A stretch of 64,000 nucleotides of DNA from Alphaproteobacteria bacterium (GTDB lineage Bacteria; Pseudomonadota; Alphaproteobacteria; Micavibrionales; UBA2020). Under the pieces are notes generated by a model. That model saw only the letters and a program-made list of their open reading frames with translations. It made no database searches and was not told the DNA's origin. Position numbers and translations under genes: made by a program. The DNA is taken from assembly GCA_041287865.1 (NCBI GenBank), contig JBGGMV010000066.1, positions 7,966 through 71,965 on the forward strand. The letters run 5' to 3'. Below, one piece after another: positions 1-64,000 of this stretch; positions within the stretch are counted from its first letter, which is position 1, and every line of letters begins with the position of its first letter.

Positions 1-731
1 GGGCGCAGGCCGATGGCCTTGAGACGATCGGCCAGCCACTGGGGCGAGGGGCCGTTCTTCACGCCCTTGATATACCTGCCAATGAATAACGGGCAGGCCT
101 GCGTGTCTTTAATGTCCACGCCAATCGGGCTCTTGAATTTACCCGCAACAGGCGCCGCAGCAGGGGGTTTCAGTTTTCCAAGCACCGCTGCGGCCAAATC
201 ACGCGCAATGCCAAGAATGCCGGCGCAATCACCACGGTTGGGTGTCAGGTTGATTTCGATTACTGCATCGTTCAGGCCGAGGGCCGTAGCGGCATCGCTG
301 CCGGTCGCGAAAGTGTCGGGCAGCTCGATAATGCCTTTATGTTCGTCCGAGAGCAGCAGCTCGCGTTCCGAACACATCATGCCGTTCGATTCCTGCCCGC
401 GGATTTTTGCTTTTTCCAGCGTCTTGTCGATGCCGGGGATATAGCTGCCGGCGGGGGCGAAAACGCCTTTCATGCCCGCCCGCGCATTAGGCGCGCCGCA
501 GACGACTTTCAGTTTTTCCTTGCCGGTATCAACCACAAGGCACTGCAGCCTGTCGGCCTCCGGATGTTTTTCAGCCGTGAGCACATGGCCGACGACAAAA
601 CCGGCCAGCGTCTTGGACGGATCGTCGATGCCTTCGACTTCAAGGCCGATGGCGGTCAGTTTCTGCGAAATCTCGTCCAGCGAGGCGGTGGTGTCGAGAT
701 AATCCTTGAGCCAGGAGAGGGTGAATTTCAT
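1..731 (-). CDS. pheT: Phenylalanine--tRNA ligase beta subunit, N-terminal part (continues past the left window edge)
   Basis: Not in the ORF track because there is no stop inside the window. Reverse-strand translation from the ATG at 731-729 gives MKFTLSWLKDYLDTTASLDEISQKLTAIGLEVEGIDDP, the canonical PheT N-terminus. It starts 11 nt after the pheS stop, with a GGAGAA RBS. Confidence 0.9.
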   Translation of the reverse strand, partial: MKFTLSWLKDYLDTTASLDEISQKLTAIGLEVEGIDDPSKTLAGFVVGHVLTAEKHPEADRLQCLVVDTGKEKLKVVCGAPNARAGMKGVFAPAGSYIPGIDKTLEKAKIRGQESNGMMCSERELLLSDEHKGIIELPDTFATGSDAATALGLNDAVIEINLTPNRGDCAGILGIARDLAAAVLGKLKPPAAAPVAGKFKSPIGVDIKDTQACPLFIGRYIKGVKNGPSPQWLADRLKAIGLR

Positions 732-742
732 GTCTGTTCTCC

Positions 743-1831
743 TTACGCCAGCGCCGGATTGGGCTGGTCCATGGGGCCGAAGCCGTAGTGCCTCAGCCAG
801 CGCAGGTCAGATTCAAAGAAGGTGCGGAGGTCAGGGATGCCGTATTTCAGCATCGCCACACGCTCGATCCCCATGCCGAAGGCAAAGCCTTGGTATTCGT
901 TCGGGTCGATGCCGCAGTTTTTCAGCACGTTCGGATGCACCATGCCGCAGCCCAGAATTTCCAGCCAGTCGGAACCTTCGCCGATTTTCAGCTCGCCCCC
1001 TGCGCGGGAGCAGCCGATATCCATTTCGGCGGAGGGTTCGGTGAAGGGGAAGAAGCTGGGGCGGAAACGCGCCTTCAGCGTATCGACTTCGAAGAAGCGG
1101 CGGCAGAATTCAATCAGGCAACCTTTCAGGTGGCCCATATGCGCCGTCTTGTCGATCAGCAGGCCTTCCATCTGGTGGAACATCGGCGTATGCGTCATGT
1201 CATAGTCGGAACGGAAAGTGCGGCCCGGAATAATAACCTTTATCGGCGGCTTGGTTTCCTGCATCACATGCACCTGCACGGTGGATGTATGCGTGCGCAG
1301 CAGGCGCTTGGCGGCAAGACCTTCCTGCCCCGGTGCGTCGGGGAAATAGAAAGTGTCATGCATCGCGCGCGCAGGGTGGCCCGGCGGGAAGTTAAGCGCG
1401 GTGAAATTGTGGAAGTCGTCCTCGATCTCCGGTCCCTCGGCGACGCTGAAACCCATATCGGCGAAGATTGCGATCATTTCCTCGATCGTTTGCGAAATAG
1501 GGTGGATCGTGCCCTTCTGCTGCACGCGGGGCGAGAGGGTGACGTCGACCTTTTCCTTCGCCAGCCGTTCGTTCAGCGCGGCGCTTTTCAGCGTCAAGGC
1601 GCGCGCCTCGATCTCGGCGGTGATTTCGTCCTTAAGCTTATTAAGCGCTTGTCCCATCTCCTTGCGCTGGTCGGGGGTCATCTGGCCCAGCGTCGCCATC
1701 AGGCCCGTCACCTTGCCTTTTTTGCCAAGGGCGGAGACGCGCACCTCCTCCAGCTTATCGATATCGTTGGCGGCCTTGACCGTTTCAACGATTTCTTTGC
1801 GCAGGGCGTCGATATTGCTCATGTCCGTCAT
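743..1831 (-). CDS. pheS: Phenylalanine--tRNA ligase alpha subunit
   Basis: 362-aa ORF. It carries class II aaRS motifs ([38 protein letters not shown]) and is followed by pheT. Confidence 0.95.
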
Positions 1832-1837
1832 CTTTCT

Positions 1838-2173
1838 TTAAGGTTCCGTACCGGGCGCGATGGTCACCTGCAGCCCGTCAAGTTTCTCGCTCATCAATAT
1901 CTGGCACGACAGCCGCGAATTGTCGTGAATGTCGAAGGCGTCATCCTGCAGCCGCTCGGTTTCTTCGGCCAGCGGCGGCACAAGCTTCGGCAGCCACGCA
2001 GGGTCGACGTAAACATGGCAGGTGGCGCAGGCCAGCGCGCCGCCGCATTCCGCCTTGATGGCGATGGCCGGATCGTCGCGGCCATAGTCGCGGATGATCT
2101 CCATCACGCGCCAGCCTTCCACGCCTTCCAGCTGGCGTTCATTCCCGTCGCGCCCCGTGACCAGTATCTTCAT
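1838..2173 (-). CDS. [2Fe-2S] ferredoxin, adrenodoxin/putidaredoxin type
   Basis: This is the last 111 aa of track ORF 1838-2578, starting at MKILVTGRDG. It has the cysteine pattern CGGALACATCHV...SRLSCQ. The upstream part of the track ORF overlaps the next gene in another frame. Confidence 0.85.
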   Translation of the reverse strand: MKILVTGRDGNERQLEGVEGWRVMEIIRDYGRDDPAIAIKAECGGALACATCHVYVDPAWLPKLVPPLAEETERLQDDAFDIHDNSRLSCQILMSEKLDGLQVTIAPGTEP

Positions 2174-2937
2174 GCCGCTTTCTCCCGGTCGATGCGGCCC
2201 AGCATTTCCTTCATGGCGTAGCAGCCAGAGGCCGCCAGCAGCGATAATTCGATCGGCATCAGCAATGCGGCCAGCGCGACGGTGATGGCCGTGGGCTTTG
2301 TCTTGATCGTGAGGGCTTCGGGCGACGTCAGGGTAAACAACCCGGCCTCGACAAAGAACAGCGGCGAAAGGCAGACGATGGAAAGGCCCAGCAGGCTCAG
2401 CGATATGCGAATGCCGTTGACCTGGAAGATATAGCGCTTGATCGAATAGCCGACCGAGGCGAGAAGGGGCACGACCCCGAAACGCAACGACCAGAAAGAA
2501 GCACCGATCAGCAACAGCAGGAACATGTTGGCTCCGCCGCTTTGCTGCAGCTGCGGGTTCTGCATGAACCATGTGCAATAGCCTTTAAAGCCCGCCCACC
2601 ACGCGGACCAGAGCAGCCAGACGATCACCGTCACCTTCAGCCAGTGATGCCGTTCGCGCATTTCCTCCGGCGTCGATCCCTTGAAAGGCGCGCGCTCGCC
2701 CAGCAGCAGCAGGCGGGACAGCATAAAGAGATACCAGCCGAACAGCGTCAGGTAAGGCAGCGACAGCGCGTAGTACATGAACTCGGTCATGTATTGCTGG
2801 TTGTAGAAAATGGCCATGTTGGTGATCAGCAGCACGCCGGTCGGCAAAATGGCGAGACGCGCCAGATACCGCCATTCGCGGATGACGAAGATGTAACCGT
2901 TCCTGACGGCCGCCATGATGCTGAATTTGGTGCTCAT
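2170..2937 (-). CDS. Multi-pass membrane protein, unknown function
   Basis: Track ORF 2170-2970. There are several hydrophobic helices (LAILPTGVLLITNMAIF, FMYYALSLPYLTLFGWYLFML and others). I prefer the start at MSTKF (2937), though 2970 is possible. Its stop overlaps the ferredoxin start by 4 nt. Confidence 0.6.
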   Translation of the reverse strand: MSTKFSIMAAVRNGYIFVIREWRYLARLAILPTGVLLITNMAIFYNQQYMTEFMYYALSLPYLTLFGWYLFMLSRLLLLGERAPFKGSTPEEMRERHHWLKVTVIVWLLWSAWWAGFKGYCTWFMQNPQLQQSGGANMFLLLLIGASFWSLRFGVVPLLASVGYSIKRYIFQVNGIRISLSLLGLSIVCLSPLFFVEAGLFTLTSPEALTIKTKPTAITVALAALLMPIELSLLAASGCYAMKEMLGRIDREKAA

Positions 2938-2997
2938 ATTGTTTTGCAGCCTTTCGGCTGCCGCCCCCAAAAAAGTTTCCCTATTTTTCCACCGGAA

Positions 2998-4104
<1,107 letters not shown>

Positions 4105-4623
4105 TTAGCAGGGGGGATAGTAGGTGAAAACGCTGGGGTCGTCAGGCAGGCAGCGGTCAAGGAAGCGGCGGAACTTGCCGAACTTGCCGGACTCAACGTG
4201 CGCGGCGGGCAGCTTATCGCGGCAGGCTTCCTGCAGCTGGTGGCGGCCGATATGGCCCAGCACCTTGGTGATTTCCCAGCGGCTGTCGAGGCGTTCGACA
4301 TGGTTGTCGAAGGTCAGCGCGGTGATTTCGTAGAGGTTTTCTTTGACCTGCGTCGCCGTCAGCGCGGTTTCGAATTTCTGGTCGCCCTGTTTCAGCTGCG
4401 CGGTCAGGGTGATGGTTTTGCCGTCTTCCGACTTTTTCAGGTCATAGGCATATTCGCCGGTTTCTTTTTTCACCGCATAGCCGGTATTCAGCGCCAGCGC
4501 GCGGGGCAGGGCGGCTTCTCCATAGTACGGTTGCGGGCAGAGCAGCTCGGTCAGCTCGTGCTCGAAAAACTGGTTGCCGCGACGGCCATGATATGCGAAC
4601 TGGGGCGAAATAAAGGGCGGCAT
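4105..4623 (-). CDS. Hypothetical protein
   Basis: 172-aa ORF filling the gap between FNR and the PSRP gene. It has no recognisable motif. Coding is inferred only from ORF length and position. Confidence 0.5.
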   Translation of the reverse strand: MPPFISPQFAYHGRRGNQFFEHELTELLCPQPYYGEAALPRALALNTGYAVKKETGEYAYDLKKSEDGKTITLTAQLKQGDQKFETALTATQVKENLYEITALTFDNHVERLDSRWEITKVLGHIGRHQLQEACRDKLPAAHVESGKFGKFRRFLDRCLPDDPSVFTYYPPC

Positions 4624-4757
4624 GGGGATACACTTAACGGGTTGTTTTTAATGCCGTTTATCCTATTCCTGCCCCCTCCGCTTGTCAAGAAATATGAAAA
4701 ATCATGCAATATCAAAGAGTTTTATGGCAGCGGGTAAAAATTGCTAGAGTAAGGCCG

Positions 4758-5585
4758 ATGAAAAAATACCACCTGCACCTGATCTCCGATTCCACCGGCG
4801 GCACGCTGAATAGCGTGGTGAAGGCCTGCCTTGCCCAGTTCGAAGGGGTCGAGGCCGAACAGCATTTCTGGCCGCTGATCCGTACGCAAAAACAATTGCT
4901 GACCGCCATCGAAGGTATCCGCAAGCATCCGGGCCTCGCATTTTATACGCTGGTCGACGAAGGCCTCGCCAAGGCGCTGGAAAAACATTGCCAGGGCATG
5001 GGCGTGCCGACGATTTCGATTTTGCATCCCGTGCTGCAGATGATGTCGGGTTATTTCGGCATGACCTCGCTGGCCGAACCCGGGTTGCAGCATAAACTGA
5101 ACGAAGAATATTTCGCGCGCATGGATGCGGTCGACTACGCGCTGCATCATGACGACGGGCAGAAGAACGACCGCGATATCGCCAAGGCCGATGTGATTTT
5201 GGTCGGCGTCTCGCGCACCTCGAAAACGCCCACCTGCATTTACCTTGCCAACCGCGGCGTCAAGGCGGCCAACGTGCCTTATGTGCCGGGCATCCCGTTT
5301 CCTGAAAAAATTATCGAGTTGAAAAAGCCGATGTTCGTGGCGCTGACGGCCGCACCCGAACGCCTGATCGATATCCGCCGGAACCGCCTGCAGCAGCTGG
5401 GCGAATTGCGCTCGACCGACTACCTCGACACCGACCGCGTGCAGGAAGAAGTGCGCGAGGCGCGCCGTTTCTACAACCGCATGGGCTGGCCCGTCATCGA
5501 TGTCACGCGCCGCTCGATCGAGGAGACGGCGGCGGAGATTCTCGGCCTGCTCGAGGCGCATCGCGCGGAGAGGAAGGGCGCATGA
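4758..5585 (+). CDS. Pyruvate,phosphate dikinase / PEP synthase regulatory protein (PSRP, DUF299 kinase/pyrophosphorylase)
   Basis: Begins MKKYHLHLISDSTGGT and has the P-loop-like GVSRTSKTPT. I placed the start at ATG 4758, an internal Met of track ORF 4704-5585, which is preceded by GAGTAAGG. Confidence 0.85.
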   Translation: MKKYHLHLISDSTGGTLNSVVKACLAQFEGVEAEQHFWPLIRTQKQLLTAIEGIRKHPGLAFYTLVDEGLAKALEKHCQGMGVPTISILHPVLQMMSGYFGMTSLAEPGLQHKLNEEYFARMDAVDYALHHDDGQKNDRDIAKADVILVGVSRTSKTPTCIYLANRGVKAANVPYVPGIPFPEKIIELKKPMFVALTAAPERLIDIRRNRLQQLGELRSTDYLDTDRVQEEVREARRFYNRMGWPVIDVTRRSIEETAAEILGLLEAHRAERKGA

Positions 5586-6415
5586 GCGAAGATCATGCCC
5601 TTAAAGCCTGTGTGATGGGCTTCCCCGTCTCGCATTCGCTGTCGCCGAAACTGCATGGCTGGTGGCTGCAGAAATACGGCATCGACGGTGCCTATACATC
5701 CATGGCGGTCGATGTAGCGAACCTGAAGGACGCCTTCACGCTGCTCAAGGAACGCGGCTTTCGCGGCTGCAACCTGACCCTGCCGCTGAAAGAATCCGCG
5801 CTGTCGATGATGGATGAGCACGACGAAAGCTGCCTGATGTCGGGCGCGGTCAATACCGTGGTGATCGATAAAGGCCGGTTGCACGGCTATAACAGCGACG
5901 GTTTCGGTTTTGCCGAAAGCCTGACGGCGCAGGCGCCCGGCTGGAACGGCGAGCGCGTTGTTATTCTCGGCACCGGCGGCGCTGCGCGCGGCATCATCGC
6001 GTCTTTGCGCGGCGCTGGCGCGAAGCATTTCGTGCTCGTCAACCGCACGCCTGAAAAGGCTGACAAGATCGTCAAGGCCTTCAAGCTGGAGAGCGAGGTC
6101 TATGCCTGGGATCAGCGCCATGAAGCGCTGAAGGATGCGACGCTGCTGGTCAATTGCTCCAACCTCGGCATGAAAGACCAGCCGGCGCTCGATCTTTCGC
6201 TCGATACCCTGCCCGCCGAAGCGGTGGTGGCCGATATCGTCTACCGCCCCCTCGAAACCGGCCTGCTGAAAAAGGCCAAGGCGCGCGGCAACAAAACGGT
6301 GGAAGGCCTCGGGATGCTGCTGCATCAGGGGCGTCTCGGGTTTGGTCACTGGTTCGGCCGCGATCCGGAAGTGACGCCGGAGCTTTATAAATATATGGAA
6401 GGACTAGCCGCATGA
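5582..6415 (+). CDS. aroE: Shikimate dehydrogenase
   Basis: 277 aa. It carries GFPVSHSLSPKLHG, NLTLPLKE, NTV and GTGGAARG motifs. It has a 4-nt overlap with the PSRP stop. Confidence 0.9.
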   Translation: MSEDHALKACVMGFPVSHSLSPKLHGWWLQKYGIDGAYTSMAVDVANLKDAFTLLKERGFRGCNLTLPLKESALSMMDEHDESCLMSGAVNTVVIDKGRLHGYNSDGFGFAESLTAQAPGWNGERVVILGTGGAARGIIASLRGAGAKHFVLVNRTPEKADKIVKAFKLESEVYAWDQRHEALKDATLLVNCSNLGMKDQPALDLSLDTLPAEAVVADIVYRPLETGLLKKAKARGNKTVEGLGMLLHQGRLGFGHWFGRDPEVTPELYKYMEGLAA

Positions 6416-7032
6416 TCATCGCCGGATTAACAGGGTCTATCGGCATGGGCAAATCGACGGCATCGAACATGCTGCGCGAGATGGGCGTGCCGATCCACGA
6501 TTCAGACGCCACCGTGCATGAGCTGATGGGCAAGGGCGGCAAGGCTGTCGCGGCCATCGCCGCGCTCTGCCCCGAATGTCATGTCGATGGCGGCATCGAC
6601 CGCAAGATACTGGGCAAATATCTTTTCGCCGACCCCGCCCTGAAACAGGCGGTCGAAGATGTGCTCTTCCCGCTGGTCAAGCAATCGGCTGTTGATTTCA
6701 TCGCGCTGAAGAAAACCGAAGGCCATGCGCTGGCGGTGCTCGACGTGCCGCTGCTGTTCGAGGCCGGCTGGGACAAGATGGTCGATAAGGTCATCTGCGT
6801 CTCCGCCCCGCCCGAGGTGCAGAAGGCCCGCGTCATGGCCCGCCCCGGCATGACGGAGGAACGCTTCAACGCCGTGCTGAAGGCGCAGATGAGCGACGCC
6901 GACAAGCGCGCGAAATCGGACTTCATCATTGATACGGGCGTTGGTATGGATGATACGCGCGCGCAGTTGAAAAAACTGGTGGATACGCTGCGTCCTGCCG
7001 CGCGTCCGAACCCACCCGGAATTAAACCATGA
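6412..7032 (+). CDS. coaE: Dephospho-CoA kinase (copy 1)
   Basis: 206 aa, starting MIIAGLTGSIGMGKST (P-loop), with D-PLLFE. It sits in the conserved aroE-coaE-dnaQ arrangement. Confidence 0.9.
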   Translation: MIIAGLTGSIGMGKSTASNMLREMGVPIHDSDATVHELMGKGGKAVAAIAALCPECHVDGGIDRKILGKYLFADPALKQAVEDVLFPLVKQSAVDFIALKKTEGHALAVLDVPLLFEAGWDKMVDKVICVSAPPEVQKARVMARPGMTEERFNAVLKAQMSDADKRAKSDFIIDTGVGMDDTRAQLKKLVDTLRPAARPNPPGIKP

Positions 7033-7646
7033 TCGTAATCGGTATTACCGGCTCGATCGGCATGGGCAAGACCACGGCGGCCAACATGCTGCGCGAGATG
7101 GGCATCCCCGTGCACGACAGCGACGCCAGCGTGCACAAGCTGCTGGGCCCCGACGGCGCAGGCGTGGAAAGGGTCGCGCAGAAATTCCCCGAGGCGGTGC
7201 GCACCGACGAAGCCGGCCATAGCTATATCGACCGGCAGGCGCTGGGCAGAATAGTGTTTGGTGACCGCAATAAAAAACGCGAACTGGAAGAAATCCTGCA
7301 TCCGATCGTGCGCGCCGAAAGCGACGCCTTTAAAGAAGAAATGCGCCAAAAGGCCCATAAAATCATCGCGCTGGATATTCCCCTGCTGTTCGAGACGGGC
7401 GGCGAGAAACGGGTCGATGTAACCCTTTGCGTCACCGCGTCGAAAGACGAACAAAGGAAGCGCGTCATGGCGCGCCCTGGCATGACGTCCGATAAATTCG
7501 ATCGCATCGTCGCGGGCCAGCTGCCCGACGCCGAAAAACGCAAAAGGGCAGACTATGTGGTGGAAACGGATATCAGTCTCGATGAAACGCGCAAGCAGCT
7601 GCAAAAAATCATCGACCTTGTGCGCACGCAGCGCCGCCGCCGTTGA
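7029..7646 (+). CDS. Dephospho-CoA kinase paralog (copy 2)
   Basis: 205 aa, starting MIVIGITGSIGMGKTT, with LDIPLLFETG. It aligns with copy 1 along its whole length but is clearly diverged. It has a 4-nt overlap with copy 1. Confidence 0.85.
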   Translation: MIVIGITGSIGMGKTTAANMLREMGIPVHDSDASVHKLLGPDGAGVERVAQKFPEAVRTDEAGHSYIDRQALGRIVFGDRNKKRELEEILHPIVRAESDAFKEEMRQKAHKIIALDIPLLFETGGEKRVDVTLCVTASKDEQRKRVMARPGMTSDKFDRIVAGQLPDAEKRKRADYVVETDISLDETRKQLQKIIDLVRTQRRRR

Positions 7647-7647
7647 C

Positions 7648-8379
7648 ATGAAAAAGTTTCTTTTCGCCTTGCTGCTTTTCGCAACGCCCGTCCATGCGGC
7701 CGACAGCGTCGTGGTGGCCGAGCTGTTTACCTCCCAGGGCTGTTCCTCCTGCCCGCCCGCGCAGGCCTTTCTGGGCGAACTGGCGAAACGCGACGACGTG
7801 CTGGCGCTGGAGCTGCATGTCGACTACTGGGATAATCTTAAAACCATGCTGCATGGCACATGGAAAGATCCTTACTCCGACAACGCATGGTCGCAGCGGC
7901 AGCTGGAATACAACCGCCGCATGACGGGCGAGGAAGAGGCGAGGGTCTATACGCCCGAGATGGTAATCGACGGCCGCTTTCAGGAAACCGGCAGCAAGAA
8001 AAGCGCGGTGAACGACATGATCGAACAGGCGCGCAGTTTGCGCCGCGGCGTCTATACCATCACCACCGCGTCGACAGACAAGGGCGTCGATATCAAGGTC
8101 GATGGCGCGGGCAAGGGCATCATGAAACCGCAACAGGTTGTGCTGGTGCGCCTGATCACCGAAGCCGAGACAAAAATAACGGCGGGCGAAAATAACGGCG
8201 ACCTGCTGAAGGGCTATAACGTCGTGAAGGACATGATGGTGGTGGGGACATGGAGCGGCGGCAAGGAAACCTATAATGCCCCCATCCCGCCCTTCAAGGC
8301 AGGGGAGAGCTGCGCCGTGCTGCTGCAAGACCCTGAAAACATGCATATTATATCGGGCGCGAAATGCACATTGAACTGA
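7648..8379 (+). CDS. DUF1223-family secreted protein (thioredoxin-like)
   Basis: Internal start at MKKFLFALLLFATPVHA (signal peptide), followed by VVAELFTSQGCSSCPPA, which is characteristic of DUF1223. Confidence 0.8.
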   Translation: MKKFLFALLLFATPVHAADSVVVAELFTSQGCSSCPPAQAFLGELAKRDDVLALELHVDYWDNLKTMLHGTWKDPYSDNAWSQRQLEYNRRMTGEEEARVYTPEMVIDGRFQETGSKKSAVNDMIEQARSLRRGVYTITTASTDKGVDIKVDGAGKGIMKPQQVVLVRLITEAETKITAGENNGDLLKGYNVVKDMMVVGTWSGGKETYNAPIPPFKAGESCAVLLQDPENMHIISGAKCTLN

Positions 8380-8405
8380 ATCACAACGGCTGGTAATTTT
8401 CGCCC

Positions 8406-9140
8406 ATGCGTGAAATCGTCCTCGATACCGAAACCACGGGCTTCGACCCCGAAGAAGGCCACAAGCTGGTCGAGATCGGCTGCGTCGAGCTTGAAAATCA
8501 TATCCCGACGGGCCGTGTTTTCCAGACCTACCTGAACCCGCAGCGCGACGTGCCGGCTGAAGCCGCGCGCGTCCACGGCCTGACCACCGAATTTTTGAAA
8601 GACAAGCCGCTGTTCACCGAAAAGGTCGGCGACTTCCTCGATTTCATCACCGACGGCACGCTGGTGATCCACAACGCCGAATTCGACATGAAGTTCATCA
8701 ACTTCGAGCTGAAGGAAGCGGGCTTCAAGCCGTTGCAGATGGCGCGCGTCATCGACACCCTGCCCATCGCTCGGCAGAAATACCCCGGCCAGCCAGCCTC
8801 GCTCGATGCGCTCTGCCGCAGATTTAAAATCGACCTGACAGAACGTAAATTCCACGGCGCCTTGCTCGACTGCCAGTTGCTGGCGGAAGTGTATCTGGAG
8901 CTGAAAGGCGGCCGGCAGCATGGCCTCAGCCTGATGAGTGAAGCCGCGATCGCCGGTTCCGTCCAGTTAAACGCCAAAATCAGGCGCCAGAAACGCGCCC
9001 ACCGCCACTTCCCCGCAACGGCGGAGGAAGAAAAAACGCATGGCGGCTTTATCGAGAAGATCAAGAACAGCCTCTGGTCACAGCTGACCGGCGCCGCCCC
9101 GCCTGCCGAAGAAAAGAAGAAAGACGGCACAAAAGGCTGA
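8406..9140 (+). CDS. dnaQ: DNA polymerase III epsilon subunit (3'-5' exonuclease)
   Basis: Begins MREIVLDTETTGFDP (ExoI). It also has VIHNAEFDMKFIN (ExoII) and FHGALLDCQLLAEVY (ExoIII). Confidence 0.92.
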   Translation: MREIVLDTETTGFDPEEGHKLVEIGCVELENHIPTGRVFQTYLNPQRDVPAEAARVHGLTTEFLKDKPLFTEKVGDFLDFITDGTLVIHNAEFDMKFINFELKEAGFKPLQMARVIDTLPIARQKYPGQPASLDALCRRFKIDLTERKFHGALLDCQLLAEVYLELKGGRQHGLSLMSEAAIAGSVQLNAKIRRQKRAHRHFPATAEEEKTHGGFIEKIKNSLWSQLTGAAPPAEEKKKDGTKG

Positions 9141-9175
9141 TTTAAACTAAACAAACAAACCGCGCACTTTATGCG

Positions 9176-9220
9176 CAAACAAAAACGCCGCCCGGTTTTC
9201 CGAGGCGGCGGTTTTGTTTG
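9176..9220. terminator. Bidirectional rho-independent terminator between convergent dnaQ and secB
   Basis: The sequence caaacaaaaacgccgcc / ggcggcggttttgtttg forms a hairpin of about 17 bp with A/T runs on both flanks. Confidence 0.8.
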
Positions 9221-9232
9221 CGTAAGTAAAGC

Positions 9233-9775
9233 TTAGGCTTTCGCGACTTCCTTTTCGCCTTTTTCCTGCTGGCGCTTCACTTCGTTGAGGTAGATCGCCT
9301 CGAAGCTGATGGGCGTCAGGAACAGCGGGGGATAGCCGCCGGCGGAGGTGACGTTCGCCACAATCTCGCGCGCGAAGGGGAAGAGCAGTTTCGGCACTTC
9401 CACCATGATGGCGGGGGCGTGGCGGTCCTGCGGGATGTTCTGCAGCACGACCAGCGCGCCGTATGAAAGATCGATGATGAAGCAGGGCTTGCGCTGGCCA
9501 TTGTCTTTTTCTTCCAGCGGTTTCACGGCTTCGATGCGGAAGTTGACGCTGCACTCGTAAGCGTCTTCGCGGATCGGCTGGTGGCGCAGGAAGATCTGCA
9601 CGTTGGTTTCGGGCGTCGGCCATTTCGAAATCAGGCTTTCCGGCGCGTTCGGGTTTTCGAACGAGAAATCCTTGATGTACTGCGCCACGACCTGGATGCC
9701 GGGGGCGTTATTCGCCTGCGCGCTGGCCGAAGGCATGGTCGCGGGCTTCGCTTCGGGCTTCTTGTCTTTTGCCAT
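9233..9775 (-). CDS. secB: Protein-export chaperone SecB
   Basis: 180 aa. The sequence IQVVAQYIKDFSFENPNAP...VNFRIEA...LLFPFAREIVANVTSAGGYPPL is typical SecB. Confidence 0.9.
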   Translation of the reverse strand: MAKDKKPEAKPATMPSASAQANNAPGIQVVAQYIKDFSFENPNAPESLISKWPTPETNVQIFLRHQPIREDAYECSVNFRIEAVKPLEEKDNGQRKPCFIIDLSYGALVVLQNIPQDRHAPAIMVEVPKLLFPFAREIVANVTSAGGYPPLFLTPISFEAIYLNEVKRQQEKGEKEVAKA

Positions 9776-9870
9776 AATTTGTTAATCCTTTTGGATGGTC
9801 ACTGCGTTTTACCTGCCCAATGCGTAGCATGGGCCTTATATGACCGCAAGATATGCCTGAAACCCGCAGT

Positions 9871-10347
9871 TTAGGGCAGTTTTTCGGTATCGTCGACGCG
9901 GAGGTATTCGCCCTCGATCACGGTCGTCTTCGGGGGTGAACCGGCGCTATCCGTCCGGCGCATATGCGACCAGCTGCGGTAACTGCGGCGCAGCACATGG
10001 TCGGGGCTTTTCTGCGTACGGGTGAACAGCCACTGGCGAAGCGACGGCACCAGCAGCGGCACAGCGATAAAATCGCTGATGAAGCCCGGGAAAATCAGCA
10101 GCAGCGCCGCAATCAGCATGCAGAGGCTGGCAAAGATGCTTTCGCCGCCGAATACTTCCGCATCGTCGGATGCCGCCGCGCGCGACAGCGCCATCGATCC
10201 GCCCATGGTCAGCAGGTAAAAACCGGCAGAAGCCGCAAAGAACAGCCAGAGCAGCGTGGCGAAAAAACCGATGCTGCCGCCGATAAAGATAAAGCCCAGC
10301 AGCTCGGCCAGCGGCAGCAGGGTCAGGGGTGATAAAAAGTTAATCAT
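9871..10347 (-). CDS. fxsA: FxsA-family membrane protein
   Basis: Internal start at MINFLSPLTLLPLAELLGFIFIGGSIGFFATLLW, which is the FxsA N-terminal pattern, followed by FPGFISDFIA. This is the truncated form of track ORF 9871-10428. Confidence 0.75.
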   Translation of the reverse strand: MINFLSPLTLLPLAELLGFIFIGGSIGFFATLLWLFFAASAGFYLLTMGGSMALSRAAASDDAEVFGGESIFASLCMLIAALLLIFPGFISDFIAVPLLVPSLRQWLFTRTQKSPDHVLRRSYRSWSHMRRTDSAGSPPKTTVIEGEYLRVDDTEKLP

Positions 10348-10542
10348 TTCAGCCGCTTGGGAATAGAGGGAATCTTTACGTTTTACGCCTATATTTATAA
10401 TGGGTGTAAAACTGGATGGATACACCAAAATAAGATAGAATCTAATGAAGGACCTGCAAGAGCTGTGCGTTAGCTTTACAGCATCAAAAACAAAGGCCGC
10501 GCTACAAAATTACAAGAGTTTGGCAGAAAGAGGACGGTTAGG

Positions 10543-11229
10543 GTGGATATTCTCATTTTCGCGGTTATCGCGGCATTTCTCGTCTACAGGCTGCATTCCG
10601 TGCTGGGCTCGAAACCCGGCAATCCCGACGAACGCCAGCGCCCGAACCCCTTCTCATCCGATGCGCCCCAGCCGGCCAAGGCTGTCGTGCAACCGCTGAA
10701 ACACCAGCGCCCCGTATTGCCCCCCCAGCCGCTCGACCTCGGCATGGTGGATAGCGAAGCCAACAAGGACGGCCGCATCGAGCAAGGCCTTGCCGATATC
10801 ATCACCGAAGATGCCAGCTTCGAGATCAATAGCTTCATGCAGGGCGCGCGCTATGCCTTCGAAATGGTCGTGACCTCCTATGCGAAGGGCGACCTGCCCG
10901 CGCTGCAACCGCTGCTCAGCGAAAAGCTCTACGGCGATTTCAAGGCCGGTGTGGCCGCGCGCGAACAGGCGGGCCATGTTTCCGATGTTACCATCCACCG
11001 CATCAAATCCGCGCGCCTGACCGACGCCCATATGGGCGGGTTGATGGCCTATATCACGGTATCTTTTGAAGTCGAGGAAACCTCCGTCACCCGCGACCGT
11101 GCCGGCGTGGTTGTCTCCGGCAGCCCCGATGAAATCACCACCATCGAAGACGTCTGGACCTTTACGCGCGACGTACGCTCCTCCGACCCCAACTGGATTC
11201 TTATTGAGACGCGGGCCGTAGAGAAGTAA
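10543..11229 (+). CDS. Tim44-like domain protein
   Basis: GTG start. It has an N-terminal TM helix (MDILIFAVIAAFLVYRL) and a C-terminal region (FMQGARYAFEMVVTSYAKGD...WTFTRD...DPNWIL) that matches the bacterial Tim44-like pattern. Confidence 0.75.
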   Translation: MDILIFAVIAAFLVYRLHSVLGSKPGNPDERQRPNPFSSDAPQPAKAVVQPLKHQRPVLPPQPLDLGMVDSEANKDGRIEQGLADIITEDASFEINSFMQGARYAFEMVVTSYAKGDLPALQPLLSEKLYGDFKAGVAAREQAGHVSDVTIHRIKSARLTDAHMGGLMAYITVSFEVEETSVTRDRAGVVVSGSPDEITTIEDVWTFTRDVRSSDPNWILIETRAVEK

Positions 11230-11262
11230 TCTGTCCCCTGTATTTCCGAAGGGGATTTTTCC

Positions 11263-12477
11263 ATGCGCATCTGTTTCCTGATATTGCCGCTGCTGCTCGC
11301 CGCCTGCGCTATGCCTGCGGAAAGCGTGAAGAAAAAGGAAGAACCGTTTTTCCTGAAACCGACCGCGTTCGCCGCATTGCCCGGCTGGCAGCAGGACAGC
11401 CAGGGCGAAATCCTGCCCGCGCTCGAAAAATCCTGTGCCCGCATTGCGAAGAAGGATGCCGATAAAACCTTCGGCCCCACCGACATCGGCACCTATGCTG
11501 ACTGGCAGGAGACTTGCGCGAAACTGCCGACCGATGCCGCGAATGCCCGCGCCTATTTCGAAGAAAACTTTATCCCTTACGAAATCTGGGGCGACAAGGG
11601 CAGGGACGGGCTGTTCACCGGCTATTACGAACCCACGCTCCACGGCTCGCTGAAGAAAAGCAAAAAATACAATATCCCCCTCTACGCCCGCCCCGCCGAT
11701 TTAATCAGCGTCAACCTTGGCGATTTCAAGGAAGCTCTGAAGGGCGAAAGCATCATGGGCCGCGTGAAGAAGGACAAGCTGGTGCCCTATTACACGCGCG
11801 AGGAGATCGAGGAGGGTGCCTTGAAGAAATCGAAAAAGGTGATTTACGTCGATAACGCCGTCGATGCCTTCTTCCTGCATATCCAGGGCTCGGGGCAGGT
11901 GGTGATGAAAAACGGCAAGGTCCTGCGCGTTGGCTACGCGGCAGCGAATGGCCGCGCCTATTACGCCATCGGGCAGGAATTGATCAAGCGCGGGGAGTTG
12001 CAGAAAGAAAACGTCTCGATGCAGAGCATCCGCAAATGGCTGGAAGAAAACCCGGACAAGGCGGAGGAGGTGATGAACCTTAACCAGTCTTACGTCTTCT
12101 TCAATAAACTTGAAGGCGATGGCCCGCTGGGGGCCGAGGGCGTGGCTTTGACGCCGGGGCGCAGCCTTGCGGTCGACCGCAAGAAACTGCCCTATGGCGC
12201 GCCGGTGTTTATTGACGCCGCGGCGCCCGAAGGTGAAGGACGCATCCAGAAACTGATGGTGGCGCAGGATACCGGCGGGGCTATTCGCGGGGCGGTGCGC
12301 GGCGATTATTTCTGGGGTGCGGGCGAAGATGCGGCGCATAACGCCGGCATCATGAAAAGCGCGGGCCAATCCTACGTTTTGCTGCCCAAAGCGGTGAAAG
12401 TGCCCGAAAAACTCCAGCCCAAGACATGGTGGCAAGCAGAGGGTGACGGGGCCAAGCCGATGCCCTATAATCCCTGA
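11263..12477 (+). CDS. mltA: Murein transglycosylase A (lipoprotein)
   Basis: Lipobox LLLAAC. It has an MltA core (FFLHIQGSGQV, YAIGQELIKRG) and a 3D-domain C-terminus (AQDTGGAIRGAVRGDYFWG). Confidence 0.85.
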   Translation: MRICFLILPLLLAACAMPAESVKKKEEPFFLKPTAFAALPGWQQDSQGEILPALEKSCARIAKKDADKTFGPTDIGTYADWQETCAKLPTDAANARAYFEENFIPYEIWGDKGRDGLFTGYYEPTLHGSLKKSKKYNIPLYARPADLISVNLGDFKEALKGESIMGRVKKDKLVPYYTREEIEEGALKKSKKVIYVDNAVDAFFLHIQGSGQVVMKNGKVLRVGYAAANGRAYYAIGQELIKRGELQKENVSMQSIRKWLEENPDKAEEVMNLNQSYVFFNKLEGDGPLGAEGVALTPGRSLAVDRKKLPYGAPVFIDAAAPEGEGRIQKLMVAQDTGGAIRGAVRGDYFWGAGEDAAHNAGIMKSAGQSYVLLPKAVKVPEKLQPKTWWQAEGDGAKPMPYNP

Positions 12478-12478
12478 T

Positions 12479-13297
12479 ATGTCCGATTTCACCTCCCCCT
12501 TCGGCACCTATGCCCTCAAGAAACGCGAAGCGCAGCTGCTGCGCTGGGCGCAGGGCATGCCCGTCAGCTGGTTCGGCCGCCGCGCCGCGCTGCTGCTGCG
12601 CAAGACGGTGTTGTCGTCGGGCCATGCGACGGTGGATGCGGCGGTCGATGGCCTCAAAATGCGGCTCTACATGAAGGACAATGTGTCGGAACGCAAATTC
12701 CTCTTCATGCCGCAGTTCTTCGACAGCTACGAGCGCAACCTGCTGAAAAAAGAACTGCAGCAAGGCGGCGTCTTCGTCGATATCGGCGCGAATGCGGGTA
12801 TTTATACTTTAGCCGCCGCCGCCTGTGTCGGCGCATCGGGCCATGTGCTCTCGATCGAGCCGAATCCCGTCGTTCTTGACCGCCTGAAATTCAATATGTC
12901 GCTGAACGGCTTCGAGCATTGCGTGCAGGTCGAACAATCTTGCGTCTCGGATGCGGAGGGCGTGGTGGAGCTCACGCTCGACGACACCAACCTCGGCGGC
13001 TCCAGCATCGTCGCCGAACGCTCGGCCCGCAAGATCAGCGTCAGCGCCTATCCGCTGGCCGATATTCTTGCCAAGCATAACCTCTCGCGCATCGACGCGC
13101 TGAAAATCGATATCGAGGGTGCGGAGGATCAGGCCTTGATCCCCTTCTTCGCTTCTGCACCCAAAACGCTGTTCCCCCGCCTCCTGATCCTTGAAAATTC
13201 ATCAAAGCAATGGAAACAGGATTTGCCGGCAGCCCTGCAAACGGCGGGCTATGCGCTGGTCAAAGAAACACGGATGAATTTCGTCTACAGGCTTTAA
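12479..13297 (+). CDS. FkbM-family methyltransferase
   Basis: Carries VFVDIGANAGIYTL (SAM motif) and IDALKIDIEGAEDQAL. I placed the start at ATG 12479, just after the mltA stop. Confidence 0.75.
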   Translation: MSDFTSPFGTYALKKREAQLLRWAQGMPVSWFGRRAALLLRKTVLSSGHATVDAAVDGLKMRLYMKDNVSERKFLFMPQFFDSYERNLLKKELQQGGVFVDIGANAGIYTLAAAACVGASGHVLSIEPNPVVLDRLKFNMSLNGFEHCVQVEQSCVSDAEGVVELTLDDTNLGGSSIVAERSARKISVSAYPLADILAKHNLSRIDALKIDIEGAEDQALIPFFASAPKTLFPRLLILENSSKQWKQDLPAALQTAGYALVKETRMNFVYRL

Positions 13298-14220
13298 GCA
13301 ATACGTTCCGGCATCGGCAGTTCGCCGAGGCGCGCGTCGATATCGTCTTTCGACGGCATGGCGTCCTGCGCGCCCATGCCGGTGCAGGAAATGCCCGCGC
13401 CCACGGCCGCGCGTTGCAGCGCCTTCAGCCAGCTGTCGCCGTTCTGCAGCGCCGCCGCGAAAATGCCGCAGAAAGCATCGCCCGAGCCTGTCGTGTCGAC
13501 AGCGGAGATTTTTATCGCGCCGACGCGGAACACGCCGTCCGCCGATGCCGCTACCGCGCCCTTGCTGCCCATGGTGATGATGCAGGTATGCTTGCCCGCC
13601 GCCGCGATCTGCGGCGCCAGTTTCAGCGGGTCGGTTTCTTTCAACCCGATCCCTTTGGCTAGTTGCAGCGCCTCCGGCTCGTTCACGATCAGGAAATCGA
13701 TATCGGGCAGCGCGCCTTTCGGGATATTGCCGGCGGGCGAGGCGTTGAGAATTGTTTTCGCGCCGCCTTCATGGGCGCGTTTCAAAACGGTGAAAGTTTC
13801 CTGCGGCGATACTTCCAGCTGCGTCAGGATGATGTTCTTGGGGATCATCACTTCGTCGGGCATCTGATCGGAGGTGGCGTCGAGGTTCGCGCCCGGGGCC
13901 ACGATCACGGTATTCTCGCCATCCGCATTGACGGCGATGGTGGCGCAGCCCGTCGGGCGCTCCGAAATGCCGATGCCCGATGTCCAGATGCCCTGCGACT
14001 TCAGCCCGTTGACGCAGCGGCGGCCGAAGGCATCGTCGCCCACCTTGCCGACCATCACCACCTTCGCGCCCGCGCGCATGGCCGCGATGGCCTGGTTGGC
14101 TCCCTTGCCGCCCGAGCTGCTGATGTAGTCATTGGTGCAGAGAATGGTCTCGCCGGGGGCCGGGAATGCCTTCACCGGCATGACCAAATCGACGTTCATA
14201 GAGCCGAAAACGACTATCAT
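13294..14220 (-). CDS. rbsK: Ribokinase / PfkB-family sugar kinase
   Basis: Has MIVVFGSMNVDL, GGKGANQA and the C-terminal DTTGSGDAF motif of the PfkB family. Confidence 0.8.
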   Translation of the reverse strand: MIVVFGSMNVDLVMPVKAFPAPGETILCTNDYISSSGGKGANQAIAAMRAGAKVVMVGKVGDDAFGRRCVNGLKSQGIWTSGIGISERPTGCATIAVNADGENTVIVAPGANLDATSDQMPDEVMIPKNIILTQLEVSPQETFTVLKRAHEGGAKTILNASPAGNIPKGALPDIDFLIVNEPEALQLAKGIGLKETDPLKLAPQIAAAGKHTCIITMGSKGAVAASADGVFRVGAIKISAVDTTGSGDAFCGIFAAALQNGDSWLKALQRAAVGAGISCTGMGAQDAMPSKDDIDARLGELPMPERIA

Positions 14221-14446
14221 GCTATATCTCCCCCGCTAAAATCACTGTATGCCCAGACGTTTACAGGGTCTAGGGCTATCCGTCTGTATTTTATGGCAAA
14301 AGACCTTTTATTGCATAAGAAAGCCAAGCGGTGTACACCATACGGAGCTCCTGATAACCCTTAATCCTGCAAATCCTATGCCACTGACCAAGTTCCCCAA
14401 ATCGGCCGTTCAAAAAAGCCCCTGCGGCAGCGGCAAAAACTCGACC

Positions 14447-15664
14447 ATGGGTTTTTACGAGAGCTTCTTCGAAGGCCGCATCGCGGATCTGCACAAGGAA
14501 GGCCGCTACCGCGTCTTCGCCGATCTGGAACGCCAGGCCGGCAAATTCCCCAAGGCGATTTATCGCGGCGACGACGGGTTGGAGCGCGAAGTCACCATCT
14601 GGTGCTCCAACGATTACCTCGGCATGGGCCAGCATCCCAAAGTCATCGCCGCCATGTGCGAGGCCGCGCAGAAATCGGGCGCAGGCGCGGGCGGCACGCG
14701 CAATATATCGGGCACGACCCATTATCACGTGGTGCTGGAAGACGAGCTGGCCGACCTGCACGGAAAAGAATCTGCGCTGCTGTTCACCTCCGGCTATATC
14801 TCCAACGAAGCGGCTATTGGTACCATTGCCAAGGTGCTGCCCGACTGCGTGATTTTCTCGGACGAGCTGAACCATGCCTCGATGATCGCGGGGATTAAAG
14901 CGTCGGGCTGCGAAAAATTCATCTTCCGCCATAACGATCTCGCGCATCTGGAACAGCTGCTGCAATCGGTCGAACGCTGCCGCCCGAAAATGATTGCGTT
15001 TGAATCCGTCTATTCGATGGACGGCGATATCGCGCCGATTAAAGAGATCTGCGACCTCGCCGAAAAATACGGCGCGCTGACCTACCTTGATGAAGTCCAT
15101 GCCGTCGGCATGTACGGCCCCCGCGGCGCAGGCGTTGCGGAACGCGACGGACAGATGCATCGCATCGACATCATGGAAGGCACACTGGGCAAGGCATTCG
15201 GTGTCATGGGCGGCTATATCGCCTCCACCCGCGCCATTGTCGATGTCGTGCGTTCATACGCTTCCAGCTTTATCTTCACCACCGCCCTGCCGCCCGCATT
15301 GTTGGCCGGCGCTGCCGCCAGCGTGCAGCACCTGAAATCATCGCAGGTGGAACGCGCGCGTCATCAGGAACGGGCATCGACGCTGAAGAAAATGCTGCTG
15401 GATGCGGGCTTACCCGTGCTGGAAAGCGTCAGCCATATCGTCCCCGTCATGGTGGGCGATGCGCGCCTGTGCAAGAAAGCCAGCGACGAGCTGATGCAAA
15501 AACACGGCGTCTATGTGCAGCCGATCAATTACCCCACCGTGCCGCGCGGCACCGAACGCCTGCGCCTGACACCCACGCCCTATCACACCGACGCCGACAT
15601 GCAGCAGCTGGTGGACGCGCTCTGCGAAGTCTGGCAGGGCCTGAGTCTCCGCCGCGCCGCTTAA
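14447..15664 (+). CDS. hemA: 5-aminolevulinate synthase
   Basis: Carries [36 protein letters not shown] and the PLP-lysine region [10 protein letters not shown] chose the start at MGFYESFF; the upstream Mets of track ORF 14249 lie in AT-rich leader sequence. Confidence 0.92.
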
Positions 15665-15668
15665 GGAA

Positions 15669-15983
15669 TTACAGGCAGACTAAGTCTAATCGGGATTCTA
15701 TATCTTCGATTTTGCCGCGATCATCCGCGTGCCAATCCACGCGGTATCTGTGTTTACAGGCGATGGTTTTATTTTCTCTGTAAAGATGCTGTGCGCCATT
15801 CTGTTTTCGAGAGTATTTAAATCCTTTTGCTTCCAGATCATGAATAAGCCGTTGCTCATCCGAACCTGCAGGATAGGCCGTCATACGCTGTGAAAAGCTT
15901 TCTTTGCTTTCGGGCGAGCAACTTGTCACTAGCAAGCACAATGATGCAGTTAATAGAATCTTCTTCAGGTTCGCGAGTTCCAT
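15669..15983 (-). CDS. Small lipoprotein, unknown function
   Basis: Internal start MELANLKKILLTASLCLLVTSC (lipobox). GC content is visibly lower than the surroundings. The start ATG overlaps the upstream gene's TAA by 1 nt. Confidence 0.5.
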   Translation of the reverse strand: MELANLKKILLTASLCLLVTSCSPESKESFSQRMTAYPAGSDEQRLIHDLEAKGFKYSRKQNGAQHLYRENKTIACKHRYRVDWHADDRGKIEDIESRLDLVCL

Positions 15984-16498
15984 TACTCCTCGTCCTCGTT
16001 TTCCTTGTGCTTGATCTTCAGCTGCTCGATCTCGGCGGGCACGGTTTTGTCTTCCATGTCCTTGGTGCCGCCGCAAAGGCCGCCGACGTCGAAAGTGCCG
16101 GAGGGCAGGGGATAGAGCGACCAGTCCTCGACGACGTCTTCCTGCCGCTCGTAGGCGAAGACCAGATACTTGCGACCCTTCTCGAAGGGATGGCCGGTGC
16201 AGGTTTCACGCGTCAGGTTCGTCTGCAGCTCGAATGAACTGCCCGATTTTACCTTGCCCTTATAGACGTCATCCACAGCCAGCTTGACGCTGACCGGCAG
16301 GTCGACGTTGCCGCGCTGCACCTGTATCTTGATGACGTCGATCGAGCTGACAGAACCGGTGAAAATCACCGTCGCGTTTTTCCACCGCGTGTCGAGCTTG
16401 CTGGGCGCGCAGGCGCACCGGGTCACCGGCCGCTCTTCCCGGGCCCCGGCGGGTCCGGTTATCAGCATGAACAGTAGCAGGAACAATACAGCGCGCAT
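15983..16498 (-). CDS. Secreted protein with TIMP/NTR-like cysteine pattern, unknown function
   Basis: Internal start MRAVLFLLLFMLITGPAGA (signal peptide), followed by CACAP...VIFTGSV...YKGK...ETCTG...KYLVFAY...LCGG. Confidence 0.6.
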   Translation of the reverse strand: MRAVLFLLLFMLITGPAGAREERPVTRCACAPSKLDTRWKNATVIFTGSVSSIDVIKIQVQRGNVDLPVSVKLAVDDVYKGKVKSGSSFELQTNLTRETCTGHPFEKGRKYLVFAYERQEDVVEDWSLYPLPSGTFDVGGLCGGTKDMEDKTVPAEIEQLKIKHKENEDEE

Positions 16499-16557
16499 CT
16501 CGATTTCCTTGTTTTTCCGGTCTATTATGCAGCCGGAAGAATCACAATAGAACAGCG

Positions 16558-17499
16558 ATGATTGCATTACATAACAATTTAGAGGGAATGCCCGCAGCAT
16601 CAAGGGGCGCCGTTGTCGCCATCGGCAATTTCGACGGCGTGCACAAGGGCCACCGCGCCCTGATCGGCGAAGCCGCCGCGATTGCGAAGAACCTGAACGC
16701 GCCCCTGGCCGCGCTCACCTTCGAGCCTCACCCCCGCGAATTCTTCCAGCCGCAGGCCGACCCCTTCCGCCTGACCCTGCCCGCACAGAAAACGCGGCTG
16801 CTGGAGGCGCTGGGCGTCAGGCATCTGTTCGCGCTGCCCTTTAACGCGGGCCTTGCATCGCAATCGCCCGATGAATTCATTGATCTCCTGCAAAACAAGC
16901 TGGGCGCAAGGCATATCGTCACCGGCCCCGATTTCGCCTTTGGCAAGGCCCGCGCTGGCGGCGTGAAACAGCTGCAGGAAGCGGCGGATAAAGGCCTCTT
17001 CGGCTTCACCGCGCTCGCCCCCGTGCGCTGCGAGGGGGAGGAGCCCTATTCCTCGACGCGCATCCGCCAGCTGCTGCAACAGGGCAAGTTCGAGGCGGCA
17101 GCAGGCCTGCTCGGCTGGAACTGGGCGATGGAAACGGAAGTCGTCCACGGCGACAAGCGCGGTCGCGAACTGGGCTACCCGACGGCCAACCAGCAGGTGC
17201 AGCGCTATATCCGCATTCCCTATGGCATTTATGCCGTGCGGGTCAAAATCGAGGATGAAGCCCACTGGCGGGAGGGCGCGGCCAATTTCGGCATCCGTCC
17301 GATGTTCAGGGTGGAGCAGCCGATTCTGGAGACTTTCATCTTTGACTTCAGCGGCGATATTTATGGAAAAATGATGCAGGTCCAGCCCGTCGCCCACCTG
17401 CGTCCCGAGCTTGAATTCAAAGGGCTGGAGGCGCTGGTCGAGCAGATGAAACAGGATTGCGCCGAAGCCCTCACTGTGCTGAAATCCACCAGATTATAA
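16558..17499 (+). CDS. ribF: Bifunctional riboflavin kinase / FMN adenylyltransferase
   Basis: Has GNFDGVHKGHRALI (FAD synthetase) and a C-terminal GDKRGRELGYPTAN...ETFIFDF riboflavin kinase region. Confidence 0.92.
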   Translation: MIALHNNLEGMPAASRGAVVAIGNFDGVHKGHRALIGEAAAIAKNLNAPLAALTFEPHPREFFQPQADPFRLTLPAQKTRLLEALGVRHLFALPFNAGLASQSPDEFIDLLQNKLGARHIVTGPDFAFGKARAGGVKQLQEAADKGLFGFTALAPVRCEGEEPYSSTRIRQLLQQGKFEAAAGLLGWNWAMETEVVHGDKRGRELGYPTANQQVQRYIRIPYGIYAVRVKIEDEAHWREGAANFGIRPMFRVEQPILETFIFDFSGDIYGKMMQVQPVAHLRPELEFKGLEALVEQMKQDCAEALTVLKSTRL

Positions 17500-17534
17500 A
17501 AAACCCAACAGAAACCGTGCGCAGCGCGAATTAA

Positions 17535-18137
17535 ATGATCTCCAAAAAACACAGCCCCGGCCGTTTTCTCATCATCGGCTTCTGCATCATCCTCGCGGTC
17601 ATCGTGGCCGACCAGTACAGCAAATGGCTGGTGATGGAAACCATGCTGCGCGTCGGCGGCGACACGCCGTCTTTCGGCCAGTGGTTCGTGACGGGCAAGC
17701 CTATCCCCTCCGGCCTTGAAGGTGCTGCGACCGCCACGGAATACGCGGTCAGGGAAATATCGCCCAACCTCACGCTCCGCATGGTCTGGAACTGCGGCAT
17801 CAGCTTCGGGATGCTCGACAGCTGCGGGCAGGGCATGCAGATCACCCTGATCGGCCTTGCGCTCTGCATTTCGCTGGCGCTGCTGATCTGGATGGCCATC
17901 GCGCGCCATGTCCTGATCGGCTTTGCCGTGCCGCTGATCGTCGGCGGCGCCGTCGCCAACGTGATTGATCGTATAAGATTCAAGGCGGTCGCCGATTTCG
18001 TCGATGTCTATTACGGCCAGCACCACTGGCCCGCGTTCAACCTTGCCGATGCCTGCATCGTGGTGGGCGCAATCCTGCTGGGGATCGACGCGATCTTCAA
18101 CAAGGACGGCGCGGAGCCGCAGAAGAAGAAAAAATGA
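17535..18137 (+). CDS. lspA: Lipoprotein signal peptidase (signal peptidase II)
   Basis: Carries DQYSKW, NCGISFGML, NVIDR and FNLADACIVVGA motifs. Confidence 0.9.
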   Translation: MISKKHSPGRFLIIGFCIILAVIVADQYSKWLVMETMLRVGGDTPSFGQWFVTGKPIPSGLEGAATATEYAVREISPNLTLRMVWNCGISFGMLDSCGQGMQITLIGLALCISLALLIWMAIARHVLIGFAVPLIVGGAVANVIDRIRFKAVADFVDVYYGQHHWPAFNLADACIVVGAILLGIDAIFNKDGAEPQKKKK

Positions 18138-18706
18138 GGAATGTCATGAAGTACAACCGTTTCATGCTCGCCTGCGGGGTCCTGCTGGCGCTATCCGCCT
18201 GCTCGACGATGAAAAGGGAACTGGGCGTCGGCCGCAATTCGCCCGATGAATTCATGGTGGTGAAACGGGCACCCCTGTCGCTGCCGCCCGATTACAGCCT
18301 GCGGCCGCCTTCCGACAGCGATGTCTCGCCCGCTTCCGACGCCTCCAACCAGGCGAAAGCCGCGCTGATGGGTGAAGGCGCGGAAGAAACCGTCGCCGCC
18401 GGCAATTCCGAAAGCGCCTTGCTGCAACAAATGGGCGCGCAAAACGCCAACCCCGAAATCCGCTCCGTCATCAACCAGGAAAACGGCTATATCGCCGTCA
18501 AGAACGAGCGACTGGTGGACAAGCTGATTTTCTGGAAGGACGAGCAGGAAAAAGGCGTCGCCGACGACGACCTCGACAGTTCCGTCGTCAACCCGGGCGC
18601 CGAAGCCGAGCGCCTGAAAAAGAACGAGGAAGAGGGCCGCCCCGTCAACGAGGGCAAAGTCCCCACCATCGAGAAGAAAAAAGGCACCATCGACCGCCTG
18701 TTCTAG
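18134..18706 (+). CDS. DUF3035-type lipoprotein
   Basis: Lipobox LALSAC, then GRNSPDEFMVVKRAPLSLPPDYSLRPP, which is typical of this alphaproteobacterial family. It has a 4-nt overlap with lspA. Confidence 0.7.
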   Translation: MRNVMKYNRFMLACGVLLALSACSTMKRELGVGRNSPDEFMVVKRAPLSLPPDYSLRPPSDSDVSPASDASNQAKAALMGEGAEETVAAGNSESALLQQMGAQNANPEIRSVINQENGYIAVKNERLVDKLIFWKDEQEKGVADDDLDSSVVNPGAEAERLKKNEEEGRPVNEGKVPTIEKKKGTIDRLF

Positions 18707-18715
18707 GAGGATCCC

Positions 18716-19450
18716 ATGCGCATTTTCGCCGCCCTTGCCATCGTCATGCTCGGCCTGATGGCCGCGCCCGCTATCGCCGACCAGGAAAAGGTGGCGATAC
18801 TGCAGCCGACGAAGGAACGCCTGATCGTCTTCTGGGAAGACACGCTTAAATCCGACCCGCAGGTGAAAAAGCTGGAAAAGACCAAGGAAGAGGGCGTCTA
18901 TAATTTCGAGACCACCTTCTTCCCCTACAAGGGCCGCCTTCGGTTGCTCAACGCCGCCATCACGCCTTACGAAGACGGCTATTACGACGGGTTGTCGAGC
19001 GGCATCATCGAGGTCGAACTGCTGGACGCCGACGAAAAGTTTTTCAAGAAATATGCCGCCAGCTATAGCGCATGGACGCGGCAGAATTATTTCTATCATG
19101 ACGAAGTCGGCGGTGTCTGGTTCCCCGCCAATAAAATGGGCGACTGGTCGAAGGAATATTACAAGCGCAATAATCCCGCCGCGGCTACCCCCGCCGCCGG
19201 TTGCGCGAGCACATGGTGGACGCGCAACATGACGACGCTGGTTTATATCGTCTTCCTTGCGGCGCTGGTCGGGTTCGTCGTGCTGCTGGCGAAAAAGCAG
19301 AACAAGAAAATCTGGGACAACCACGCCACGGCGCTGTCGGAACAGCAGCGCGGCCTTGCCATGGTTGAAAAGAGCATGGCGCTGACCGAGCAGAGCCTGA
19401 AACACCAGCAGGAAATGATCCGCCTGCTGACCGAAATTCTTAAAAAATAG
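18716..19450 (+). CDS. Hypothetical exported/membrane-anchored protein
   Basis: Signal peptide MRIFAALAIVMLGLMAAPAIA, with a C-terminal TM helix (TTLVYIVFLAALVGFVVLLA) and coiled tail. I recognise no family. Confidence 0.55.
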   Translation: MRIFAALAIVMLGLMAAPAIADQEKVAILQPTKERLIVFWEDTLKSDPQVKKLEKTKEEGVYNFETTFFPYKGRLRLLNAAITPYEDGYYDGLSSGIIEVELLDADEKFFKKYAASYSAWTRQNYFYHDEVGGVWFPANKMGDWSKEYYKRNNPAAATPAAGCASTWWTRNMTTLVYIVFLAALVGFVVLLAKKQNKKIWDNHATALSEQQRGLAMVEKSMALTEQSLKHQQEMIRLLTEILKK

Positions 19451-20348
19451 CCGAAACCAGCTTGCCCGCATCGGGCGTATCCATTACCAGATCGGGTTTG
19501 ATCTGGTGGCGGAACCATGTCACCTGCCGCTTCGCATAGTGGCGCGTCGCGCGCTGCGCCATTTCGATGGCTTCGTTCAATGTCAGGTTGCCTGCCAGAT
19601 GTGACGACAGTTCGGGGTAGCCCAAGGCCTTCGATAGCGCCCAGCCGGCCTGCGGCCTGAAGTGCCGCACGTCCTCCAGCACGCCCGCCGCCACCATCTG
19701 GCCGAAACGGGTATCGCATTGCTCGTATAATTTTTTACGTTCGGGCAGCAGCGTGACCGACAGGAATTTCAGGTGCGCGGGCGGTTTCGACATCGGCAGG
19801 GCCTGCCATTCGGCAAGGCTCTTGCCGGTCGCCTCCAGCACCTCCCAGGCCCGCACAAGGCGCTGTGTGTTGAAGGGATGCAGCCGCTCCGCCATCACGG
19901 GGTCGCGCTTTTGCAGTTCTGCGTGAAAGGCGGGGTTGCCCAGTTCTTTTTGCAGGGTGTTCGCGCGCTCCCGCACCGCCGGGTCGATATCGGGAATGGG
20001 GCTGATGCCCTCCAGCAGCGTGCGGATATAAAATCCCGTCCCGCCGACAACGATGGGCAGCCGTCCCGCCGCAATCGATTTTTCAATCTCCGCCAGCGCC
20101 ATATCGCGCCATATCGCCGATGAACACAGCTGGTCAGGTTTCAGGCAGCTATATAAAACATGCGGTGCTACGGCAAGTTCTTCGGCCGAGGGCTGCGCAG
20201 TCAACCTGTGCAGCCCGTCGTAAAGCTGCATTGAATCCGCATTGATAACGGTGCCGTTTTTTGCCCTGGCCAGTGAAAGCGCGAGGCCCGACTTGCCGCT
20301 GGCAGTCGGGCCCCCGATAACGACGACGGTTTTGAGGCCGCCTGTCAC
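19440..20348 (-). CDS. miaA: tRNA dimethylallyltransferase
   Basis: Carries VVIGGPTASGKSGLAL, ADSMQLY and VGGTGFY motifs. Confidence 0.92.
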   Translation of the reverse strand: MTGGLKTVVVIGGPTASGKSGLALSLARAKNGTVINADSMQLYDGLHRLTAQPSAEELAVAPHVLYSCLKPDQLCSSAIWRDMALAEIEKSIAAGRLPIVVGGTGFYIRTLLEGISPIPDIDPAVRERANTLQKELGNPAFHAELQKRDPVMAERLHPFNTQRLVRAWEVLEATGKSLAEWQALPMSKPPAHLKFLSVTLLPERKKLYEQCDTRFGQMVAAGVLEDVRHFRPQAGWALSKALGYPELSSHLAGNLTLNEAIEMAQRATRHYAKRQVTWFRHQIKPDLVMDTPDAGKLVSAIF

Positions 20349-21829
20349 TTGTCTTTCAGTTTAAGCGCGACAAAACGCCTGTCGGATTTGCGCGCGATGA
20401 AGAAGAGCACCGAGCCGTGCTTGGCGGCCTTGGCTTCCTCCACCTTCGCCACCACGTCTTCGGGCGAGGTGACTTCGGTCTGGTCAACTTCGGCGATCAG
20501 GTCGCCGGCGGCGATGCCCTTTTCAGACGCCGCGCCGTTACGCTTCACGTCCGTCACCACCGCGCCCTTTTGCTCTTTGCCAATGCCGTAGAGCGTGCGC
20601 AGTTTTTCGGTGATGGGGGACAGCGTCATGCCGAAGGCGGGCAGTTCGGTGCCGGCGGCGGGTTTCTTGTCGTCTTCCTTCGTGGGCTTCTTGCCGCCCT
20701 CGATCATGCCGCTTTCCTCGGCCGTTTCCAGCTGGCCCAGCGTGACGGTGACAAGTTCTTCCTTGCCCTTGCGCCAGACAGTGAGATTAACTTTCTTGCC
20801 GACCTCGGTTTCCGCCACCATGCGGGGCAGTTTCTGCGAGGTGTCGACGTTATGTCCGTCGAAGGTCAGGATCACGTCGCCTGATTTCAGGCCGGCCTCG
20901 TCGGACGGGCCGTTTTCGGTGACGCCCGCGACCATCGCGCCGCGCGCCTTGCCCATCTGCAGGGTTTCGGCGATTTCGGGCGTGACGATCTGGATGCGCA
21001 CACCCAGCCAGCCGCGCTTGGTCTTGCCGTATTTCACCAGCTGCTCGACCACCGATTTCACGAGGTTCGAGGGCACGGCAAAACCGATACCCACCGAGCC
21101 GCCGGAGGGGGAGAAGATGGCGGTGTTGATGCCCACCACCTCGCCCTTCATGTTGAACATCGGGCCGCCCGAGTTGCCGCGGTTGATCGAGGCGTCGGTC
21201 TGGATGAAGTCGTCGTAGGGACCGGCGTTGATATCGCGCTGGCGGGCGGAAACGATACCCGCCGTGACAGTGCCGCCAAGGCCAAAGGGGTTGCCGATGG
21301 CCAAGATCCACGAACCCACCTTCGCCTGATCGCTGTCGCCCCACTGGGTCGCGATCATCGAGGGATCGGGTTTCACTTTAAGAACGGCGATGTCGGTTTT
21401 CTCGTCGGTACCGACCAGCGTCGCGTCCAGCGTTTCGTCGTTGTGAAGAATGATTTTGATTTCATCCGCGTCCTTGATGACGTGGTTGTTGGTCACGACA
21501 TAGCCGTTGGCCGCGTCGATGATAAAGCCCGAGCCGAGCGCGGAGACTTTTTCATCCTCGCCGCCTTCGCCGGGCGGGCGTTTATAGCGGTCATAGAAAT
21601 CCTTGAAGAAATCTTCGAAGGGCGAACCCGGCGGCAGTTCGGGCATCGGCGGCATTTCGCCGCGGCGCGGGTCGGCAATCTTGGTCGTGGTCGATACGTT
21701 CACCACGGTCGGCAGCAGGTTTTCGGCCAGCGTCTCGAAACCTTCCGGTGCTGCGGCCTGTGCGGGGGCAATCTGGAACAGCCATGCCGCCACAGCGGCG
21801 ATCTGCACGGTCTTGACGATTCTCATCAT
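20345..21829 (-). CDS. degP: Periplasmic serine endoprotease DegP/HtrA family, two PDZ domains
   Basis: Signal peptide, a catalytic triad context (TNNHV, DIAVLK, GNSGGPM) and two PDZ-like regions. Confidence 0.92.
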   Translation of the reverse strand: MMRIVKTVQIAAVAAWLFQIAPAQAAAPEGFETLAENLLPTVVNVSTTTKIADPRRGEMPPMPELPPGSPFEDFFKDFYDRYKRPPGEGGEDEKVSALGSGFIIDAANGYVVTNNHVIKDADEIKIILHNDETLDATLVGTDEKTDIAVLKVKPDPSMIATQWGDSDQAKVGSWILAIGNPFGLGGTVTAGIVSARQRDINAGPYDDFIQTDASINRGNSGGPMFNMKGEVVGINTAIFSPSGGSVGIGFAVPSNLVKSVVEQLVKYGKTKRGWLGVRIQIVTPEIAETLQMGKARGAMVAGVTENGPSDEAGLKSGDVILTFDGHNVDTSQKLPRMVAETEVGKKVNLTVWRKGKEELVTVTLGQLETAEESGMIEGGKKPTKEDDKKPAAGTELPAFGMTLSPITEKLRTLYGIGKEQKGAVVTDVKRNGAASEKGIAAGDLIAEVDQTEVTSPEDVVAKVEEAKAAKHGSVLFFIARKSDRRFVALKLKDK

Positions 21830-21974
21830 ATGAAAATCCCTCTTTCACGTTGGAAAGCGCCTCGTTGATCACGGGCGCGGTTGATATTGATCAGGTAGGC
21901 CTGTTTTCGGTTGTGGTCAATAGATTGCACAAAAATTCAACAATTCCAGCAGATTGGGGTATCAGAATCCGCCC

Positions 21975-22181
21975 TCAGAAGCTTCTTATTTGCCAGAGCA
22001 GAAAGGCCGCGACAATCGCGATGCCAGCCGCCGCAGTACGCAGCTTGATAACCGGCATTGCCAGCATGTCGGTAACAAACCTGCGCATCGCATTGGGGAA
22101 AAGCGCATAGGTCAGCCCCTCGATGATGCCCATCAGAAGAAGCGCTTGCGTCACTCCCGCCGCTGTGAACAGGTCTTCCAA
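21975..22181 (-). CDS. DUF2065 small membrane protein
   Basis: 68 aa with two TM segments. It sits immediately downstream of hflC, as is usual for this family. Confidence 0.65.
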   Translation of the reverse strand: MEDLFTAAGVTQALLLMGIIEGLTYALFPNAMRRFVTDMLAMPVIKLRTAAAGIAIVAAFLLWQIRSF

Positions 22182-22184
22182 GGC

Positions 22185-23060
22185 TTACTTCTTGGCGGAT
22201 TGCCCGCTCTTGAAGAAGCGGAAGAAGTCGTTGTCGGGCGAGAGGATCATGGTGGTGTTCTCGTCGCCCAGCGTCGCGCGGTACGCTTCCATCGAGCGGT
22301 AGAAGGCATAGAACTCGGGGTCGCGCTCGAAGGCGTCGGCGTAGATCTTGATCGCCGCCTCGTCGCCCTGGCCGCGCAGGATCTGCGCGTCTTTCTCGGC
22401 GGTGGCCAGCGTCACGGTGCGTTCCTTCTCGGCCTTCGACTTGATGTCCTGCGCGGTCTCTTTACCCTGGCCGCGGAAGTCTGCCGCTTCCTTCTCGCGC
22501 GCGGTGCGCATGCGGGCATAGATGGCCTGGCTGGTCTGCTCGGGCAGCTCGGCGCGGCCGATGCGCACGTCGACGATCTCGACGCCCAGGTTGCCCTTGA
22601 CGCCTTCGTTCACCTTGTCGCGGATCGCGTTCATCAGCGGCGCGCGTTTTTCGGACAGCACGTCGGCCAGCGTCGCGGTGCCCAGTACCTCGCGCGTCAT
22701 CGAGTTCATGATGTTGGCAAGGCGTTCGCGCGCCATGTCCTCGCTGACGAGGTTGTTGTTGAATTTCAGCATGTCGGTAATTTTATACCGGCCGAAGGTG
22801 TCGACCACGATGCGCTTCTGGTCGGCAAGGATGACTTCCTCCGGCAGCGGATCGACCGACAAAACTTTTTGCGAAAAGAAGCGCGCGTTCTGGATGAAGG
22901 GCGTCTTGAAGTAAAGCCCCGGTTCTTCCTTCATGCTCACGGGCTTGCCGAACTGCAGCACCATGGCCTGCTGGCCCTGCGTGACGATAAAGGCCGATTG
23001 CGAGACGATCAGGAAACCCGCCACCAGCAGGAAACCCAGGAATGAAAAACTCTTGCTCAT
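22185..23060 (-). CDS. hflC: Protease modulator HflC
   Basis: 291 aa with an N-terminal TM helix and an SPFH/band-7 domain. It directly follows hflK. Confidence 0.9.
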   Translation of the reverse strand: MSKSFSFLGFLLVAGFLIVSQSAFIVTQGQQAMVLQFGKPVSMKEEPGLYFKTPFIQNARFFSQKVLSVDPLPEEVILADQKRIVVDTFGRYKITDMLKFNNNLVSEDMARERLANIMNSMTREVLGTATLADVLSEKRAPLMNAIRDKVNEGVKGNLGVEIVDVRIGRAELPEQTSQAIYARMRTAREKEAADFRGQGKETAQDIKSKAEKERTVTLATAEKDAQILRGQGDEAAIKIYADAFERDPEFYAFYRSMEAYRATLGDENTTMILSPDNDFFRFFKSGQSAKK

Positions 23061-23071
23061 GGCTTTACCCT

Positions 23072-24259
23072 TTACTGCTGCGGCTGGGGCGGAATGCGCC
23101 CGCCGGTTTTGCCGACGTCAAGCCAGGGCAGCACGTTCTGCCCGCCGCCCTCGCCGACGATGATTTTTTTGCTGTTCTTCAAAATCTCCTGCATCGTCTC
23201 CAGATACAGGCGTTTCTGCGTCACATCCTTGGCGACCGAATAGGCCTTGTAGACCGACAGGAAGCGCTCCGCGTCACCCTGCGCCTTGGAGATGACGGCT
23301 TCTTTATAGGCTTCCGCGTCCTGAATGGTCTTGCGCGCCACGCCTCGCGCGCTGGGCACGATATCGTTGCGGTAGGTTTCGGCTTCGTTCTTCAGGCGCT
23401 CTTTATCCGTGCGGGCGCGCTGCACGTCGTTGAAGGCGTCGATGACCGGCGTCGGCGGATCGGCCGAGAGCAGCTGGACCGAGTTGATGATCACGCCGGA
23501 ATTATAATCGTCCAGCATCTTCTGCATCAGCTCTTTCGACTTGCTTTCGATCTCGGCGCGGCCCTCGGTCAGCGCGCGCTGGATCGGCGTGCGGCCGATG
23601 ATTTCCCGCATCGCGCTTTCGGCCACTTTCTGCACCGTCTCGTCGGGGTTCTGGATCGAGAAGAGGTATTTCACCGCATCCGTGCGGCGCCAGAAGACCG
23701 AGAAATGGATGTTCACGATATTTTCGTCGCCCGTCAGCATGGCGCTCTCCGAAGGATCGCGGTTCGCATTGCCGATATCGACCTTCTGGATTTCTTCCAC
23801 GTTCACTTTCAAAACGTCCTCGATCGGCCAGGGCAGGCGATAGCCAAGGCCGGGATCGGTGATGGTCTTGCGCGCCTTGCCGAAGGTCAGTACGACGGCG
23901 TCTTCCTGCGGCTGCACGGTATAGAACCCCGTGCCCAGCCAGAGCGCGACGAGGATGATGAGGATGATGCCAAAGGCCTTGCCGGGATCGAGGTCCGACG
24001 CCGGGCGCTTGCCGCCGCCGAAGGTGCCGCGGAAACGTTCCTGCGCCTGGCGCAGCATGTCGTCGAGATCGGGTTCGTTGTCACGGCCGCCGCCGCCACC
24101 ACCGCCGCCATTATTCGAGGGACGCTGGCCCCAGGGATTGGGCTTGTCGTTCTTGTCGCCGCCGCCACCGTTGCCGCCGCCGTCATTGCTGCCGCCGCGT
24201 CCGCCCCAGGGGCCCTGGTTCGCCAAAATCGTGCCGTCGCCTGATGATGAAGAAGCCAT
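23072..24259 (-). CDS. hflK: Protease modulator HflK
   Basis: Gly-rich N-terminus (GPWGGRGG...), a TM helix and an SPFH domain (VQPQEDAVVLTFGK...). Confidence 0.9.
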   Translation of the reverse strand: MASSSSGDGTILANQGPWGGRGGSNDGGGNGGGGDKNDKPNPWGQRPSNNGGGGGGGGRDNEPDLDDMLRQAQERFRGTFGGGKRPASDLDPGKAFGIILIILVALWLGTGFYTVQPQEDAVVLTFGKARKTITDPGLGYRLPWPIEDVLKVNVEEIQKVDIGNANRDPSESAMLTGDENIVNIHFSVFWRRTDAVKYLFSIQNPDETVQKVAESAMREIIGRTPIQRALTEGRAEIESKSKELMQKMLDDYNSGVIINSVQLLSADPPTPVIDAFNDVQRARTDKERLKNEAETYRNDIVPSARGVARKTIQDAEAYKEAVISKAQGDAERFLSVYKAYSVAKDVTQKRLYLETMQEILKNSKKIIVGEGGGQNVLPWLDVGKTGGRIPPQPQQ

Positions 24260-24387
24260 TCTTATCCCCTGTTATGACACGCAAAAAAAGCGCTATATAT
24301 ACTCGCGCCAAGAGCAATATACTTGAGCATGGCTTATATTGTGTCTGCAAGGCTTTTAGGCAAGAGCCCAACAAGGGGAAAATGATT

Positions 24388-25500
24388 ATGTCTTCCGTTA
24401 CAAAAGATCAGGTTATGGAACAGTTGAAGACGGTGATCGAGCCCGCTTCCGGAAAAGACATCGTATCGCTCAAGATGGTGAGCGCGGTCGAGATCAAGGA
24501 CGGCGCGGCCTTTGTCACGCTCGAGGTCGACCCCGCCAAGGGCGCGGCGCTGGAACCGCTCCGTCAGGCGGCCGAATCCGCCGCCGCGAAAACCGCCGGC
24601 GTCACCAAGGCCACGGTGGTCATGACCGCTGAACGCAAATCGCCCCCGCCGCTGAACGTGCGGCAGAAACCGCAGCATCCTTCCACCCAGCACCGCATTT
24701 CGCAGCGCCCCGTGGCACCGGGCGTAAAACAAATCGTGGCCGTTGCTTCGGGCAAGGGCGGCGTCGGCAAATCGACTGTGTCCGCCAACCTCGCGCTTGC
24801 ACTTCATGCGCAGGGCAAGCGCGTGGGGCTGCTGGACGGCGATATCTACGGCTCCTCCATCCCTGTGATGCTGGGCCTGCGTGAAAAACCCGAAACCGAT
24901 GATGGGGATATGATCGTGCCGCCGGTCGCGCATGGCATCAAGTTCATGAGCATGGGATTCTTCGTCGAACCCGACGCGCCCGTCATCTGGCGGGGGCCCA
25001 TGGTTCATGCGGCAATACAACAGCTGCTCCGCGACGTCGCCTGGGGTGATCTCGACGTACTGGTGATCGACCTGCCGCCCGGCACGGGCGATGCGCAGCT
25101 TTCTCTCGCGCAATACGTGCCTGTCGCGGGCGCGGTGATCGTTTCCACCCCGCAGGATGTGGCGCTGAACGAGGCGCGCAAGGGGCTCAACATGTTTGCA
25201 AAAACCGGCGTGCCCGTGCTGGGCATGGTGGAAAACATGAGTTACCACAACTGCGCGTCCTGCGGCCACCGCGAGGATATCTTCGGCCATGGCGGGGTGA
25301 AAACCGCCGCGGCCCAGCTGGGCGTGGATTTCCTTGGTGAAATTCCGCTGCTCACCGCCATCCGTATCGCCGCCGACAATGGCAAGCCGATTGTGGTGGC
25401 CGATCCCGCGCATCCCGCCGCTGTTGCGTTCCGTGCTCTGGCGGACACTGTCTCCGCCAAGCTTGCCGTCGCGCCGCCCGCGAAGGTGAAGACGAAATAG
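24388..25500 (+). CDS. apbC: Fe-S cluster carrier ATPase Mrp/ApbC
   Basis: N-terminal DUF59-like region, a deviant Walker A (SGKGGVGKST) and CxxC (HNCASCGH). I placed the start at ATG 24388, 8 nt after AAGGGGA. Confidence 0.9.
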   Translation: MSSVTKDQVMEQLKTVIEPASGKDIVSLKMVSAVEIKDGAAFVTLEVDPAKGAALEPLRQAAESAAAKTAGVTKATVVMTAERKSPPPLNVRQKPQHPSTQHRISQRPVAPGVKQIVAVASGKGGVGKSTVSANLALALHAQGKRVGLLDGDIYGSSIPVMLGLREKPETDDGDMIVPPVAHGIKFMSMGFFVEPDAPVIWRGPMVHAAIQQLLRDVAWGDLDVLVIDLPPGTGDAQLSLAQYVPVAGAVIVSTPQDVALNEARKGLNMFAKTGVPVLGMVENMSYHNCASCGHREDIFGHGGVKTAAAQLGVDFLGEIPLLTAIRIAADNGKPIVVADPAHPAAVAFRALADTVSAKLAVAPPAKVKTK

Positions 25501-25631
25501 GGGCCCCTTCAGCAAGTTCCCGATTTTCTCCTTTATCTCCCGGAGCCGCATCCGGATTTTTTGCGCGGCGATGAAAAACATTCCCATACTTTAATGGTGA
25601 CGCATTTTTTTGAAGCTGTGCGAAGAGTTTT

Positions 25632-25668
25632 TGAAACGCTGTGAAACGGTTTGAAACGCTCTGAAACG
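25632..25668 (+). repeat. Phased direct repeats, block 1: 4 x TGAAACG at exact 10-bp spacing
   Basis: TGAAACG occurs at 25632, 25642, 25652 and 25662. The block ends ...TGAAACGCATAAGCGCG. Confidence 0.9.
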
Positions 25669-25757
25669 CATAAGCGCGAATGCAGAAATTTCCCAGCCGC
25701 ATAGGCCATTTTATATGTGCGTGTTTCAGGCGCCTTAAAGTGGGGTATCCGCTGACA

Positions 25758-25784
25758 TGAAACGCTCTGAAACGCTTTGAAACG
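25758..25784 (+). repeat. Phased direct repeats, block 2: 3 x TGAAACG at exact 10-bp spacing
   Basis: TGAAACG occurs at 25758, 25768 and 25778. The block ends ...TGAAACGGATAAGGCGG, parallel to block 1. An inverted copy (GTTTCA) lies at 25733-25738 and a near copy (CTGAAAAC) at 25803. Confidence 0.9.
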
Positions 25785-25957
25785 GATAAGGCGGAGACTC
25801 GCCTGAAAACAGTCACTTGCCGATCATCCGATAACAGGCAGGGCGTTCACATACCCTGAATTGTTCAATGTTTTCATTTGTATAAATAGTTTTTGGCGAA
25901 TTAAGCCAAGCTTAAACTTTTTTCCCTAATATAGCATCAGCAGCAAAAGGATTTCCC

Positions 25958-26740
25958 ATGGCCGGTGACAGCGACAAAACGAAACTTTTTCAGGCGGTTG
26001 CCTCCTATACGCTGGGCAAGGGAATCAAGCGTGACATGCTCCTTACCGATTACCGCGCAGTCGTGAGCGAGCTTGCGACCGGCAGCCGTGCGCCATTCTT
26101 CATGGGCGATATCGCTGATTACATGAACGAACATCCCGACCCCGATCCGGATTCCGACGCGGACAAACCGCTGCAGGCGCTTCAGGGCCTGCATGTTGAC
26201 AAGTTCCGTGTCAGCATCGTCATGGCTGAAGACGGCGGAAAGCGCGTATTCCTGCCGGTTTGTGAAGACATGCACAACGGGCGGCTGCTGGTGGTGGGAC
26301 CGGGCGGCGGAAACTATGGCGGCGCGCCGGTGGAAAAACTCGTTTATGTCGACGGAAGTTCCTCGACCGCCGTAGAGGCGATTAACAGTTTCATTGACAA
26401 AGGCATCCTCGAGCGCGGGGCTGTTGGCATCAAGCCGGCCAGCGCCCACAAAATCAATCAACACTTGGTACAGGCGATCAGTCTCGTTGCCGATTTATCG
26501 AGCCTCACCGAAGAGATCAACATGGCGCCCAAGGGCCAGTCGCCCGAGATGGTGCCTATGCTGTCAGGCACGACGCTGGGAAAATGTTTCCAGGCGGTCG
26601 CTGCCGGGCAAGCGGATGTGGACACCTGCATCATCGCGCGGCCCCACTTCAATCCCGAAGAGGCGGACGCCCAGGTGATGCAGGGCGTCACGTCAGACAT
26701 CAAGGTCGGCAAGCCTTTCAGTTTCAAGCCGAAGGCATGA
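25958..26740 (+). CDS. Hypothetical protein, paralog pair member P1
   Basis: 260 aa. It is similar to the next ORF (LFQAVASY/RFKAVATY; FRVSIVMAEDGGKRVFLPVCED/FKITIVQAEHNDKPVFLPVVED; LLVVGPG/VLVVAPG). The C-terminus is IKVGKPFSFKPKA. Confidence 0.7.
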   Translation: MAGDSDKTKLFQAVASYTLGKGIKRDMLLTDYRAVVSELATGSRAPFFMGDIADYMNEHPDPDPDSDADKPLQALQGLHVDKFRVSIVMAEDGGKRVFLPVCEDMHNGRLLVVGPGGGNYGGAPVEKLVYVDGSSSTAVEAINSFIDKGILERGAVGIKPASAHKINQHLVQAISLVADLSSLTEEINMAPKGQSPEMVPMLSGTTLGKCFQAVAAGQADVDTCIIARPHFNPEEADAQVMQGVTSDIKVGKPFSFKPKA

Positions 26741-26750
26741 GGAGATAAAC

Positions 26751-27461
26751 ATGGCAAACGAAACAGATATCAAAAGGCGATTCAAGGCGGTCGCGACTTA
26801 CGACACGGCCGAGCGGGTGGAAACCTTGCAGCTTGCGCCCGCGGGCAATGTGATCGCGGCGCTGGATTTTTACCGGCAGGATCTTTTCCTCACCGGCATC
26901 GACAAGGCGATAGGCACCCAGGCCACCGACCTGCCTAAAGGCGCGCTGGATATCCTGACGGGTCGCCATGTCAACGGCTTCAAAATCACCATTGTGCAGG
27001 CGGAGCATAACGACAAGCCGGTTTTCCTGCCCGTCGTCGAAGACTCCCTGCTGCAGGAAGTCCTTGTCGTGGCCCCCGGACCGCGCCCTGACAGTTGCGG
27101 CCCTGCTGTTGTCTATGTCGACAGCACCGACACCGACGCCTCTGCGCAGGTCAACGATTTCCTCATCCGCGGCGCGCGGCTGCGCGGCGAGCGCAGTTTG
27201 CTCGACCCTGAGGGCGCCAGGAATCTCATCGATGACATGATCACTGCTGTTTCAATGGTAGGCGACCTTCCGGAAACGCGGGCGATGGAAAATAACATCA
27301 CGATCGGCGCAGCCTTCGCGGAAGTCGCGCGCGGCAATTCCGGGATGGTCAACTACGTGATGGCCTGCAACCTTATCGACTACAAGGCCGAGGCGACCGA
27401 AGGAACGCAAAAGCCCATCGCCGTGCGCGGGCCGCTGTCCTTCAAGGGCAGGGTGGTATAG
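26751..27461 (+). CDS. Hypothetical protein, paralog pair member P2
   Basis: 236 aa, 10 nt after P1, with a GGAG RBS. The C-terminus is IAVRGPLSFKGRVV. Confidence 0.7.
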   Translation: MANETDIKRRFKAVATYDTAERVETLQLAPAGNVIAALDFYRQDLFLTGIDKAIGTQATDLPKGALDILTGRHVNGFKITIVQAEHNDKPVFLPVVEDSLLQEVLVVAPGPRPDSCGPAVVYVDSTDTDASAQVNDFLIRGARLRGERSLLDPEGARNLIDDMITAVSMVGDLPETRAMENNITIGAAFAEVARGNSGMVNYVMACNLIDYKAEATEGTQKPIAVRGPLSFKGRVV

Positions 27462-28460
27462 TCAGCGTTTTTTGTTGTTCTTTTTCGGGGCGGGTTTTGC
27501 CGTGCCCTCCGCGCGTTGCGCGGGTTTTTCCGTTTCGGGCTTGTCGACCTTCACCACGATATCGGGCTGGTCGTTGATGACCAGTTCGCCGCCCGCCAGC
27601 TGCTTGATCGTCGTGCCGTGGCCGCACATCTCGCTCACCTCGTTGAAGGATTTGATGGCGCGGTTGACGATGCGCTGATCCAGGTCTTCCTTCGCGGCGG
27701 CGACGATGAATTTCGCCAGCGCTTCGTGTTCTTCTTTTTCGGGCCCCGCGTCGCCGTATTCCTTCATCTCGTATTTCGTCATTTCCATGCCGGCGGCGGT
27801 ATTGGCGAGGAAAAGGCGTTTTGTATCCGGCTCCATGCCGCCAAGCTCCAGCAGGCGGACGTCTTCCTCCGGCGCCATCATCATGCGGTGCATTTCGTCG
27901 ACCATGCCGACCGTTTCAGGCTGGAACAGGCCGGTGATATCGTCGAAATTATCGGCGTCCATCAGCAGCGCCGCCGCCGTCATCGCGTCAACGCGCGCAT
28001 CGGGCATGCGGCCGCGATAGGTTTCCTCGATAATCCCGGCGGTAATCACATCGGCCATCGACAGGTTCGATACGTTTTCAAGCGCATCGCGGATTTCGCG
28101 GCGGCGCGGCAGCATGTGCCCTGCGGCGTCGAAGGTGCGTTCCTGCTCGGCGCGCATTTCCTGTTCCAGCTCGAACATGTCGTCGTCGCTCAAGGCTTCG
28201 TCGTCGTCGCCCAGCGGAATGTCGGTGCCGTCATCGTCGTCGGATTCAATGCTGATGCGGCGGCCCGTGCCGTCGATGCCGCGATAGGGCTCGAACTTCA
28301 GGTCGTCGGGGTTGAGTTTCGATTTGTCGGGTTCCGGTTTCGGCGGTTCGGGGTGCAGATCCTTGCCCACGTTCTCGTTATCATCAAACGAGAATTCCTT
28401 GCCCTTGCCGGTGGCGGCCTTGAAGGCTTTCTTCAGCTCTTTTTTGTCAGGCTCGGTCAT
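27462..28460 (-). CDS. Hypothetical acidic protein
   Basis: 332 aa, rich in D and E, with a Lys-rich C-terminus. It is on the same strand as, and downstream of, thyA-folA. Its stop codon abuts the P2 stop codon with zero spacer. Confidence 0.65.
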   Translation of the reverse strand: MTEPDKKELKKAFKAATGKGKEFSFDDNENVGKDLHPEPPKPEPDKSKLNPDDLKFEPYRGIDGTGRRISIESDDDDGTDIPLGDDDEALSDDDMFELEQEMRAEQERTFDAAGHMLPRRREIRDALENVSNLSMADVITAGIIEETYRGRMPDARVDAMTAAALLMDADNFDDITGLFQPETVGMVDEMHRMMMAPEEDVRLLELGGMEPDTKRLFLANTAAGMEMTKYEMKEYGDAGPEKEEHEALAKFIVAAAKEDLDQRIVNRAIKSFNEVSEMCGHGTTIKQLAGGELVINDQPDIVVKVDKPETEKPAQRAEGTAKPAPKKNNKKR

Positions 28461-28547
28461 GACGTCCCTAATAACCGTAATGCTTTCGGATTCGCAAAAG
28501 ATTACAGTATTATGGAAGCTGATGGAAGGGGCTAGGGTGTAATATTA

Positions 28548-29060
28548 TTACTTTTTCCGCTCAAGGACGGTGATCGTGTAGTCGCAGGTTTCCCCCGGCA
28601 GGGCAGGGTGATGCTCGCGTTTGACTTCTTTCCACTCGGCCTTGTCGAAGGTCGGGAAATGGGTATCGCCTTCGGGCGACAGGTGAATTTCGGTCAGGTA
28701 CAGGCGGTCGGCATGGGGCAGGGACAGGCGGTAAATTTCCGACCCGCCGCCGATAAAGATTTCACCGACGCCGTCTTTCTCCGCAATGCCGCGCGCCATC
28801 TCGATGCCGTCCTCCAAAGTGTGGACGACGAAGGCGCCTTCGGCTTTGTAATTGGTATCGCGTGTGACGATGATGTTCGCGCGTTTGGGCAGCGGCTTGC
28901 CCAGCGATTCAAAGCTCTTGCGGCCCATGACGATCGGGTGGCCGATGGTCGTGGTTTTGAAATACTGGAATTCGGATTTAATCTCCCAGGGCATCCAGCT
29001 GTCCTTGCCGATCACGCCGTTTTCGGCGACCGCTGCGATAAGCGAAACTTTCACCGTCAC
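28548..29060 (-). CDS. folA: Dihydrofolate reductase
   Basis: Carries [40 protein letters not shown] and LYLTEIH motifs. Confidence 0.92.
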
Positions 29061-29851
29061 ACCGCAACCTTTCCTTTAATGGCCGCATGGTGCTGGTAAC
29101 CGGTGATTTCAAAGTCTTCGAACTTGAAATCGAACAGGTTTTTGACGGCGGGGTTAAGCTTTACCTGCGGCAGCGGCAGCGGGTCGCGCTGGAGCTGCAG
29201 TTTGCACTGCTCGATATGGTTCACGTAGATATGCAGGTCGCCGAAGCTGTGAATGAATTCACCGGGCTGCAGCCCTGCCACCTGCGCGATCATCAGCGTC
29301 AGCAGCGCATAGGAAGCGATATTGAACGGCACGCCAAGGAAAACATCCGCAGAGCGTTGATAAAGCTGGCAGGACAGCTTTCCATCCTGCACGTAAAACT
29401 GGAACAGGCAGTGGCAGGGGGCCAGCGCCATTTTGGGAATGTCGGAGGGATTCCACGCCGTCACAATCAGGCGGCGGCTGTCGGGATTGGTTTTAATCTC
29501 GTTTAAAATGTTCGAGATTTGATCGATAGCACCGCCATCGGCTGCAGGCCAGCTGCGCCACTGCGCGCCGTAAACGGGGCCGAGATCGCCGCGCTCGTCC
29601 GCCCATTCGTCCCAGATGCGGACGTCGTTCTCCTTGAGATACTTGATATTCGTATCGCCCTTCAGGAACCAGAGCAGTTCATGGATGATCGATTTGGTAT
29701 GGACTTTTTTGGTCGTGACCAGCGGAAAACCCTTCGCCAGATCATAGCGCGACTGGTGGCCGAAGGTTGAAATGGTGTCGACGCCGGTACGGTTCTTTTT
29801 CAGCTTCCCGTTATCAAGGACATGCTGCATCAACTCCAGATACTGTTTCAT
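29057..29851 (-). CDS. thyA: Thymidylate synthase (ThyA type)
   Basis: Starts at [12 protein letters not shown], giving 264 aa. It has DRTGTGT-like NRTGVDT, the catalytic [12 protein letters not shown] region and DLHIYVNH. It has a 4-nt overlap with folA. Confidence 0.95.
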
Positions 29852-29910
29852 GTGCGCTTCCCCCTGCTGAAAACCGATTCTATCACAAGGCAATATAGAG
29901 AAGGCAGCCA

Positions 29911-29947
29911 AAAATAAAAGCGGCGGAAGGGGGTAAATCCTTCCGCC
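29911..29947 (-). terminator. Rho-independent terminator after the 29971-30486 gene
   Basis: A 9-bp perfect stem (ggcggaagg / ccttccgcc) is followed on the minus strand by GCTTTTATTTTT. Confidence 0.6.
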
Positions 29948-29970
29948 ACTTAGATGTTTCTCTTAATCCC

Positions 29971-30486
29971 TTAAGGTCTCGGCTGGCTGCCGGAGGGAGC
30001 CGGTGCCGGAGCGGGCGCCGTCTCGGCCGGCCCGCCGGCAACAGCGCCGGCAAAGGCCTCGGCCGCCGCGCCCTTGGCGGGCAGCTGCGCGCGTTGCGCC
30101 CTGTAAAGGTCCTGCGTTTCAGCCAGTTCGCGTTCTTTCTGGTCCAGCACGCTGTGATAACGGGCGGTCAGCTTGCCGTTGTCGATGTCGGCGTTGATAG
30201 CTTTCTGGGCGCGGTTGCCTTCCTTGACCATGGCGACGATGCTGGTGACCATGCTACCGGCAAAGCCGATCAGCAGGGGGATACCGACGGGGGGCGCCCA
30301 GACTGCGGCGAGAACGGACAGGATTAAAAAGACACCCGCATTCATTCCCGCCTTGCCGGCGATTTTGTCAGCCGTATCCATGACGGCGCGCGATGCCTTA
30401 AACACGGGGTGGGAGTTCGCTTCTTCGGCTTTGCGGTATTCGTCGAAGAAGGCTTCGTTGATGTCTTTTTTGAGTTGGTCGTCCAT
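29971..30486 (-). CDS. Hypothetical membrane protein
   Basis: Starts at MDDQLKKD after an AGAGGGA RBS. It has two central TM helices (GVFLILSVLAAVWAPPVGIPLLIGFAGSMVTSIVAMV) and an Ala/Pro-rich tail. Confidence 0.55.
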   Translation of the reverse strand: MDDQLKKDINEAFFDEYRKAEEANSHPVFKASRAVMDTADKIAGKAGMNAGVFLILSVLAAVWAPPVGIPLLIGFAGSMVTSIVAMVKEGNRAQKAINADIDNGKLTARYHSVLDQKERELAETQDLYRAQRAQLPAKGAAAEAFAGAVAGGPAETAPAPAPAPSGSQPRP

Positions 30487-30689
30487 TTTGAATGTCCCTC
30501 TGTCTTTATTATGAAAATTTGTATCAGTTATATGCGCCTTGTGCTTTGCTGTCAATTTTTAATAAAAAAATCTATAAATTACATATAGATAGAAGAATGA
30601 ATGTCTTCGGGAGGGAATCGCATTTGACATAATATTCCCAAAAATGATACCCTCATGCATTCATTTGCTTAACCCCAAAAGGGCCCTTC

Positions 30690-32105
30690 ATGGCGGAGAG
30701 CGACCAGACATCGACCGAAACCGCGCGTCTTCCGGCCGGCAGCCTTGTCGACAAGACGACGGGGAAGGTCCTCGGTCAAATATTGCTGGATAAACCGGAC
30801 AAAGGCCGCGCAGGTCGTCTCGCGCGCGCCGAGGCGGTCGCGCGTGTGGCGCGCCGCTGGCAGAGAGGGGATTTCCGCGCCTTCCAGCGCGGGCTTTCGC
30901 AGGCGCGCCGCGACAAGGACAAGGCCGCGCTGGAAAAGGCTTTCAACCTTGCCGCCGAAGTGCCGGTTTTCAAGGAAGCGCTCGACTGGGCGAAGGAAAA
31001 CGGCATCGAGTTCTTTGTCGACCGCACCTGCTCGAAATACGTGGGGGCCTATTACACCGGCACGACCGGCGTGATCGGCGTCAACCACCGCGCGCTGCAA
31101 AACCCGCAGCTGATGGCGATCTACCTGACGCATGAAATCCGCCACGCCTGGCAGGACGCGCATGGCATCATGGGCCATAGCATGAAACCCGATTATGCGG
31201 GCGAAGCGATCCGCACCGCGCTGGTCGAGGCCGACGCCATGGCCTTTGAAACCCTTGCCGCGCATCAGGCCGCGCGCGCCGTGCTGCAAAAACGGCAGGC
31301 TGAAAAAGGCCTGCCGCCCGACCTCGCCACCCGCCTGAAGCGCATGGAAAAGATGTGCGCCAATGCGGAAAGAGACCTCTGGCGCGGGTTTGAAACCTGG
31401 TTCCAGACGTCGCGTCCCTTCTTTTACTGCGAGGCGGTGGCGAAACGCGAGGCGACTGTGCTGGGGATAAGGGGCGAGGCGCCGAAAGACCACAAATATG
31501 AATTCAAGGCGATGATGATGCCGGGCGAGAAAACACGGCTGATCGATGTGACCGACGAGGCTGACTTCCAGAAGCTGGGCACGACTTTCTCGGGCGGCAA
31601 TTACCTGAACGAGAAGAAGCGCCGCGAATTCGTCAAGCATACCGTGAACAATCCGTCCCTTGCGCGCACCTTCTGGCGCGCGGGTGCGAAAACGCCGAAG
31701 CTCCTCACCGCGCTGCGTAAAAAAGAACTGCAGATGAAGCAGGACACGCCGCAACTGCATATCGACGCCACCGGCCAGCCGTCCGATATCCAGGCGCTGG
31801 CGAACCTGCTGGAAATAAAACTGAAAGCCCTGACGGAAGTGGAAAAGGTCGAGGCGGATAAACGCTCCAGCCTCATGCTTAATATGACGGTGACTTTCAA
31901 GAAAGGCATCGACCCCGTCACGGCCTTCCGCAACGCCGCCATCGCCCTCGACGGCCAGTGGGCGCATGTCGCGCCCTCGGTCATGAAGCTTTATATCGAG
32001 GGCATGAGCAAGACCATGTGGGGCGCGCGCGGGCGCCTTGAGCGCAACCCTTACCGCCCTCCCAATCGCACCCCCGGCCGCGTTATGCCTGCCGCAACCC
32101 CCTGA
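30690..32105 (+). CDS. Hypothetical protein with HExxH motif (possible zinc metallopeptidase-like)
   Basis: 471 aa with no signal peptide. The sequence LMAIYLTHEIRHAWQDAHG contains HEIRH, and an acidic residue run (EADAMAFE) follows about 40 aa later. Confidence 0.7.
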   Translation: MAESDQTSTETARLPAGSLVDKTTGKVLGQILLDKPDKGRAGRLARAEAVARVARRWQRGDFRAFQRGLSQARRDKDKAALEKAFNLAAEVPVFKEALDWAKENGIEFFVDRTCSKYVGAYYTGTTGVIGVNHRALQNPQLMAIYLTHEIRHAWQDAHGIMGHSMKPDYAGEAIRTALVEADAMAFETLAAHQAARAVLQKRQAEKGLPPDLATRLKRMEKMCANAERDLWRGFETWFQTSRPFFYCEAVAKREATVLGIRGEAPKDHKYEFKAMMMPGEKTRLIDVTDEADFQKLGTTFSGGNYLNEKKRREFVKHTVNNPSLARTFWRAGAKTPKLLTALRKKELQMKQDTPQLHIDATGQPSDIQALANLLEIKLKALTEVEKVEADKRSSLMLNMTVTFKKGIDPVTAFRNAAIALDGQWAHVAPSVMKLYIEGMSKTMWGARGRLERNPYRPPNRTPGRVMPAATP

Positions 32106-32174
32106 TATTGCGCCAAAACTGGCAAAGCCCCTGAAACTACTGGTTTTTTAATCTTTTTCCGCTATATTGAAGAT

Positions 32175-32536
32175 GTCCGGAGCAATCCGGACTATGACGA
32201 TAAACGCGCTATAAAATAGGCGAGACGGACCTGGGGGCGGTACCCAGCGGCTCCACCATTCTTCAAAAGGATTTGCGAAAGTTGTCTTCGCATCCGGTAT
32301 GGGGCCGAAATAGGATCGACGTGCGTAGTAAAGATGGTTGCTTTCGTCCGGCATTGTTCCGCCGTTATCGGGCTACTTTTATAAATGCTAACGACAACAT
32401 GCCCGCAAGGGCTGAACTCCGCCTCGTTGCTTAACAGCGACAACAGCGAAGTTGGCATTCAATTCCTAAGCTAGCAATAGCATAGGTGGGGCGTGGGGGC
32501 AGGCCTAGCAACAGAACTGCCCCCATTTTCTTTTTT
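32175..32536 (+). ncRNA. ssrA: Two-piece (circularly permuted) tmRNA; the 5' boundary is approximate
   Basis: The acceptor piece ends ...CTGGGGGCGGTACCCAGCGGCTCCACCA at 32258. The coding piece starts GGGGCCGAAATAGGATCGACG at 32301. GGGGCCG pairs with CGGCTCC, including the G3:U wobble. The tag ORF at 32387-32434 encodes ANDNMPARAELRLVA*. It ends in a hairpin at 32495-32524 plus a U-tract. Confidence 0.8.
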
Positions 32537-32563
32537 CAGTCCTTCCGAACGAGTTTTCATTTC

Positions 32564-33367
32564 ATGAGCACCCCCCAGAAACCAGCCGTAAAAATGCCGG
32601 TTCTGGTCAGGATTATTTTCTGGAAGGTTCACTCGCGGCAGATGGCCCTGACATGGGTACGGGTTCTCGGGGCCCTTGGCCTCGTCTGCGCTTTTTTCAG
32701 TTTGATGTCGCCCCTCAACGTTTATTTGTGGGTGCCTGCTATCTACTCTTTTGCCGCTGGGGCCCTGTGCTGGTGGTTATTGAAGTGGTTTGACAGGAAC
32801 GGCGTCTGGCCCTCTGCAACGCCGTCCAAAGGCCTGATAGCGGCGGTCTGGTGCATCCCGGCGCTGGCCGCGCTGGTGCTGGCGACTCTTGAGTTCTTTA
32901 TCGGGATCCATCACTTCTCGCACAACGGCATGTATCCCGGCCTGCCGGCAAAGAGCGTGATTTTTACCAATAAACGCGCCTATGCGGCGCCGTCAGACGT
33001 CAAGCGGGGGGATATCGTTTACTTTACCCTCGAAACAGAGGAAGAAACATTCAAGTTTATCTTGCGCGTCATCGGCCTTCCGGGCGAAACGGTGAAGAAT
33101 GCCGGCGAGGCGCTTTCCATCAACGGGCAGCCTGTCAAACGGAAACTGCTCCGCAAGGCTGACGATACAACAATCTTCCGCGAAAGCATTGGCGAGGCCT
33201 CCTATGAGGTGGCCTTCGATAAGACCCCGCCCCGCAAGCCACTCGATGTGACAATTACCGTGCCGGCTGACGCGTTCTTCGTCATGGCTGATAACCGTCT
33301 TAGCGCTTTTGACAGCCGGTGGTTTGGGACAGTTCCGTTCAGTGCAATCATCGGCAAGAAGTTTTGA
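32564..33367 (+). CDS. Signal peptidase I (S26) homolog with N-terminal multi-TM region, apparently lacking the catalytic Ser and Lys
   Basis: It retains S26 boxes (RGDIVYF, LRVIGLPGE, FVMADNRLSAFDSRWFG). The SM-PTL box reads NGMYPGL and the K of the (I)KR-GLPGD box reads L. I placed the start at ATG 32564 because track ORF 32486 overlaps the tmRNA terminator. Confidence 0.75.
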   Translation: MSTPQKPAVKMPVLVRIIFWKVHSRQMALTWVRVLGALGLVCAFFSLMSPLNVYLWVPAIYSFAAGALCWWLLKWFDRNGVWPSATPSKGLIAAVWCIPALAALVLATLEFFIGIHHFSHNGMYPGLPAKSVIFTNKRAYAAPSDVKRGDIVYFTLETEEETFKFILRVIGLPGETVKNAGEALSINGQPVKRKLLRKADDTTIFRESIGEASYEVAFDKTPPRKPLDVTITVPADAFFVMADNRLSAFDSRWFGTVPFSAIIGKKF

Positions 33368-33375
33368 GCGGACGC

Positions 33376-33404
33376 GGCGACGGCAGGGTCGCCCCGGTTT
33401 CTTT
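33376..33404 (+). terminator. Possible rho-independent terminator after the S26-like gene
   Basis: Stem ggcgac / gtcgcc with a 6-nt loop, then a T-rich run (ccggtttcttttcatttttt). Confidence 0.45.
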
Positions 33405-34445
33405 TCATTTTTTGGGCGTCAGCTTCAGCGGCTTTGAAACCTTCGCCGCCGTGTCCAGCGCCATGCGGAAATCGAGGTCGCCGTCCTTGTCGCAGAGCAG
33501 CCATGTCTGCCAGCCGCCGCTGCGGGCGTCTTTCGGCCTGACTTCCAAAGCGCCGTCGCTTTCCTTGCGCGTCACGAAATCGCCGGGGTGAACGACCTGG
33601 TAGATCGAGCCCGCGCCGGTGCCGAAGGTGTCGGCCGCCTGCCAGGCGCGGAAAGGGGTGGAGAGGGTATAGACGATATTTTTATCGCCCTCGGTCTCGA
33701 CGCGGGAAACGACGGTGCCGGAGCGGGGGCAGACCGCCCCTTGCGCGTATTCGGCGGCGGGCGATACATGCGAAAAGCTGATATCGGGCATGCGGCGGGG
33801 GTCGAGCGCATCGGCGGTTGTCATTTTATCGAGCATGCCCCTGCGGTCTTCCCAGACCACCAGCACCTGCCCTTCGGTGGCGACACCCTCGTGGTAGGAA
33901 GGTTTTCCTTCGTCGAAGCCCTGCCGCAGCGTATAGGCCTGCCCCGCCTTCAGCGGCACGACAAGGTAGCGGCTTTCGTCGCGGTAGTAGGAACAGTCGG
34001 AGAAATCGATGTCCATGAGCGGCATCAGGCGGGTCTCCGGCCTGCCCGGATAGTCGAGCGGCACCTGCTTGCTTTTGTCGGCGATCTGGTCGGGCACGAA
34101 GACCTGCCCGTCGGGAAAGGCGAAGGTCCACAGGCGCGGGAGGGCCTTGGTGACTTCCGTGGGCCTGTCGCCGCCGATGCCCGCATCGCGCAGCGCGCCG
34201 AACATCATCATGTCATGCGTCGACATCGTGACGCGGGGAAATTCGGAGAAACCGGGGTCGGTCTTTTTCATGCGCTTGACGAGGCTGGCCTCGAACAGCG
34301 CCAGCTGCTCGGGCGTGATCGCTGCGCCGTCGTGCTCGGCGGGCAGACGCTTCGCCCACCAGGCGGCCAGCGCCTGCAGGGCCGTGTCGGGCCACCAGCC
34401 CGATTTCGGCGCGGCCCTGCTGTTGAAAGCGTCGTTGCTGCTCAT
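33405..34445 (-). CDS. Hypothetical protein, tandem paralog Q1 (last of 4)
   Basis: 346 aa. It shares blocks with Q2-Q4 (ALAAWWAKRLP; IDFSDCSYYRDESRYLVVPLKAGQ; GQVLVV; PGDFVT). The C-terminus is KVSKPLKLTPKK. Confidence 0.75.
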   Translation of the reverse strand: MSSNDAFNSRAAPKSGWWPDTALQALAAWWAKRLPAEHDGAAITPEQLALFEASLVKRMKKTDPGFSEFPRVTMSTHDMMMFGALRDAGIGGDRPTEVTKALPRLWTFAFPDGQVFVPDQIADKSKQVPLDYPGRPETRLMPLMDIDFSDCSYYRDESRYLVVPLKAGQAYTLRQGFDEGKPSYHEGVATEGQVLVVWEDRRGMLDKMTTADALDPRRMPDISFSHVSPAAEYAQGAVCPRSGTVVSRVETEGDKNIVYTLSTPFRAWQAADTFGTGAGSIYQVVHPGDFVTRKESDGALEVRPKDARSGGWQTWLLCDKDGDLDFRMALDTAAKVSKPLKLTPKK

Positions 34446-35518
34446 GCGGGCGTTTTACCGGGAGTTAATTTCAAGGGCTTGCCGGCGGTGATCGGCTTGT
34501 CCAGCGCGTTCATCTCCAGCGTCTCGCCCCCGGGCGTGCAGGGGATGAAGCAGCTGAGGCCCCTTTCCATCGCGGCCTTGGGCAAGACGAAGTGCCGGTG
34601 GCCGCGGTCCATCTCCATCCGCGACACGAAGTCGCCGGGGTTGACGGTCTTGTAGTCGATGCTCCAGCCGGTGAGGAAGGTTTGCTTCGCCTCCAGCAGC
34701 TGCAGCGGGTGGGAAACCATGCGGTAGTGGCCCTTGTTGTCCAGTTTTTCCAGCGTGCCGTCGTAACCCTTGCCTTCCTTGTAGCTCGATTTCAGGCAGA
34801 CGGAGGCGGAGGTGACGTTCGGGTGAGACCGCAGGTCGAGCGCATCCGCCGCGGTCAGGCTGTCGTAGCCTTCCGTGCCTGCGGCATGGATGACCAGCAC
34901 GTCGTCTCCCTTTGCCTCCCGCTCCACGTAGGTCAGGGTGCCGTCTTTGGCGCGGCGCGGCAGCTGCACTTTCTGGCCGGCCTCCAGCTCGACAATCATC
35001 ATGCGGCTTTCCTGCCTGAACCAGAGCGCGCCGGTGAAATCGATATCGCCGTATTTGATAAAGGGCGTCGCGGGCTGCCCGCCATAGGCGAGGGGCTGGC
35101 CCGCGGCGAAAAGCTGCCCGTCGGTGTAAAGGCGCGTTTCCACGATGCTGGACTTCATCTCGTCATAGACATCGGGAATGCCCGCCCTTGCGCAGGCGTT
35201 TTTCAGCGGCGTCGAAGGGGCGCGGGTTGCGCCGGGCGGCTGGTTGTCGGCGTTGGTGACGTAAAGGCAGTTCGCAGGCGATTTGCTGGGCGGCACCTGT
35301 TTCAGCTCGTCCACCAGCGCCTCGGTAAAGGCCGCGCGCTGGGCAGGGGTGACGGTCGCGGTGATGATTTCTATCGACATGATGTCTGTTCCCACTCCCG
35401 TCTGGTATTCCTTGGGCAGTCTGTCCGTCCACCAGTTGGCGATCACGCGATACGTTTCTTCGGGCCACTTGAAGGCGTCGCTGGCGGCGTTGAACGCGGG
35501 GGTTTTTGTATCGGTCAT
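34442..35518 (-). CDS. Hypothetical protein, tandem paralog Q2
   Basis: 358 aa. Shared blocks are VIANWWTDRLP, IDFTGALWFRQESRMMIVELEAGQ and PGDFVS. The C-terminus is ITAGKPLKLTPGKTPA. It has a 4-nt ATGA overlap with Q1. Confidence 0.75.
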   Translation of the reverse strand: MTDTKTPAFNAASDAFKWPEETYRVIANWWTDRLPKEYQTGVGTDIMSIEIITATVTPAQRAAFTEALVDELKQVPPSKSPANCLYVTNADNQPPGATRAPSTPLKNACARAGIPDVYDEMKSSIVETRLYTDGQLFAAGQPLAYGGQPATPFIKYGDIDFTGALWFRQESRMMIVELEAGQKVQLPRRAKDGTLTYVEREAKGDDVLVIHAAGTEGYDSLTAADALDLRSHPNVTSASVCLKSSYKEGKGYDGTLEKLDNKGHYRMVSHPLQLLEAKQTFLTGWSIDYKTVNPGDFVSRMEMDRGHRHFVLPKAAMERGLSCFIPCTPGGETLEMNALDKPITAGKPLKLTPGKTPA

Positions 35519-36609
35519 GGGTTTTTGGCTCCGTTCATCTGTATCTGCAATGGCTTGCGGGTGGTGATGGGCTTGTCCAGCACGGTCGGGTCGATGAGTG
35601 TGCCGTCAGGCGTGCAGGGCTGCATGATGCGCCGGCCGTTTTCCGTCCAGCTTTTCGGGATGGCTTCGAACAAGTCGCCTTCTTTGGTCTGCAATTTCGA
35701 GACGAAATCGCCCGGCTGCAAGACGACATAGCCGTCCCGGCTGCGGGTGGCGAAGGCTTCGGTGACTTCCAGCATCTGCAGCGGGCCGGACAGTTTGCGG
35801 AACTGCCCCTTGTCGCCGACTTTTTCCAGCGTGCTGCCGGCGAGCGTGACGCCGTCGGAGAACGTGGCAGCATCCGCGATAAAGCAGTAGGGGATTTCGG
35901 GGTGGAGGTGCAGCCTGAACGCGTCCTCTGTCGTCAGCTTGTTGAAATCGGGGGTGTCGTTCGAGGGGATGACCAGCACCTTTCCCTCGCCCACACGCTC
36001 GGTTTCATAGACCCGCTTGCTGTCTTTCTCCCGCGCCAGCCTGCAGGTCTGGACCTTCTGCCCCGCATCGAGCGGTGCGACCAGGCAGCGGGTTTCCCGC
36101 CTGAACCAGCGGCAGCCGGTGAAATCGAGATCCTTCAGTTGCGTAAAGGTTGTGGCGGGCTGCGCCGCGTGCTCGATGCGGCCGTCGAGGTTGAAGATCT
36201 GCCCGTCGGCGTACAGCTGTGTCCACATGGTTTCAAGGCTGAAGAACGCGTCGAAGATGCCGGCTTTTTCAAGCGCGGCCTCCAGCGGCGCCGAATCCGC
36301 CCTGCCGCCGGGCGCATCGTGCGCGATGCAGTTGCTGTTGCTGACATAGATGAATTCGTTGCCGTAGCGGCCGGTGCGCAGGGGAACGGTTTTCAGCTCC
36401 TGCACAAAGGCGTCCTTGAAGGCGGCGAGATGCGCGGCGGTGACCTCGACCTTGACGGCTTTCTGGCCGACATCGTCGTCGCGGTCGTCGACAATGGTGA
36501 AGCTGGAGGGCAGCCGCCCTGCCCAGAATTCCGCCAGCGCGCGGGCGCTGGCGTCGCTCCACTGGGGCGGTCCGGCGTCGCTGGCGGCGTTGAAGGCGGC
36601 GGTTTTCAT
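35515..36609 (-). CDS. Hypothetical protein, tandem paralog Q3
   Basis: 364 aa. Shared blocks are ALAEFWAGRLP, LDFTGCRWFRRETRCLVAPLDAGQ and PGDFVS. The C-terminus is ITTRKPLQIQMNGAKNP. It has a 4-nt overlap with Q2. Confidence 0.75.
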   Translation of the reverse strand: MKTAAFNAASDAGPPQWSDASARALAEFWAGRLPSSFTIVDDRDDDVGQKAVKVEVTAAHLAAFKDAFVQELKTVPLRTGRYGNEFIYVSNSNCIAHDAPGGRADSAPLEAALEKAGIFDAFFSLETMWTQLYADGQIFNLDGRIEHAAQPATTFTQLKDLDFTGCRWFRRETRCLVAPLDAGQKVQTCRLAREKDSKRVYETERVGEGKVLVIPSNDTPDFNKLTTEDAFRLHLHPEIPYCFIADAATFSDGVTLAGSTLEKVGDKGQFRKLSGPLQMLEVTEAFATRSRDGYVVLQPGDFVSKLQTKEGDLFEAIPKSWTENGRRIMQPCTPDGTLIDPTVLDKPITTRKPLQIQMNGAKNP

Positions 36610-37715
36610 GCGGGCTGCCCCGGACGGTTGATTTTAAGGGGCTTCAGCGCGGTGATATCCTCGCCGGTCGTGGTGGGGTCGATCAAATTGCCTTTGTCGT
36701 CGGAGGCCAGCCAGCGGCGGGCGCCTTCCTTCAGCCATTCTTTTTTCACGACTTCGTGCCGCGCCTGTCCGTTCTCGACCGTGCAGGTCAGGAAGTCGCC
36801 GGGGGAGACGATCTGGTAACTGCGCCCGTCGCCGACGAAGAAAGGCGCCACCGCCGCCTTGGCGCGGAACGGCTTGCCGAGCGAGCGGTAATGGCCGGCG
36901 TCGCCGACCTTCTCGAACTTCTGGCCGAACTTGCCTTCGGGATTGGTGTAATCCGATTTCGGGTCGGTCATCGCGAAGGTGATATCGGGGTTCTTGCTCT
37001 GGTCGAAAAGATGCCGGCCGACGACGATATCGTCGAAATTCTTCGCGCCGGATTCAAAGATCACCAGCACCTGGCCTTCCTTGTCGACCGTTTCCTCGCG
37101 GTATTCCATCTTGCCCCAGCGCATCATGCCGGTGACGATCTTCTGCCCGACGGGAATATCGACCAGCAGGTAGCGGCTTTCGTCGCGGTACCAGTTGCAG
37201 CCCTTGAAATCGAGCTCGGCCGCGCCGGCCTGCGGGATTTTCGGGCGGTCGGGATGGTCGATGACCTTGCCCTCGGCGAAGGCCTGCCCGTCCTCGAACA
37301 GCGTGGTCGATGTTTTCCACGGCAGGGTGATCATGCCGTCGCCGATTCCCGCCGCCTTGAGCGCATTGGCCAGCGCCTCGCAGGGGTGGTAGTCGGTATT
37401 CAGCTTGATGCATTGCTGCTGCACATAGGTGCCACGTTCGCGCGGCGCCTGTTTCATTTCGCCGATCAGGGCTTCGACGAAGGCGTCATACTGCTCCTGC
37501 GTCACCTGAATTTTCAGCCGGTGTTTTTCCTTCATCGCCGTCACCTGCGCCACTTGGGCGCTGCCGCCGATATTGTCGAGTTCCTGTTTCGGAATGCCCA
37601 GCTGCTTCGCGCCCGGCAGGTGGTCGGCCCACCAGGTGGCGAGCGCACGGTAGCTGCCGTCGCTCCACTTCACGGGCGTGCTTTCCTCGTTGAATTGCTG
37701 GATTATTTCAGCCAT
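36606..37715 (-). CDS. Hypothetical protein, tandem paralog Q4 (first of 4)
   Basis: 369 aa. Shared blocks are ALATWWADHLP, LDFKGCNWYRDESRYLLVDIPVGQ and PGDFLT. The C-terminus is ITALKPLKINRPGQPA. It has a 4-nt overlap with Q3. Confidence 0.75.
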   Translation of the reverse strand: MAEIIQQFNEESTPVKWSDGSYRALATWWADHLPGAKQLGIPKQELDNIGGSAQVAQVTAMKEKHRLKIQVTQEQYDAFVEALIGEMKQAPRERGTYVQQQCIKLNTDYHPCEALANALKAAGIGDGMITLPWKTSTTLFEDGQAFAEGKVIDHPDRPKIPQAGAAELDFKGCNWYRDESRYLLVDIPVGQKIVTGMMRWGKMEYREETVDKEGQVLVIFESGAKNFDDIVVGRHLFDQSKNPDITFAMTDPKSDYTNPEGKFGQKFEKVGDAGHYRSLGKPFRAKAAVAPFFVGDGRSYQIVSPGDFLTCTVENGQARHEVVKKEWLKEGARRWLASDDKGNLIDPTTTGEDITALKPLKINRPGQPA

Positions 37716-37803
37716 TCGTTCCCCTTAAAAACTGCCCTCATTATAGTATCTTATGGTTAATATGGAGTTATCTCCCCGAAGCCCTTGTTTCCAGAGGATT
37801 TTA

Positions 37804-37832
37804 TTGACATAACCGCACCCTGCCGATAGTCT
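37804..37832 (+). promoter_or_regulatory. Sigma70-like promoter candidate for the 37862 gene
   Basis: TTGACA at 37804-37809, a 17-nt spacer, then TAGTCT at 37827-37832. An AAGGAGAG RBS lies just before ATG 37862. Confidence 0.35.
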
Positions 37833-37861
37833 GCCGTCCGTACATATAAAGGAGAGCAAAG

Positions 37862-38182
37862 ATGCCGATGGGCCCCGAGGAATTCGTCAAGGCGAACGAT
37901 TACACGCTGGTCGTCTCGCAGGTCTATGCGACCGAGAAACTGTCGAAGCCGACCCTGACCAAAATCTTCAACTTTGCTGCGCAGGAAGTCTCGACCATCT
38001 ATGAGCGCGGCTATGCCCGGGAAGGCATGGGCGTGGGCTTCGCCATCACCCGCGAGAGCAAGAATTTCAGCGAACTCGATAGCCTCGACGAAGTGGCGCT
38101 GATGCGCGCCAAGCTGGTCGACCTCGGCGGCCACCCGCCCGAGTTGCCGACCCTGTCGAAACCCCGCAAACTGGGCAATTGA
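37862..38182 (+). CDS. Hypothetical small protein, divergent from the Q array
   Basis: 106 aa with a strong RBS. The C-terminus (LPTLSKPRKLGN) resembles the Q/P-family tails. Confidence 0.55.
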   Translation: MPMGPEEFVKANDYTLVVSQVYATEKLSKPTLTKIFNFAAQEVSTIYERGYAREGMGVGFAITRESKNFSELDSLDEVALMRAKLVDLGGHPPELPTLSKPRKLGN

Positions 38183-38279
38183 GACTTATTCATAATCGCC
38201 CGAAAAGCGCGTGACAGTGTTAACGACTCTCTCTAAACTGGCACGGACTAAGTTAAGAAACACCGGAGCAAGTATTAAT

Positions 38280-38777
38280 ATGGCCCCCCGCAACCGAGAA
38301 GACGCCTTCCGCTACGACAAGATGGTCGAGAAGGCTTTGCGCGGCGTGGTCAAGCAGGCGCTGGCCGAGGTTGTTAAAGACGGTCTGGTCGACGACCACC
38401 ATTTCTACATCACCTTCTTCACCGACCGCCCGGGCGTGAAACTGCCGCCCTACCTGAAAGACCGTTATCCCGGTGAAATGACCATCGTGCTGCAGCACCA
38501 GTTCTACGACCTCGAGGTCGATGACGAACGCTTTACGGTGATGCTGTCCTTCAACAACGTGCCGGAACGCCTGACGATTCCGCTGTCGGCGATCACCATT
38601 TTTGCCGACCCCTCCGTCAACTTCGCGCTGCAGTTCCAGCCGCTGTCGGAAGAAGACGAAGACGAAATCCAGTTCGAAGCCGAAGAGCTTGATCTGGACA
38701 AGGACGACAAGGCGAAGAAAAAAGGCGAAGTCATTTCGCTCGACTCTTTCCGCAAAAAAGATAAAGACAAGACCTAA
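38280..38777 (+). CDS. sspB: SspB-family ClpXP adaptor (alpha-proteobacterial type)
   Basis: The sequence HHFYITFFTDRPGVKLPPYLKDRYPGEMTIVLQHQFYDLEVDDERFTVMLSFNNVPERLTIPLSAITIFADPSVNF is the SspB substrate-binding fold pattern. An acidic linker and a basic C-terminal ClpX-binding-like tail follow. I placed the start at ATG 38280. Confidence 0.78.
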   Translation: MAPRNREDAFRYDKMVEKALRGVVKQALAEVVKDGLVDDHHFYITFFTDRPGVKLPPYLKDRYPGEMTIVLQHQFYDLEVDDERFTVMLSFNNVPERLTIPLSAITIFADPSVNFALQFQPLSEEDEDEIQFEAEELDLDKDDKAKKKGEVISLDSFRKKDKDKT

Positions 38778-38791
38778 AAAAGGGCGCTTCA

Positions 38792-39535
38792 ATGCCCGCC
38801 ATCGTCGTCAAAAATCTTTCCAAGCAGTACAAAACCGTTCTCGCGGTCGATGATATTTCATTCACCGTGAAACGCGGCAGCATCACCGCGCTCCTCGGCG
38901 GCAATGGCGCGGGCAAGACCACGACCATCGCAATGTTATTGGGCACGCTGCAGCCGACAGCGGGCAGCATTCATATGCTTGGCATAGATATGCTCAAGAA
39001 CCGCTATCGCGCGCTGGAGAGGATGAATTTTTCTTCGCCCTACGTCGATCTTCCGCGCAAGCTGACCGTGCGCCAGAATCTCCGTGTCTACGGCAAGCTG
39101 TATAACGTGAAAAATCTGGAAGACCGCATTAACCGCATGGCGGAGGAACTGGACCTGCGCGAATTTATCGACCGCCCCGTGGGGAAGTTGTCGGCGGGCC
39201 AGCAGACGCGCGTCGCGCTGTCGAAGGCGCTGATCAATAAACCCGAATTGCTGTTGCTGGACGAACCGACGGCTTCGCTCGACCCCGATACGGCGGACAG
39301 GTTGCGCGGTTACCTCGACGATTTCCGCAAGGAACATGGCACGACTTTCCTGATGGCGTCCCACAACATGAAAGAGGTGGAACGGTTGTGTGATGACGTC
39401 ATCATGATGAAAAAAGGCAAAGTGGTCGACGAAGGCACGCCGAAAGAATTGATTAAACGGTATGGCCGCAAGGATCTGGAAGAAGTCTTCCTTGATATCG
39501 CGCGCAATACGGGCACAAGGGAGAACGCCGCATGA
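38792..39535 (+). CDS. ABC transporter ATP-binding protein
   Basis: Has Walker A (GGNGAGKTT), the signature LSAGQQ and Walker B (LLLLDEPT). Confidence 0.9.
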   Translation: MPAIVVKNLSKQYKTVLAVDDISFTVKRGSITALLGGNGAGKTTTIAMLLGTLQPTAGSIHMLGIDMLKNRYRALERMNFSSPYVDLPRKLTVRQNLRVYGKLYNVKNLEDRINRMAEELDLREFIDRPVGKLSAGQQTRVALSKALINKPELLLLDEPTASLDPDTADRLRGYLDDFRKEHGTTFLMASHNMKEVERLCDDVIMMKKGKVVDEGTPKELIKRYGRKDLEEVFLDIARNTGTRENAA

Positions 39536-40344
39536 CGCCAGCCTTCACCCGCGTACAGGCCGTTCTGCTGCGCCATATATATGTGCTGCGGTCATCGCCG
39601 CCGCGCCTGATTGAAATTATTTACTGGCCGACGATCCAGATGGTGCTCTGGGGTTTTATCTCCAGCTTCTTCGCCAACAAGGGGCCCGCACTGGGTGGCA
39701 GCATGGGCGTGGCGGCCTTTGGCACGCTGCTGGGCGCGGTGCTGCTCTGGGATATGCTGTTCCGCACGCAGCTGGGCGTGACGCTTTCTTATCTTGTGGA
39801 AGTCTGGGCGCGTAACCTCGGGCATCTGTTCGTCAGCCCGCTGCGCCCTTGGGAATGGTGGCTGTCGCTGATGATTTTCAGCATCCTGCGCGCGCTGGTC
39901 GGCATGCTGCCGGCGGCGGCGCTGGCGATTCCCTTTTACGGGTTTTCTATTTTCGACCTCGGCCTGCCGATGCTGTTCTTCTTCTTCAACATCATGTTTA
40001 TGGGCTGGTGGCTGGGCTTCCTCATCATGGCCTTGCTGCTGAAATACGGGCAGGGGGCGGAGACGATGGCATGGGCGCTGACCTTCTTCCTCGCGCCCTT
40101 CTGCGCTGTCTACTACCCCATCGCCTCGCTGCCGCAATGGCTGCAGCCGTTTTCAAACGCGCTGCCCGCCGCGCATGTGTTCGAAGGACTGCGCGCCCTT
40201 GTCCACCAGCACACCTATGAAGCCATTCATATGTGGTGGGCCTTTGGCCTTAACTGCATATATATGTGCGTCTCGCTCTTTGTGCTGACCATCGCCTTCA
40301 ACGGTGCGCGCAAGGCGGGAACCCTTCTGCAGAGCGGGGAATAA
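39532..40344 (+). CDS. ABC-2 type transporter permease
   Basis: 270 aa with about 6 TM helices. It has a 4-nt overlap with the ATPase gene. Confidence 0.8.
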   Translation: MTPAFTRVQAVLLRHIYVLRSSPPRLIEIIYWPTIQMVLWGFISSFFANKGPALGGSMGVAAFGTLLGAVLLWDMLFRTQLGVTLSYLVEVWARNLGHLFVSPLRPWEWWLSLMIFSILRALVGMLPAAALAIPFYGFSIFDLGLPMLFFFFNIMFMGWWLGFLIMALLLKYGQGAETMAWALTFFLAPFCAVYYPIASLPQWLQPFSNALPAAHVFEGLRALVHQHTYEAIHMWWAFGLNCIYMCVSLFVLTIAFNGARKAGTLLQSGE

Positions 40345-40346
40345 GG

Positions 40347-40685
40347 TTGCTTAAGAAAATCAGGGAACAGATTTACGTTTTCTGGACAGGGCCGCTCAGG
40401 GCTCCCGGTTTCTTCGCCTTCGTGCTTTTATTTCCGCTGGCGGCGGCGTTTATCCTCAAGCTGGTGTTCAAAGCCTTCGGCTGGTCGCGTGACATCTCTT
40501 TTGATGCATCGGTGGTGCTGCTGCTTCCGCTTGTCTGCGGCTTGCCGCTGGTGCAGATCTTCCGGCTGCCACCGGCCTTTTTCCTGCCGAAGTGGCTGGT
40601 GACGGGGATTATCAGCATTGTTTATCTGGTGCTAATGTTCTGGCCCGTTGTCCTCATTTTCTCCGGATTTCCGGGCGACTTGTAA
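40347..40685 (+). CDS. Possible small membrane protein
   Basis: Track ORF 40266-40685 overlaps the permease in another frame. A TTG at 40347 after GGGGA would give about 112 aa with 3 hydrophobic helices. Both the start and the coding status are uncertain. Confidence 0.35.
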   Translation: MLKKIREQIYVFWTGPLRAPGFFAFVLLFPLAAAFILKLVFKAFGWSRDISFDASVVLLLPLVCGLPLVQIFRLPPAFFLPKWLVTGIISIVYLVLMFWPVVLIFSGFPGDL

Positions 40686-40858
40686 GGTCACCATCGCCCT
40701 CAATGATTTTCCTTAAGTAATTTCCACAATCTTGAAATAGTGCAGTATTTGCCTTTTGCGTAAAAACTGCTACGAGTCAGTACATTCCAATTCACAGAAG
40801 CTGAAGAGCCGCGCCAAGACGGCTCACGACACGGGATCATTTTAACGAGGAGAGCACA

Positions 40859-41722
40859 ATGCTATTCAAAGATTCAGGCCTGCCCAACAACAAGCTGGTC
40901 GAAGACGCCTTCAACCACAGCCGCACCAATGCGCAGGGCAACCAGAAAGAAGCGCTGAAAAGCTTCAAGCAGCAGATCGAGATGATCCACAGCCAGAACC
41001 TGATGATGCTCGACATGGAAAAAGACCAGGGCGGCATGAAGGACGACGAATACAAGCAGAACAAAATCGCGCTGGAACGCATGCGCGACGACCAGCTGAA
41101 AATGGGCCCGCAGCTGATCGCGCGCGAGCTGGACAATATGTTCGAAAAACGCCGCGTCGGCCCCGCAAAAATCGCGGCCAGCCACGCCGATGCAACCTCG
41201 CCTGAACTGGTCGCCGCGATCATGCTGATCGACTGCGTGCGCTCGCCGGTCGACTTCCAGAACATCAACGCGAAATTCGGCGCGAAGGTCTCGGGCCTGA
41301 TCGCCGAAGTGGTGCACATCGACGCTTACCCGTCGGAGCGCGACACGAACCTGTCGAAAGCCTCCGACGACGCCAAGCGCGCCTATCAGGCGCTGGTGAT
41401 CATGTCGCTCGACCAGATCGTCGACCAGATCAAGCGCTCGGCCAAAGAAAACCCGCTGCAGAAAATCATGTTCCCGCCCGGTCAGGAAGAACAGATCTAC
41501 GGCGACGTGAAAAACCTCTGGGGCACCGACAAGAAACTGGACGCCAAATTCCTCGACGCCTTCAACAAGGCATCGGATGCGGCTTCCTCGCCCTACAAGC
41601 TCGAAGTCGGCACCGACGGCTCGCTCGAACTCGTCAAGGGCACGGTTAAATCCGGCCCCGGCGTCAAGCCGCCGAAAAAAGGCCCCGGCGGCCCCGGCCC
41701 CGGCCCCGGCGACGTGTTCTAA
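40859..41722 (+). CDS. Hypothetical protein
   Basis: 287 aa with an AGGAGAG RBS. It is hydrophilic and probably helical, with a Gly/Pro tail (KKGPGGPGPGPGDVF). I recognise no family. Confidence 0.6.
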   Translation: MLFKDSGLPNNKLVEDAFNHSRTNAQGNQKEALKSFKQQIEMIHSQNLMMLDMEKDQGGMKDDEYKQNKIALERMRDDQLKMGPQLIARELDNMFEKRRVGPAKIAASHADATSPELVAAIMLIDCVRSPVDFQNINAKFGAKVSGLIAEVVHIDAYPSERDTNLSKASDDAKRAYQALVIMSLDQIVDQIKRSAKENPLQKIMFPPGQEEQIYGDVKNLWGTDKKLDAKFLDAFNKASDAASSPYKLEVGTDGSLELVKGTVKSGPGVKPPKKGPGGPGPGPGDVF

Positions 41723-41749
41723 GCACGGATTACAGACTAGGGAATGAAA

Positions 41750-41778
41750 AGCGCGGGATGAAAGTCCCGCGCTTTTTC
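41750..41778 (+). terminator. Rho-independent terminator
   Basis: Stem agcgcggga / tcccgcgct, followed by TTTTT. Confidence 0.75.
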
Positions 41779-42000
41779 TATTCACGCGCTGGCATAGCAT
41801 TTGTTTTTTGTGCAAGAAAAATTTTCACAAACTGAACAAGCGTTCATTCGCTTGAGTTGTCCACAGCTACGCTTTGAAATGACTCAGGAAAATATTTTCC
41901 CTTGCATTGGCGAATCGATTTTGCGATTGTGCGCCTCACACAACCCCCGCGGCATTCATGTCGGGGGAGACTACCGAAGCGAAGCTGGAGATTAGATTTC

Positions 42001-42462
42001 ATGAACAACGGCATCGATGCCGGACGCCGCCAGAAATGGCGCGCGGAGATCGACGAGTCCAAGGTGGATATGGGCCTGATTGCGCCCATGGGCCAGCTTG
42101 CGCTCGATGTTTCCTTGTATACCGCTATCCTCGATAACGACCATCAGGCGATCCGCGCCATGGGCGCGGCGGGTGCCAACCCGAACATGTGGGTCGAAGG
42201 CAAGCTGGGCGAGCCCGAAGGCACGCTGCTCCACTTCGCCGCGCGCCATGCGCAGATGAAAACCGTGATTGCCTTGCTGCAGATCGGCGCCGATCCCTTG
42301 ATCAAAGACGCCGACGGCCGCATCCCGCGCCAGGTCGCCGCCGAAATGCCCACGGGCAACCGTCTCCGTTCCATGCTGCAATTGTGGGAAAAGAAGCGCT
42401 ATTCCCCCGTGCCGCAGCACGAAGAGAACGAGAACCGCGAAGAAGTCGCCCAACGCGCCTAA
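42001..42462 (+). CDS. Ankyrin-repeat protein
   Basis: Starts at MNNGIDAG. The sequence TLLHFAARHAQMKTVIALLQIGADPLIKDADGRIPRQVA is a clear ANK repeat, preceded by a degenerate repeat. Confidence 0.7.
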   Translation: MNNGIDAGRRQKWRAEIDESKVDMGLIAPMGQLALDVSLYTAILDNDHQAIRAMGAAGANPNMWVEGKLGEPEGTLLHFAARHAQMKTVIALLQIGADPLIKDADGRIPRQVAAEMPTGNRLRSMLQLWEKKRYSPVPQHEENENREEVAQRA

Positions 42463-43181
42463 ATTTTCGTTACAGTTTTGAGGAAAGGCACCAGCATTGC
42501 CGCGCGGCAGGGCAGGGGCAGGGCTGTTTTGGCGAAGGGTATCGCCGCGATGTCTTTTGCATGCGCGCCTGCGCCCGTGTTCAGTTTTTCCAGCACGGAT
42601 GCTGCGGCCAGCGCCGCCTTGCCCTCCAGCAGCACCGGCGTTTTCGCAAGGCGTGCTGCGACCAGCGCGCCGGTCATGGCGGCGATGTCCAAAGTTTTGA
42701 TCGCGGCAAGCGGTTCGGTGTTGTTCAGCCGTGCGACCAGTTCGTCGCCCGCTTTTTCGGCGGCGGGGTCGAGCGCGGCAAGGATCAGCAAATCGATCCC
42801 CGGCTGCACCGCCATCATGCCATAGGCCAGCGCATGGGCAATTTCGTTGTCGTCAGGCTGCGCATGGCGGCTGCCCAGTTCGTAGACTTGCAAATCCGCA
42901 TTTGCTTCTTCGGCCAGCGGGTTCAGTGGGTGCTTGCCCTGCTGGATATCCTTTAGAATATTTTCCGCCGCTGCCGTCGCAAAGAGCGCAAGGCGCGGGT
43001 GGCGCAACAATGGCTTCTCGCGCCCCTGCGACGAGGCCAGCCACGACCAGATCACGCCCATCTCGTCCAGCAGCGCGGGTGGCGCGATGATGCTTTGCAG
43101 CACCGGCAGGTCGTTCTTCACCAGCTGGCGGATTTCATCGAAGCTGATCGCGGGCGATGGTTTCTGCACAGGCTGGTTCAT
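42459..43181 (-). CDS. Hypothetical protein, with weak resemblance to the CobT (NaMN:DMB phosphoribosyltransferase) fold
   Basis: 240 aa. The resemblance rests on RHPRLALFA, GIDLLILAAL and LDIAAMTGALVAARLAKTPVLLEG. It is shorter than canonical CobT, so the family call is tentative. Confidence 0.5.
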   Translation of the reverse strand: MNQPVQKPSPAISFDEIRQLVKNDLPVLQSIIAPPALLDEMGVIWSWLASSQGREKPLLRHPRLALFATAAAENILKDIQQGKHPLNPLAEEANADLQVYELGSRHAQPDDNEIAHALAYGMMAVQPGIDLLILAALDPAAEKAGDELVARLNNTEPLAAIKTLDIAAMTGALVAARLAKTPVLLEGKAALAAASVLEKLNTGAGAHAKDIAAIPFAKTALPLPCRAAMLVPFLKTVTKI

Positions 43182-43705
43182 GGCTGGGCTTTCTTGCTAT
43201 CGCAGCGCGGATAGCGCTTGTCGTCGGGGCTGATTTTCGTCCAGGTTTCGGTCTGGCGGAAGATGCCCTTCGAGAAAACCACGCGCAGCCGGTTCTCGTC
43301 CAGCGGCGTGGCGGTCACGTTGACATTCATGCCCATGCCGCGCATTTCCATCCGGCCTTCCCAGTTCTGGGCCGTGGCGGGGGTAAAGTTCATTTTAGGC
43401 GTAAAGCCGCAGAGTGATTTCACATCGGTTTCCGTCACCGGCTCGTCAAAGCTCTTCCGCTCGCCGAAATAGTCGTACAGTTTTTTATCGGCAGGGTTCA
43501 GCCAATATATATAACCGCAGGCGCCGGTCTCGGGGCAGGGGCGCAGGCTCACCACCGCATCGAAGGTTTCGGTCTTCCACAGGGTCTCGCTATTGGACGG
43601 CGGCGGGACCGGCTTGTCGGTGGCGGGCATGGCCTGCGCCGCCGCGATGCAGAAGGCGGAGGAGACGGCGGCGGTGATAGAACGGAGGGAGCGGGGCTTT
43701 TTCAT
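43178..43705 (-). CDS. DUF2147-like secreted protein
   Basis: Internal start MKKPRSLRSITAAVSSAFCIAAAQA (signal peptide). The sequence WKTETFDAVVSLRPCPETGACGYIYWLN is DUF2147-like. It has a 4-nt overlap with the downstream gene. Confidence 0.6.
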   Translation of the reverse strand: MKKPRSLRSITAAVSSAFCIAAAQAMPATDKPVPPPSNSETLWKTETFDAVVSLRPCPETGACGYIYWLNPADKKLYDYFGERKSFDEPVTETDVKSLCGFTPKMNFTPATAQNWEGRMEMRGMGMNVNVTATPLDENRLRVVFSKGIFRQTETWTKISPDDKRYPRCDSKKAQP

Positions 43706-44043
43706 GAGGATTTTTTGTAATCCTCCTCCGAAAGCCGCGCAAGGGCTAATCCGGTCTTCGCATTTCAACGTATTGAGGAGGGATGCGGGCCAAAAGCGCG
43801 AAAAACCGGGAATCGCCATGGAACTTGTTCCGAAACCGATTCTCGGGTGACGGGTGGATATTCCCCCCGGGAGGTCCAATTTATAAACATAATCAGGCCC
43901 GGAAGGCCTGCTGGACCCCCTGCCATAGCCTCTTAGCGGGATAGTTATGGTAAAATGTTGAGATTAGGTAAACAAAACAGGGTAATATTCTGACTTTGTT
44001 AACTAATGTATGGCAGTCTTAATACTGGAGGAATACTGGGAAA

Positions 44044-46002
44044 GTGGTTGGGTTTACCAAAATGGCTGAAGATGCTACCGCAAAAGCAGGCGCTGCCAAG
44101 CCAGCGCAACCGAAACCGTCGGGTGGTCTGTCGATGAACCCGTCGCCTGAGGATCTGCTTGTGCCGCCCTCACCCCCCGCACCCTCGGCGGCTCTGCCTG
44201 TGTCGACGGGCGCCGCGATCACCATTTCCGGCGGCGCCAACGCGCCCGCCATGCCCGGCGCGGCAGGCCCCGGCACAGCCCCCGGCGGCGGCAAACGTAT
44301 CGGCGACCGCCTGCTGGAACGCGGCCTCATCACCGAAGACCAGCTCAAGGTCGCCCTGCACGAAAAGAAAACATCTTCAAAGCTGATCGGCGAGATCCTT
44401 GTCGACCTCGGCTTCATTTCCTCGACCGCGCTGTCCGAATTCCTGTCTGAATCCACGGGCCTGCAGCAGTTCGACCCCAAGAAAACGATGCTCGACCCCG
44501 AAGCGCTCGAGATGATCCCGAAGAAGGAAGCGCAGAAGTACCAGATCCTGCCCGTCTCCGTCGACAAGGCCGCGAACCGCGCCGTCATCGCCATGGTCGA
44601 CCCCTACGACGTGGTGGCGCTCGACAAGCTGAAGCAGCTGCTGCCCAAATCCTGCATGATCGTGCCGCAGATCTGCCCGCCCGCGACGCTGGCGGACGCG
44701 ATCCACAAGGCTTACGGCGTCTCCACCTCGATCGACGCGATTTTGAAGGAGCTTGCGGGCGACGCTTCGGCCGCGAAAAAGAACCTCGATACGCTGTCGG
44801 AGGCTGAATCTTATAGTCACCCGCTCGTGCGCCTTGTCAACGCGCTGATCTTCGAAGCCGTGAAAATGGGCGCGTCCGACTTGCACTTCGAGCCCGAAGA
44901 AAACTTCATCCGCCTGCGCTGGCGCATCGACGGCGACCTGATCACCTCGCACACGCTGCACAAGGAATACTGGAGCGGCATCTGCCAGCGCCTGAAGATC
45001 ATGGCCGAGCTGAACATCGCCGACAAATATTCGCCGCAGGACGGCCGCTTCAACCTGAACATGGGCGCGAGGGAAGCCGACTTCCGCGTCTCCTGCCTGC
45101 CGACCGTGCATGGCGAGAACATCGTGCTGCGCGTGCTCGACAAATCGGCGTCCATCGTGCCGCTGACCAAGCTCGGCTTCTCCGAACACAACCTGCGCAT
45201 CATCAAGAAGGCGCAGTCCCGCCCCGAAGGCATCATCATCGTCACGGGCCCCACCGGCTCAGGGAAAACAACGACGCTCTACTCGATGCTGAACGACGTG
45301 AACACGCCCGACGTGAACATCCAGACGCTGGAAGACCCGGTCGAATATAACCTGGGCATGATCAGGCAGTCGCACGTGAAAGAGGGCGGCGGTTTCACCT
45401 TCGGCGAGGGCGTGAAAGCGCTCCTGCGCCAGGACCCTGACATCATCTTCATCGGCGAGGTCCGCGACCTCGTGACCGGCGAGCAGGCGCTGAAAGCCGC
45501 CATGACCGGCCACCAGGTCTATACCTCGCTCCACACCAACGACTGCTTCGGCGCCGTGCCGCGCCTGGTCGACATGGGCCTGAAGCCCGGCATGATTTCG
45601 GGCGCGATTATCGCAACCTTTGCGCAGCGACTTGTCAGAAAGCTTTGCCAGAAGTGCAAGAAACCTGCGGCGGCCACGCCCGAAGAATGCAAGATGCTGA
45701 GGGACGGCCCCGACGGCAAGGCAATCGACCCTGCCAACCCGCCCACGATCTACCATCCCGGCGGCTGCCCGGATTGCAATAATACCGGCTTCAAGGGCCG
45801 TATCGCCTGCGTCGAGATCCTTTACTTCGACGACGATATGGACGCGCTGGTGGCGCAGGGCGCGCACAAGGCCGAAATGAAGAAAGTGGCGCTCACCAAG
45901 GGCTTCAAGAGCATGCTCGACGACGGCATCGTCAAGATCTACGAAGGCACGACCAGCCTTGATCAGGCCAGCAAGTCCCTGAACTTCGCCGACCGCCTCT
46001 AG
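44044..46002 (+). CDS. pilB: Type IV pilus assembly ATPase, PilB/GspE family, with MshEN/T2SSE_N-type N-domain
   Basis: Carries Walker A (GPTGSGKTTTLYS), Asp/His boxes and a C-terminal tetracysteine (CQKC...CPDC). The N-domain reads RIGDRLLERGLITEDQLKVAL / LIGEILVDLGFISSTAL. It has an Ala/Pro-rich leader of about 75 aa. GTG start, 11 nt after GGAGGA. Confidence 0.9.
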   Translation: MVGFTKMAEDATAKAGAAKPAQPKPSGGLSMNPSPEDLLVPPSPPAPSAALPVSTGAAITISGGANAPAMPGAAGPGTAPGGGKRIGDRLLERGLITEDQLKVALHEKKTSSKLIGEILVDLGFISSTALSEFLSESTGLQQFDPKKTMLDPEALEMIPKKEAQKYQILPVSVDKAANRAVIAMVDPYDVVALDKLKQLLPKSCMIVPQICPPATLADAIHKAYGVSTSIDAILKELAGDASAAKKNLDTLSEAESYSHPLVRLVNALIFEAVKMGASDLHFEPEENFIRLRWRIDGDLITSHTLHKEYWSGICQRLKIMAELNIADKYSPQDGRFNLNMGAREADFRVSCLPTVHGENIVLRVLDKSASIVPLTKLGFSEHNLRIIKKAQSRPEGIIIVTGPTGSGKTTTLYSMLNDVNTPDVNIQTLEDPVEYNLGMIRQSHVKEGGGFTFGEGVKALLRQDPDIIFIGEVRDLVTGEQALKAAMTGHQVYTSLHTNDCFGAVPRLVDMGLKPGMISGAIIATFAQRLVRKLCQKCKKPAAATPEECKMLRDGPDGKAIDPANPPTIYHPGGCPDCNNTGFKGRIACVEILYFDDDMDALVAQGAHKAEMKKVALTKGFKSMLDDGIVKIYEGTTSLDQASKSLNFADRL

Positions 46003-46124
46003 GCCAGCACCCCGCACGCCGTGACTCTGTATATTCCCGCCCTATATCTATTCCGGGGGCGAATATATTTCGTCGTGAGACCCGAATACAAGTGCTTGGT
46101 TTACCTTCATAATTGGTGTAACAC

Positions 46125-46142
46125 TATAAGGTGTGTTTTGGG
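46125..46142 (+). promoter_or_regulatory. Cluster cis-motif copy (TATAAGGTGTGTTTTGGG), upstream of pilC
   Basis: The 12-mer TATAAGGTGTGT is identical to 53882-53893. It lies 36 nt before the pilC ATG. Confidence 0.55.
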
Positions 46143-46177
46143 TCGTATGACACTACAGGGGGCGTTCGTCTTTAATC

Positions 46178-47392
46178 ATGCCTAAGTTCAGTTACAGGGC
46201 TATCAATCCGAAGGGCCGGCCGGTGCGGGGCGTTGTGAACGCCGCCAACGAGACGGATTTGTTCAATCGCTTGCAAGAAACGGGCATGAACCTGCTCGAC
46301 TGCAAGGAGATGAGCGAAAAATCCAACAAGCTGGCGGCCCTGACCGCCAAGAAGGTCAAGGTCCGCGACCTGATCCAGATGTTCGTCCACCTCGAACAGC
46401 TGCAGAAGGCCGGGGTTCCCTTGCTGGATTCAATTACCGACGTGCGCGACACCGCTGAATCGACCCGCCTGCGCGACATCATGAGCGATATTTACGCCGA
46501 AGTGACGGCGGGCTCCTCGTTCTCCAACGCGCTGGCCAAGCACCCCGGCACCTTCCCCGCCATCTTCATCTCGCTCATCAACGCGGGCGAGGAAACGGGT
46601 AACCTCACCAACTCGTTCGTGCAGGTCATCAAGCACCTGAAGTGGACGGACGCGATGGACACCAAGGTGAAAAAGGCGACGCGCTATCCCAAGGTTCTCT
46701 GCGTGGTCGTCGTCGGCGTTATTTACGTGATGCTGGGCCACGTCGTGCCCGAGGTCGTCGGATTCCTGCGCAACATCGGGCAGGAACTGCCGCCGATCAC
46801 GCAGGCGCTGATCTCCACCTCCGACTTCGTGGTGGGCTATTTCGGCTATATCATCGGCGTGATCATCCTCATCATGGTCATCCTGCGCGTCGGGCGCCTG
46901 ATGTCGGAGGATTTCAAGTACCGCACCGACTACATCGCGCTGCGCATGCCGGTGATGGGCAACCTGATCCGCAAAATCTCGCTCTCGCGCTTCTGCCAGA
47001 CCTTCGGCGTCCTCTTCACCTCGGGTCTCGAGATCCTGAAATGCCTCGAGGCCGCGAAGCAGACCTCGGGCAACCTCGTCATCACCGAGGCGCTGGAATC
47101 GGTCAAGACGCAGGTGCAGGAAGGCTCGGGCCTTTCCCATGCGCTCAACTCCTCGGGCGAATTCCCGTCGCTGGTCGTGCGCATGGTCAAGATCGGCGAG
47201 GAATCGGGTAACCTGACGGGCGTTCTGGAACAGGTGTCGGAATTCTACGACAAGGACGTCAACGAAGCCGTCGACGCGATGATCCAGATGATCGAACCCG
47301 CGCTGACCGTCGTGCTCGGCGGCATGCTGCTGTGGATCGCGGCCGCCGTCTTCGGCCCCGTTTACGACAGCTTCGGCAAGATGGGCGGATAA
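46178..47392 (+). CDS. pilC: Type IV pilus platform protein, PilC/GspF family
   Basis: 404 aa with two GspF repeats and 3 TM helices, including the (ESGNL) motif. Confidence 0.9.
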   Translation: MPKFSYRAINPKGRPVRGVVNAANETDLFNRLQETGMNLLDCKEMSEKSNKLAALTAKKVKVRDLIQMFVHLEQLQKAGVPLLDSITDVRDTAESTRLRDIMSDIYAEVTAGSSFSNALAKHPGTFPAIFISLINAGEETGNLTNSFVQVIKHLKWTDAMDTKVKKATRYPKVLCVVVVGVIYVMLGHVVPEVVGFLRNIGQELPPITQALISTSDFVVGYFGYIIGVIILIMVILRVGRLMSEDFKYRTDYIALRMPVMGNLIRKISLSRFCQTFGVLFTSGLEILKCLEAAKQTSGNLVITEALESVKTQVQEGSGLSHALNSSGEFPSLVVRMVKIGEESGNLTGVLEQVSEFYDKDVNEAVDAMIQMIEPALTVVLGGMLLWIAAAVFGPVYDSFGKMGG

Positions 47393-47395
47393 CGC

Positions 47396-49033
47396 ATGGT
47401 TGCGCTGGGCGGCGGCAAAAGGGTTCTTCTGGTCGGCGGCGAGGGCGTTGTGCTTTACGCGCCGCACGGCCGCGGCATGGAGCGCGAAACATCCATCTCG
47501 TGGGAAGTGCCCAACTTCGACCAGCAGCTGGCCGAGGCGCTTTCCGCCAAGAACCAGAGCAAGTCTGTCGTGGTGCTTTTCGACGGCACCGACCAGACCT
47601 ACCGCCGCGAGGAACTGGCCGCGAAACTTTCCATCATCGACCGCCCGAAATTCGTGAAGCGGAAACTCGAACTCGCCTTCCCGAGCTACCCGATCCGCGC
47701 CTCGCTTGAAATCAAGCCGCCCAAGAAAAAAGGCCGGCAGCCCAAGGGCGCCAAGACCGAGCTGCCCTCGTTCCTTTTCGTGGCGCTGCCCGAAACCGAG
47801 CAGCTCGACCGCATCGGCAACGCGATGTACGAGGCGGGCGTGCCCGTCGCGGGCTTCGGCCTGCTGCCGCTTGAATCGATGGGTCTCGTCAACGAGATGT
47901 CCGACAAGGTTTTTGGCGGCCGCGGCAAGAAATCGCGCTGGGCGGTGCTGGTCGGCCAGCATGAAACCGGCGGCCTGCGTCAGGTTGTGATTAAAGACGG
48001 CAACCTGGCGCTGACGCGCCTTACCCCGACGTCGGAAGCCGGCACCAGCGGCACGGGCTGGGTGGAAGAAGTCACGCGCGAATTGAAGGCAACGCTCACC
48101 TATATCTCGCGCTTCGGCTACAGCAACGACGACGGTCTCGACATCGTGGTCGTCTGCGGCGACGTGGAAAAACAGTTTTTCGACACCCGCGCCATCCCGG
48201 TCACCAATTTCCAGTGCGTCAACGTGTCGGAAGCGATGCGCCATATCGGCCTGCGTTCCTTCGGCATGGAGAAAAGCAATTTCGCCGACGCGCTGCACGC
48301 CGCCTGGGCGTCGCGCAAGACCGGGCTCAAGCTCGCGGTCAAGGTTCCCTCCATCCAGCGCATCATGGCGCCGCGCCTTGCCGCGCGCGTCGGCTCGGTG
48401 CTGCTCGCGCTCTCCATCCTCGGCCTGATGGGCTTCACCGCGCAGGGCTTCCAGGAATACCGCTCGCTCGAGGAAGAAATCGCCGGCAAGCAGAACCGCA
48501 AGACGATGCTCGACCGCGAATACGAGCAGGAGGCGAAGATCTTCGACACGCTGGCGGTCAAGCCCGATGTCGTCAAGGCCGCGCTGTCGGTCAAGAAACT
48601 GCTGGAAACCAACAGCGTCGACCTGCGCCCGATCCTGCATTCGCTGAAAAACACGCTGCCATCTGACGTTAGAATCGAGAACCTGAATATCGAGCACAAC
48701 GCCTCCAGCCACCTCAAGGTCGCCGATGCCTCCAGCGGCGCCGGGCTGTTCGGCGTGCCGGAAGAAGTCACCGACCCCGGCAAGGTGCGCATCAACCTTT
48801 CCTATTCGCTGCCGGACAACCTGATCCTCGAGCAGAAAGTGCTGCGCTCGGAAGACCTCCTGAAGAAACTGAAAACGGCCTTCCCGGGCTTCGAGGTCTC
48901 GCTGAAGAAGCAATTCGGCGGCGTGGAACGCACCGGCTCGGCCGTGGACACACTGGGTAGCCCTGCGCCGACTCCCGGCGGCGGCATGCTGGACCTGGCT
49001 GAAATCGAACTCAGGGGAGCGCCCCTCAAATGA
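47396..49033 (+). CDS. Pilus assembly protein, PilM-like cytoplasmic domain fused to a TM helix and PilN-like periplasmic domain
   Basis: 545 aa. The first ~330 aa look cytoplasmic, followed by one TM helix (VGSVLLALSILGLMGFTAQGF), a coiled coil and a periplasmic domain. It is positioned after pilC and before a PilO-like gene. Confidence 0.65.
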   Translation: MVALGGGKRVLLVGGEGVVLYAPHGRGMERETSISWEVPNFDQQLAEALSAKNQSKSVVVLFDGTDQTYRREELAAKLSIIDRPKFVKRKLELAFPSYPIRASLEIKPPKKKGRQPKGAKTELPSFLFVALPETEQLDRIGNAMYEAGVPVAGFGLLPLESMGLVNEMSDKVFGGRGKKSRWAVLVGQHETGGLRQVVIKDGNLALTRLTPTSEAGTSGTGWVEEVTRELKATLTYISRFGYSNDDGLDIVVVCGDVEKQFFDTRAIPVTNFQCVNVSEAMRHIGLRSFGMEKSNFADALHAAWASRKTGLKLAVKVPSIQRIMAPRLAARVGSVLLALSILGLMGFTAQGFQEYRSLEEEIAGKQNRKTMLDREYEQEAKIFDTLAVKPDVVKAALSVKKLLETNSVDLRPILHSLKNTLPSDVRIENLNIEHNASSHLKVADASSGAGLFGVPEEVTDPGKVRINLSYSLPDNLILEQKVLRSEDLLKKLKTAFPGFEVSLKKQFGGVERTGSAVDTLGSPAPTPGGGMLDLAEIELRGAPLK

Positions 49034-49683
49034 AACTGATCGGCCTTAAACGCGCCATCATCCTTGCCGTGCTGTTCGCCATCAACCTGGCGATCGCGGC
49101 GGTCTATTTCCTGCAGGTCATGCCGATGGCCGAGGAATCGGCGCGCAACCTCGACAACATCAACAGCCAGATCTCCGCGACCAGCCAGAAAATATCCTCG
49201 ATCAAGGCGGATCTTGAAACCTTCAAGACCACGCTGCCGCAGTTCCGCGAGCTGGAGGCCAAGGGCTTCACGCTGCCGCAGGACCGTTTCCGCATGAGCC
49301 GCGACCTCGACGCCGTGCGCCTGAAGGCCGAGCTCGGTGGCTTCAAGTTCACCATCAACGACATCCGGAAGGTCGACAACCCCGACATCGACCCGACGAC
49401 GATGCAGCTGATCTACCGCCGCATCAAGGTCGACAACGTCGAATCGCTGCTCGACACCAACTTCTTCACCTTCATCGACGCGATGCAGCGCGACTTCCCG
49501 ACGCATACCCGCTTCCAGTCGATGCAGATGCGGCGCAAGGACCCGCTGAACGGCGCCGCGCTGGCCAAGATCCAGAAAAAGGAACGCGTCGACCTGATCA
49601 CGGCCGAAGCGCAGTTCGACTGGCTGACGATCATTCCGAAGGCAACCGAAGAATCGGGCACCGGCCCGACGGGAGGCCTGTAA
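49030..49683 (+). CDS. PilO-like pilus assembly protein
   Basis: 217 aa with an N-terminal TM helix (AIILAVLFAINLAIAAVYFL), a coiled coil and a C-terminal domain. It has a 4-nt overlap with the upstream gene. Confidence 0.6.
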   Translation: MKLIGLKRAIILAVLFAINLAIAAVYFLQVMPMAEESARNLDNINSQISATSQKISSIKADLETFKTTLPQFRELEAKGFTLPQDRFRMSRDLDAVRLKAELGGFKFTINDIRKVDNPDIDPTTMQLIYRRIKVDNVESLLDTNFFTFIDAMQRDFPTHTRFQSMQMRRKDPLNGAALAKIQKKERVDLITAEAQFDWLTIIPKATEESGTGPTGGL

Positions 49684-49684
49684 G

Positions 49685-50443
49685 ATGAAGGCCGCCGCCC
49701 CGAAGCCGACCGCCACGAAATACGGCTGGATCATCGCCGCCGCCTGCCTTGCCGTGCTGGGCCTGTCGCCCGTGGCGCGCGCGCAGCTGGGCGATGTCGG
49801 CATTGCTTCCGGCGCCGCCGGCATGATGAACAACAACCCGATTGCGCAGGGCGCGCAGCAGACGCAGGCTGCCGCGGCGCTTGCCGCCGGCCAGCCCGCT
49901 GCCGCAGTTGCGCCCGGCACGCCGCCGGCTGCGGCTGCTCCGGCAGGAGCGCCTGCTGCCGCAGCGCCCGCAGGGGCACCCGTCGCCGCAGCAGCGCCGG
50001 CAACAGCCGCTGCCGCGATGTCCGTGCCGGCGCCCGAGGCACCGGCGGTCACCGACCTGAAATCGCCTTTCGTGCAGTCGCTTTTCTTCTCGCCGCAGGA
50101 CATCATTGCGATCAAGAAAGCTTCCGAAACGCGCGGACCGATCGACACCACAGGCGGTGTGCAGACGCAGACGCCCGTGATCCCGATGAACCGCTACATT
50201 GCCGTTTCCGGCATCAGCTATAAATCGCCCGACAACTGGGTGGTCTGGATCAACGGCCGCAAGGTCGTCAAGGGCGGCGAAGGCGTGCTGAAGGAACTGG
50301 TCGAGATCAAGCCGCAGAAAGATTACGTCGACCTGCTCTGGTTCGATATCGGCCTCAACGGCACGATCAAGATCAAGATGCGCCCCAACCAGACCTATTA
50401 TATAGTGCCGGGCCTGCTCCTGCCGGGGGTTGCACACGAATGA
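49685..50443 (+). CDS. PilP-like / unknown periplasmic pilus component with Ala/Pro-rich linker
   Basis: 252 aa with a signal/TM segment (WIIAAACLAVLGLSPVARA), a long A/P-rich region and a small C-terminal beta-rich domain. Confidence 0.55.
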   Translation: MKAAAPKPTATKYGWIIAAACLAVLGLSPVARAQLGDVGIASGAAGMMNNNPIAQGAQQTQAAAALAAGQPAAAVAPGTPPAAAAPAGAPAAAAPAGAPVAAAAPATAAAAMSVPAPEAPAVTDLKSPFVQSLFFSPQDIIAIKKASETRGPIDTTGGVQTQTPVIPMNRYIAVSGISYKSPDNWVVWINGRKVVKGGEGVLKELVEIKPQKDYVDLLWFDIGLNGTIKIKMRPNQTYYIVPGLLLPGVAHE

Positions 50444-51210
50444 CGGCACTCGCCCAGACCATGCCCGATCCCGCCATTCCGGCGGTGAGCATCAAGCAGG
50501 TATCCGCCGGCTACAAGCACGGCATGGTGATCGAGGACATCGATTTCGAGGTCAGGCAGGGCGAAACCTTCGGCCTGATCGGGCTGAACGGCGTCGGCAA
50601 GACGACGCTCATCAAGATCATGCTGGGCCTGATGGAGGCCAAGAAGGGTTCGGTCGAGATTTTCGGCGGCAAGTCGCTGGACGCCGCCACCAAGAAAAAA
50701 ATCGCCTACCTGCCCGAAAAATTCGAGCCGCCGCCGTTCCTGTCGGCGCTCGAATTCGTCAAATTCTCGCTCGACCTCTACAAGCAGCCTTTCTCGGAAG
50801 AAGCGGTGATGAAAGCCGCTGACCGTGTGTCGCTGACGCGCGCCGCGGTCAAGCGCCGCGTGTCGACCTATTCGAAAGGCATGCGCCAGAAGACGGGGCT
50901 GATCGGCACCTGGCTGACCGGCTGCCCGCTGCTGATACTGGACGAGCCGATGAGCGGCCTCGATCCTCTCGCCCGCGTGCTGGTGAAGGACGAGATCGCC
51001 GCCTGCCGCAAGGCCGGCATGACCGTTTTTTTATCGTCGCACATCCTCGCCGACATGGACGAAATTTGCGACCGCATCGCCGTCATCCACGACGGCCGCC
51101 TGCGCTTCACCGGCACGCCTGCCGAGCTGAAGGCGCAGACGAAGCAGGAATACCTCGAGCGGGCATTCCTGAAAACAATCGAAGGTTCAACAAGGGTCTA
51201 TGAATCATGA
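50440..51210 (+). CDS. ABC transporter ATP-binding protein embedded in the pilus operon
   Basis: Has Walker A (GLNGVGKTT), the signature YSKGMRQ and Walker B (LLILDEPMSGLD). It has 4-nt overlaps with both neighbouring genes. Confidence 0.88.
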   Translation: MTALAQTMPDPAIPAVSIKQVSAGYKHGMVIEDIDFEVRQGETFGLIGLNGVGKTTLIKIMLGLMEAKKGSVEIFGGKSLDAATKKKIAYLPEKFEPPPFLSALEFVKFSLDLYKQPFSEEAVMKAADRVSLTRAAVKRRVSTYSKGMRQKTGLIGTWLTGCPLLILDEPMSGLDPLARVLVKDEIAACRKAGMTVFLSSHILADMDEICDRIAVIHDGRLRFTGTPAELKAQTKQEYLERAFLKTIEGSTRVYES

Positions 51211-52955
51211 CAAATAACGATGACAACCTCGATGAAGGTTTCGAAGACCTCGACGCCGCGGCGGACGCCCCCCCCGGTGACGAACCCGTTCCCGGTGAAG
51301 AAGGCGGCGATGCGCTGGCCGCGCCCACGCGCAGGATGACCTCCGGCGGGGGCTCCAGGAAAAACCTCTTTATCCTGCTGGGCCTTGTCGGCGTTCTCGC
51401 CGTTGGCGGCGGCGGCGCTTATATGTTCCTGATGGGAGGCGATGATCTTGCGCCCGCAACGCCTGTCGCGGCCGTGCCGGCCGCCGCGCCTGCAACCGAA
51501 GCGACTTTCGCAGCGCCCACCGACCCCAATGCCACGCCGCTCGTCGATCCGCTGGCGACTGCGCCCGCGCCCGGCAACCTGTCTGACACGCGTCCCGATG
51601 CCATGGCCACGGCACCGGGCGCCATTCCCGGCATGGACGCCGCCCCCGCGACCGATCCCGCCGCTGTCGCGGTTGTTGATCCCGCTGCTCCCGCTGCTCC
51701 CGCAGCTCCCGCAGCGACTGATCCTGCCGCTGCTGTCGCCGTCGTTGATTCTGCTACCGTTGCGGTTGTCGATCCTGCCGCCACGCCGCCGGTTGATACC
51801 GCGACCGCGACGACGACCGTCACGACAACAGTCGAAACCGCCGCGAACCCCGCCGTCGACCCTGCCACTGTGCCGCCGGCTGACGCCGCTGCGCCGCCGG
51901 TAGATACGGCAGCTGCGCCGCCCGCCGATCTCGGCGCGCCGCCGGCAGAAGAAAATATAGCTGTGCCGCTCAACGCGGTGCCGCCGGCTGACGTTGCCGC
52001 CGTGCCCGCCGACCCGGCGACAACCGCGCCGGTCACGCCCGCGCCCGGCGAACAGCAGCCCGACCTGCCCATGCCCGAACAGGCGCAGGTGCCCGCGACG
52101 ACGACCACCACCACGGTCACCACCACCGTCACGCAGCCCACCGGCACGCCTGTCACGCCCGCCACGGGCGGCCCCAGCGCGGCCGAACTGGCCATCACGC
52201 AGAACGCCGCAATCCTCGACCAGCTGGCGCAGCCCGGCACGTCAACGCGGCCCTTCGATCCCGCCGCGCCCACGCCCAGCCAGACCAATGCGATCAAGGA
52301 AGTGGACAAGCTGCTGCAGCAGGAAGCCATCATCCGTCCGCTGCCGCCCTCGTGGCTGCAGGTCAGCAAGAACCGCGACGCGGGCGACATGGACAGCCGC
52401 CTCACCGCCGCGCGCTCCGCGCTGGCGCAGAACCGCAACTCCGCCGCCCTGCAGCTCTTCACCGAGCTGAGCAGCAAATACCCGAAGGATACCCGCATCC
52501 TGATGGGCCGCGCCGTGGCGCTGCAGAAACTGGGACAAAACGAGGAAGCGCTGGGCGCCTACGAAGCCGTGCTGATCGCCAATCCCAAGAACCTGGAAGC
52601 GCTGACCAACATGCTGGGCCTGCTGAAAGGCAAGGATCCGCAGCTGGCCGTCTCCAAGCTGACCGAGCTGCATGAAACCTATCCCTACCAGGCCGATATC
52701 ACGGCGCAGCTGGGCGTCGCCCACGGGCAGGCCGGCGAATACGAACAGGCGCTCCGCTATCTCGACATGGCCGAGGCGATGGACCCCGGCAGCGCGTACA
52801 TCCTCTATAACAAGGCCGTGCTGCACGACAAAATGGGCCATTCCGCGCAGGCGGGCGACCTGTACCGCCAGCTGATCCGCATGGCGGCCGACGGCTCGCT
52901 CGACGAAAACCTGCCGCTCGAGCACATCAAGAGACGCCTGACAGTCCTGCGCTAG
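51207..52955 (+). CDS. TPR-repeat pilus-associated protein with long Ala/Pro/Thr/Val low-complexity region
   Basis: 582 aa. It has an acidic N-terminus, one TM helix (LFILLGLVGVLAVGGGGAYMFLM), a low-complexity stretch of about 270 aa (VVDPAA repeats and TTTVTTTV twice) and C-terminal TPRs (ALQLF.., EEALGAYEAVL.., YEQALRYLDMA..). Confidence 0.8.
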   Translation: MTNNDDNLDEGFEDLDAAADAPPGDEPVPGEEGGDALAAPTRRMTSGGGSRKNLFILLGLVGVLAVGGGGAYMFLMGGDDLAPATPVAAVPAAAPATEATFAAPTDPNATPLVDPLATAPAPGNLSDTRPDAMATAPGAIPGMDAAPATDPAAVAVVDPAAPAAPAAPAATDPAAAVAVVDSATVAVVDPAATPPVDTATATTTVTTTVETAANPAVDPATVPPADAAAPPVDTAAAPPADLGAPPAEENIAVPLNAVPPADVAAVPADPATTAPVTPAPGEQQPDLPMPEQAQVPATTTTTTVTTTVTQPTGTPVTPATGGPSAAELAITQNAAILDQLAQPGTSTRPFDPAAPTPSQTNAIKEVDKLLQQEAIIRPLPPSWLQVSKNRDAGDMDSRLTAARSALAQNRNSAALQLFTELSSKYPKDTRILMGRAVALQKLGQNEEALGAYEAVLIANPKNLEALTNMLGLLKGKDPQLAVSKLTELHETYPYQADITAQLGVAHGQAGEYEQALRYLDMAEAMDPGSAYILYNKAVLHDKMGHSAQAGDLYRQLIRMAADGSLDENLPLEHIKRRLTVLR

Positions 52956-52959
52956 GCCC

Positions 52960-53772
52960 ATGGAGAGCGGGGCCGAAGGACTGCCGGCGATTTTCTCCAT
53001 CATCAGCGTCATCCTGCTGGGCCTCTGCCTTGGCAGTTTCGCCAGCGCGATGTCGTGGCGCCTGCCACGCGGCATTTCATTCGTCACCGAAAGATCCCAA
53101 TGCCCCTCGTGCCGCGCCACGCTCGGCGTCGTTGACCTTGTGCCGGTTTTTTCGTGGCTTTTCCTGGGGGGCAAATGCCGCCGCTGCAAGGCGCCGATCG
53201 GCTGGCGCTATCCGCTGATCGAGCTGTCGACGCTGCTGCTCTGCCTTCTCTTCCTCTGGCGCTTTCATTTTTCGCCGGCGTTGTTTCCGCTGCTGCTGCT
53301 GGCGCCGGTGATCGTCAGCATCATCGACATCGACCTGCACCACAAAATCATTCCCGACGGGCTGAACGCCTCGGTCGCACTTTTCGGCTTCATGGCGCTG
53401 GCGCTGGCCGCCGTCGATTCGGGCAACCCGCCGGCCTATCTCAGCGACAAGGGGCTCATAGCTTTGGCGGGCGCGCTGCTCTATGGGCTGGGTTCGCTTG
53501 CTTTACGATACGGGATGATGCTGGCGCTGAAGAAAGATCCGCTCGGTCTGGGCGATGTTAAGTTCTTTGCGGCGGCGGGCTTCTGGTTCGGCCTCAGCCC
53601 CGATGCGCTGGCCGCTTTTATGCTGATTTCGGGCCTGATGGCGGTCTTTTTGGCGCTTCTGTGGCGCAAGGTGAAAAAGGAACTGGAGTTCCCCTTCGGC
53701 CCCGCGCTGGTGCTGGCGTTCCTGCTTGTCCTGCTGGTACACCCGCCTGAATTCCTGACAGTATATTTTTAA
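52960..53772 (+). CDS. pilD: Prepilin peptidase / N-methyltransferase (A24 family)
   Basis: Has CPSC...CRRC zinc-type cysteines and catalytic Asp contexts (IIDIDLHHKIIPD, GLGDVKF). Confidence 0.9.
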   Translation: MESGAEGLPAIFSIISVILLGLCLGSFASAMSWRLPRGISFVTERSQCPSCRATLGVVDLVPVFSWLFLGGKCRRCKAPIGWRYPLIELSTLLLCLLFLWRFHFSPALFPLLLLAPVIVSIIDIDLHHKIIPDGLNASVALFGFMALALAAVDSGNPPAYLSDKGLIALAGALLYGLGSLALRYGMMLALKKDPLGLGDVKFFAAAGFWFGLSPDALAAFMLISGLMAVFLALLWRKVKKELEFPFGPALVLAFLLVLLVHPPEFLTVYF

Positions 53773-53820
53773 ATATGTAAACGCAGATTTACCGTTTTTT
53801 CAATCAAAATAGGCTATCTT

Positions 53821-53837
53821 TATAAGGTACTGCAGGG
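53821..53837 (+). promoter_or_regulatory. Cluster cis-motif copy (TATAAGGTACTGCAGGG)
   Basis: This is the first of two copies in the pilD-pilT intergenic region, 61 bp upstream of the second. Confidence 0.5.
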
Positions 53838-53881
53838 AGTACAGGCGTTCATTTAAAAACCGTTACGCCCCTGACAGAGAT

Positions 53882-53899
53882 TATAAGGTGTGTGCAGGG
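53882..53899 (+). promoter_or_regulatory. Cluster cis-motif copy (TATAAGGTGTGTGCAGGG), upstream of pilT
   Basis: It lies 44 nt before the pilT GTG. With its flanks, GATTATAAGGTGTGTGCAGGGCTC closely parallels the copy upstream of the secretin gene. Confidence 0.55.
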
Positions 53900-53942
53900 C
53901 TCTGATCAAAGCGCTCTGGGGTAATCGAGGGGGAATAAAGCC

Positions 53943-55175
53943 GTGGAAATCACCGAGCTGTTAAAATTCACGCTGGAGAACAAGGCGTCAGACTTGCACC
54001 TGAGCTCCAACAACCAGCCGATCGTGCGCATCGACGGCGACCTGCAGCGCATCAAGACCGATATGCTGACCAGCGACATCATCCGCACCATGCTCTTCGC
54101 GGTCATGACCGAAGACCAGCGCGCGATTTACGAACGCGAGCTCGAGCACGACTTCGCCATCTCGCTCGGCACCGACGCGCGTTTCCGTGTCAACGCTTTC
54201 ACCAACCGCGGCGGCGCTGCCGCCGTCTTCCGGGTGATTCCGACCAAGATTCCGACGATGGAGCAGCTCGATCTTCCGCCCGTCATGCGCCGCCTGGCCG
54301 AACTTGAAAAGGGCCTCGTGCTCGTCACCGGCCACACCGGCTCGGGTAAATCGACGACGCTGGCGTCCATGATCAACCACATCAACGCGACATACCCCTA
54401 TCACATCCTGACGGTCGAAGACCCGGTGGAATTCTTCCACCCCTCGAAAACCTCGCTCGTCAACCACCGCGAGGTCGGCAACGACACAAGATCATTCGCC
54501 CGCGCGCTCAAATCCGCGCTCCGCGAAGACCCCGACGTCATTCTGGTGGGGGAGATGCGCGACCATGAAACGATCTCTCTCGCGCTGACCGCCGCCGAAA
54601 CGGGCCACTTGGTCTTCGGCACCCTGCACTCGAACACCGCTTCCAAAACAATCGACCGTATCATCGACGTGTTCCCGGCCGCGGAAAAAGAGATGGTGCG
54701 CGCCATGTTGTCCTCCTCGATCCAGGGCGTTATCGCGCAGGCGCTCCTTAGAAAAGAAGGCGGCGGCCGCGTCGCCGCTCACGAGATCATGGTGGGCACG
54801 AACGCCGTGCGAAACCTGATCCGCGAAAACCAGCTGGCCCAGTTATACTCGATGATCCAGACCGGCTCCCGCTACGGGATGCAGACGATGGAAGACTCGG
54901 TGAACGACCTTGTCGTGACGGGCGCGATTTCCGAACAAACCGCGCATGACGCGACCAAGGACGCGACCGAAGACATGGCGGAAGCCAACGAAGGCATCCA
55001 GGGCGGCAACGCGCCCGCGAAGGGCAAGCCCATGGTCAAGGCCCCGCCGCCCAAGGCGGTCGCGCCGCCGAAACCGGTTCCCGGCAAGCCCGCAGCAGCG
55101 CCGCCGAAACCGGCCGAAGCGCCGCCGGCTGAAGGCGAAGAAGGCAAAGCTGAAGGCGGAGGATATTCCTTTTGA
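53943..55175 (+). CDS. pilT: Twitching-motility retraction ATPase PilT with Pro/Ala/Lys-rich C-terminal extension
   Basis: GTG start. It reads MEITELLKFTLENKASDLHL, has Walker A (GHTGSGKSTT) and the AVRNLIRE motif, and carries a tail of about 65 aa (KAPPPKAVAPPKPVPGKPAAAPPKPAEAPP). Confidence 0.9.
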   Translation: MEITELLKFTLENKASDLHLSSNNQPIVRIDGDLQRIKTDMLTSDIIRTMLFAVMTEDQRAIYERELEHDFAISLGTDARFRVNAFTNRGGAAAVFRVIPTKIPTMEQLDLPPVMRRLAELEKGLVLVTGHTGSGKSTTLASMINHINATYPYHILTVEDPVEFFHPSKTSLVNHREVGNDTRSFARALKSALREDPDVILVGEMRDHETISLALTAAETGHLVFGTLHSNTASKTIDRIIDVFPAAEKEMVRAMLSSSIQGVIAQALLRKEGGGRVAAHEIMVGTNAVRNLIRENQLAQLYSMIQTGSRYGMQTMEDSVNDLVVTGAISEQTAHDATKDATEDMAEANEGIQGGNAPAKGKPMVKAPPPKAVAPPKPVPGKPAAAPPKPAEAPPAEGEEGKAEGGGYSF

Positions 55176-56296
55176 GCGGAGTCGCGATCTACGCATACCT
55201 GAACGAGATGATAAAGCAGTCGGCCACCGACCTTTATATTACCTGTGGCGTGCCGCCGACATTGCGCGTCGACAACGAATTGCACCCGCTGGGCGACCAG
55301 CAATTGCAGGAAGACGACGTGCAGGCGATGCTGAACGAGGTCCTGACCTCGCGCCAGCGCCGCGAATTCGACGCCAACATGGAACTGAACCTCGCCTTCG
55401 ACATGGGCAAGGAAGGCCGTTTCCGCGTGAACGTCATGCGCCAGCGCCAGCATACCGGGATGGTCATCCGCCGCATCACCAGCGAAATTCCGTCGTTTGA
55501 AAAACTGCGCCTGCCCAAGATCATGGAAAAACTCGCGCTTGAAAAACGCGGGCTCATCATGCTGACCGGCGTGACCTCGTCGGGTAAATCGACCTCTCTC
55601 GCCGCGATGATCGACTACCGCAACCAGACGGTGGGCGGCCACATCATCACCATCGAAGACCCGATCGAGTATTATCACGAGCATAAAAAAGGCGTGATCA
55701 CCCAGCGCGAGATCGGTATCGACACGACGTCCTATGCGATTGCGCTGAAAAACGCGCTGCGCCAGAAGCCCGACGTTATTCTGGTGGGCGAGGTGAGGGA
55801 TCCCGAGGTGATGGAGCAGACCATCACGGCCGCCGAAACCGGCCACTTGTGCCTTGCGACCATTCACACCAACAACGCGCCGCAGGCGATCGAGCGCATC
55901 ATCAACTTCTTCCCCGAAGACCGGCAGCAGCAGATCCGCATCGCGCTGTCGATGAACCTGAAGGCCATCGTCTCGCAGCGCCTGATCCGCACGATCAAGG
56001 GCGACATGGTTGTGGCGCTGGAAATCCTGCTCAACGAAGCGCTCATCAAGGAGCTGATTCTGAAGGGCGAGACGACAAAGATTAAGGAAATCATGATCTC
56101 GAGCGGACAGGCCTCCGGCATGATCACCTTCGACCAGTCGATCCTCAAATTATACGTTGACGGGCTCATTTCCGAGCAGACCGCCGTCGCCGAAGCCGAC
56201 ATTCAGGCGGATATGAAAATGAAGATCAAGAATATCAACCTGAGCGACAAGTCCCGCGGTTCGTCCAGCGTTGACACCTCCAAACTCTCCCTGTAA
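55172..56296 (+). CDS. pilU: PilT-family ATPase, PilU-like
   Basis: TTG start overlapping the pilT stop. It has Walker A (GVTSSGKSTS) and lacks the AIRNLIRE motif, as PilU proteins do. Confidence 0.85.
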   Translation: MSGVAIYAYLNEMIKQSATDLYITCGVPPTLRVDNELHPLGDQQLQEDDVQAMLNEVLTSRQRREFDANMELNLAFDMGKEGRFRVNVMRQRQHTGMVIRRITSEIPSFEKLRLPKIMEKLALEKRGLIMLTGVTSSGKSTSLAAMIDYRNQTVGGHIITIEDPIEYYHEHKKGVITQREIGIDTTSYAIALKNALRQKPDVILVGEVRDPEVMEQTITAAETGHLCLATIHTNNAPQAIERIINFFPEDRQQQIRIALSMNLKAIVSQRLIRTIKGDMVVALEILLNEALIKELILKGETTKIKEIMISSGQASGMITFDQSILKLYVDGLISEQTAVAEADIQADMKMKIKNINLSDKSRGSSSVDTSKLSL

Positions 56297-56308
56297 CAAT
56301 TGTTTGAT

Positions 56309-56328
56309 TATAAAGGTATAAAGCAGGG
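56309..56328 (+). promoter_or_regulatory. Cluster cis-motif copy (TATAAAGGTATAAAGCAGGG), upstream of the secretin gene
   Basis: GATTATAAAGGTATAAAGCAGGGCTC. The 3' part forms the hairpin cagggc/gccctg (56324-56341). It lies 56 nt before ATG 56384. Confidence 0.5.
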
Positions 56329-56383
56329 CTCGCGCGCCCTGTTTAGACATAACTTTTTTGGGAAAGTCGGGGCCTTCAAGATC

Positions 56384-58219
56384 ATGTTCGCATCAGGTCG
56401 CTTCGGCCGCTTCGGCGGTTTCATTGTCACGGTTCTTGCGGTGGTCTTCCTCACCAGCTGCCAGGCAGCCAAGAACCAGCTGCAGTTCGACCGCAGCGCC
56501 GAGCTGGATCGCCAGGATTACCGCGACGCGCTGGCGCCGAACACGCTGCCGCCGGATTCCGAAGTGCCCACGCCTGAATTCCAGGCCGTTCTCTCCACGC
56601 CCGAAGAACTGCGCCTGCCGTCGCCGCTGGTCAGCGTTCAAGTCAACCAGACCGTCGGCCTGCGCGACCTGATCTGGCAGCTGGCCGAACAGGCCGATAT
56701 CGATGTCGAACTGGATCCGCAAATCCACGGCACGATCAGCTTCACCGCCAAGGAACGCCCGTTCGACGAAGTCATCCAGCGCATCTGCGACATGGCCGGC
56801 CTGCGCTACAAGTTTGACAACGCCGTCCTGCGCGTCGAGCTCGACCGCCCCTATACCCACAACTACAGCGTCGATTTCATCAACGTCGCGCGCCGCGGCA
56901 GCATGGGCATCAACACCAGCATCAGCCTGGCGTCCACCGAAGGCGGCGCCGCAGGCAGCGGCAGCTCGTCCTCGAACGTCAGCAACGAGATCAACGGCGA
57001 CATGTGGAAAGAGCTGAACGACGGCATGGAACAGCTGCTGTCGTCTTCCGACACATATATATCGCTGGCTACGCTGACCGATCCGGTGACGGCGCCTGCC
57101 GTGCCTGCGCCGCCGCCGCCGCCCGCGAACCCCGACCAGCCCCCGCCGCCCCCGCCGCTGCCGGGCGATCCCGCCGTCGCGCCGCTGCCGGCCGCCGTCG
57201 CGCCTGTGCTCAACATCACCACGCCGCCCGGCGAACCGATGGTGCCGAACCCGCCCGCGACCTTCTCGATCAGCCGCCAGTCCGGCATCGTCAGCGTCTT
57301 CGCGAGCGAGCGCCAGCAGCGCCTTGTGCAGCGTTTCATGAACGATTTCCGCCGCCGCGTCGGCACACAGGTGCTGATCGAGGCGAAAGTGCTGCAGGTC
57401 GAGCTTAACGACGAATATGCCGCCGGCATCAACTGGTCGGACGTCGACCTGACCGGCCTGCTGAAAGTGACGCAGGGATACACCTTCCCCGGCATCACGG
57501 GCCTGAACGGCAGCAACTTCGGCCTGACCTTTGACCACGGCAACTTCAGCGCGGCGCTGCAGGCGATGAACCGCTTCGGCAGCATCCGCATCCTGTCCAG
57601 CCCGCGCGTGACGGTGATGAACAACCAGCCCGCCGTCGTCAACGTGACGCAGAGCTTCGTCTACTTCGACTTCGACGTCGAGGCCGGCACGACCGACACC
57701 AACGGCGTGACCACGCCGCCCACCATCGACGGCGAAGTGCGCTCGGTGCCCGAAGGCGTGCTGCTCAACGTCGTGCCGACCGCGAACCCCGACACCGGCG
57801 AAATCGTCCTTGTCGTGCGTCCGACGGTTTCCAAGATCACGAACACGATTCCCGACCCGACGGTCGGCCTGACGCTGGCGCTGAACGGCGGCGTGCCGCC
57901 CGGCGTCGAAGTGCCCACCAACGAAATCCCGCGCGTCGCGTTGCAGGAAATCGATTCTGTCATGCGTCTCCAGTCCGGCCAGATGATGGCCCTGGGCGGG
58001 TTGATGGAAGACGAAAACACCATCCAGCAGGACGGCGTTCCGATTGCGTCGGACATGCCGATCCTGGGCGCGCTCTTCCGCACCCATAAAGACACGCTGC
58101 GCAAGAGCGAGCTGGTCATCTTCCTGAAGGCCTCCATCATCGCCGGCTCGAACGTCGACGAGATGGAGAAGAAGACTTACAAGGTCTTCTCGCTGGACCG
58201 CCGTCCGGCGCGCCTCTAA
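56384..58219 (+). CDS. Secretin (PilQ/GspD family), lipoprotein-type signal
   Basis: Starts at MFASGRFG, with lipobox FLTSC. It has a poly-Pro linker and a C-terminal secretin domain (ILSSPRVTVMNNQPAVVNV, VPIASDMPILGALFR). Confidence 0.88.
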   Translation: MFASGRFGRFGGFIVTVLAVVFLTSCQAAKNQLQFDRSAELDRQDYRDALAPNTLPPDSEVPTPEFQAVLSTPEELRLPSPLVSVQVNQTVGLRDLIWQLAEQADIDVELDPQIHGTISFTAKERPFDEVIQRICDMAGLRYKFDNAVLRVELDRPYTHNYSVDFINVARRGSMGINTSISLASTEGGAAGSGSSSSNVSNEINGDMWKELNDGMEQLLSSSDTYISLATLTDPVTAPAVPAPPPPPANPDQPPPPPPLPGDPAVAPLPAAVAPVLNITTPPGEPMVPNPPATFSISRQSGIVSVFASERQQRLVQRFMNDFRRRVGTQVLIEAKVLQVELNDEYAAGINWSDVDLTGLLKVTQGYTFPGITGLNGSNFGLTFDHGNFSAALQAMNRFGSIRILSSPRVTVMNNQPAVVNVTQSFVYFDFDVEAGTTDTNGVTTPPTIDGEVRSVPEGVLLNVVPTANPDTGEIVLVVRPTVSKITNTIPDPTVGLTLALNGGVPPGVEVPTNEIPRVALQEIDSVMRLQSGQMMALGGLMEDENTIQQDGVPIASDMPILGALFRTHKDTLRKSELVIFLKASIIAGSNVDEMEKKTYKVFSLDRRPARL

Positions 58220-58249
58220 CAGGGGCCGAAGGGCGAGGGGTCTTCCGTC

Positions 58250-59071
58250 ATGATCTCAGGTCCGCTGATCAGGTTCGTGCTGACCGCCGCTTTCCGCGAC
58301 AAGCTGCTGCTGACCCTGCTCGTCATGATCGGGACGGGCACGGGCCTTGCGATGTTCCTGGGCGACGCGGCGATGACCGAAAAGGAAAGCTTCGCGCTGG
58401 TCTTCGGCGCTTCGGGCTTGCGTTTCCTCTCCGTCATCGGCGTGGTACTGTTCTGCTGCTTCTACGTGCGCCGCGCCTTCGAGACCAAGGAAGTCGAATT
58501 CCTGCTCTCCCGCCCGCTGTCCCGCATGTCCTTCCTGTTTAACCATGCCCTGGCCTTCATGCTGCTGGCCGCGCTGGTCACGCTGGCGGTGGTGGCGGCT
58601 GTCTTCTGCCTTGGCAAGCCTGACATGGGCGGCCTTGCTGCCTGGGGCTTCAGCATCGGCATCGAAAACATGATCATGGCGGTCACCGCGCTCTTTTTCT
58701 CGATGGTGCTGTCCTCGGCCGCCGGCTCGGCGCTCGCCACGCTCGGCGTCTATGTGCTGGCGCGACTGATGGGCACGCTGCTGGGCATCGCGGCGGTGAC
58801 GCCGGAAAAAGTGGTTTTCGCCGTGCTCAACAACGTCATGAACCTCGTCTCCGTCGTGGTGCCGCGCCTTGACCTGATGGGCCAGACGTCGTGGCTCGTC
58901 TATGGCGTCGAGGGCTCCGGCGGCATCGACTTCCTCGAGCGCGCGGGCACCTACGCGCACCAGCTGATGGGAACGCTGGGTATCATGGGCTTCATGGCGG
59001 CGCAGGGGGTGGTGTTTATCGGGCTGATGCTCTTCGCCGCCGCCTTCGACTTCTTGCGGCGGCAGTTCTGA
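58250..59071 (+). CDS. Multi-pass membrane protein, possible ABC-2-type permease partner of the 50440 ATPase
   Basis: 273 aa with about 6 TM helices. The permease role is inferred from topology and context only. Confidence 0.6.
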   Translation: MISGPLIRFVLTAAFRDKLLLTLLVMIGTGTGLAMFLGDAAMTEKESFALVFGASGLRFLSVIGVVLFCCFYVRRAFETKEVEFLLSRPLSRMSFLFNHALAFMLLAALVTLAVVAAVFCLGKPDMGGLAAWGFSIGIENMIMAVTALFFSMVLSSAAGSALATLGVYVLARLMGTLLGIAAVTPEKVVFAVLNNVMNLVSVVVPRLDLMGQTSWLVYGVEGSGGIDFLERAGTYAHQLMGTLGIMGFMAAQGVVFIGLMLFAAAFDFLRRQF

Positions 59072-59853
59072 TGGCGCCGGCACAGCTCAAAAAAGCTGTG
59101 AACGCGGGGCTGCTGGCTTTCCTCGGCCTTAACTTCCTTCTCTGGTACGCCAGCTCGGATATCTACGCGCGCTGGGAAGGCGTGCCGCCCCCGCCGTCGG
59201 AGAAAAGCGCGCGGCTGATGACGCTGGGCGACGCGCAGTTTTCCTACCGCTTCGGCGCGATCACGCTGCAGAACCTCGGCGACGGCGGCGGCCGCGTGAC
59301 AAGCTTGCGCGATTACGACTACGGGCGCCTTGGCAAATGGTTCTGGCTGCTCAACAGCCTCGATCCGGCCTCGAACCACGTGCCGATGGTGGCGGCCTAT
59401 TACTTCGGCGGCAGCGGCACGCCCAAGGACATCATCGTGGTCGTCGATTACCTTGCGGCGATCGGCGTCAACCCGGTCGGCAACAAATGGCGCTGGCTGG
59501 CGCATGCGATCTTCCTCGCACGGCACCACCTGAACGACCTCAAGCGCGCGCTCGACCTTGCCTACAGGCTGTCGAAGATGGAGCCCATCGGCGACACGCT
59601 GCCGGAATGGGCGCGGCAGATGCCGGCCTTCGTGCTGTCGGAGCAGGGCGACAAGCAGGCCGCGCGCAAGATCATCGAAAACCTCCTGCTAAGCAGCCGG
59701 CGCTTCCACCCCAACGAAGTCAATTTCATGAAGCACTGGCTGACCGTCGAGCTGGGCGTCGATCCGCAGGAAGTCGACATGATACTCAAGATGCGCGGCC
59801 CGGATCAGCCCTTGCCGGACGGCCCGCGGATCGCACCACCGGCGCCCGAGTGA
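59071..59853 (+). CDS. Hypothetical membrane-anchored protein
   Basis: Starts at MAPAQLKKAVNAGLLAFLGLNFLLWY; the start ATG overlaps the upstream TGA. It has one TM helix and a soluble helical domain. I recognise no family. Confidence 0.55.
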   Translation: MAPAQLKKAVNAGLLAFLGLNFLLWYASSDIYARWEGVPPPPSEKSARLMTLGDAQFSYRFGAITLQNLGDGGGRVTSLRDYDYGRLGKWFWLLNSLDPASNHVPMVAAYYFGGSGTPKDIIVVVDYLAAIGVNPVGNKWRWLAHAIFLARHHLNDLKRALDLAYRLSKMEPIGDTLPEWARQMPAFVLSEQGDKQAARKIIENLLLSSRRFHPNEVNFMKHWLTVELGVDPQEVDMILKMRGPDQPLPDGPRIAPPAPE

Positions 59854-59881
59854 GCGCGTCGCGCCTAAAAGGATACAAGCC

Positions 59882-60979
59882 GTGATCGGACTGGACTATG
59901 CCACCACTTTCAGCCTGATAGAATGGCTGGCCGTCACCGGCCTGGTGCAGTGCGTCTTTATCCTTGTCTATACGGCCTTTCGCGCGCGCAACTGGCGTCA
60001 GGCGGCGATCGCCTTCGCCTATTTCCTCTGCCTTGCGGCGGCCTTCGGCCTGCAGTTCTCGTTGCGTCTCACCTATATCGAGCAGCCGCTGCGCGTTGCC
60101 CTGTGGTTCTTCTGGGCGATGGGCGCGCCGCTGTGCTTTCTGCTGGTGCACCAGGTCGTCAAGCTGACCGAGGTGCCGGAGCGGCGGCACCTGCTGGTTC
60201 TCTTTATCATGCCGCTGGTTTTCGCGGCGGCCTTCGCGCTGCAGCGCACGCGCCATCTGTGCGAAGGCGGCGACTGGCTCTGCCCGCGCTTTATTGACGT
60301 GCTGTCCTGGCTGGGCGGCATGGCGGGGGCGCTTTGCATGCTGGCGCTCTGGGCGCAGAAGGACATGTTCGGCAAGCTCTGGCGGCAGAGGGGCGCCCGC
60401 GAGCGCTACTGGCTGGTCATGACGCTGGTGCTGGCGAACGTCATGGGCGTCATCGTCAGCCTGCTGAACGCAACAGGATATCTTGACCGCACCGACCATG
60501 ACGCGCTGCATGTGATCCTCGGGATCGCCTTCGCCTATCTTGCAACGACAACATTGTTCCGTGTCTATCCGCTGCCCGTGGCGATGAGCGCGGCGTCGCG
60601 CGCGCGGGCGCTTTTGCTCACCGAGGAAGAAAAGCGAATCGCCGAAAAAGTCCAGAAGCTCATGGAGCTGGACAAGCTGTACCACGAGCATACTTTCAGC
60701 CGCGCCGACCTGGCGCGCGAGGTGGGGGCGTCCGAAAATACGCTGTCGCGCGTCATCAACATCGCCTTTGGCCGCAGTTTCCCCCGTTTGCTCAACGAAT
60801 TCAGGGTGGAAGACGCAAAACGGATGCTGGCCGATCCCGCGATCCCGATCCATGTGCTTGCCTCCGAAGTGGGCTTTAACTCGCTGGCGTCGTTCAATCG
60901 TGTCTTTCGCGCGCTCACCGGCGAGACGCCATCCTCCTACAGGGCGGCGCATACCGCTGCGACAGAAAAAAACCCGTAA
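59882..60979 (+). CDS. AraC-family transcriptional regulator with N-terminal polytopic membrane domain
   Basis: GTG start. The first ~240 aa contain 6-7 hydrophobic helices. The C-terminus has the AraC HTH (FSRADLAREVGASENTLSRVIN...VGFNSLASFNRVFRALTGETPSSYR). Confidence 0.85.
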   Translation: MIGLDYATTFSLIEWLAVTGLVQCVFILVYTAFRARNWRQAAIAFAYFLCLAAAFGLQFSLRLTYIEQPLRVALWFFWAMGAPLCFLLVHQVVKLTEVPERRHLLVLFIMPLVFAAAFALQRTRHLCEGGDWLCPRFIDVLSWLGGMAGALCMLALWAQKDMFGKLWRQRGARERYWLVMTLVLANVMGVIVSLLNATGYLDRTDHDALHVILGIAFAYLATTTLFRVYPLPVAMSAASRARALLLTEEEKRIAEKVQKLMELDKLYHEHTFSRADLAREVGASENTLSRVINIAFGRSFPRLLNEFRVEDAKRMLADPAIPIHVLASEVGFNSLASFNRVFRALTGETPSSYRAAHTAATEKNP

Positions 60980-61432
60980 TTGGCATTTCTTTGCGCCGGG
61001 ACGCAGTAAAATAATCATCAAAACGTAAAATTCTGTTTTAATGATTCTCACTTTGTCCCGCAGGACACAGCGTGACGTTTTGGTAACTCTGTTGGCGGTG
61101 TCGAGAGCAGGACGCGCAGGATCATGCAAAAGACGCTGAATCGCTCTTCATCTTGACGATGTAAAGAGTGTACGTGCGTACGGGAAAATCCCACATAAAT
61201 CATCAGTATATGTCAACGCAGACTGCTTATTTTGTCATGGTGAGCAATGAAACGACTGAAATTAAACATTCGTTTAACTTTTTTGTTGAATTATAGGGAT
61301 TAGGCCACCAAACTTGTGCATGACCTTCCTGCCTATTGTCGGCAGACGAGCTTTCAGAACACATCTAATGGGGCAGACTCAAGGGACGGTTTTAATTAAC
61401 GAACTAAATAAGACCAACATAGGGGAAAATTC

Positions 61433-62272
61433 ATGAAAAGAGTTAATGCACAAAAGGGCTTCACGCTCGTCGAATTGGCGATCGTGATGACCATCATCGG
61501 CCTGCTGATCGGCGGGATTCTGAAAGGGCAGGAACTGATGGAAAACGCCCGCGTGACCTCGACCGTCGCGCAGGTGAAATCCTATTCGGCTGCCGTCACC
61601 AGCTTCAAGGACATGTACCAGTCCTATCCCGGTGACATGCCCGGCGCGGGCACCCGCCTTGTCGGCTGCCCCGGCGCGTCCGGTGCTGCTTGCGACCCTG
61701 TTACCGGCGCCGGTAACGCGGGTAACAACATCGTCGGCCTGACCACCTGGAGCACGGCTTGGGGCGCGCCTGGCGTGACCGCAACCACCGGCACCACGGC
61801 TGCCACGGCTGTCGACTCGGAAAAATACCTCTTCTGGGCGCACCTGCTGCTTGCCAACCTGATCGGCGGCGTGACGGATGAAGGCCTGAACAACGCGATC
61901 GCGTTCCAGTTCGGCCGCACCCATCCTGAAGCCAAGATCTCGGGCGGCTTTACGGCAGGCTATGCTACGGGCGTGATTGGCCCGGGCTCGCTGCAGCCTG
62001 CAGGCACCGGCATCTCGGGCACCATCCTCGCGCAGGTGGTTGCACCCGATGCAGCCCTGCCGGTCACGGCAAGCTCGAACCCTCTTGCTCCTCTGCGCGC
62101 CGCGCAGATCGACCGCAAGATGGATGACGGCCGCCCCGGCACCGGATATGTCCAGGCCTTCGGCCTCGGCACGTCCTGCTTCACGACCGCCACGGCCGGC
62201 ACGACGCAGTACACCTACAACGAGACCATCGCTACGAAAGACTGCGGTCTCCTGTTCCGTATTGAAGGCTAA
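61433..62272 (+). CDS. Type IVa pilin, large (279 aa), tandem copy 1
   Basis: The sequence MKRVNAQKG|FTLVELAIVMTIIGLLIGG has a short leader, Gly-1, Phe+1 and Glu+5. A C-terminal Cys pair (SCFTT...KDCG) forms a D-region-like loop. Confidence 0.92.
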   Translation: MKRVNAQKGFTLVELAIVMTIIGLLIGGILKGQELMENARVTSTVAQVKSYSAAVTSFKDMYQSYPGDMPGAGTRLVGCPGASGAACDPVTGAGNAGNNIVGLTTWSTAWGAPGVTATTGTTAATAVDSEKYLFWAHLLLANLIGGVTDEGLNNAIAFQFGRTHPEAKISGGFTAGYATGVIGPGSLQPAGTGISGTILAQVVAPDAALPVTASSNPLAPLRAAQIDRKMDDGRPGTGYVQAFGLGTSCFTTATAGTTQYTYNETIATKDCGLLFRIEG

Positions 62273-62280
62273 TCAAACGA

Positions 62281-62315
62281 AAAAAACCCGGGGGGTTTCC
62301 CCCGGGTTTTTTTTG
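62281..62315 (+). terminator. Rho-independent terminator after pilin copy 1
   Basis: aaaaaacccgggggg ttt cccccgggtttttttt. Confidence 0.85.
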
Positions 62316-62392
62316 ACTCAAGCACTATATGAACTCGTCTCTACCAAGTGAACTTCCTCAAAAATCATGAAAAATCATGGGAGAAAAAATTC

Positions 62393-63232
62393 ATGAAAAG
62401 ACTAAACACACAAAAGGGCTTCACCCTCGTCGAGTTGGCGATCGTGATGACCATCATCGGTCTGCTGATCGGCGGTATTCTGAAGGGGCAGGAACTGATG
62501 GAAAACGCCCGCGTGACCTCGACCGTCGCGCAGGTGAAATCATATTCGGCTGCCGTCACCAGCTTCAAGGACATGTACCAGTCCTATCCCGGTGACATGC
62601 CCGGCGCAGGCACCCGTCTTGTGGGCTGCCCCGGCGCTTCCGGTGCCGCTTGCGACCCTGTTACCGGCGCTGGTAACGCGGGTAACAACATCGTCGGCCT
62701 GACCACCTGGAGCACGGCCTGGGGCGCGCCCGGCGTGACCGCAACCACCGGCACCACGGCCGCCACGGCTGTCGACTCGGAAAAATATCTTTTCTGGGCC
62801 AACCTGCTGCTCGCTAACCTGATCGGCGGTATCACGGATGAAGGCCTGAACAACGCGATCGCGTTCCAGTTCGGCCGCACCCATCCTGAAGCCAAGATCT
62901 CGGGCGGCTTTATCGCGGGCTATGCTACGGGCGTGATCGGCCCGGGCTCGCTGCAGCCTGCAGGCACCGGCATCTCGGGCACCGTTCTCGCGCAAGTGGT
63001 TGCACCTGCAGCCGCCCTGCCGGTCACGGCAAGCTCGAACCCTCTTGCTCCCCTGCGCGCCGCGCAGATCGACCGCAAGATGGATGACGGCCGCCCCGGC
63101 ACCGGCTATGTCCAGGCCTTCGGCCTCGGCACGTCCTGCTTCACGACCGCCACAGCCGGCACGACGCAGTACACCTACAACGAGACCATTGCTACCAAAG
63201 ACTGCGGTCTCCTGTTCCGTATTGAGGGCTAA
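62393..63232 (+). CDS. Type IVa pilin, tandem copy 2
   Basis: Starts at MKRLNTQKGFTLVELAIVM and is 279 aa. It is nearly identical to copy 1. The upstream Met of track ORF 62348 lies in non-homologous leader sequence. Confidence 0.92.
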   Translation: MKRLNTQKGFTLVELAIVMTIIGLLIGGILKGQELMENARVTSTVAQVKSYSAAVTSFKDMYQSYPGDMPGAGTRLVGCPGASGAACDPVTGAGNAGNNIVGLTTWSTAWGAPGVTATTGTTAATAVDSEKYLFWANLLLANLIGGITDEGLNNAIAFQFGRTHPEAKISGGFIAGYATGVIGPGSLQPAGTGISGTVLAQVVAPAAALPVTASSNPLAPLRAAQIDRKMDDGRPGTGYVQAFGLGTSCFTTATAGTTQYTYNETIATKDCGLLFRIEG

Positions 63233-63250
63233 TCACCTTCTTCTCTAGCA

Positions 63251-63281
63251 AAAAGCCCGGGGGCGACCCCGGGTTTTTTTG
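63251..63281 (+). terminator. Rho-independent terminator after pilin copy 2
   Basis: aaaaagcccggggg cga ccccgggttttttt. Confidence 0.85.
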
Positions 63282-63506
63282 TTTGCGTTCCTTGATTTCC
63301 CCTCTGTCGGGGGCACTTTGATAAACAGGCGTTTAAAAATATGAGAGGTTCCGATGGAACTTTTTTACCGGAACAATGTTAGACGGCTAGTACCAAAATC
63401 GTATTGCCCGCGATGGCTAACAAAAAGTTTACGCCGCGTTGACGGCGCAACCACCGCCCCGCTGGCAGGGGACGACATCAAGTAGCGCGTAAGGGGAGTT
63501 CAGAAC

Positions 63507-64000
63507 ATGAATAAAACGAACACACAAAAAGGCTTCACACTCGTCGAATTGGCGATCGTGATGACCATCATCGGCCTGCTGATCGGCGGGATTCTGAAAG
63601 GGCAGGAACTGATGGAAAACGCCCGCGTGACCTCGACCGTCGCGCAGGTTAAATCCTATTCGGCTGCCGTCACCAGTTTCAAGGACATGTACCAGTCTTA
63701 TCCGGGTGACATGCCCGGCGCAGGCACCCGTCTTGTGGGCTGCCCCGGCGCGTCCGGCGCGTCCTGCAACCCTGTTACCGGCGCCGGTAACGCGGGTAAC
63801 AACATCATCGGCCTGACAACCTGGAGCGCGGCCTGGGGCGCGCCCGGCGTGACCGCGACCACCGGCACCACGGCGGCCACGGCTGTCGACTCGGAAAAAT
63901 ACCTCTTCTGGTCGCACCTGCTGCTTGCCAACCTGATCGGCGGCGTGACGGATGAAGGCCTGAACAACGCGATCGCGTTCCAGTTCGGCCGCACGCATCC
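63507..64000 (+). CDS. Type IVa pilin, tandem copy 3 (partial, runs off the right window edge)
   Basis: Not in the ORF track because there is no stop. ATG 63507 gives MNKTNTQKGFTLVELAIVMTIIGLLIGGILKGQELMENARV..., collinear with copies 1 and 2. An AAGGGGAG RBS lies upstream. Confidence 0.9.
   Translation, partial: MNKTNTQKGFTLVELAIVMTIIGLLIGGILKGQELMENARVTSTVAQVKSYSAAVTSFKDMYQSYPGDMPGAGTRLVGCPGASGASCNPVTGAGNAGNNIIGLTTWSAAWGAPGVTATTGTTAATAVDSEKYLFWSHLLLANLIGGVTDEGLNNAIAFQFGRTH

Follow-up and report, generated by a model that had tools for sequence, protein, structure and literature searches.

What might a membrane protein built like signal peptidase I do if it no longer has the residues with which that enzyme cuts? 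The question is raised by a gene on a stretch of alphaproteobacterial DNA 64,000 nucleotides long (the window), set in ordinary chromosomal surroundings (thyA, ssrA, sspB). A preliminary description had placed it between ssrA and a minus-strand array of four genes, Q1-Q4, convergent with that array, and this position is correct. The reading frame opens with ATG, and NCBI annotates the same 267-residue product (Table 1); a GTG at 32486 would give a longer frame, but one that runs into the tmRNA gene (32136-32527). The terminator-like hairpin between the gene and Q1 is weak evidence, since such sites are no more numerous than in shuffles.

Table 1. Coordinates of the features of the S26-like gene in the window
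Feature	Position	Strand	Basis
CDS, 267-aa S26-like pseudo-peptidase	32564..33367 (stop codon included)	+	ORF list; PF10502, TIGR02227; = MEZ0261240.1
Predicted two-helix membrane module, residues 1-89 (helices 25-48 and 53-79)	32564..32830	+	AF2 secondary structure, profile searches
Predicted third helix, residues 89-111	32828..32896	+	AF2; Kyte-Doolittle; alignment with short-form anchor
S26 (signal peptidase I) fold domain, residues 112-267	32897..33364	+	Pfam residues 98-266; AF2; Foldseek
Codon GGC = Gly122, at the LepB Ser90 (nucleophile) position; box B FSHNGMYPGL	32927..32929	+	sequence; phmmer, MAFFT
Codon TTG = Leu167, at the LepB Lys145 (general base) position; box D FILRVIGLPGE	33062..33064	+	sequence; alignments
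Codon GCT = Ala248, at the LepB Ser278 position; box E MADNRLSAFDSRWFG	33305..33307	+	sequence; MAFFT with LepB
Terminator-like hairpin and T-run between the convergent S26-like gene and Q1	33376..33403	+	consensus scan

A signal peptidase fold without the catalytic residues

By sequence and by predicted fold the window protein is, as had been claimed, a genuine S26 homolog; the similarity is far above chance. PF10502 matches residues 98-266 with E=6e-30 (104.8 bits against a cut-off of 22.9), and TIGR02227 scores 94.6 bits, where the cut-off is 47. The motifs quoted earlier (NGMYPGLPAKSVIFTNKRAY, RGDIVYF, ILRVIGLPGE and FVMADNRLSAFDSRWFG) are all found, and those that define the fold (RGD, R168, LPG, DNR, DSR) are retained. 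The AF2 model has a pLDDT of 88.4 with no segment below 50, and its beta-rich S26 domain reaches about 90. When this model was compared with the PDB by Foldseek, the top 25 matches were all signal peptidase I (SPase I) or SipA, the best being E. coli SPase I (E=1.2e-8); SipA (4n31) is among them at E=1.4e-5.

The catalytic dyad had been judged missing from a by-eye pairing with E. coli LepB, and formal alignments reproduce that pairing. With phmmer, 'DYIKRAVGLPGD' of LepB is paired with 'KFILRVIGLPGE', and in the B. anthracis enzyme (4nv4) 'gkSMmPTL' is paired with 'hnGMyPGL' and 'YVKRIIGLPGD' with 'FILRVIGLPGE'. MAFFT gives Ser88 to His (His120 of the window protein), Ser90 to Gly, Lys145 to Leu, Gly272 to Ala and Ser278 to Ala. 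Hence both dyad residues are absent, and the Ser that positions the Lys has gone as well. That Ser278 and Ser88 have roles of their own in LepB is general knowledge of the enzyme. The former orients Lys145 and the latter provides the oxyanion hole (PMC4049620). A shift of register, which might have restored a Ser and a Lys, is ruled out because the flanking M123, P125, R168 and L-P-G are invariant anchors. Judged from these alignments, the window protein could not use the Ser-Lys mechanism.

An old clade with Gly, Trp and Ala fixed

The preliminary description spoke of residues that this protein had lost, but the change is not a local one. We read the protein as part of a large clade of some age whose replacements are fixed: among 120 family members the Ser90 position is Gly in all 120, the Lys145 position is Trp in 117 and Leu in 2, and the Ser278 position is Ala in 118. 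We define the clade here by Q-N-G-M-Y-P in box B, W-R-V in box D and D-N-R-x-x-A-x-D-S-R in box E, together with a family-specific 'SYEVAF' strand. The search gave 453 representatives (50% clustering) in all at E<=1e-10, and about 80 of the best 150 carry the signature of Gly plus a hydrophobic residue. Most members have about 180 residues, with short forms of 177-186. The best matches of the window protein are all members of the clade (48-59% identity), and it shares N-G-M-Y-P, Ala248 and SYEVAF with them, so that on sequence we would read it as a divergent long-form member. The substrate groove has fared differently from the catalytic centre. In a comparison of 79 pseudo-type with 21 active-type representatives, LepB positions 84, 86, 91, 95, 101, 132, 143 and 144 carry the same hydrophobic classes in both.

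The clade occurs in Gram-negative and environmental lineages. There is no conserved neighbourhood: an all-against-all comparison of the ORFs of 8 loci showed nothing in common beyond the gene and its shadow ORFs, and in further loci (L089-L096) the common ground was cassette arrays only. The closest full-length relative, P0002, lies in a different housekeeping context, between dnaE and rpsB and not at ssrA. Viral contigs gave a single chance match, in a 55-codon ORF, and thus no sign of a phage-borne family; matches of PHROG 15562 are generic S26. PADLOC defence-system models did not match the window protein, its relatives or Q1/Q2. A genome collection was scanned with the family alignment by means of the degenerate pattern 'FVMGDNR', and the matches listed were ordinary Ser/Lys signal peptidases. 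Our literature searches turned up no account of the clade, nor of integron cassettes that carry signal-peptidase-like genes.

A two-helix module fused to the pseudo-peptidase

Three to four transmembrane helices had been proposed for the N-terminal 130 or so residues. The extra helices stand, and AF2 sets their number at three (25-48, 53-79 and 89-111). They are not an expanded anchor, as might be supposed. The third, with a Kyte-Doolittle maximum of 2.45 over residues 87-116, aligns with the single N-terminal anchor of the 177-186-residue relatives and matches the ordinary SPase anchor. The first 88 residues or so are, by profile searches, a separate module, fused on, that elsewhere is a free-standing two-helix membrane protein of about 77 residues. 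A profile of residues 1-90 gathers 202 proteins, mostly stand-alone and of 76-78 residues, ending in '...RWVDxHGxWS', and hmmsearch with the module profile A2 matches the window ORF at E=1.3e-32.

At L146 the stand-alone module adjoins a pseudo-peptidase gene with a decayed attC between them; in P0409 the same pair is joined and the spacer is reduced to 7 residues. There are at least 12 distinct fused proteins, whose S26 domains are about equally close to unfused and to fused relatives. Free-standing hairpin genes and short pseudo-peptidase genes mostly lie apart from each other, and therefore any partnership between them would be optional.

Five Lys/Arg and no acidic residue precede helix 1, and the loop between helices 2 and 3 is net positive. 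By the positive-inside rule these charges, together with three helices, suggest an N-in, S26-out arrangement, and the protein is therefore most likely anchored in the inner membrane with its S26 domain in the periplasm. Helix 2 is only moderately hydrophobic and lies under the Kyte-Doolittle threshold of 1.6; should it fail to cross the membrane, the S26 domain would come to lie in the cytoplasm.

Relatives that travel as integron cassettes

Some members of the clade pass from one bacterium to another in the form of integron gene cassettes. At L090, where 12 kb contain 22 attC sites with ends of the form RYYYAAC...GTTRRRY, two of these sites enclose a pseudo-peptidase gene, and relatives at L006 and at L089-L092 likewise have attC sites beside them. 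An unbiased motif search of metagenomes yielded a sample of 61 distinct relatives, whose attC sites were judged by a fold-based test (a paired stem). An attC-like site was found just downstream in 8 of 53 and just upstream in 4 of 49, against 1 among 77 windows taken at random and none among 78 genes for true SPases; by locus this is 12 of 61, about 20%, compared with about 1% in the controls. The stand-alone hairpin module, too, is found as a cassette, at L218, with attC sites on either side. Thus short-form relatives and free hairpins alike have the architecture of integron cassettes, which are bounded by attC sites with R'' (RYYYAAC), R' (GTTRRRY) and a paired stem. The window copy differs. 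It has no attC-like site anywhere in the 64 kb and is not a cassette.

What the protein may do

Compared with LepB and SipS (MEROPS S26A, PF10502, TIGR02227), the window protein has the same fold, boxes B (M-x-P), C (RGD), D (R-x-x-G-L-P-G) and E (D-N-R...D-S-R), an N-terminal membrane anchor and the hydrophobic groove residues. It differs in having Gly, Leu and Ala for Ser90, Lys145 and Ser278, His for Ser88, and two extra N-terminal helices from the fused module. Parallels are also offered by S26 proteins that do not cut. The best studied is S. pyogenes SipA (LepA; PDB 4n31), a protein with a single-pass membrane anchor that keeps its cleft, lacks the dyad and peptidase activity, and is essential for pilus assembly (PMC4049620). 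Like the window protein it combines the S26 fold and a retained cleft with replacement of both dyad residues. The replacements themselves are different (Asp and Gly in SipA, Gly and Trp/Leu in the window family), phmmer with the window protein does not detect SipA, and the likeness is at the level of the fold only. SipA, moreover, sits in sortase-pilus operons of Gram-positive bacteria, whereas members of the window family share no set of neighbouring genes; the flanks of the window gene hold no sortase or pilin gene. S. aureus SpsA is another S26 homolog without both catalytic residues, inactive in assays (PMC12414704). It has different substitutions, belongs to a different lineage and adjoins an active paralog, SpsB, whereas no active paralog, and no bona fide lepB, lies within the 64-kb window.

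By analogy to SipA or SpsA, the window protein is most likely a non-catalytic, peptide-binding membrane factor. That it might be a binding protein and not a protease had been suggested before, and the suggestion is reasonable given these two precedents and the groove positions conserved across the clade. Somewhat more specifically, and with rather better than even confidence, we propose a catalytically dead S26 homolog that has retained its groove, is fused to a hairpin and binds a signal-peptide-like segment. In the clade the groove keeps its hydrophobic residues, with the Ser, the Lys and the Lys-positioning Ser exchanged for Gly, Trp (Leu here) and Ala. An extended signal-peptide-like segment could then be bound at the membrane surface without being cleaved, provided that Trp or Leu at LepB position 145 leaves the S1 pocket open and does not plug the groove, and the protein might serve as a holdase, a receptor or a competitor, after the SipA model. 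The hairpin of about 77 residues and the pseudo-peptidase of about 180, fused in this protein, would be cooperating parts. The occurrence of both units as single-gene cassettes elsewhere argues for a self-contained accessory function of these parts and against dependence on the Q genes or ssrA.

Several other explanations have to be weighed against such a non-catalytic binder. Could the protein still be a peptidase, or some other hydrolase, with different catalytic residues? There are general precedents for pseudoenzymes whose catalytic residues have 'migrated' (PMC10211241), and candidates exist here: Ser119 and His120 correspond to positions 87 and 88 of LepB, and Lys164 to position 142, three before the old Lys position. 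In the family, however, these positions are occupied by Pro (99%), Gln (99%) and, for the third, mostly Asn or Asp, and for this want of conservation we rejected an alternative dyad. Its only invariant polar residues are N121, D150, R168, D250, S251 and R252, of which N121 is a single amide and the others are structural residues common to all S26 proteins; a comparable nearby Lys of SipA proved irrelevant when tested (PMC4049620). We therefore regard catalysis by other residues as quite improbable. The family may, on the other hand, be functional and this copy a decaying relic that drifts without a selected function. The window protein is the most divergent of the 120 family members, departing at 13 of the 61 columns with a conservation of 90% or more (median member 2). 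The departures include family-specific Gln, Trp and Gly positions (Gln to His, Trp to Leu and 11 others), and around the groove they are F84H, I86F, P87S, V132Y and G272A in LepB numbering; they may reflect drift under relaxed selection or a changed specificity. Its nearest relative is only 48% identical. Against decay, the 267-codon frame is intact, the AF2 model is confident along its whole length (pLDDT 88), every fold-defining motif is in place, and the full-length P0002 (48% identity over 100% of the length) is ortholog-like and comes from another alphaproteobacterial MAG. A relic is unlikely.

Two further explanations start from the neighbours of the gene. Since it adjoins the four-gene Q array and is convergent with it, and since SipA-type pseudo-peptidases act on the products of neighbouring genes (PMC4049620), the protein might serve Q1-Q4 specifically, as a chaperone of their assembly or secretion. 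These four proteins, however, have no signal peptide and no hydrophobic segment; therefore they are probably cytoplasmic and unlikely clients of a periplasmic groove. Co-conservation with the Q family, which the preliminary description had suggested checking, is absent: tblastn and ORF comparison found no Q-like gene in 8 relatives' loci (L001-L008), nor did the called-gene lists of L089-L096 hold anything similar. A search of 5.8 billion proteins gave no homolog of Q2, and the Q block has a G+C content of 62-65% against 55-56%. The proposed link is largely refuted, and we consider such a chaperone very improbable. The site beside ssrA brings to mind something else again, a TraF-like S26 protein of conjugation or pilus formation carried by an integrated mobile element. 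Genes for tmRNA are classic integration sites, and there are weak matches to TIGR02771 (31.2 bits) and PRK13838 (22.9 bits). The scores are nevertheless far under the cut-offs of 100.25 and 186, TraF proteins retain the Ser/Lys dyad, and the flanks contain no integrase, T4SS gene or tmRNA-end repeat. The closest full-length relative, as noted above, is not at ssrA. A TraF-like role is not supported and is hardly credible. A genomic island at ssrA was likewise rejected, there being neither a tmRNA-end repeat nor an integrase in the flanks.

Whatever the clade does, its existence changes the picture in some respects. Until now dead signal-peptidase homologs had been studied as isolated Gram-positive cases, SipA and SpsA; here is a large and strongly conserved clade in environmental Gram-negative lineages with Gly, Trp and Ala fixed. 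Its proteins are systematically named 'signal peptidase I' because they score above the cut-offs of curated 'equivalog' models, and this matters for genome annotation and for counts of lepB paralogs. For the window gene, the proposed ties to the Q array and to ssrA fall away. Mobility as cassettes and repeated fusion with an undescribed 77-residue hairpin provide a concrete partner and suggest a self-contained, adaptive function in the envelope. One variant, which we consider distinctly unlikely, is that the clade, with or without the hairpin, provides a mobile, single-gene envelope function, disseminated by integrons, as a decoy at the membrane surface whose groove works but does not cleave, soaking up natural SPase inhibitors such as arylomycin-type lipopeptides or shielding particular signal-anchored proteins from LepB. 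If correct, it would be a new cassette-borne mechanism of resistance or regulation built on a pseudoenzyme.

An S26 protein without its catalytic residues

The S26-like gene (see the table of features) encodes a 267-aa protein identical to the public record MEZ0261240.1, 'MAG: signal peptidase I [Alphaproteobacteria bacterium]', which derives from a contig of 145,694 bp. All the peptide motifs quoted for it in the preliminary description are found in the translation. An in-frame GTG at 32486 is a possible longer start; the extended ORF would overlap the tmRNA gene. Membership in the S26 family is clear by homology. Pfam Peptidase_S26 covers residues 98-266 (E=6e-30), and with TIGR02227 the protein reaches 94.6 bits (cut-off 47). 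In an AlphaFold2 model derived from 120 relatives (mean pLDDT 88.4, pTM 0.74), helices at 25-48, 53-79 and 89-111 precede a beta-rich domain. Among PDB entries, Foldseek matched this model best to signal peptidase I of E. coli (1.2e-8), to SpsB of S. aureus and to the pseudo-peptidase SipA (4n31, 1.4e-5).

The preliminary description placed, by eye, Gly at the position of the nucleophile Ser90 of E. coli signal peptidase I (LepB) and Leu at that of the general base Lys145. Formal alignments uphold both assignments. Against PDB sequences, phmmer aligned 'gkSMmPTL' of the B. anthracis enzyme with 'hnGMyPGL' of the window protein. It set 'FILRVIGLPGE' opposite 'YIKRAVGLPGD' of E. coli and 'YVKRIIGLPGD' of B. 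anthracis. LepB was also aligned by MAFFT with 150 representatives; the boxes of the LepB sequence used agree with the phmmer PDB alignments, and the pairing was Ser88 to His120, Ser90 to Gly122, Lys145 to Leu167, Gly272 to Ala242 and Ser278 to Ala248. No register shift can return a Ser or Lys to the catalytic positions, because the flanking anchors (M123, P125, R168, the L-P-G motif and D250-S251-R252) do not vary within the family. The gene product is an S26 protein without catalytic residues, and it appears to fail every defining test of an active signal peptidase.

A conserved pseudo-enzyme clade

A word-indexed search recovered 212 relatives, which, the identical protein aside, share 42-59% identity with the window protein and are mostly 177-186 aa long. 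Among the 120 of these 212 that were aligned, the position of Ser90 is always Gly (120/120), that of Lys145 is Trp in 117 (Leu in 2, Arg in 1), that of Ser278 is Ala in 118 and that of Ser88 is Gln in 118. The substitutions are embedded in the near-invariant strings I-P-Q-N-G-M-Y-P and Y-I-W-R-V. In an exhaustive HMMER search, 10,508 of 1.84 billion cluster representatives matched at E<=1e-3; of these, 453 reach <=1e-10 and 22 reach <=1e-30. The dyad is replaced by Gly plus a hydrophobic residue in about 80 of the best 150 representatives; Ser/Lys/Ser is found in just 21 of them and dominates only below E ~1e-16. Positions 84, 86, 91, 95, 101, 132, 143 and 144, which line the S1/S3 substrate pockets of LepB according to established structural work, keep in the aligned clade the same hydrophobic classes as in active enzymes. 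The window protein would seem to belong to a large and conserved clade of pseudo-enzymes.

Within that clade it is the outlier. Of the 61 columns with at least 90% conservation in the other 119 members, it differs at 13 (median for those members 2, next worst 8), and the differences include Pro to Ser119, Gln to His120, Trp to Leu167, Gly to Ala242 and three groove positions. Despite this, the ORF is intact and the AlphaFold2 model is confident over the full length. A full-length relative from another alphaproteobacterial MAG, P0002, shares 48% identity at 100% coverage.

The clade proteins P0069 and P0011 score 117-124 bits with TIGR02227, above its 'equivalog' cut-off. Since dyad-less proteins pass this threshold (95-124 bits against 47), they are named 'signal peptidase I' in public records, a systematic over-annotation by pipelines. 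Other partial-dyad variants were seen among the representatives P0121-P0267, for example Gly/Lys/Ser (6), Ala/Lys/Ser (4), Ser/Phe/Ala (2), Ser/Gln/Ser (2) and Ser/Asn/Ser (1). It seems that the S26 dyad has been lost or remodelled many times.

Relatives carried as integron cassettes

Contigs carrying P0069 (annotated Verrucomicrobia) have long series of small same-strand ORFs. In one of them, L090, the ORFs are spaced by repeats of ~105-130 nt that start RYCTAAC..., end ...CTCGTTAGRC and have canonical attC ends (R'' RYYYAAC, R' GTTRRRY) that pair when folded. There are 22 such attC sites in 12 kb (1-11953); no integrase lies in this stretch. The pseudo-peptidase ORF (6001-6534) is one cassette, with sites at 5882-5991 and 6544-6667 on either side. 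The other cassettes of this array (also L089, L091 and L092) encode mostly unannotated proteins of 80-140 aa, besides an acetyltransferase, a GFA protein, a TonB_C-like protein and an alpha/beta hydrolase. At another locus (L006, encoding P0098) the same kind of site follows 10 nt past the stop.

For an unbiased sample, metagenome contigs were scanned for the back-translated P-Q-N-G-M-Y-P motif, which gave 61 distinct genuine family ORFs. An attC-like site lies within 330 nt downstream in 8 of 53 testable cases and upstream in 4 of 49; the control counts were 1 in 77 for random windows on these contigs and 0 in 78 for regions downstream of true signal-peptidase genes. The cassette-borne part of the clade is a substantial minority. 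The window copy is chromosomal and not a cassette: no attC-like site was found on either strand of the 64 kb.

A fused two-helix module

The preliminary description proposed 3-4 N-terminal transmembrane helices. Three are predicted and a fourth is not, and the extra two are a fused, independent module. A profile (A2) of residues 1-90, built from the window protein together with six further long forms, found 202 proteins, nearly all of 76-78 aa and none matching a Pfam or NCBIfam family. These stand-alone hairpins occur in Pirellulales, Gemmataceae, Planctomycetaceae, Chloroflexia and unassigned metagenomes. Two motifs mark them, W-P-x-W-V-R-x-G-L-W-G-x-P-x-R and L-W-Y-Y-x-S-I-R-W-V-D-x-H-G-x-W-S, and they end precisely at the point where the long forms run on. 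The family (P0302-P0421) is widespread in Planctomycetota-type and other MAGs.

Several arrangements of the two genes were seen. In a Pirellulales MAG (L218) the hairpin gene (6001-6234) is a single cassette between attC-like sites at 5866-5991 and 6240-6365; in L219 it sits in the chromosome like any ordinary gene. One locus from four samples (L146, L216, L111, L121) has a hairpin gene, a decayed attC (GCCTAAC...CACTAGG) and a short-form pseudo-peptidase gene. In P0409 the spacer of such a pair is cut to seven residues, and P0004 and P0007 still show the Met with which their peptidase part once began ('...WS-A-MPSVS...'). At least 12 distinct fused proteins exist. In the S26 domain they resemble unfused members about as closely as they resemble one another, a hint that fusion or fission may have taken place more than once. 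The fusion of domains is classically taken as evidence that two proteins act together. Most hairpin genes and most pseudo-peptidase genes are not adjacent to each other, so the partnership is optional.

Five representatives (P0231, P0232, P0236, P0245, P0259) are bona fide Ser/Lys signal peptidases with two extra N-terminal helices, three in total; by eye, the hairpin motifs are absent from them. Three-helix architecture by itself does not mark pseudo-enzymes.

What might the protein do?

Five Lys/Arg precede helix 1 and the loop between helices 2 and 3 is net-positive. With three helices, the positive-inside rule would place the N-terminus on the inner side and the S26 domain in the periplasm, the orientation of this domain in real signal peptidases. 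The weak point of this topology is helix 2, which is only moderately hydrophobic. The window protein lacks the nucleophile, the base and the oxyanion Ser, and the groove is kept across the clade as a whole. For these reasons the best reading is that, at the membrane surface, it binds extended segments resembling signal peptides without catalysis. If so, it could serve as a holdase, as a competitor or shield against LepB, or as a decoy for signal peptidase inhibitors.

The concept of a pseudo-signal peptidase is already established. SipA has a conserved cleft in which Asp and Gly replace Ser and Lys; it has no peptidase activity and is essential for pilus polymerisation (PMC4049620). This is the pattern of the clade, with the groove kept and the dyad replaced. 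Another inactive S26 protein, SpsA of S. aureus, is the second precedent (PMC12414704). These two would be closest in working mode to the window protein, but there is no sequence-level relationship, and substitutions, context and lineages differ; it is not a member of either group. In the literature, of which our coverage was incomplete (absence of evidence only), we found no description of the clade, its cassette association or the 77-aa partner. New and testable are the size of the clade, the fixed Gly/Trp/Ala signature, the mobility and the fusion partner.

Genomic neighbourhood

Features around the S26-like gene in the window
Feature	Position	Strand	Remarks
thyA	29057-29911	-	
194-aa ORF			between thyA and the DUF6782 gene
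DUF6782 metallopeptidase-like gene	30690-32105	+	471 aa, E=8e-14; directly upstream of the tmRNA gene
tmRNA gene (ssrA), two-piece alphaproteobacterial	32136-32527	+	ARAGORN; Rfam RF01849, 229.7 bits
S26-like CDS	ATG 32564, stop 33365-33367	+	267 aa; ORF list
Q1-Q4, four tandem paralogs	33405-37715	-	346-369 aa
sspB	38211-38777	+	
ABC transporter			after sspB
T2SS/T4P-type ATPase (T2SSE + MshEN domain)	44044-46002	+	E=1e-113; ~10 kb from the S26-like gene

The gene order agrees with the placement of the S26-like gene between ssrA and the Q array, convergent with the latter. A long shadow ORF lies opposite the DUF6782 gene. We saw no evidence connecting the S26-like gene with the T2SS/T4P-type ATPase. 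The 64 kb hold no second S26 gene, hence no bona fide lepB.

Co-conservation with the Q genes, raised in the preliminary description, was not seen: tblastn found no Q-like sequence near relatives in eight loci (L001-L008), and the called-gene lists of L089-L096 contain nothing resembling the array. Relatives lie in varied contexts (dnaE-rpsB, an acetoacetate decarboxylase/GT87 region, glycogen genes, a DarT-Macro pair, an IS element, rpsL-rpsG), and no gene is common to the independent ones besides the S26-like gene itself. In the contexts compared, this gene shows no conserved partner and no link to Q or ssrA.

Q1-Q4 are an orphan gene family expanded in place. They share 29-38% pairwise identity and have no Pfam, NCBIfam or PADLOC match, and Q2 found only itself among 5.8 billion proteins. 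None contains a hydrophobic 19-mer and therefore none has a signal peptide or membrane anchor. The G+C content of the Q block is 62-65%, that of the S26-like gene 55-56% and that of the flanks 55-58%. Neither a repeat of the tmRNA end nor an integrase was found in the flanks. SspB is the adaptor that hands ssrA-tagged proteins to ClpXP. The tmRNA gene and sspB are 5.7 kb apart, with only the S26-like gene and the Q array in between, and this block may have been inserted between an originally neighbouring ssrA and sspB.

Follow-up and report, generated by a model that had tools for sequence, protein, structure and literature searches.

Four head-to-tail paralogs, Q4-Q3-Q2-Q1, lie in the 64-kb stretch of DNA analyzed here (the window), where they form one operon and one coupled transcription unit (Table 1). 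Their products belong to an essentially uncharacterized family whose layout is a BTG-like N-terminal domain, followed by a β-rich domain of ~200 residues and then by a disordered, basic, Pro-rich tail. By transitive sequence comparison through stand-alone prokaryotic proteins, the N-terminal domain is a member of the BTG/Tob (APRO) superfamily. Tentatively, with a confidence that stays below even, we read the four proteins as co-expressed noncatalytic binders or adaptors that have been diversified as a set directed at another organism (host or prey), possibly as exported effectors.

Table 1. Positions of the array genes, the domains of Q4, and the flanking features, numbered from the first letter of the window.
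Feature	Positions	Strand	Length	Remarks
Q4	36606-37715	(-)	369 aa	ORF; leads the operon; Q4 subtype
Q3	35515-36609	(-)	364 aa	X subtype; ATGA overlap onto Q4
Q2	34442-35518	(-)	358 aa	X subtype; ATGA overlap onto Q3
Q1	33405-34445	(-)	346 aa	Q1 subtype; last gene
BTG/Tob (APRO)-like N-domain of Q4	37266-37670	(-)		residues ~16-150; from phrog_8937, hhalign, and Foldseek
β-rich C-domain of Q4	36681-37265	(-)		residues ~151-345; family-defining module, no recognized relative
Disordered basic/Pro-rich tail of Q4	36609-36680	(-)		KPLKI motif; pLDDT <50
Candidate sigma-70-like promoter upstream of Q4	37798-37826	(-)		TCGGCA-17-TAAAAT; consensus scan
GC-rich hairpin, between Q1 and the S26-like gene convergent with it	33376-33393	.		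probable transcript end
Alpha-type permuted tmRNA (ssrA)	32136-32527			array flank, with the S26-like ORF
sspB	38211-38777			opposite array flank

The four minus-strand ORFs, their boundaries, and their placement between the ssrA/S26-like pair and sspB are as the first-pass annotation had given them, and each of the three junctions (Q4/Q3, Q3/Q2, and Q2/Q1) is indeed a 4-nt ATGA stop/start overlap. Such overlaps are common elsewhere in this genome (e.g., thyA/folA at 29057-29060 and an ABC ATPase/permease pair at 39532-39535), so those of the array point to operon organization and not to a property specific to it. The only strong Shine-Dalgarno sequence within the array (AAGGGGA) is at Q4, upstream of which the promoter candidate is a weak match in the consensus scan (9/12), not above chance expectation for the region. 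At the other end, the hairpin probably marks the transcript end; since its T-run is on the plus strand only, we infer termination of the minus-strand array transcript there.

Exactly four copies of the array family are detected in the window by tblastn, with a GC3 of 0.82-0.84. In pairwise BLASTP comparisons (dbsize 1e8), they match one another over nearly their full length at 29-38% identity, with E values from 2e-25 to 3e-68. Paralogy is thus far beyond chance, in keeping with the earlier description of old, retained paralogs, and the motif blocks that had been picked out by eye (FNA..S...W...ALA.WW..RLP, DF..C..YR.ESR...GQ, VLV(I/V), PGDF, and KPLK(L/I)) are all present in the alignment of Q1-Q4 (A1), which has 47 invariant columns. 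The genes represent three ancient subtypes, namely, the Q4 type, the X type (Q3 and Q2, 38-40% identical), and the Q1 type. Comparison of the Q genes with orthologs in other metagenomes gave dN/dS values of 0.27-0.45 (0.27 for the Q4 ortholog of locus L004, which is 77% identical), indicating that they are real genes under purifying selection. These values also amount to fairly fast evolution, which we count in favor of a diversified set.

Where the first-pass annotation could assign no family, profile and Foldseek searches of the kind it had suggested overturn that statement for the N-domain, which matched phrog_8937 (and via it BTG/Tob) and Tob1, and bear it out for the C-domain, which matched nothing in Pfam or the PDB. 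The whole proteins Q1-Q4 have no match in Pfam or NCBIfam or among PDB sequences, and every family member bears the source name "hypothetical protein". The family is also very rare: when 1.84 billion representative proteins were scanned exhaustively, 204 matches emerged, of which ~45 are full length. Among 153 relatives, 43 combine the N- and C-domains, 73 have the N-domain only, and 27 link it to some other domain, pointing to combinatorial use of the N-domain, which we count for the preferred reading.

The members of phrog_8937 are stand-alone phage and plasmid proteins of ~135 residues, such as AUV56739.1 of Faecalibacterium phage FP_Toutatis. The profile matches Q4 (E 3.4e-9) and Q2 (E 5.1e-4), falls below threshold for Q3 (0.033), and does not match Q1; an equivalent of the Q4 N-domain is present in Q3 and Q2 and in shortened form in Q1. 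When the Q family as a whole is compared with the stand-alone family, hhalign unifies them at 99.6% (E 1.3e-23, 125 columns), and the motifs WWA, VT.EQ..F, DY.P, and LPWKT are common to both. The stand-alone proteins differ in being single-domain products of mobile elements, i.e., Firmicutes phages and Clostridium plasmids, whereas the Q proteins also have the C-domain and the tail and are encoded on the chromosome in tandem arrays.

The second link joins the stand-alone family to BTG/Tob. Thirteen of its 67 members match Pfam BTG (best E 3.5e-11), the top five matches of its profile among PDB sequences are all BTG2 or Tob1, and hhalign aligns it with BTG2 at 78% (E 1.8e-5). The BTG-matching members bear prokaryotic hallmarks, so the connection is not a product of contamination. 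The Q4 N-domain itself gives a moderate Foldseek match to Tob1 (prob 0.82). Direct comparison did not reach significance: neither Q1-Q4 nor any of 31 full-length members matched Pfam BTG (PF07742) at E values up to 1, and the Q family profile against BTG2 gave an hhalign probability of 1.4%. The resemblance to BTG2 and Tob1 covers the N-terminal ~135 residues, with a putatively common α/β core and the same order of motifs: a ..F..AL.. helix, a CI(R/K)(I/L)N-type strand, a (D/H)P...L..A...G(I/L) helix, LP... (box B), and DG. Like BTG1/2, the Q proteins are devoid of catalytic or RNA-binding signatures. They differ from these proteins in being bacterial and below the Pfam BTG thresholds, in having an extra helical insert and a WWA..LPG N-terminal motif, and in the fusion of the N-domain to an unrelated β domain of ~200 residues. 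In our literature search, we came across no account of BTG/Tob homologs from prokaryotes or phages.

In the box-B region, stand-alone members keep the motif LPWKTxMW(I/V)xP. In Q1-Q4, judging by eye from the alignments, the box-B Trp (W103 of BTG2, a CAF1 contact) is apparently not kept; Q4 has LPWKTSTTLFEDG in this region, and Q1-Q3 are more divergent. We count this against the reading of the Q proteins as diversified binders. A narrower version of that reading, in which the Q proteins would be exported APRO effectors that dock a DEDD nuclease in a host or prey cell (e.g., eukaryotic CAF1/CNOT7 of the CCR4-NOT complex or a bacterial enzyme like RNase T/D) and, as diversified paralogs, retarget or inhibit it, appears distinctly improbable, as does the broader idea that phrog_8937 would be an overlooked prokaryotic root of the animal BTG/Tob domain. 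For the reading as diversified binders, we count a precedent from an intracellular bacterium, Legionella PieF, which targets CAF1/CNOT7, the partner of BTG (PMC11774319, PMC12255788). PieF is itself no homolog of BTG, and the CNOT7 surface that it binds is a different one (PMC11774319).

The C-domain (~200 residues) was modeled confidently (pLDDT 89), and it returned no match in Pfam, among PDB sequences, or, with two models, in a Foldseek search of the PDB. The AF2 models of the whole proteins reach a pLDDT of 80 and a pTM of 0.72 for Q4 and a pLDDT of 89.2 and a pTM of 0.80 for Q1. Among 31 family members, invariance is limited to G306 and D307, so that no catalytic constellation emerges, and we count this for a noncatalytic role; no P-loop or catalytic signature had been seen earlier, and no catalytic signature is evident. 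The lack of any match to enzyme, defense, or structural families is likewise counted for binding. The widely conserved acidic residues D169 (26/31), E179 (23/31), and D307 pull the other way, as they might form an enzymatic or metal-binding site. On this view, the C-domain would represent a new fold, catalytic or metal-binding, that acts through these residues (with R277, 23/31, and K325, 20/31), and the BTG-like domain would direct it to a complex containing the substrate. The confident, globular models of both Q4 and Q1 are compatible with such an enzyme, yet just one polar residue is strictly invariant, no enzyme family was matched by sequence or fold, and G306-D307 lies in a PGD β-turn that looks structural. 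We regard an enzyme as the least probable of the readings considered.

The tail has a pLDDT of <50 in the AF2 models of both Q4 and Q1. Its net charge is positive in 27 of the 32 members compared (mean, +2), whereas the protein body is acidic (mean, -11.7), and charges of at least +2 are seen in 21/32 tails versus 12% of internal windows. Such a charged, disordered tail resembles the signals of VirB/D4-type T4SS, and we count it for the preferred reading; the tails are T4SS-substrate-like, which is a permissive indication only. The Q proteins have no TM or signal-like hydrophobic stretch (maximal Kyte-Doolittle 19-residue mean, ≤1.04), confirming the original impression that signal peptides and TM helices are lacking. 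The array has no secretion system linked to it, and what the window encodes is a type IV pilus cluster rather than a T4SS. We count the lack of a signal peptide and of an array-linked secretion system against export.

Related arrays occupy the same ssrA-adjacent site, comprise two to four genes, and have ATGA at every junction. An array of four is not a conserved arrangement, as relatives carry X-Q1 (L013, L014, and L016) or X-Q4-Q1 (L004). Conservation extends to the location next to ssrA, the ATGA coupling, and the pairing of a Q1-type gene with one or more further paralogs: the Q1 ortholog (46-70% identity) is the ssrA-proximal gene in all related genomes, and in each of four independent genomes the gene immediately before the Q1-type gene is another paralog. 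In L013, L014, and L016, the tmRNA is followed directly by the Q1 ortholog, 8-128 bp away, and homology between loci ends exactly at the tmRNA 3' end. The S26-like gene, once suspected to be a partner, is absent from these three syntenic loci; a system linked to it is rejected for want of co-occurrence, and this neighbor is a lineage-specific insertion. More-distant homologs are single-copy genes scattered among unrelated housekeeping genes, a setting typical of effectors. The array has no conserved partner gene.

Variation in copy number (2-4) and order at a fixed site marks the array as plastic, which we count for a diversified set. The strict association of Q1-type genes with a further paralog, together with coupling at every junction of every array, agrees at least as well with an intracellular hetero-oligomer, in which a duplicated homo-oligomer would have become a complex of obligate subunits (minimally a Q1-type and an X-type protein) whose stoichiometry is kept by coupling. 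Such a complex could be, for example, a regulatory or adaptor scaffold whose BTG-like domains dock a partner. The retention of three subtypes over long divergence, purifying selection on all tested pairs, and the lack of signal peptides and TM segments are also in line with this possibility. Against it, single-copy homologs in other lineages mean that paralog partners are not intrinsically required, the 4-nt overlaps are generic in the genome, and the arrays range from two to four genes with orders as different as X-Q4-Q1 and Q4-Q3-Q2-Q1; a machine of fixed stoichiometry would not normally tolerate variable copy number or order. On balance, we consider a hetero-oligomer a serious rival, though somewhat unlikely.

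The phage and plasmid settings of the stand-alone N-domains bring a conflict-related role into consideration. In phages they are in early/accessory regions, between methyltransferase and replication genes, and on a large Clostridium plasmid they lie within runs of small unidirectional ORFs; both are typical anti-defense territory. Their presence in Firmicutes phages also implies that, in some setting, the role of the domain is purely prokaryotic, which we count against the preferred reading. The Q proteins could be immunity or inhibitor proteins, each directed at a different incoming toxin or at a nuclease from a competitor, a phage, or a defense system, with the BTG-like domain as a nuclease-binding inhibitor. 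Like poly-immunity or orphan immunity arrays of polymorphic toxin systems, they are head-to-tail, diverged, and fairly fast-evolving paralogs whose copy number varies between strains, and they are acidic (pI 5.4-5.9); in vitro, moreover, BTG2 acts as an inhibitor of the DEDD nuclease CAF1 (PMC11774319). Unlike such arrays, the Q loci examined are free of adjacent toxin and delivery genes: no toxin, Rhs/CdiA, T6SS, or defense gene adjoins the array or any homolog examined (the window, L001, L007, L011, L013, L016, and L017). The PADLOC-DB component models matched none of Q1-Q4, P0004, the stand-alone domains, or the neighbors, and no immunity or defense family was matched. With two domains and ~350 residues, the Q proteins are much larger than immunity proteins, and the full-length N+C architecture is absent from the phage, plasmid, and IMG/VR collections. 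An immunity array is an unlikely explanation.

The reading that we tentatively prefer, that of diversified binders, draws on the wider context of the family. A Rickettsiaceae MAG encodes one member in the midst of giant ankyrin-repeat proteins, a second member consists of the N-domain joined to an OTU deubiquitinase, and two proteins (P0053 and P0055) have, by eye, hydrophobic, TM-like C-terminal regions. The clade of the window, known only from MAGs and tentatively placed as Micavibrio-like, itself encodes ankyrin proteins. These observations are counted toward an effector role. The Q proteins share with Legionella-type (Dot/Icm) effector paralogs a lineage-specific expansion, the lack of conserved neighbors, eukaryote-like domains, a disordered, charged C terminus, and, in some relatives, the OTU fusion and ankyrin-rich context. 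They differ in that no secretion system is linked and in being tightly coupled within a single operon, an arrangement that effector paralogs do not usually show. Under this scenario, translational coupling would yield all of the paralogs jointly from one mRNA, the BTG-like N-domain would serve for docking to proteins, and each paralog would recognize a different partner via its diverged surfaces. Export would possibly occur via the C-terminal tail, and the set would be used in dealings with a host or prey. We infer binding rather than catalysis, export, and the role between organisms.

Interest in BTG/Tob proteins has centered on their part in regulating mRNA deadenylation and cell proliferation in eukaryotes. 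A branch of this superfamily in bacteria and phages would offer a way into the ancestral function and partner of the domain and would raise the possibility of its prokaryotic origin. The C-domain, with a confident model and nothing like it in Pfam or the PDB, is a candidate new fold. The array, with its fixed site, retained coupling, two to four members, and three old subtypes, offers a clean natural experiment in paralog diversification in an alphaproteobacterial clade that is uncultured, and, should the Q proteins turn out to be effectors or a complex, they would represent a new class of either.

The four minus-strand genes between ssrA and sspB, Q1 to Q4, encode proteins of 346-369 aa that are paralogous, as the first-pass annotation had proposed: full-length alignments show 30-38% identity, pairwise BLASTP E values are 2e-25 to 3e-68, and every motif block it had listed is found in the alignment. 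Its coordinates for the four ORFs are exact, and each junction is indeed a 4-nt ATGA stop/start overlap; in the whole 64-kb window, tblastn detected these four copies and no other. Compared with orthologues in other metagenomes, the array genes have a dN/dS of 0.27-0.45; together with their GC3 of 0.82-0.84, this marks them as genuine genes on which purifying selection is moderately relaxed. Only Q4 is preceded by a strong Shine-Dalgarno sequence. Overlaps of 4 nt are frequent in this genome, for example at thyA/folA and at an ABC ATPase/permease pair; the ATGA junctions prove operon organization but nothing peculiar to the array. A neighbor-joining tree separates a Q4-type, an X-type (including Q3 and Q2), and a Q1-type, and these subtypes predate the genomes compared, in agreement with the earlier view of the paralogs as old and retained. 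Q1-Q4 are one operon of four old paralogs. In the source annotation, a MAG labeled 'Alphaproteobacteria bacterium', the proteins are entered as hypothetical proteins ACAH80_09550/09555.

Features of the window and of related sequences
Feature	Location	Strand	Remark
ORF	3457-4737	+	no Pfam family
ORF	6579-7649	-	no Pfam family
ORF	18191-19471	-	no Pfam family
ORF	27462-28460	-	no Pfam family
ORF	29971-30555	-	no Pfam family
DUF6782 gene	30690-32105	+	metallopeptidase-like
tmRNA (ssrA)	32136-32527	+	permuted, alpha-type
S26-like ORF	~32564-33367	+	
Q1	33405-34445	-	convergent with S26-like ORF
Q2	34442-35518	-	
Q3	35515-36609	-	
Q4	36606-37715	-	
106-aa ORF	37862-38182	+	divergent from Q4; no family match
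sspB	38211-38777	+	
Ankyrin-repeat ORF	41902-42462	+	
Type IV pilus-like cluster	44044-58219	+	comprises the next seven rows
PilB-like ATPase	44044-46002	+	MshEN domain
T2SSF/PilC	46178-47392	+	
545-aa ORF	47396-49033	+	no Pfam match
TPR protein	51207-52955	+	
PilT-like ATPase	53943-55175	+	
PilT-like ATPase	55172-56296	+	
Secretin	56300-58219	+	
DUF6782 gene	L013, 10838-12190		upstream of ssrA
DUF6782 gene	L016, 1927-3348		upstream of ssrA
Ankyrin-repeat protein, 1171 aa	L014, 5851-9366		beside folA
Stand-alone N-domain	MG711466.1, 12538-12930		Faecalibacterium phage FP_Toutatis
Stand-alone N-domain	NC_010418.1, 147405-147974		Clostridium botulinum plasmid pCLK

The first-pass annotation could assign no family to the Q proteins, which still holds for their beta-rich C-terminal domain of ~200 aa (C-domain) but not for the N-terminal ~135 residues (N-domain). 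Q4 matches phrog_8937, a family of stand-alone phage and plasmid proteins of ~135 aa and unknown function, with an E value of 3.4e-9, and the stand-alone proteins that we collected match it with E values as low as 7e-23. In hhalign, the 31-member Q family aligns with 67 such proteins at 99.6% probability (E 1.3e-23; Q4 residues 16-150). Thirteen of the 67 in turn match Pfam BTG (PF07742; best E 3.5e-11), the top five hits of their profile among PDB sequences are all BTG2 or Tob1 (residues 18-117), and hhalign reaches 78% (E 1.8e-5) with a fragment of BTG2. Eukaryotic contamination is excluded as the source of these members because even the most BTG2-similar ones bear every prokaryotic hallmark (WWA, VDYxPD, LPWKT, and GYGAP); P0131 'LPWKTLMWIDPGRVSV', set against BTG2 'LPSELTLWVDPYEVSY', is an example. 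The predicted structure of Q4 also retrieves Tob1 in Foldseek (prob 0.82, TM 0.51). Neither Q1-Q4 nor any of the 31 family members reach the Pfam BTG threshold, and direct hhalign of the Q family with BTG2 is not significant; thus, the BTG link depends on the intermediates. By this transitive homology, the N-domain can be placed within the BTG/APRO superfamily, and we do not claim BTG-like behavior for it. The stand-alone family keeps a box-B-like LPWKTxMW(I/V)xP, including the Trp equivalent to the CAF1-contact residue of BTG2; this Trp is apparently not kept in Q1-Q4. Three significant matches among BFVD viral structures are all to uncharacterized proteins; that they cover the N-domain was judged from ~165-190 aligned columns, the query range not being reported.

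AlphaFold2 models of Q4 (7 sequences; pLDDT 80, pTM 0.72) and Q1 (31 sequences; pLDDT 89.2, pTM 0.80) both show the BTG-like domain, followed by a compact beta-rich domain of ~13 strands and a disordered tail. The profile searches and structure comparisons that the first-pass annotation had suggested recovered no Pfam or PDB relative of the C-domain: apart from Tob, no match of the two models among 350,542 PDB chains exceeded prob 0.11 in Foldseek, Pfam scans of the 31 members found no recurrent family, and PDB sequence searches with profiles A1 (the Q1-Q4 alignment) and A4 returned no meaningful match. When Q1-Q4 were scanned against Pfam, NCBIfam, and PADLOC, nothing was recovered; apart from phrog_8937, the Pfam/PHROG matches were limited to PaRep2b, holin, C_Hendra, and S_layer_C (E >0.01, differing among paralogs), which we take as chance. 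No internal duplication of the C-domain was detected. Its fold is possibly novel. The proteins join a BTG-like and an unassigned domain, with no enzymatic, defense, or structural family signal. Only G306 and D307 are invariant in 31/31 members, other widely conserved polar positions being D169, E179, R277, and K325. These may be compatible with a catalytic site but are too few to define one with confidence, and we regard a new enzyme as very improbable; we infer that the Q proteins are non-catalytic binders.

As first noted by eye, Q1-Q4 have no hydrophobic segment fit for a signal peptide or transmembrane helix. Their pI is 5.4-5.9, and across the family an acidic body (mean charge -11.7) is followed by 20 basic, Pro-rich terminal residues (net positive in 27/32, mean +2). 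In the array clade, this disordered tail retains a KPLK(L/I) motif. Because sspB neighbors the array, we considered KPLKL as a ClpX/SspB docking peptide, but we saw no likeness to the C-terminus of the SspB of this window, and homologs elsewhere do not lie near sspB; the idea was dropped.

The array is flanked, in order, by thyA-folA, a 194-aa ORF, DUF6782, tmRNA, and the S26-like ORF on the Q1 side and by the 106-aa ORF, sspB, and an ABC transporter on the Q4 side; the tmRNA type is consistent with the alphaproteobacterial label. PheS of the window shares 85-93% identity with proteins of many other MAGs. Synteny with the window extends to three loci in related genomes, L013 (GCA_964575605.1), L014, and L016: each has thyA-folA, DUF6782 directly upstream of ssrA, and a tmRNA whose tag is likewise ANDNMPARAELRLVA. 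There, the tmRNA is followed by a Q1 orthologue (62% identity in L013 and L014, 46% in L016), which is directly preceded by an X-type paralog via an ATGA overlap. L013 has exactly two array genes, then Cupin_2, DUF421, and sspB, with the former two in the place of the missing 106-aa ORF; L004 has an X-type gene, a Q4 orthologue (77%), and a Q1 orthologue (70%), joined by ATGA at every junction. Thus, relatives share the location beside ssrA, the coupling, and the pairing of Q1 with a partner, but the four-gene arrangement is not conserved, with two to four genes in varying order. In this clade, the stretch between sspB and ssrA is a hotspot of variation. An integrated genomic island carrying the array at ssrA was rejected, there being no integrase and relatives carrying the array at the same site.

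The neighboring gene that the first-pass annotation called a degenerate signal-peptidase homolog starts 37 nt past the tmRNA 3' end; it matches Pfam Peptidase_S26 (7.7e-30) and is probably a pseudo-peptidase because, by eye, HNGMYPGL replaces the catalytic Ser motif SGSMxPTL and LRVIGLPGE the Lys motif KR..G.PGD. Its suggested co-occurrence with the array fails in the neighborhood survey. It is missing from L013, L014, and L016, and inter-locus homology stops exactly at the tmRNA 3' end; it thus appears to be a lineage-specific single-gene insertion at ssrA without an integrase, not a partner of the array. No conserved neighbor gene was found at any locus examined. The array is plastic at a fixed site and has no conserved partner genes. 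Distant full-length homologs are lone genes amid unrelated housekeeping genes, after aroC (L001) or between a PNP_UDP_1 gene and sodB (L007), ilvA and ilvB (L011), and ahpC and terD (L017). Universal coupling and obligate pairing of Q1 with a partner speak well for an intracellular hetero-oligomer, whereas such single-copy homologs and the varying copy number weaken it; we consider it somewhat less likely than the reading preferred below.

The family is rare. Among 5.8 billion proteins, a word-indexed search retrieved 3 non-self relatives and no others, with no gain on repetition with the broad alignment. HMMER, run exhaustively with a 7-sequence profile over 1.84 billion cluster representatives, recovered 204 proteins at E <=1e-3, 21 of them at E <=1e-30. 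The sole return of a GTDB genome scan, 27 residues in Paenibacillus (L005), was judged a chance match. When 153 retrieved sequences were sorted with separate N-domain and C-domain HMMs, 43 combined both domains as the Q proteins do (among them P0004, which is extended at its N-terminus), 73 were stand-alone N-domains (<=200 aa), 27 had the N-domain fused to other unassigned regions, and 10 were C-only, mostly fragments. A ParB-like ORF upstream of P0004 (L006), implying a conjugative element, was a by-eye guess that gained no Pfam support and was abandoned. P0057 (753 aa, Logan contig) fuses an N-terminal OTU cysteine protease (deubiquitinase) to the BTG-like domain, and the C-terminal regions of P0053/P0055 (592-623 aa) are long, hydrophobic, and glycine-rich by eye. 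The composition of all three resembles, by eye, that of low-GC intracellular bacteria. The stand-alone domain occurs in the early/accessory region of Faecalibacterium phages and, on pCLK, among small unidirectional ORFs. An immunity or inhibitor array would suit this phage and plasmid context but is improbable, as a toxin is never adjacent. A mobile-element origin of the full-length protein was rejected, its architecture not being found in annotated phages, plasmids, or IMG/VR.

The host lineage is rich in orphan proteins (table). One of these, of 332 aa, is low-complexity and highly acidic, with a Lys-rich C-terminus. A relative in a 30%-GC Rickettsiaceae MAG sits among giant ankyrin-repeat proteins, and the ankyrin proteins in the window and L014, unusual for free-living alphaproteobacteria, hint at a host-associated lifestyle. 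Intracellular bacteria are known to target the BTG partner CAF1, as does the Legionella effector PieF (PMC11774319, PMC12255788). Based on this precedent, the tail, the scattered phyletic distribution, the fusion proteins, and the relatives rich in ankyrin repeats, our tentative preference is that the Q paralogs would be made together and serve as a diversified set in interaction with another organism, possibly exported through the basic C-terminal tail. The finding is genuine, but the array and the S26-like gene do not make up a multi-component system; the Q proteins are best described as a new bacterial variant of BTG/APRO-domain proteins with a possibly novel fold, expanded as a coupled tandem array. 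Our literature searches turned up no account of BTG domains in prokaryotes or phages, and the most valuable by-product of this analysis is that the BTG/Tob domain can be recognized as having a branch there.

Follow-up and report, generated by a model that had tools for sequence, protein, structure and literature searches.

The window (the whole analysed stretch, 64,000 nucleotides) carries a cluster from position 44044 to its end at 64000, entirely on the + strand, that is predicted to encode a complete, retractable type IV pilus machine at a single locus. All 15 items listed in the original prediction were found as open reading frames on this strand, essentially where it had placed them. The host is an uncultured, Micavibrio-like alphaproteobacterium, in keeping with an alpha_tmRNA match. 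The features of the cluster are:

44044-46002, +, PilB-type extension ATPase with an N-terminal MshEN c-di-GMP-binding domain (PF00437 1e-113, PF05157)
46178-47392, +, PilC/GspF inner-membrane platform protein (PF00482 twice)
47396-49033, +, putative PilM-PilN fusion, MshI/GspL-like, 545 aa (AF2 model, Foldseek, weak profile match)
49030-49683, +, bitopic coiled-coil protein at the PilO/MshJ/GspM position, 217 aa (architecture)
49685-50443, +, periplasmic protein at the PilP/MshK position, 252 aa (architecture)
50440-51210, +, ABC ATPase of the DrrA/NosF/ABCA-like type V (ABC-2) class (PF00005 2.5e-24)
51207-52955, +, bitopic TPR protein with an MshN/TadD/PilW-like TPR domain (TPR families)
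52960-53772, +, prepilin peptidase, PilD (PF06750 3.6e-30, PF01478)
53943-55175, +, PilT retraction ATPase with a Pro/Ala/Lys-rich C-terminal tail (TIGR01420)
55172-56296, +, PilU-type second retraction-family ATPase (TIGR01420)
56300-58219, +, outer-membrane secretin, predicted lipoprotein (PF00263 4e-34)
58250-59071, +, ABC-2 (type V) permease, 273 aa (PF12679, family profile)
59071-59853, +, permease partner, an anchor helix at the N-terminus, then a TPR-like, all-alpha solenoid (AF2 model)
59882-60979, +, membrane-embedded AraC-family regulator (PF12833 4e-21, residues 277-355)
61433-62272, +, major pilin copy 1, 279 aa (PF07963, TIGR02532)
62280-62313, unstranded, strong hairpin after pilin 1, terminator-like on both strands, with flanking A and T runs
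62393-63232, +, major pilin copy 2, a direct repeat of 95% identity (N_methyl motif)
63250-63279, unstranded, strong terminator-like hairpin after pilin 2, with a 13-pair stem
63507-64000, +, major pilin copy 3, a direct repeat of 91% identity, cut by the window end

The extension ATPase contains the c-di-GMP motif NF053729 (64.5 bits, cutoff 38). Its best PDB matches are PilF of T. thermophilus and PilB of M. xanthus, with GspE behind, and its N-terminus matches MshE-N (5htl). The true start is uncertain, a low-complexity stretch of about 80 aa lying upstream of the MshEN domain. The platform protein scores higher with GspF (TIGR02120, 326 bits) than with the PilC models. PilT and PilU are encoded by genes overlapping by 4 nt and reach 474 and 419 bits, respectively, with TIGR01420 (cutoff 319). 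An AVRNLIRE motif was identified at residue 288 of PilT, and the AIRNLIRE motif, looked for in the PilU sequence, was absent. The reading as PilT plus PilU stands because AVRNLIRE is found only in the first of these two PilT-family ATPases; the expected complete pilus system with both retraction ATPases is thus borne out.

The envelope-spanning part begins with the PilM-PilN fusion, predicted to comprise a cytoplasmic actin-like domain, one TM helix (328-346 by hydropathy) with a coiled coil, and a periplasmic alpha/beta domain. Searches against Pfam and NCBIfam gave no match. The fusion proposed earlier is supported by the AF2 model (pLDDT 77), whose best Foldseek match is P. aeruginosa PilM (5eoy, E 2e-9), followed by FtsA and cyto-GspL, and by a weak profile match to M. 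xanthus PilN over residues 328-436 (E 0.079). The next two proteins had been called PilO-like and PilP-like, and these names hold for architecture and position only. The first, whose gene overlaps that of the fusion by 4 nt, has a TM segment at 10-28 and gave nothing significant against PDB and Pfam, a 21-sequence profile included. The second, with a signal peptide, an Ala/Pro-rich linker and a conserved C-terminal domain of about 85 aa in the alignment, likewise had no PDB or Pfam match. The TPR protein has a TM segment at 54-72 and a low-complexity periplasmic linker of about 300 aa carrying the TPR domain, with TPR families matching only at residues ~390-560 (TIGR02521 PilW, 4e-7).

The probable start of the secretin is the ATG at 56384, immediately upstream of the lipobox. 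This lipobox, L-T-S-C, is shared by 30 of 31 orthologues, and a signal-peptide Cys is present also in distant relatives. The best NCBIfam match is MshL (TIGR02519, 204 bits, below its cutoff of 250) and the best PDB match is GspD. A PilQ-type secretin was rejected (88 bits against a cutoff of 284).

At the distal end, the AraC regulator comprises 7 predicted TM segments followed by the HTH, and its position is conserved in one class of related loci (type A, below). At least three pilin genes had been predicted, and three copies carrying the N-methylation motif were identified, the third ending at the window edge. Copy 1 has a short leader, a G/FTLVE cleavage site and a GspG-like N-terminus; copy 2 most likely starts at 62393. 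The hairpin between them has a 15-pair stem with 8 GC pairs. The reported lack of minor pilins proved to be an effect of the window edge, as relatives encode three large prepilin-like proteins (443, 425 and 743 aa) downstream of the major pilin.

The ABC ATPase has intact and conserved catalytic motifs, namely the Walker A GLNGVGKTT, the signature YSKGM, the Walker B LLILDE and the H-switch. Its family matches are drrA (TIGR01188, 8.6e-43) and GldA (2.7e-38), both under the family cutoffs, and its PDB matches are ABCA NBDs, NosF (6e-34) and PmtC. The polytopic protein downstream of the secretin was correctly anticipated to be permease-like. It contains six or seven hydrophobic segments by hydropathy and matches PF12679 with an E of 0.02, a domain precomputed in many of its orthologues; the family profile matches the PmtD permease (6xjh, E 4.6e-4). 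At 50% identity the permease family comprises 822 clusters among 1.84 billion proteins, and it is found almost only beside secretin genes. The partner has no match among Pfam, NCBIfam and PDB sequences. Its AF2 model (pLDDT 81.5) consists of a helix at 3-35 followed by 11 helices, and its fold matches are to TPR proteins only and weak (NlpI, MamA and PilW, E 0.16-0.6). The anchor helix is moderately hydrophobic, under the 1.6 threshold (about 1.4, our own estimate), and the solenoid is presumably periplasmic. By their sequences, ATPase and permease are of the same ABC class, the former with an ABCA/NosF/PmtC-like NBD and the latter PmtD/ABC2_membrane_2-like. Their pairing is inferred from this class and from co-occurrence, the genes lying 7 kb apart.

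The predicted overlaps of 4 nt between the ATPase gene and both neighbours were confirmed, an ATGA being common to the PilP-like and ABC genes and again to the ABC and TPR genes, and the permease and partner genes overlap by 1 nt (TGATG). These overlaps suggest translational coupling into the pilus operons. The ATPase evolves slowly, as PilT and PilU do (mean distances 0.32, 0.22 and 0.30, respectively). A rate-covariation test gave no signal.

The neighbourhood was compared in about 130 loci of uncultured Alphaproteobacteria, which fall into three cluster architectures (types A, B and C). The same gene order is present in 26 of the 28 species-level genomes with enough flank and recurs in marine and freshwater relatives at greater distance. 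The ATPase gene is the last of a block formed by PilB, PilC, the PilM-PilN fusion and the 217- and 252-aa proteins, lying immediately downstream of the PilP-like gene in 41 of 44 loci. The permease gene directly follows the secretin gene in at least 93 of 101 loci, with the partner directly downstream of it in 108 of 111. Permease and partner lie upstream of the AraC-pilin genes in type A and immediately upstream of the pilin genes in type B, whose members also carry an MshM-like AAA_22 ATPase. In type-C genomes they accompany the secretin alone, no pilin being nearby. The trio of secretin, permease and partner is isolated between housekeeping genes in low-GC freshwater Alphaproteobacteria, which ties permease and partner to the secretin. 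In one locus (L125), permease and partner follow PilD and precede the pilin, no secretin lying between. A pilin gene is located within 2.3 kb downstream in 49 of 80 loci. The split ABC layout is apparently kept across the three architectures, down to about 30% permease identity. This arrangement is far beyond chance, and ATPase, permease and partner are fixed parts of the pilus system. Co-conservation with the pilus genes in relatives, on which the original prediction had made their membership depend, was found.

The label T4aP was only partly upheld. The machine shares with the canonical T4aP of P. aeruginosa and M. xanthus (PilBTCMNOPQ) the PilB, PilC, PilD, PilT and PilU proteins, a short-leader pilin with F+1/E+5 and the tandem retraction motors (pilTU). 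It departs from it in the secretin, which is not of the PilQ type, in the fused PilM-PilN, the GspF-like PilC, the lack of PilO or PilP family matches, the single-locus layout, the large pilins and the giant prepilin-like minor subunits of relatives. The MSHA pilus of Vibrio cholerae (mshHIJKLMNEGF-BACD), the MSH class of Denise et al. 2019, is alike in its single locus, the MshE-type c-di-GMP-binding N-domain of the extension ATPase, the fused PilM/N (MshI-like), the MshJ/K-like pair and the MshN-like TPR protein, as well as in the MshL match of the lipoprotein secretin (below the family cutoff) and the MshM-like ATPase of type-B relatives. However, MshM, which the MSH model treats as mandatory (PMC6668835), is missing from the window cluster. 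A prepilin peptidase and PilT/PilU are encoded within the cluster, in contrast to MSH loci, which have no peptidase. Unlike MSHA, the cluster has a PilB nearer to that of T4aP than to GspE, and it contains the ABC module, absent from the classical msh gene set (mshH-Q). The machine is a hybrid and not a textbook T4aP, with T4aP-type motors (c-di-GMP-sensing PilB, PilT and PilU) and MSHA/T2SS-like envelope parts (fused PilM-PilN, MshL/GspD-like lipoprotein secretin, MshN/TadD-like TPR protein and GspG-like pilin N-terminus).

An ABC system for T4aP biogenesis is formed in M. xanthus by PilG, PilH and PilI (MXAN_5782, MXAN_5781 and MXAN_5780), with an unresolved mechanism (PMC3546991, PMC3724824, PMC5544727); PilGHI is required for piliation (PMC3724824, PMC5544727). 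Both modules comprise an ATPase, a polytopic permease of ~250 aa and an accessory factor, and both are encoded within a type IV pilus cluster and co-expressed with pilus genes. The differences are the contiguous pilA-G-H-I genes of M. xanthus (PMC3546991), as against an ATPase gene after the PilP-like gene with permease and partner after the secretin 7 kb away, and the host machine, which for PilGHI is a canonical multi-operon T4aP with PilQ, Tgl and separate PilM/N/O/P. The parallel is offered as an analogy. Other type V systems working with an accessory protein in the periplasm or envelope are NosDFY, GldAFG, CcmAB, LptB2FG-LptC and PmtCD. The window NBD is closest to NosF, ABCA, GldA, DrrA and PmtC and the permease to PmtD and ABC2_membrane_2 (the NosY/GldF group), and a bitopic or periplasmic accessory partner is common to all. 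None of these comparators is linked to a secretin or type IV pilus, however, and the TPR-like solenoid is unlike NosD, GldG and LptC. All ABC family scores are under equivalog cutoffs, which indicates a separate family.

The best overall explanation, advanced tentatively, is a pilus machine with a dedicated three-part ABC module that performs assembly work, the secretin being the most likely client. The ATPase dimer would drive the permease by way of the cytoplasmic TM2-TM3 loop of the latter, which is highly conserved. Rather than importing or exporting a solute, the complex would use ATP to do work on the periplasmic side while the machine is assembled, like PilGHI, NosDFY, LptB2FGC and FtsEX. 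Its most likely client would be the lipidated secretin monomer, which may be extracted from the inner membrane or passed to the TPR-like partner for outer-membrane assembly, with handling of the unusually large pilins a close second. The adjacency of secretin, permease and partner and the conserved lipobox Cys count for a secretin client. Secretin pilotins and assembly factors belong to the fold class of the TPR-like partner, and the MshN counterpart TadD is needed for the Tad secretin (PMC6668835). To our knowledge, the lipoprotein secretins of canonical MSHA and T2SS machines need no ABC module for their assembly, and a secretin client is therefore not a necessity. The cluster also contains a second, MshN-like TPR protein, which could be the secretin factor instead.

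The neighbourhood also fits a pilin client, given the pilin genes beside permease and partner in types A and B and the pilin without secretin in L125. A role of this kind, PilGHI-like and rather unlikely as the main explanation, would aid the large pilins (250-280 aa) and giant minor pilins in inner-membrane crossing, extraction or recycling, feeding or relieving the PilC/PilB platform. The position of the ATPase gene at the end of the platform block is consistent with it, as is PmtD, the nearest solved permease relative, which exports membrane-partitioning helical peptides. In M. xanthus, a single operon comprises pilA, pilG, pilH and pilI, and pilin translocation is described as requiring PilGHI (PMC3546991, PMC3724824); the M. 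xanthus pilin is reported to be large as well (PMC11046646). Type-C genomes argue against it, as does secretin adjacency, more constant than pilin adjacency.

It is improbable that the module is an exporter with a substrate of its own (a peptide, a lipid or a glycan precursor) that crosses or leaves the inner membrane and then either serves the pilus machine or secretin or is released through them, for example in pilus modification or as a T2SS-like secreted factor in predation. Most type V ABC-2 systems are exporters, and those for drugs, PSM peptides, lipids and polysaccharides lead the family and PDB matches; secretin, platform and pilin N-terminus are T2SS-like (GspD, GspF and GspG). However, the cluster has no conserved biosynthetic, glycosyltransferase or candidate cargo gene, the presence of PilT and PilU alongside large pilins points to a true retractable pilus, and the modelled partner resembles a protein-binding scaffold and not a known substrate-binding or periplasmic adaptor fold. 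That the ABC genes are an unrelated transporter in the operon, as their separation (unusual for a working ABC pair) and an ordinary ABC-2 pair nearby (38792-40344) might suggest, is hardly credible given the split layout kept across architectures, the coupling into pilus operons, the strong purifying selection on these genes and a permease family almost confined to secretin genes.

The machine family is specific to uncultured Alphaproteobacteria, comprising Micavibrio-like predators and related lineages. Why some pili require an ABC transporter is an unsolved question, for which the cluster of this family provides a second natural example.

The pilus cluster is a near-continuous array of predicted ORFs on the + strand, from position 44044 to the end of the window, where successive genes are separated by -4 to +30 nt with the exception of three larger gaps: PilB to PilC (175 nt), PilD to PilT (170 nt) and the stretch 5' of the first pilin gene (453 nt). 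The upstream edge is placed at about 44044 because an ankyrin-repeat ORF (41902-42462, +) and a DUF2147 ORF (43178-43879, -) flank it on that side. Most items in the gene list of the original prediction were confirmed by Pfam and NCBIfam: the PilB-type ATPase, PilC/GspF, the ABC ATPase, the TPR protein, the prepilin peptidase, two PilT-family ATPases, the secretin, the AraC-type regulator and the pilins, which bear the N-methylation motif. The two PilT-family proteins had been correctly read as PilT and PilU, since the AVRNLIRE motif is restricted to the first of them. The overlap of the ABC ATPase gene with each neighbour by 4 nt, also described there, is seen in the sequence, as is a 1-nt overlap between the permease and partner genes. 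Features of the cluster are the following:

44044-46002, + strand, PilB-type ATPase with an MshEN domain and a c-di-GMP-binding motif above cutoff (Pfam/NCBIfam)
50440-51210, + strand, ABC ATPase
51207-52955, + strand, TPR protein
52960-53772, + strand, prepilin peptidase PilD (Pfam), encoded inside the cluster
53943-55175, + strand, PilT
58250-59071, + strand, permease
59071-59853, + strand, partner of the permease
59882-60979, + strand, AraC-family regulator
61433-64000, + strand, three tandem major pilin genes with 91-95% nt identity

The central point of the prediction, a type IV pilus cluster with an ABC transporter built into it, is correct and the finding is real. When genomes were scanned with the permease as seed, 41 species-level MAGs came up, every one of them a Micavibrio-like or unclassified alphaproteobacterium, and the contexts of distant members together with a metagenome scan revealed three architectures. 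The first (type A) is the layout of the window. Its order, PilMN, the 217-aa and 252-aa proteins, ABC ATPase, TPR protein, PilD, PilT, PilU, secretin, permease, partner, AraC and pilin, is intact in 26 of the 28 loci whose upstream flank was long enough. The other two (type-A loci L020 and L037) are broken between PilD and PilT, with permease and partner remaining beside the secretin; in both, the half from PilMN to PilD, including the ABC ATPase, is not in the 10 kb 5' of PilT. The second (type B) comprises, in order, the TPR protein, an MshM-like AAA_22 ATPase, PilD, secretin, permease, partner, one or more pilins, PilB, PilC, PilMN, sometimes the 217-aa protein, the 252-aa protein and the ABC ATPase. 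The third (type C), from low-GC freshwater Alphaproteobacteria, consists only of secretin, permease and partner amid housekeeping genes. In these Alphaproteobacteria (GC 30-42%) the trio (L118, 8201-11589; L061, 8420-11530; and about 20 similar loci) is sited between nuoF/ispDF and nadC, with no other pilus gene found within 10 kb.

Across all loci, the secretin lies immediately 5' of the permease in at least 93 of 101 loci, most apparent exceptions being alignment gaps and the genuine ones L112, L125 and L086; the partner lies immediately 3' of the permease in 108 of 111; and an ATPase of the system type lies immediately 3' of the PilP-like gene in 41 of 44. In ABC-2 transporters the ATPase and permease of one complex usually have neighbouring genes; here the two genes, 7 kb apart, co-occur in every complete type-A and type-B locus. 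The ABC ATPase is one of the cluster's slowest-evolving proteins (mean distance 0.32, with PilT at 0.22, PilU at 0.30, the permease at 0.46, the secretin at 0.64 and the PilO-like and PilP-like proteins at about 1.1). Gene order, adjacency counts and slow evolution of the ATPase all place the ABC module within the pilus system. Rate covariation among 11 cluster proteins in 19 taxa gave no usable signal on whether permease and partner follow the secretin or the ATPase (permease-partner +0.25, permease-ATPase -0.27, permease-secretin -0.14). The module is a fixed component of the system, translationally coupled and under strong constraint, and its split layout is conserved.

The ATPase retains the Walker A (GLNGVGKTT), signature (YSKGM), Walker B (LLILDE) and H-switch (H201) motifs, all of them conserved in 30 orthologues, and matches PF00005 at 2.5e-24. 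Its best solved relatives are the ABCA NBDs, NosF and PmtC, and the NCBIfam matches, DrrA and GldA, are both below cutoff. It is of the class that matches the permease (type V / ABC-2). The 273-aa membrane protein is an ABC-2 permease with six or seven hydrophobic segments by hydropathy; PF12679 is weak in the window copy (E 0.02, below cutoff) and precomputed in many orthologues, and the family profile finds PmtD, also a permease, at E 4.6e-4. Outside its own family, the 260-aa partner has no relatives by sequence. Its AF2 model (pLDDT 81.5) begins with an N-terminal anchor helix and continues as an all-alpha solenoid of TPR-like form, with generic TPR fold matches only, including NlpI, MamA and PilW. 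Proteins of the system are annotated only as "hypothetical" or "multi-copper enzyme maturation permease". An ordinary ABC-2 pair (38792-40344, +) is found about 4 kb 5' of the cluster, outside the pilus module; ORF 39532-40344 matches PF01061 (ABC2_membrane) and the overlapping ORF 38792-39535 is presumably its ATPase.

The 545-aa PilMN protein had no family match. In its AF2 model (pLDDT 77) an N-terminal actin-like domain, closest among solved structures to P. aeruginosa PilM (E 2e-9) and then to FtsA and GspL's cytoplasmic domain, precedes one TM/coiled-coil helix and a small domain of alpha/beta type, and the profile of the C-terminal part weakly matches M. xanthus PilN (E 0.079). The PilM-like model and the PilN match support the PilM-PilN fusion that had been proposed, as in MshI or GspL. 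The PilO-like and PilP-like assignments stand by architecture: a TM segment plus a coiled coil make up the 217-aa protein, and the 252-aa protein has a signal peptide followed by an Ala/Pro linker and a C-terminal domain of about 85 aa that is conserved, as expected of PilO/MshJ and PilP/MshK, but no match in PDB or Pfam came from profiles built on 21 orthologues apiece.

The pilus machine is a hybrid that fits neither the T4aP nor the MSH class cleanly. The T4aP label first given to it holds for the core of PilB, PilC, PilD and PilT plus PilU, PilB being nearer to T4aP PilB/PilF than to GspE and the PilT/PilU pair being a T4aP trait (PMC6668835). It does not hold for the rest, as T4aP systems have separate PilM, PilN, PilO and PilP and a PilQ-type secretin, whereas here PilM and PilN are fused, PilO and PilP have no family match and the secretin has its top matches in MshL and GspD (88 bits against PilQ TIGR02515, cutoff 284; 204 bits against MshL TIGR02519, below the cutoff of 250). 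PilC scores highest as GspF. The MSHA likeness lies in the fused PilM/PilN and in having all genes in a single locus. The MSH model has mshA, mshE, mshG and mshL plus mshM as mandatory genes (Denise et al. 2019), and MSH loci, for which MshM is mandatory, are without a prepilin peptidase (PMC6668835). The window cluster differs in encoding its own PilD and in lacking MshM: no AAA_22/MshM-like gene was identified in it by Pfam or NCBIfam. It is these mixed traits, with no MshM and its own peptidase, that leave the system without a clean fit to either class. The presence of an MshM-like gene in type-B relatives suggests an MSHA-like ancestry. The ABC ATPase was considered as a stand-in for MshM (AAA_22) by its position in the order I-J-K-[M]-N, and this was rejected since type-B relatives have both. 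A T2SS reading was also rejected because PilT and PilU are present and GspC and the minor pseudopilins GspH-K have no family matches in the cluster (Pfam/NCBIfam).

At the end of the window, pilin copies 1 and 2 are each followed by a strong GC-rich terminator-like hairpin flanked by A and T runs (62280-62313 and 63250-63279). Relatives L002, L004 and L047 carry a single major pilin, and the triplication may serve dosage or variation. The reported absence of minor pilins is an effect of the window edge: the window stops within copy 3, and relatives encode, 3' of the major pilin, three large proteins that resemble prepilins (443, 425 and 743 aa, or 404, 529 and 733 aa; in L002 most of them match the N-methylation motif), with dapE and dapD next. 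No sigma-54 promoter was identified 5' of the pilin genes in 60980-61432, and matches window-wide were fewer than expected by chance.

Some proteins of the cluster have additional elements. The AraC-family regulator, which type-A loci keep between the partner and pilin genes, is joined in one protein with seven predicted TM segments and could be a sensor of membrane pilin or of envelope state. A PAS-GGDEF protein is encoded 3' of the partner gene in the type-B locus L049 (10871-12577); together with the MshEN motif of PilB in the window, this suggests c-di-GMP control of extension. PilT bears an unusual Pro/Ala/Lys-rich C-terminal tail of about 65 aa (residues ~345-410) beyond its conserved core. 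The TPR protein starts with an acidic N-terminus on the cytoplasmic side, crosses the membrane once (TM segment at residues 54-72) and has, ahead of the TPR domain, an Ala/Pro/Thr-rich repetitive linker of about 300 aa, a length that suffices to reach across the periplasm.

Since the description of PilGHI in Myxococcus in 1998, it has been an open question why an ABC transporter is needed by some type IV pili. By analogy, M. xanthus PilGHI, already named as the precedent, is the closest functional one, alike in composition (ATPase, permease and accessory factor) and in being encoded inside a type IV pilus cluster. In M. xanthus the genes form a contiguous pilA-G-H-I operon with the major pilin gene (PMC3546991), whereas here the layout is split, the ATPase lying 3' of the PilP-like gene and the permease and partner 3' of the secretin. 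Type IV pili equipped with an accessory ABC system are a kind already known, and the alphaproteobacterial variant is new; no account of this alphaproteobacterial system was found in the literature, including for Micavibrionales pili, and the Micavibrio genome paper presents dispersed pil genes only.

The module is quite probably an integral accessory of pilus assembly. The NBD dimer would drive the permease via the cytoplasmic TM2-TM3 loop (RRxFExxEVEFLLSRPxSR), the most conserved segment of the permease in the alignments, and the complex would act on a pilus component at the periplasmic face with no solute moved. Secretins are established clients of TPR proteins, among them PilW/PilF/Tgl and TadD/MshN. 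For TadD and MshN this is stated in PMC6668835. The secretin is tentatively favoured as the client because the secretin-permease-partner trio is constant, essentially every locus has a secretin predicted to be a lipoprotein and the partner is TPR-like. A pilin client, a somewhat unlikely alternative, is consistent with the ATPase gene sitting after the platform genes, with the pilin genes coming after the partner in types A and B, with the relation of the permease to PmtD and with the PilGHI precedent (PMC3724824, PMC3546991). A more specific form of the secretin reading, unlikely as it stands, is an ATP-driven envelope mechanotransducer dedicated to the secretin. Permease and TPR-like partner would pull the lipidated monomer from the inner membrane, bypassing or supplementing Lol, and the monomer would be chaperoned to the outer membrane, or else cytoplasmic ATP hydrolysis would be coupled to secretin assembly or gating. 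If true, it would be the first case of secretin biogenesis or piloting powered by an ABC system, as well as a hint at the role of PilGHI in Myxococcus. Export of a cargo by the module is less likely and rather improbable, and a passenger role in the cluster is very unlikely.

An NCBI MAG named "Alphaproteobacteria bacterium" encodes a hypothetical protein identical to the 545-aa one, and an "uncultured Micavibrio sp." MAG has the closest locus, with 82-98% protein identity for most genes compared. Rfam identified no riboswitch or other RNA in the cluster, its sole match being the alphaproteobacterial two-piece tmRNA (32136-32527, +, RF01849, 230 bits), an independent taxonomic marker.

Counting about 130 loci and, in a profile search across 1.84 billion representatives, 822 permease clusters (50% identity), this is an independent and widely conserved case of a pilus with an ABC system, and it extends the range of MSHA/T4aP-hybrid machines into the Alphaproteobacteria. 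Its layout is informative, with the ATPase tied to the inner-membrane alignment genes and the permease and TPR-like partner tied to the lipoprotein secretin and the pilins. The conserved split makes the old PilGHI question testable, turning a vague ABC requirement into two models, one with the secretin as client and one with the pilin. Micavibrio-like epibiotic predators, in which pili are the expected mediators of prey attachment, likely have this system as their main retractable pilus.
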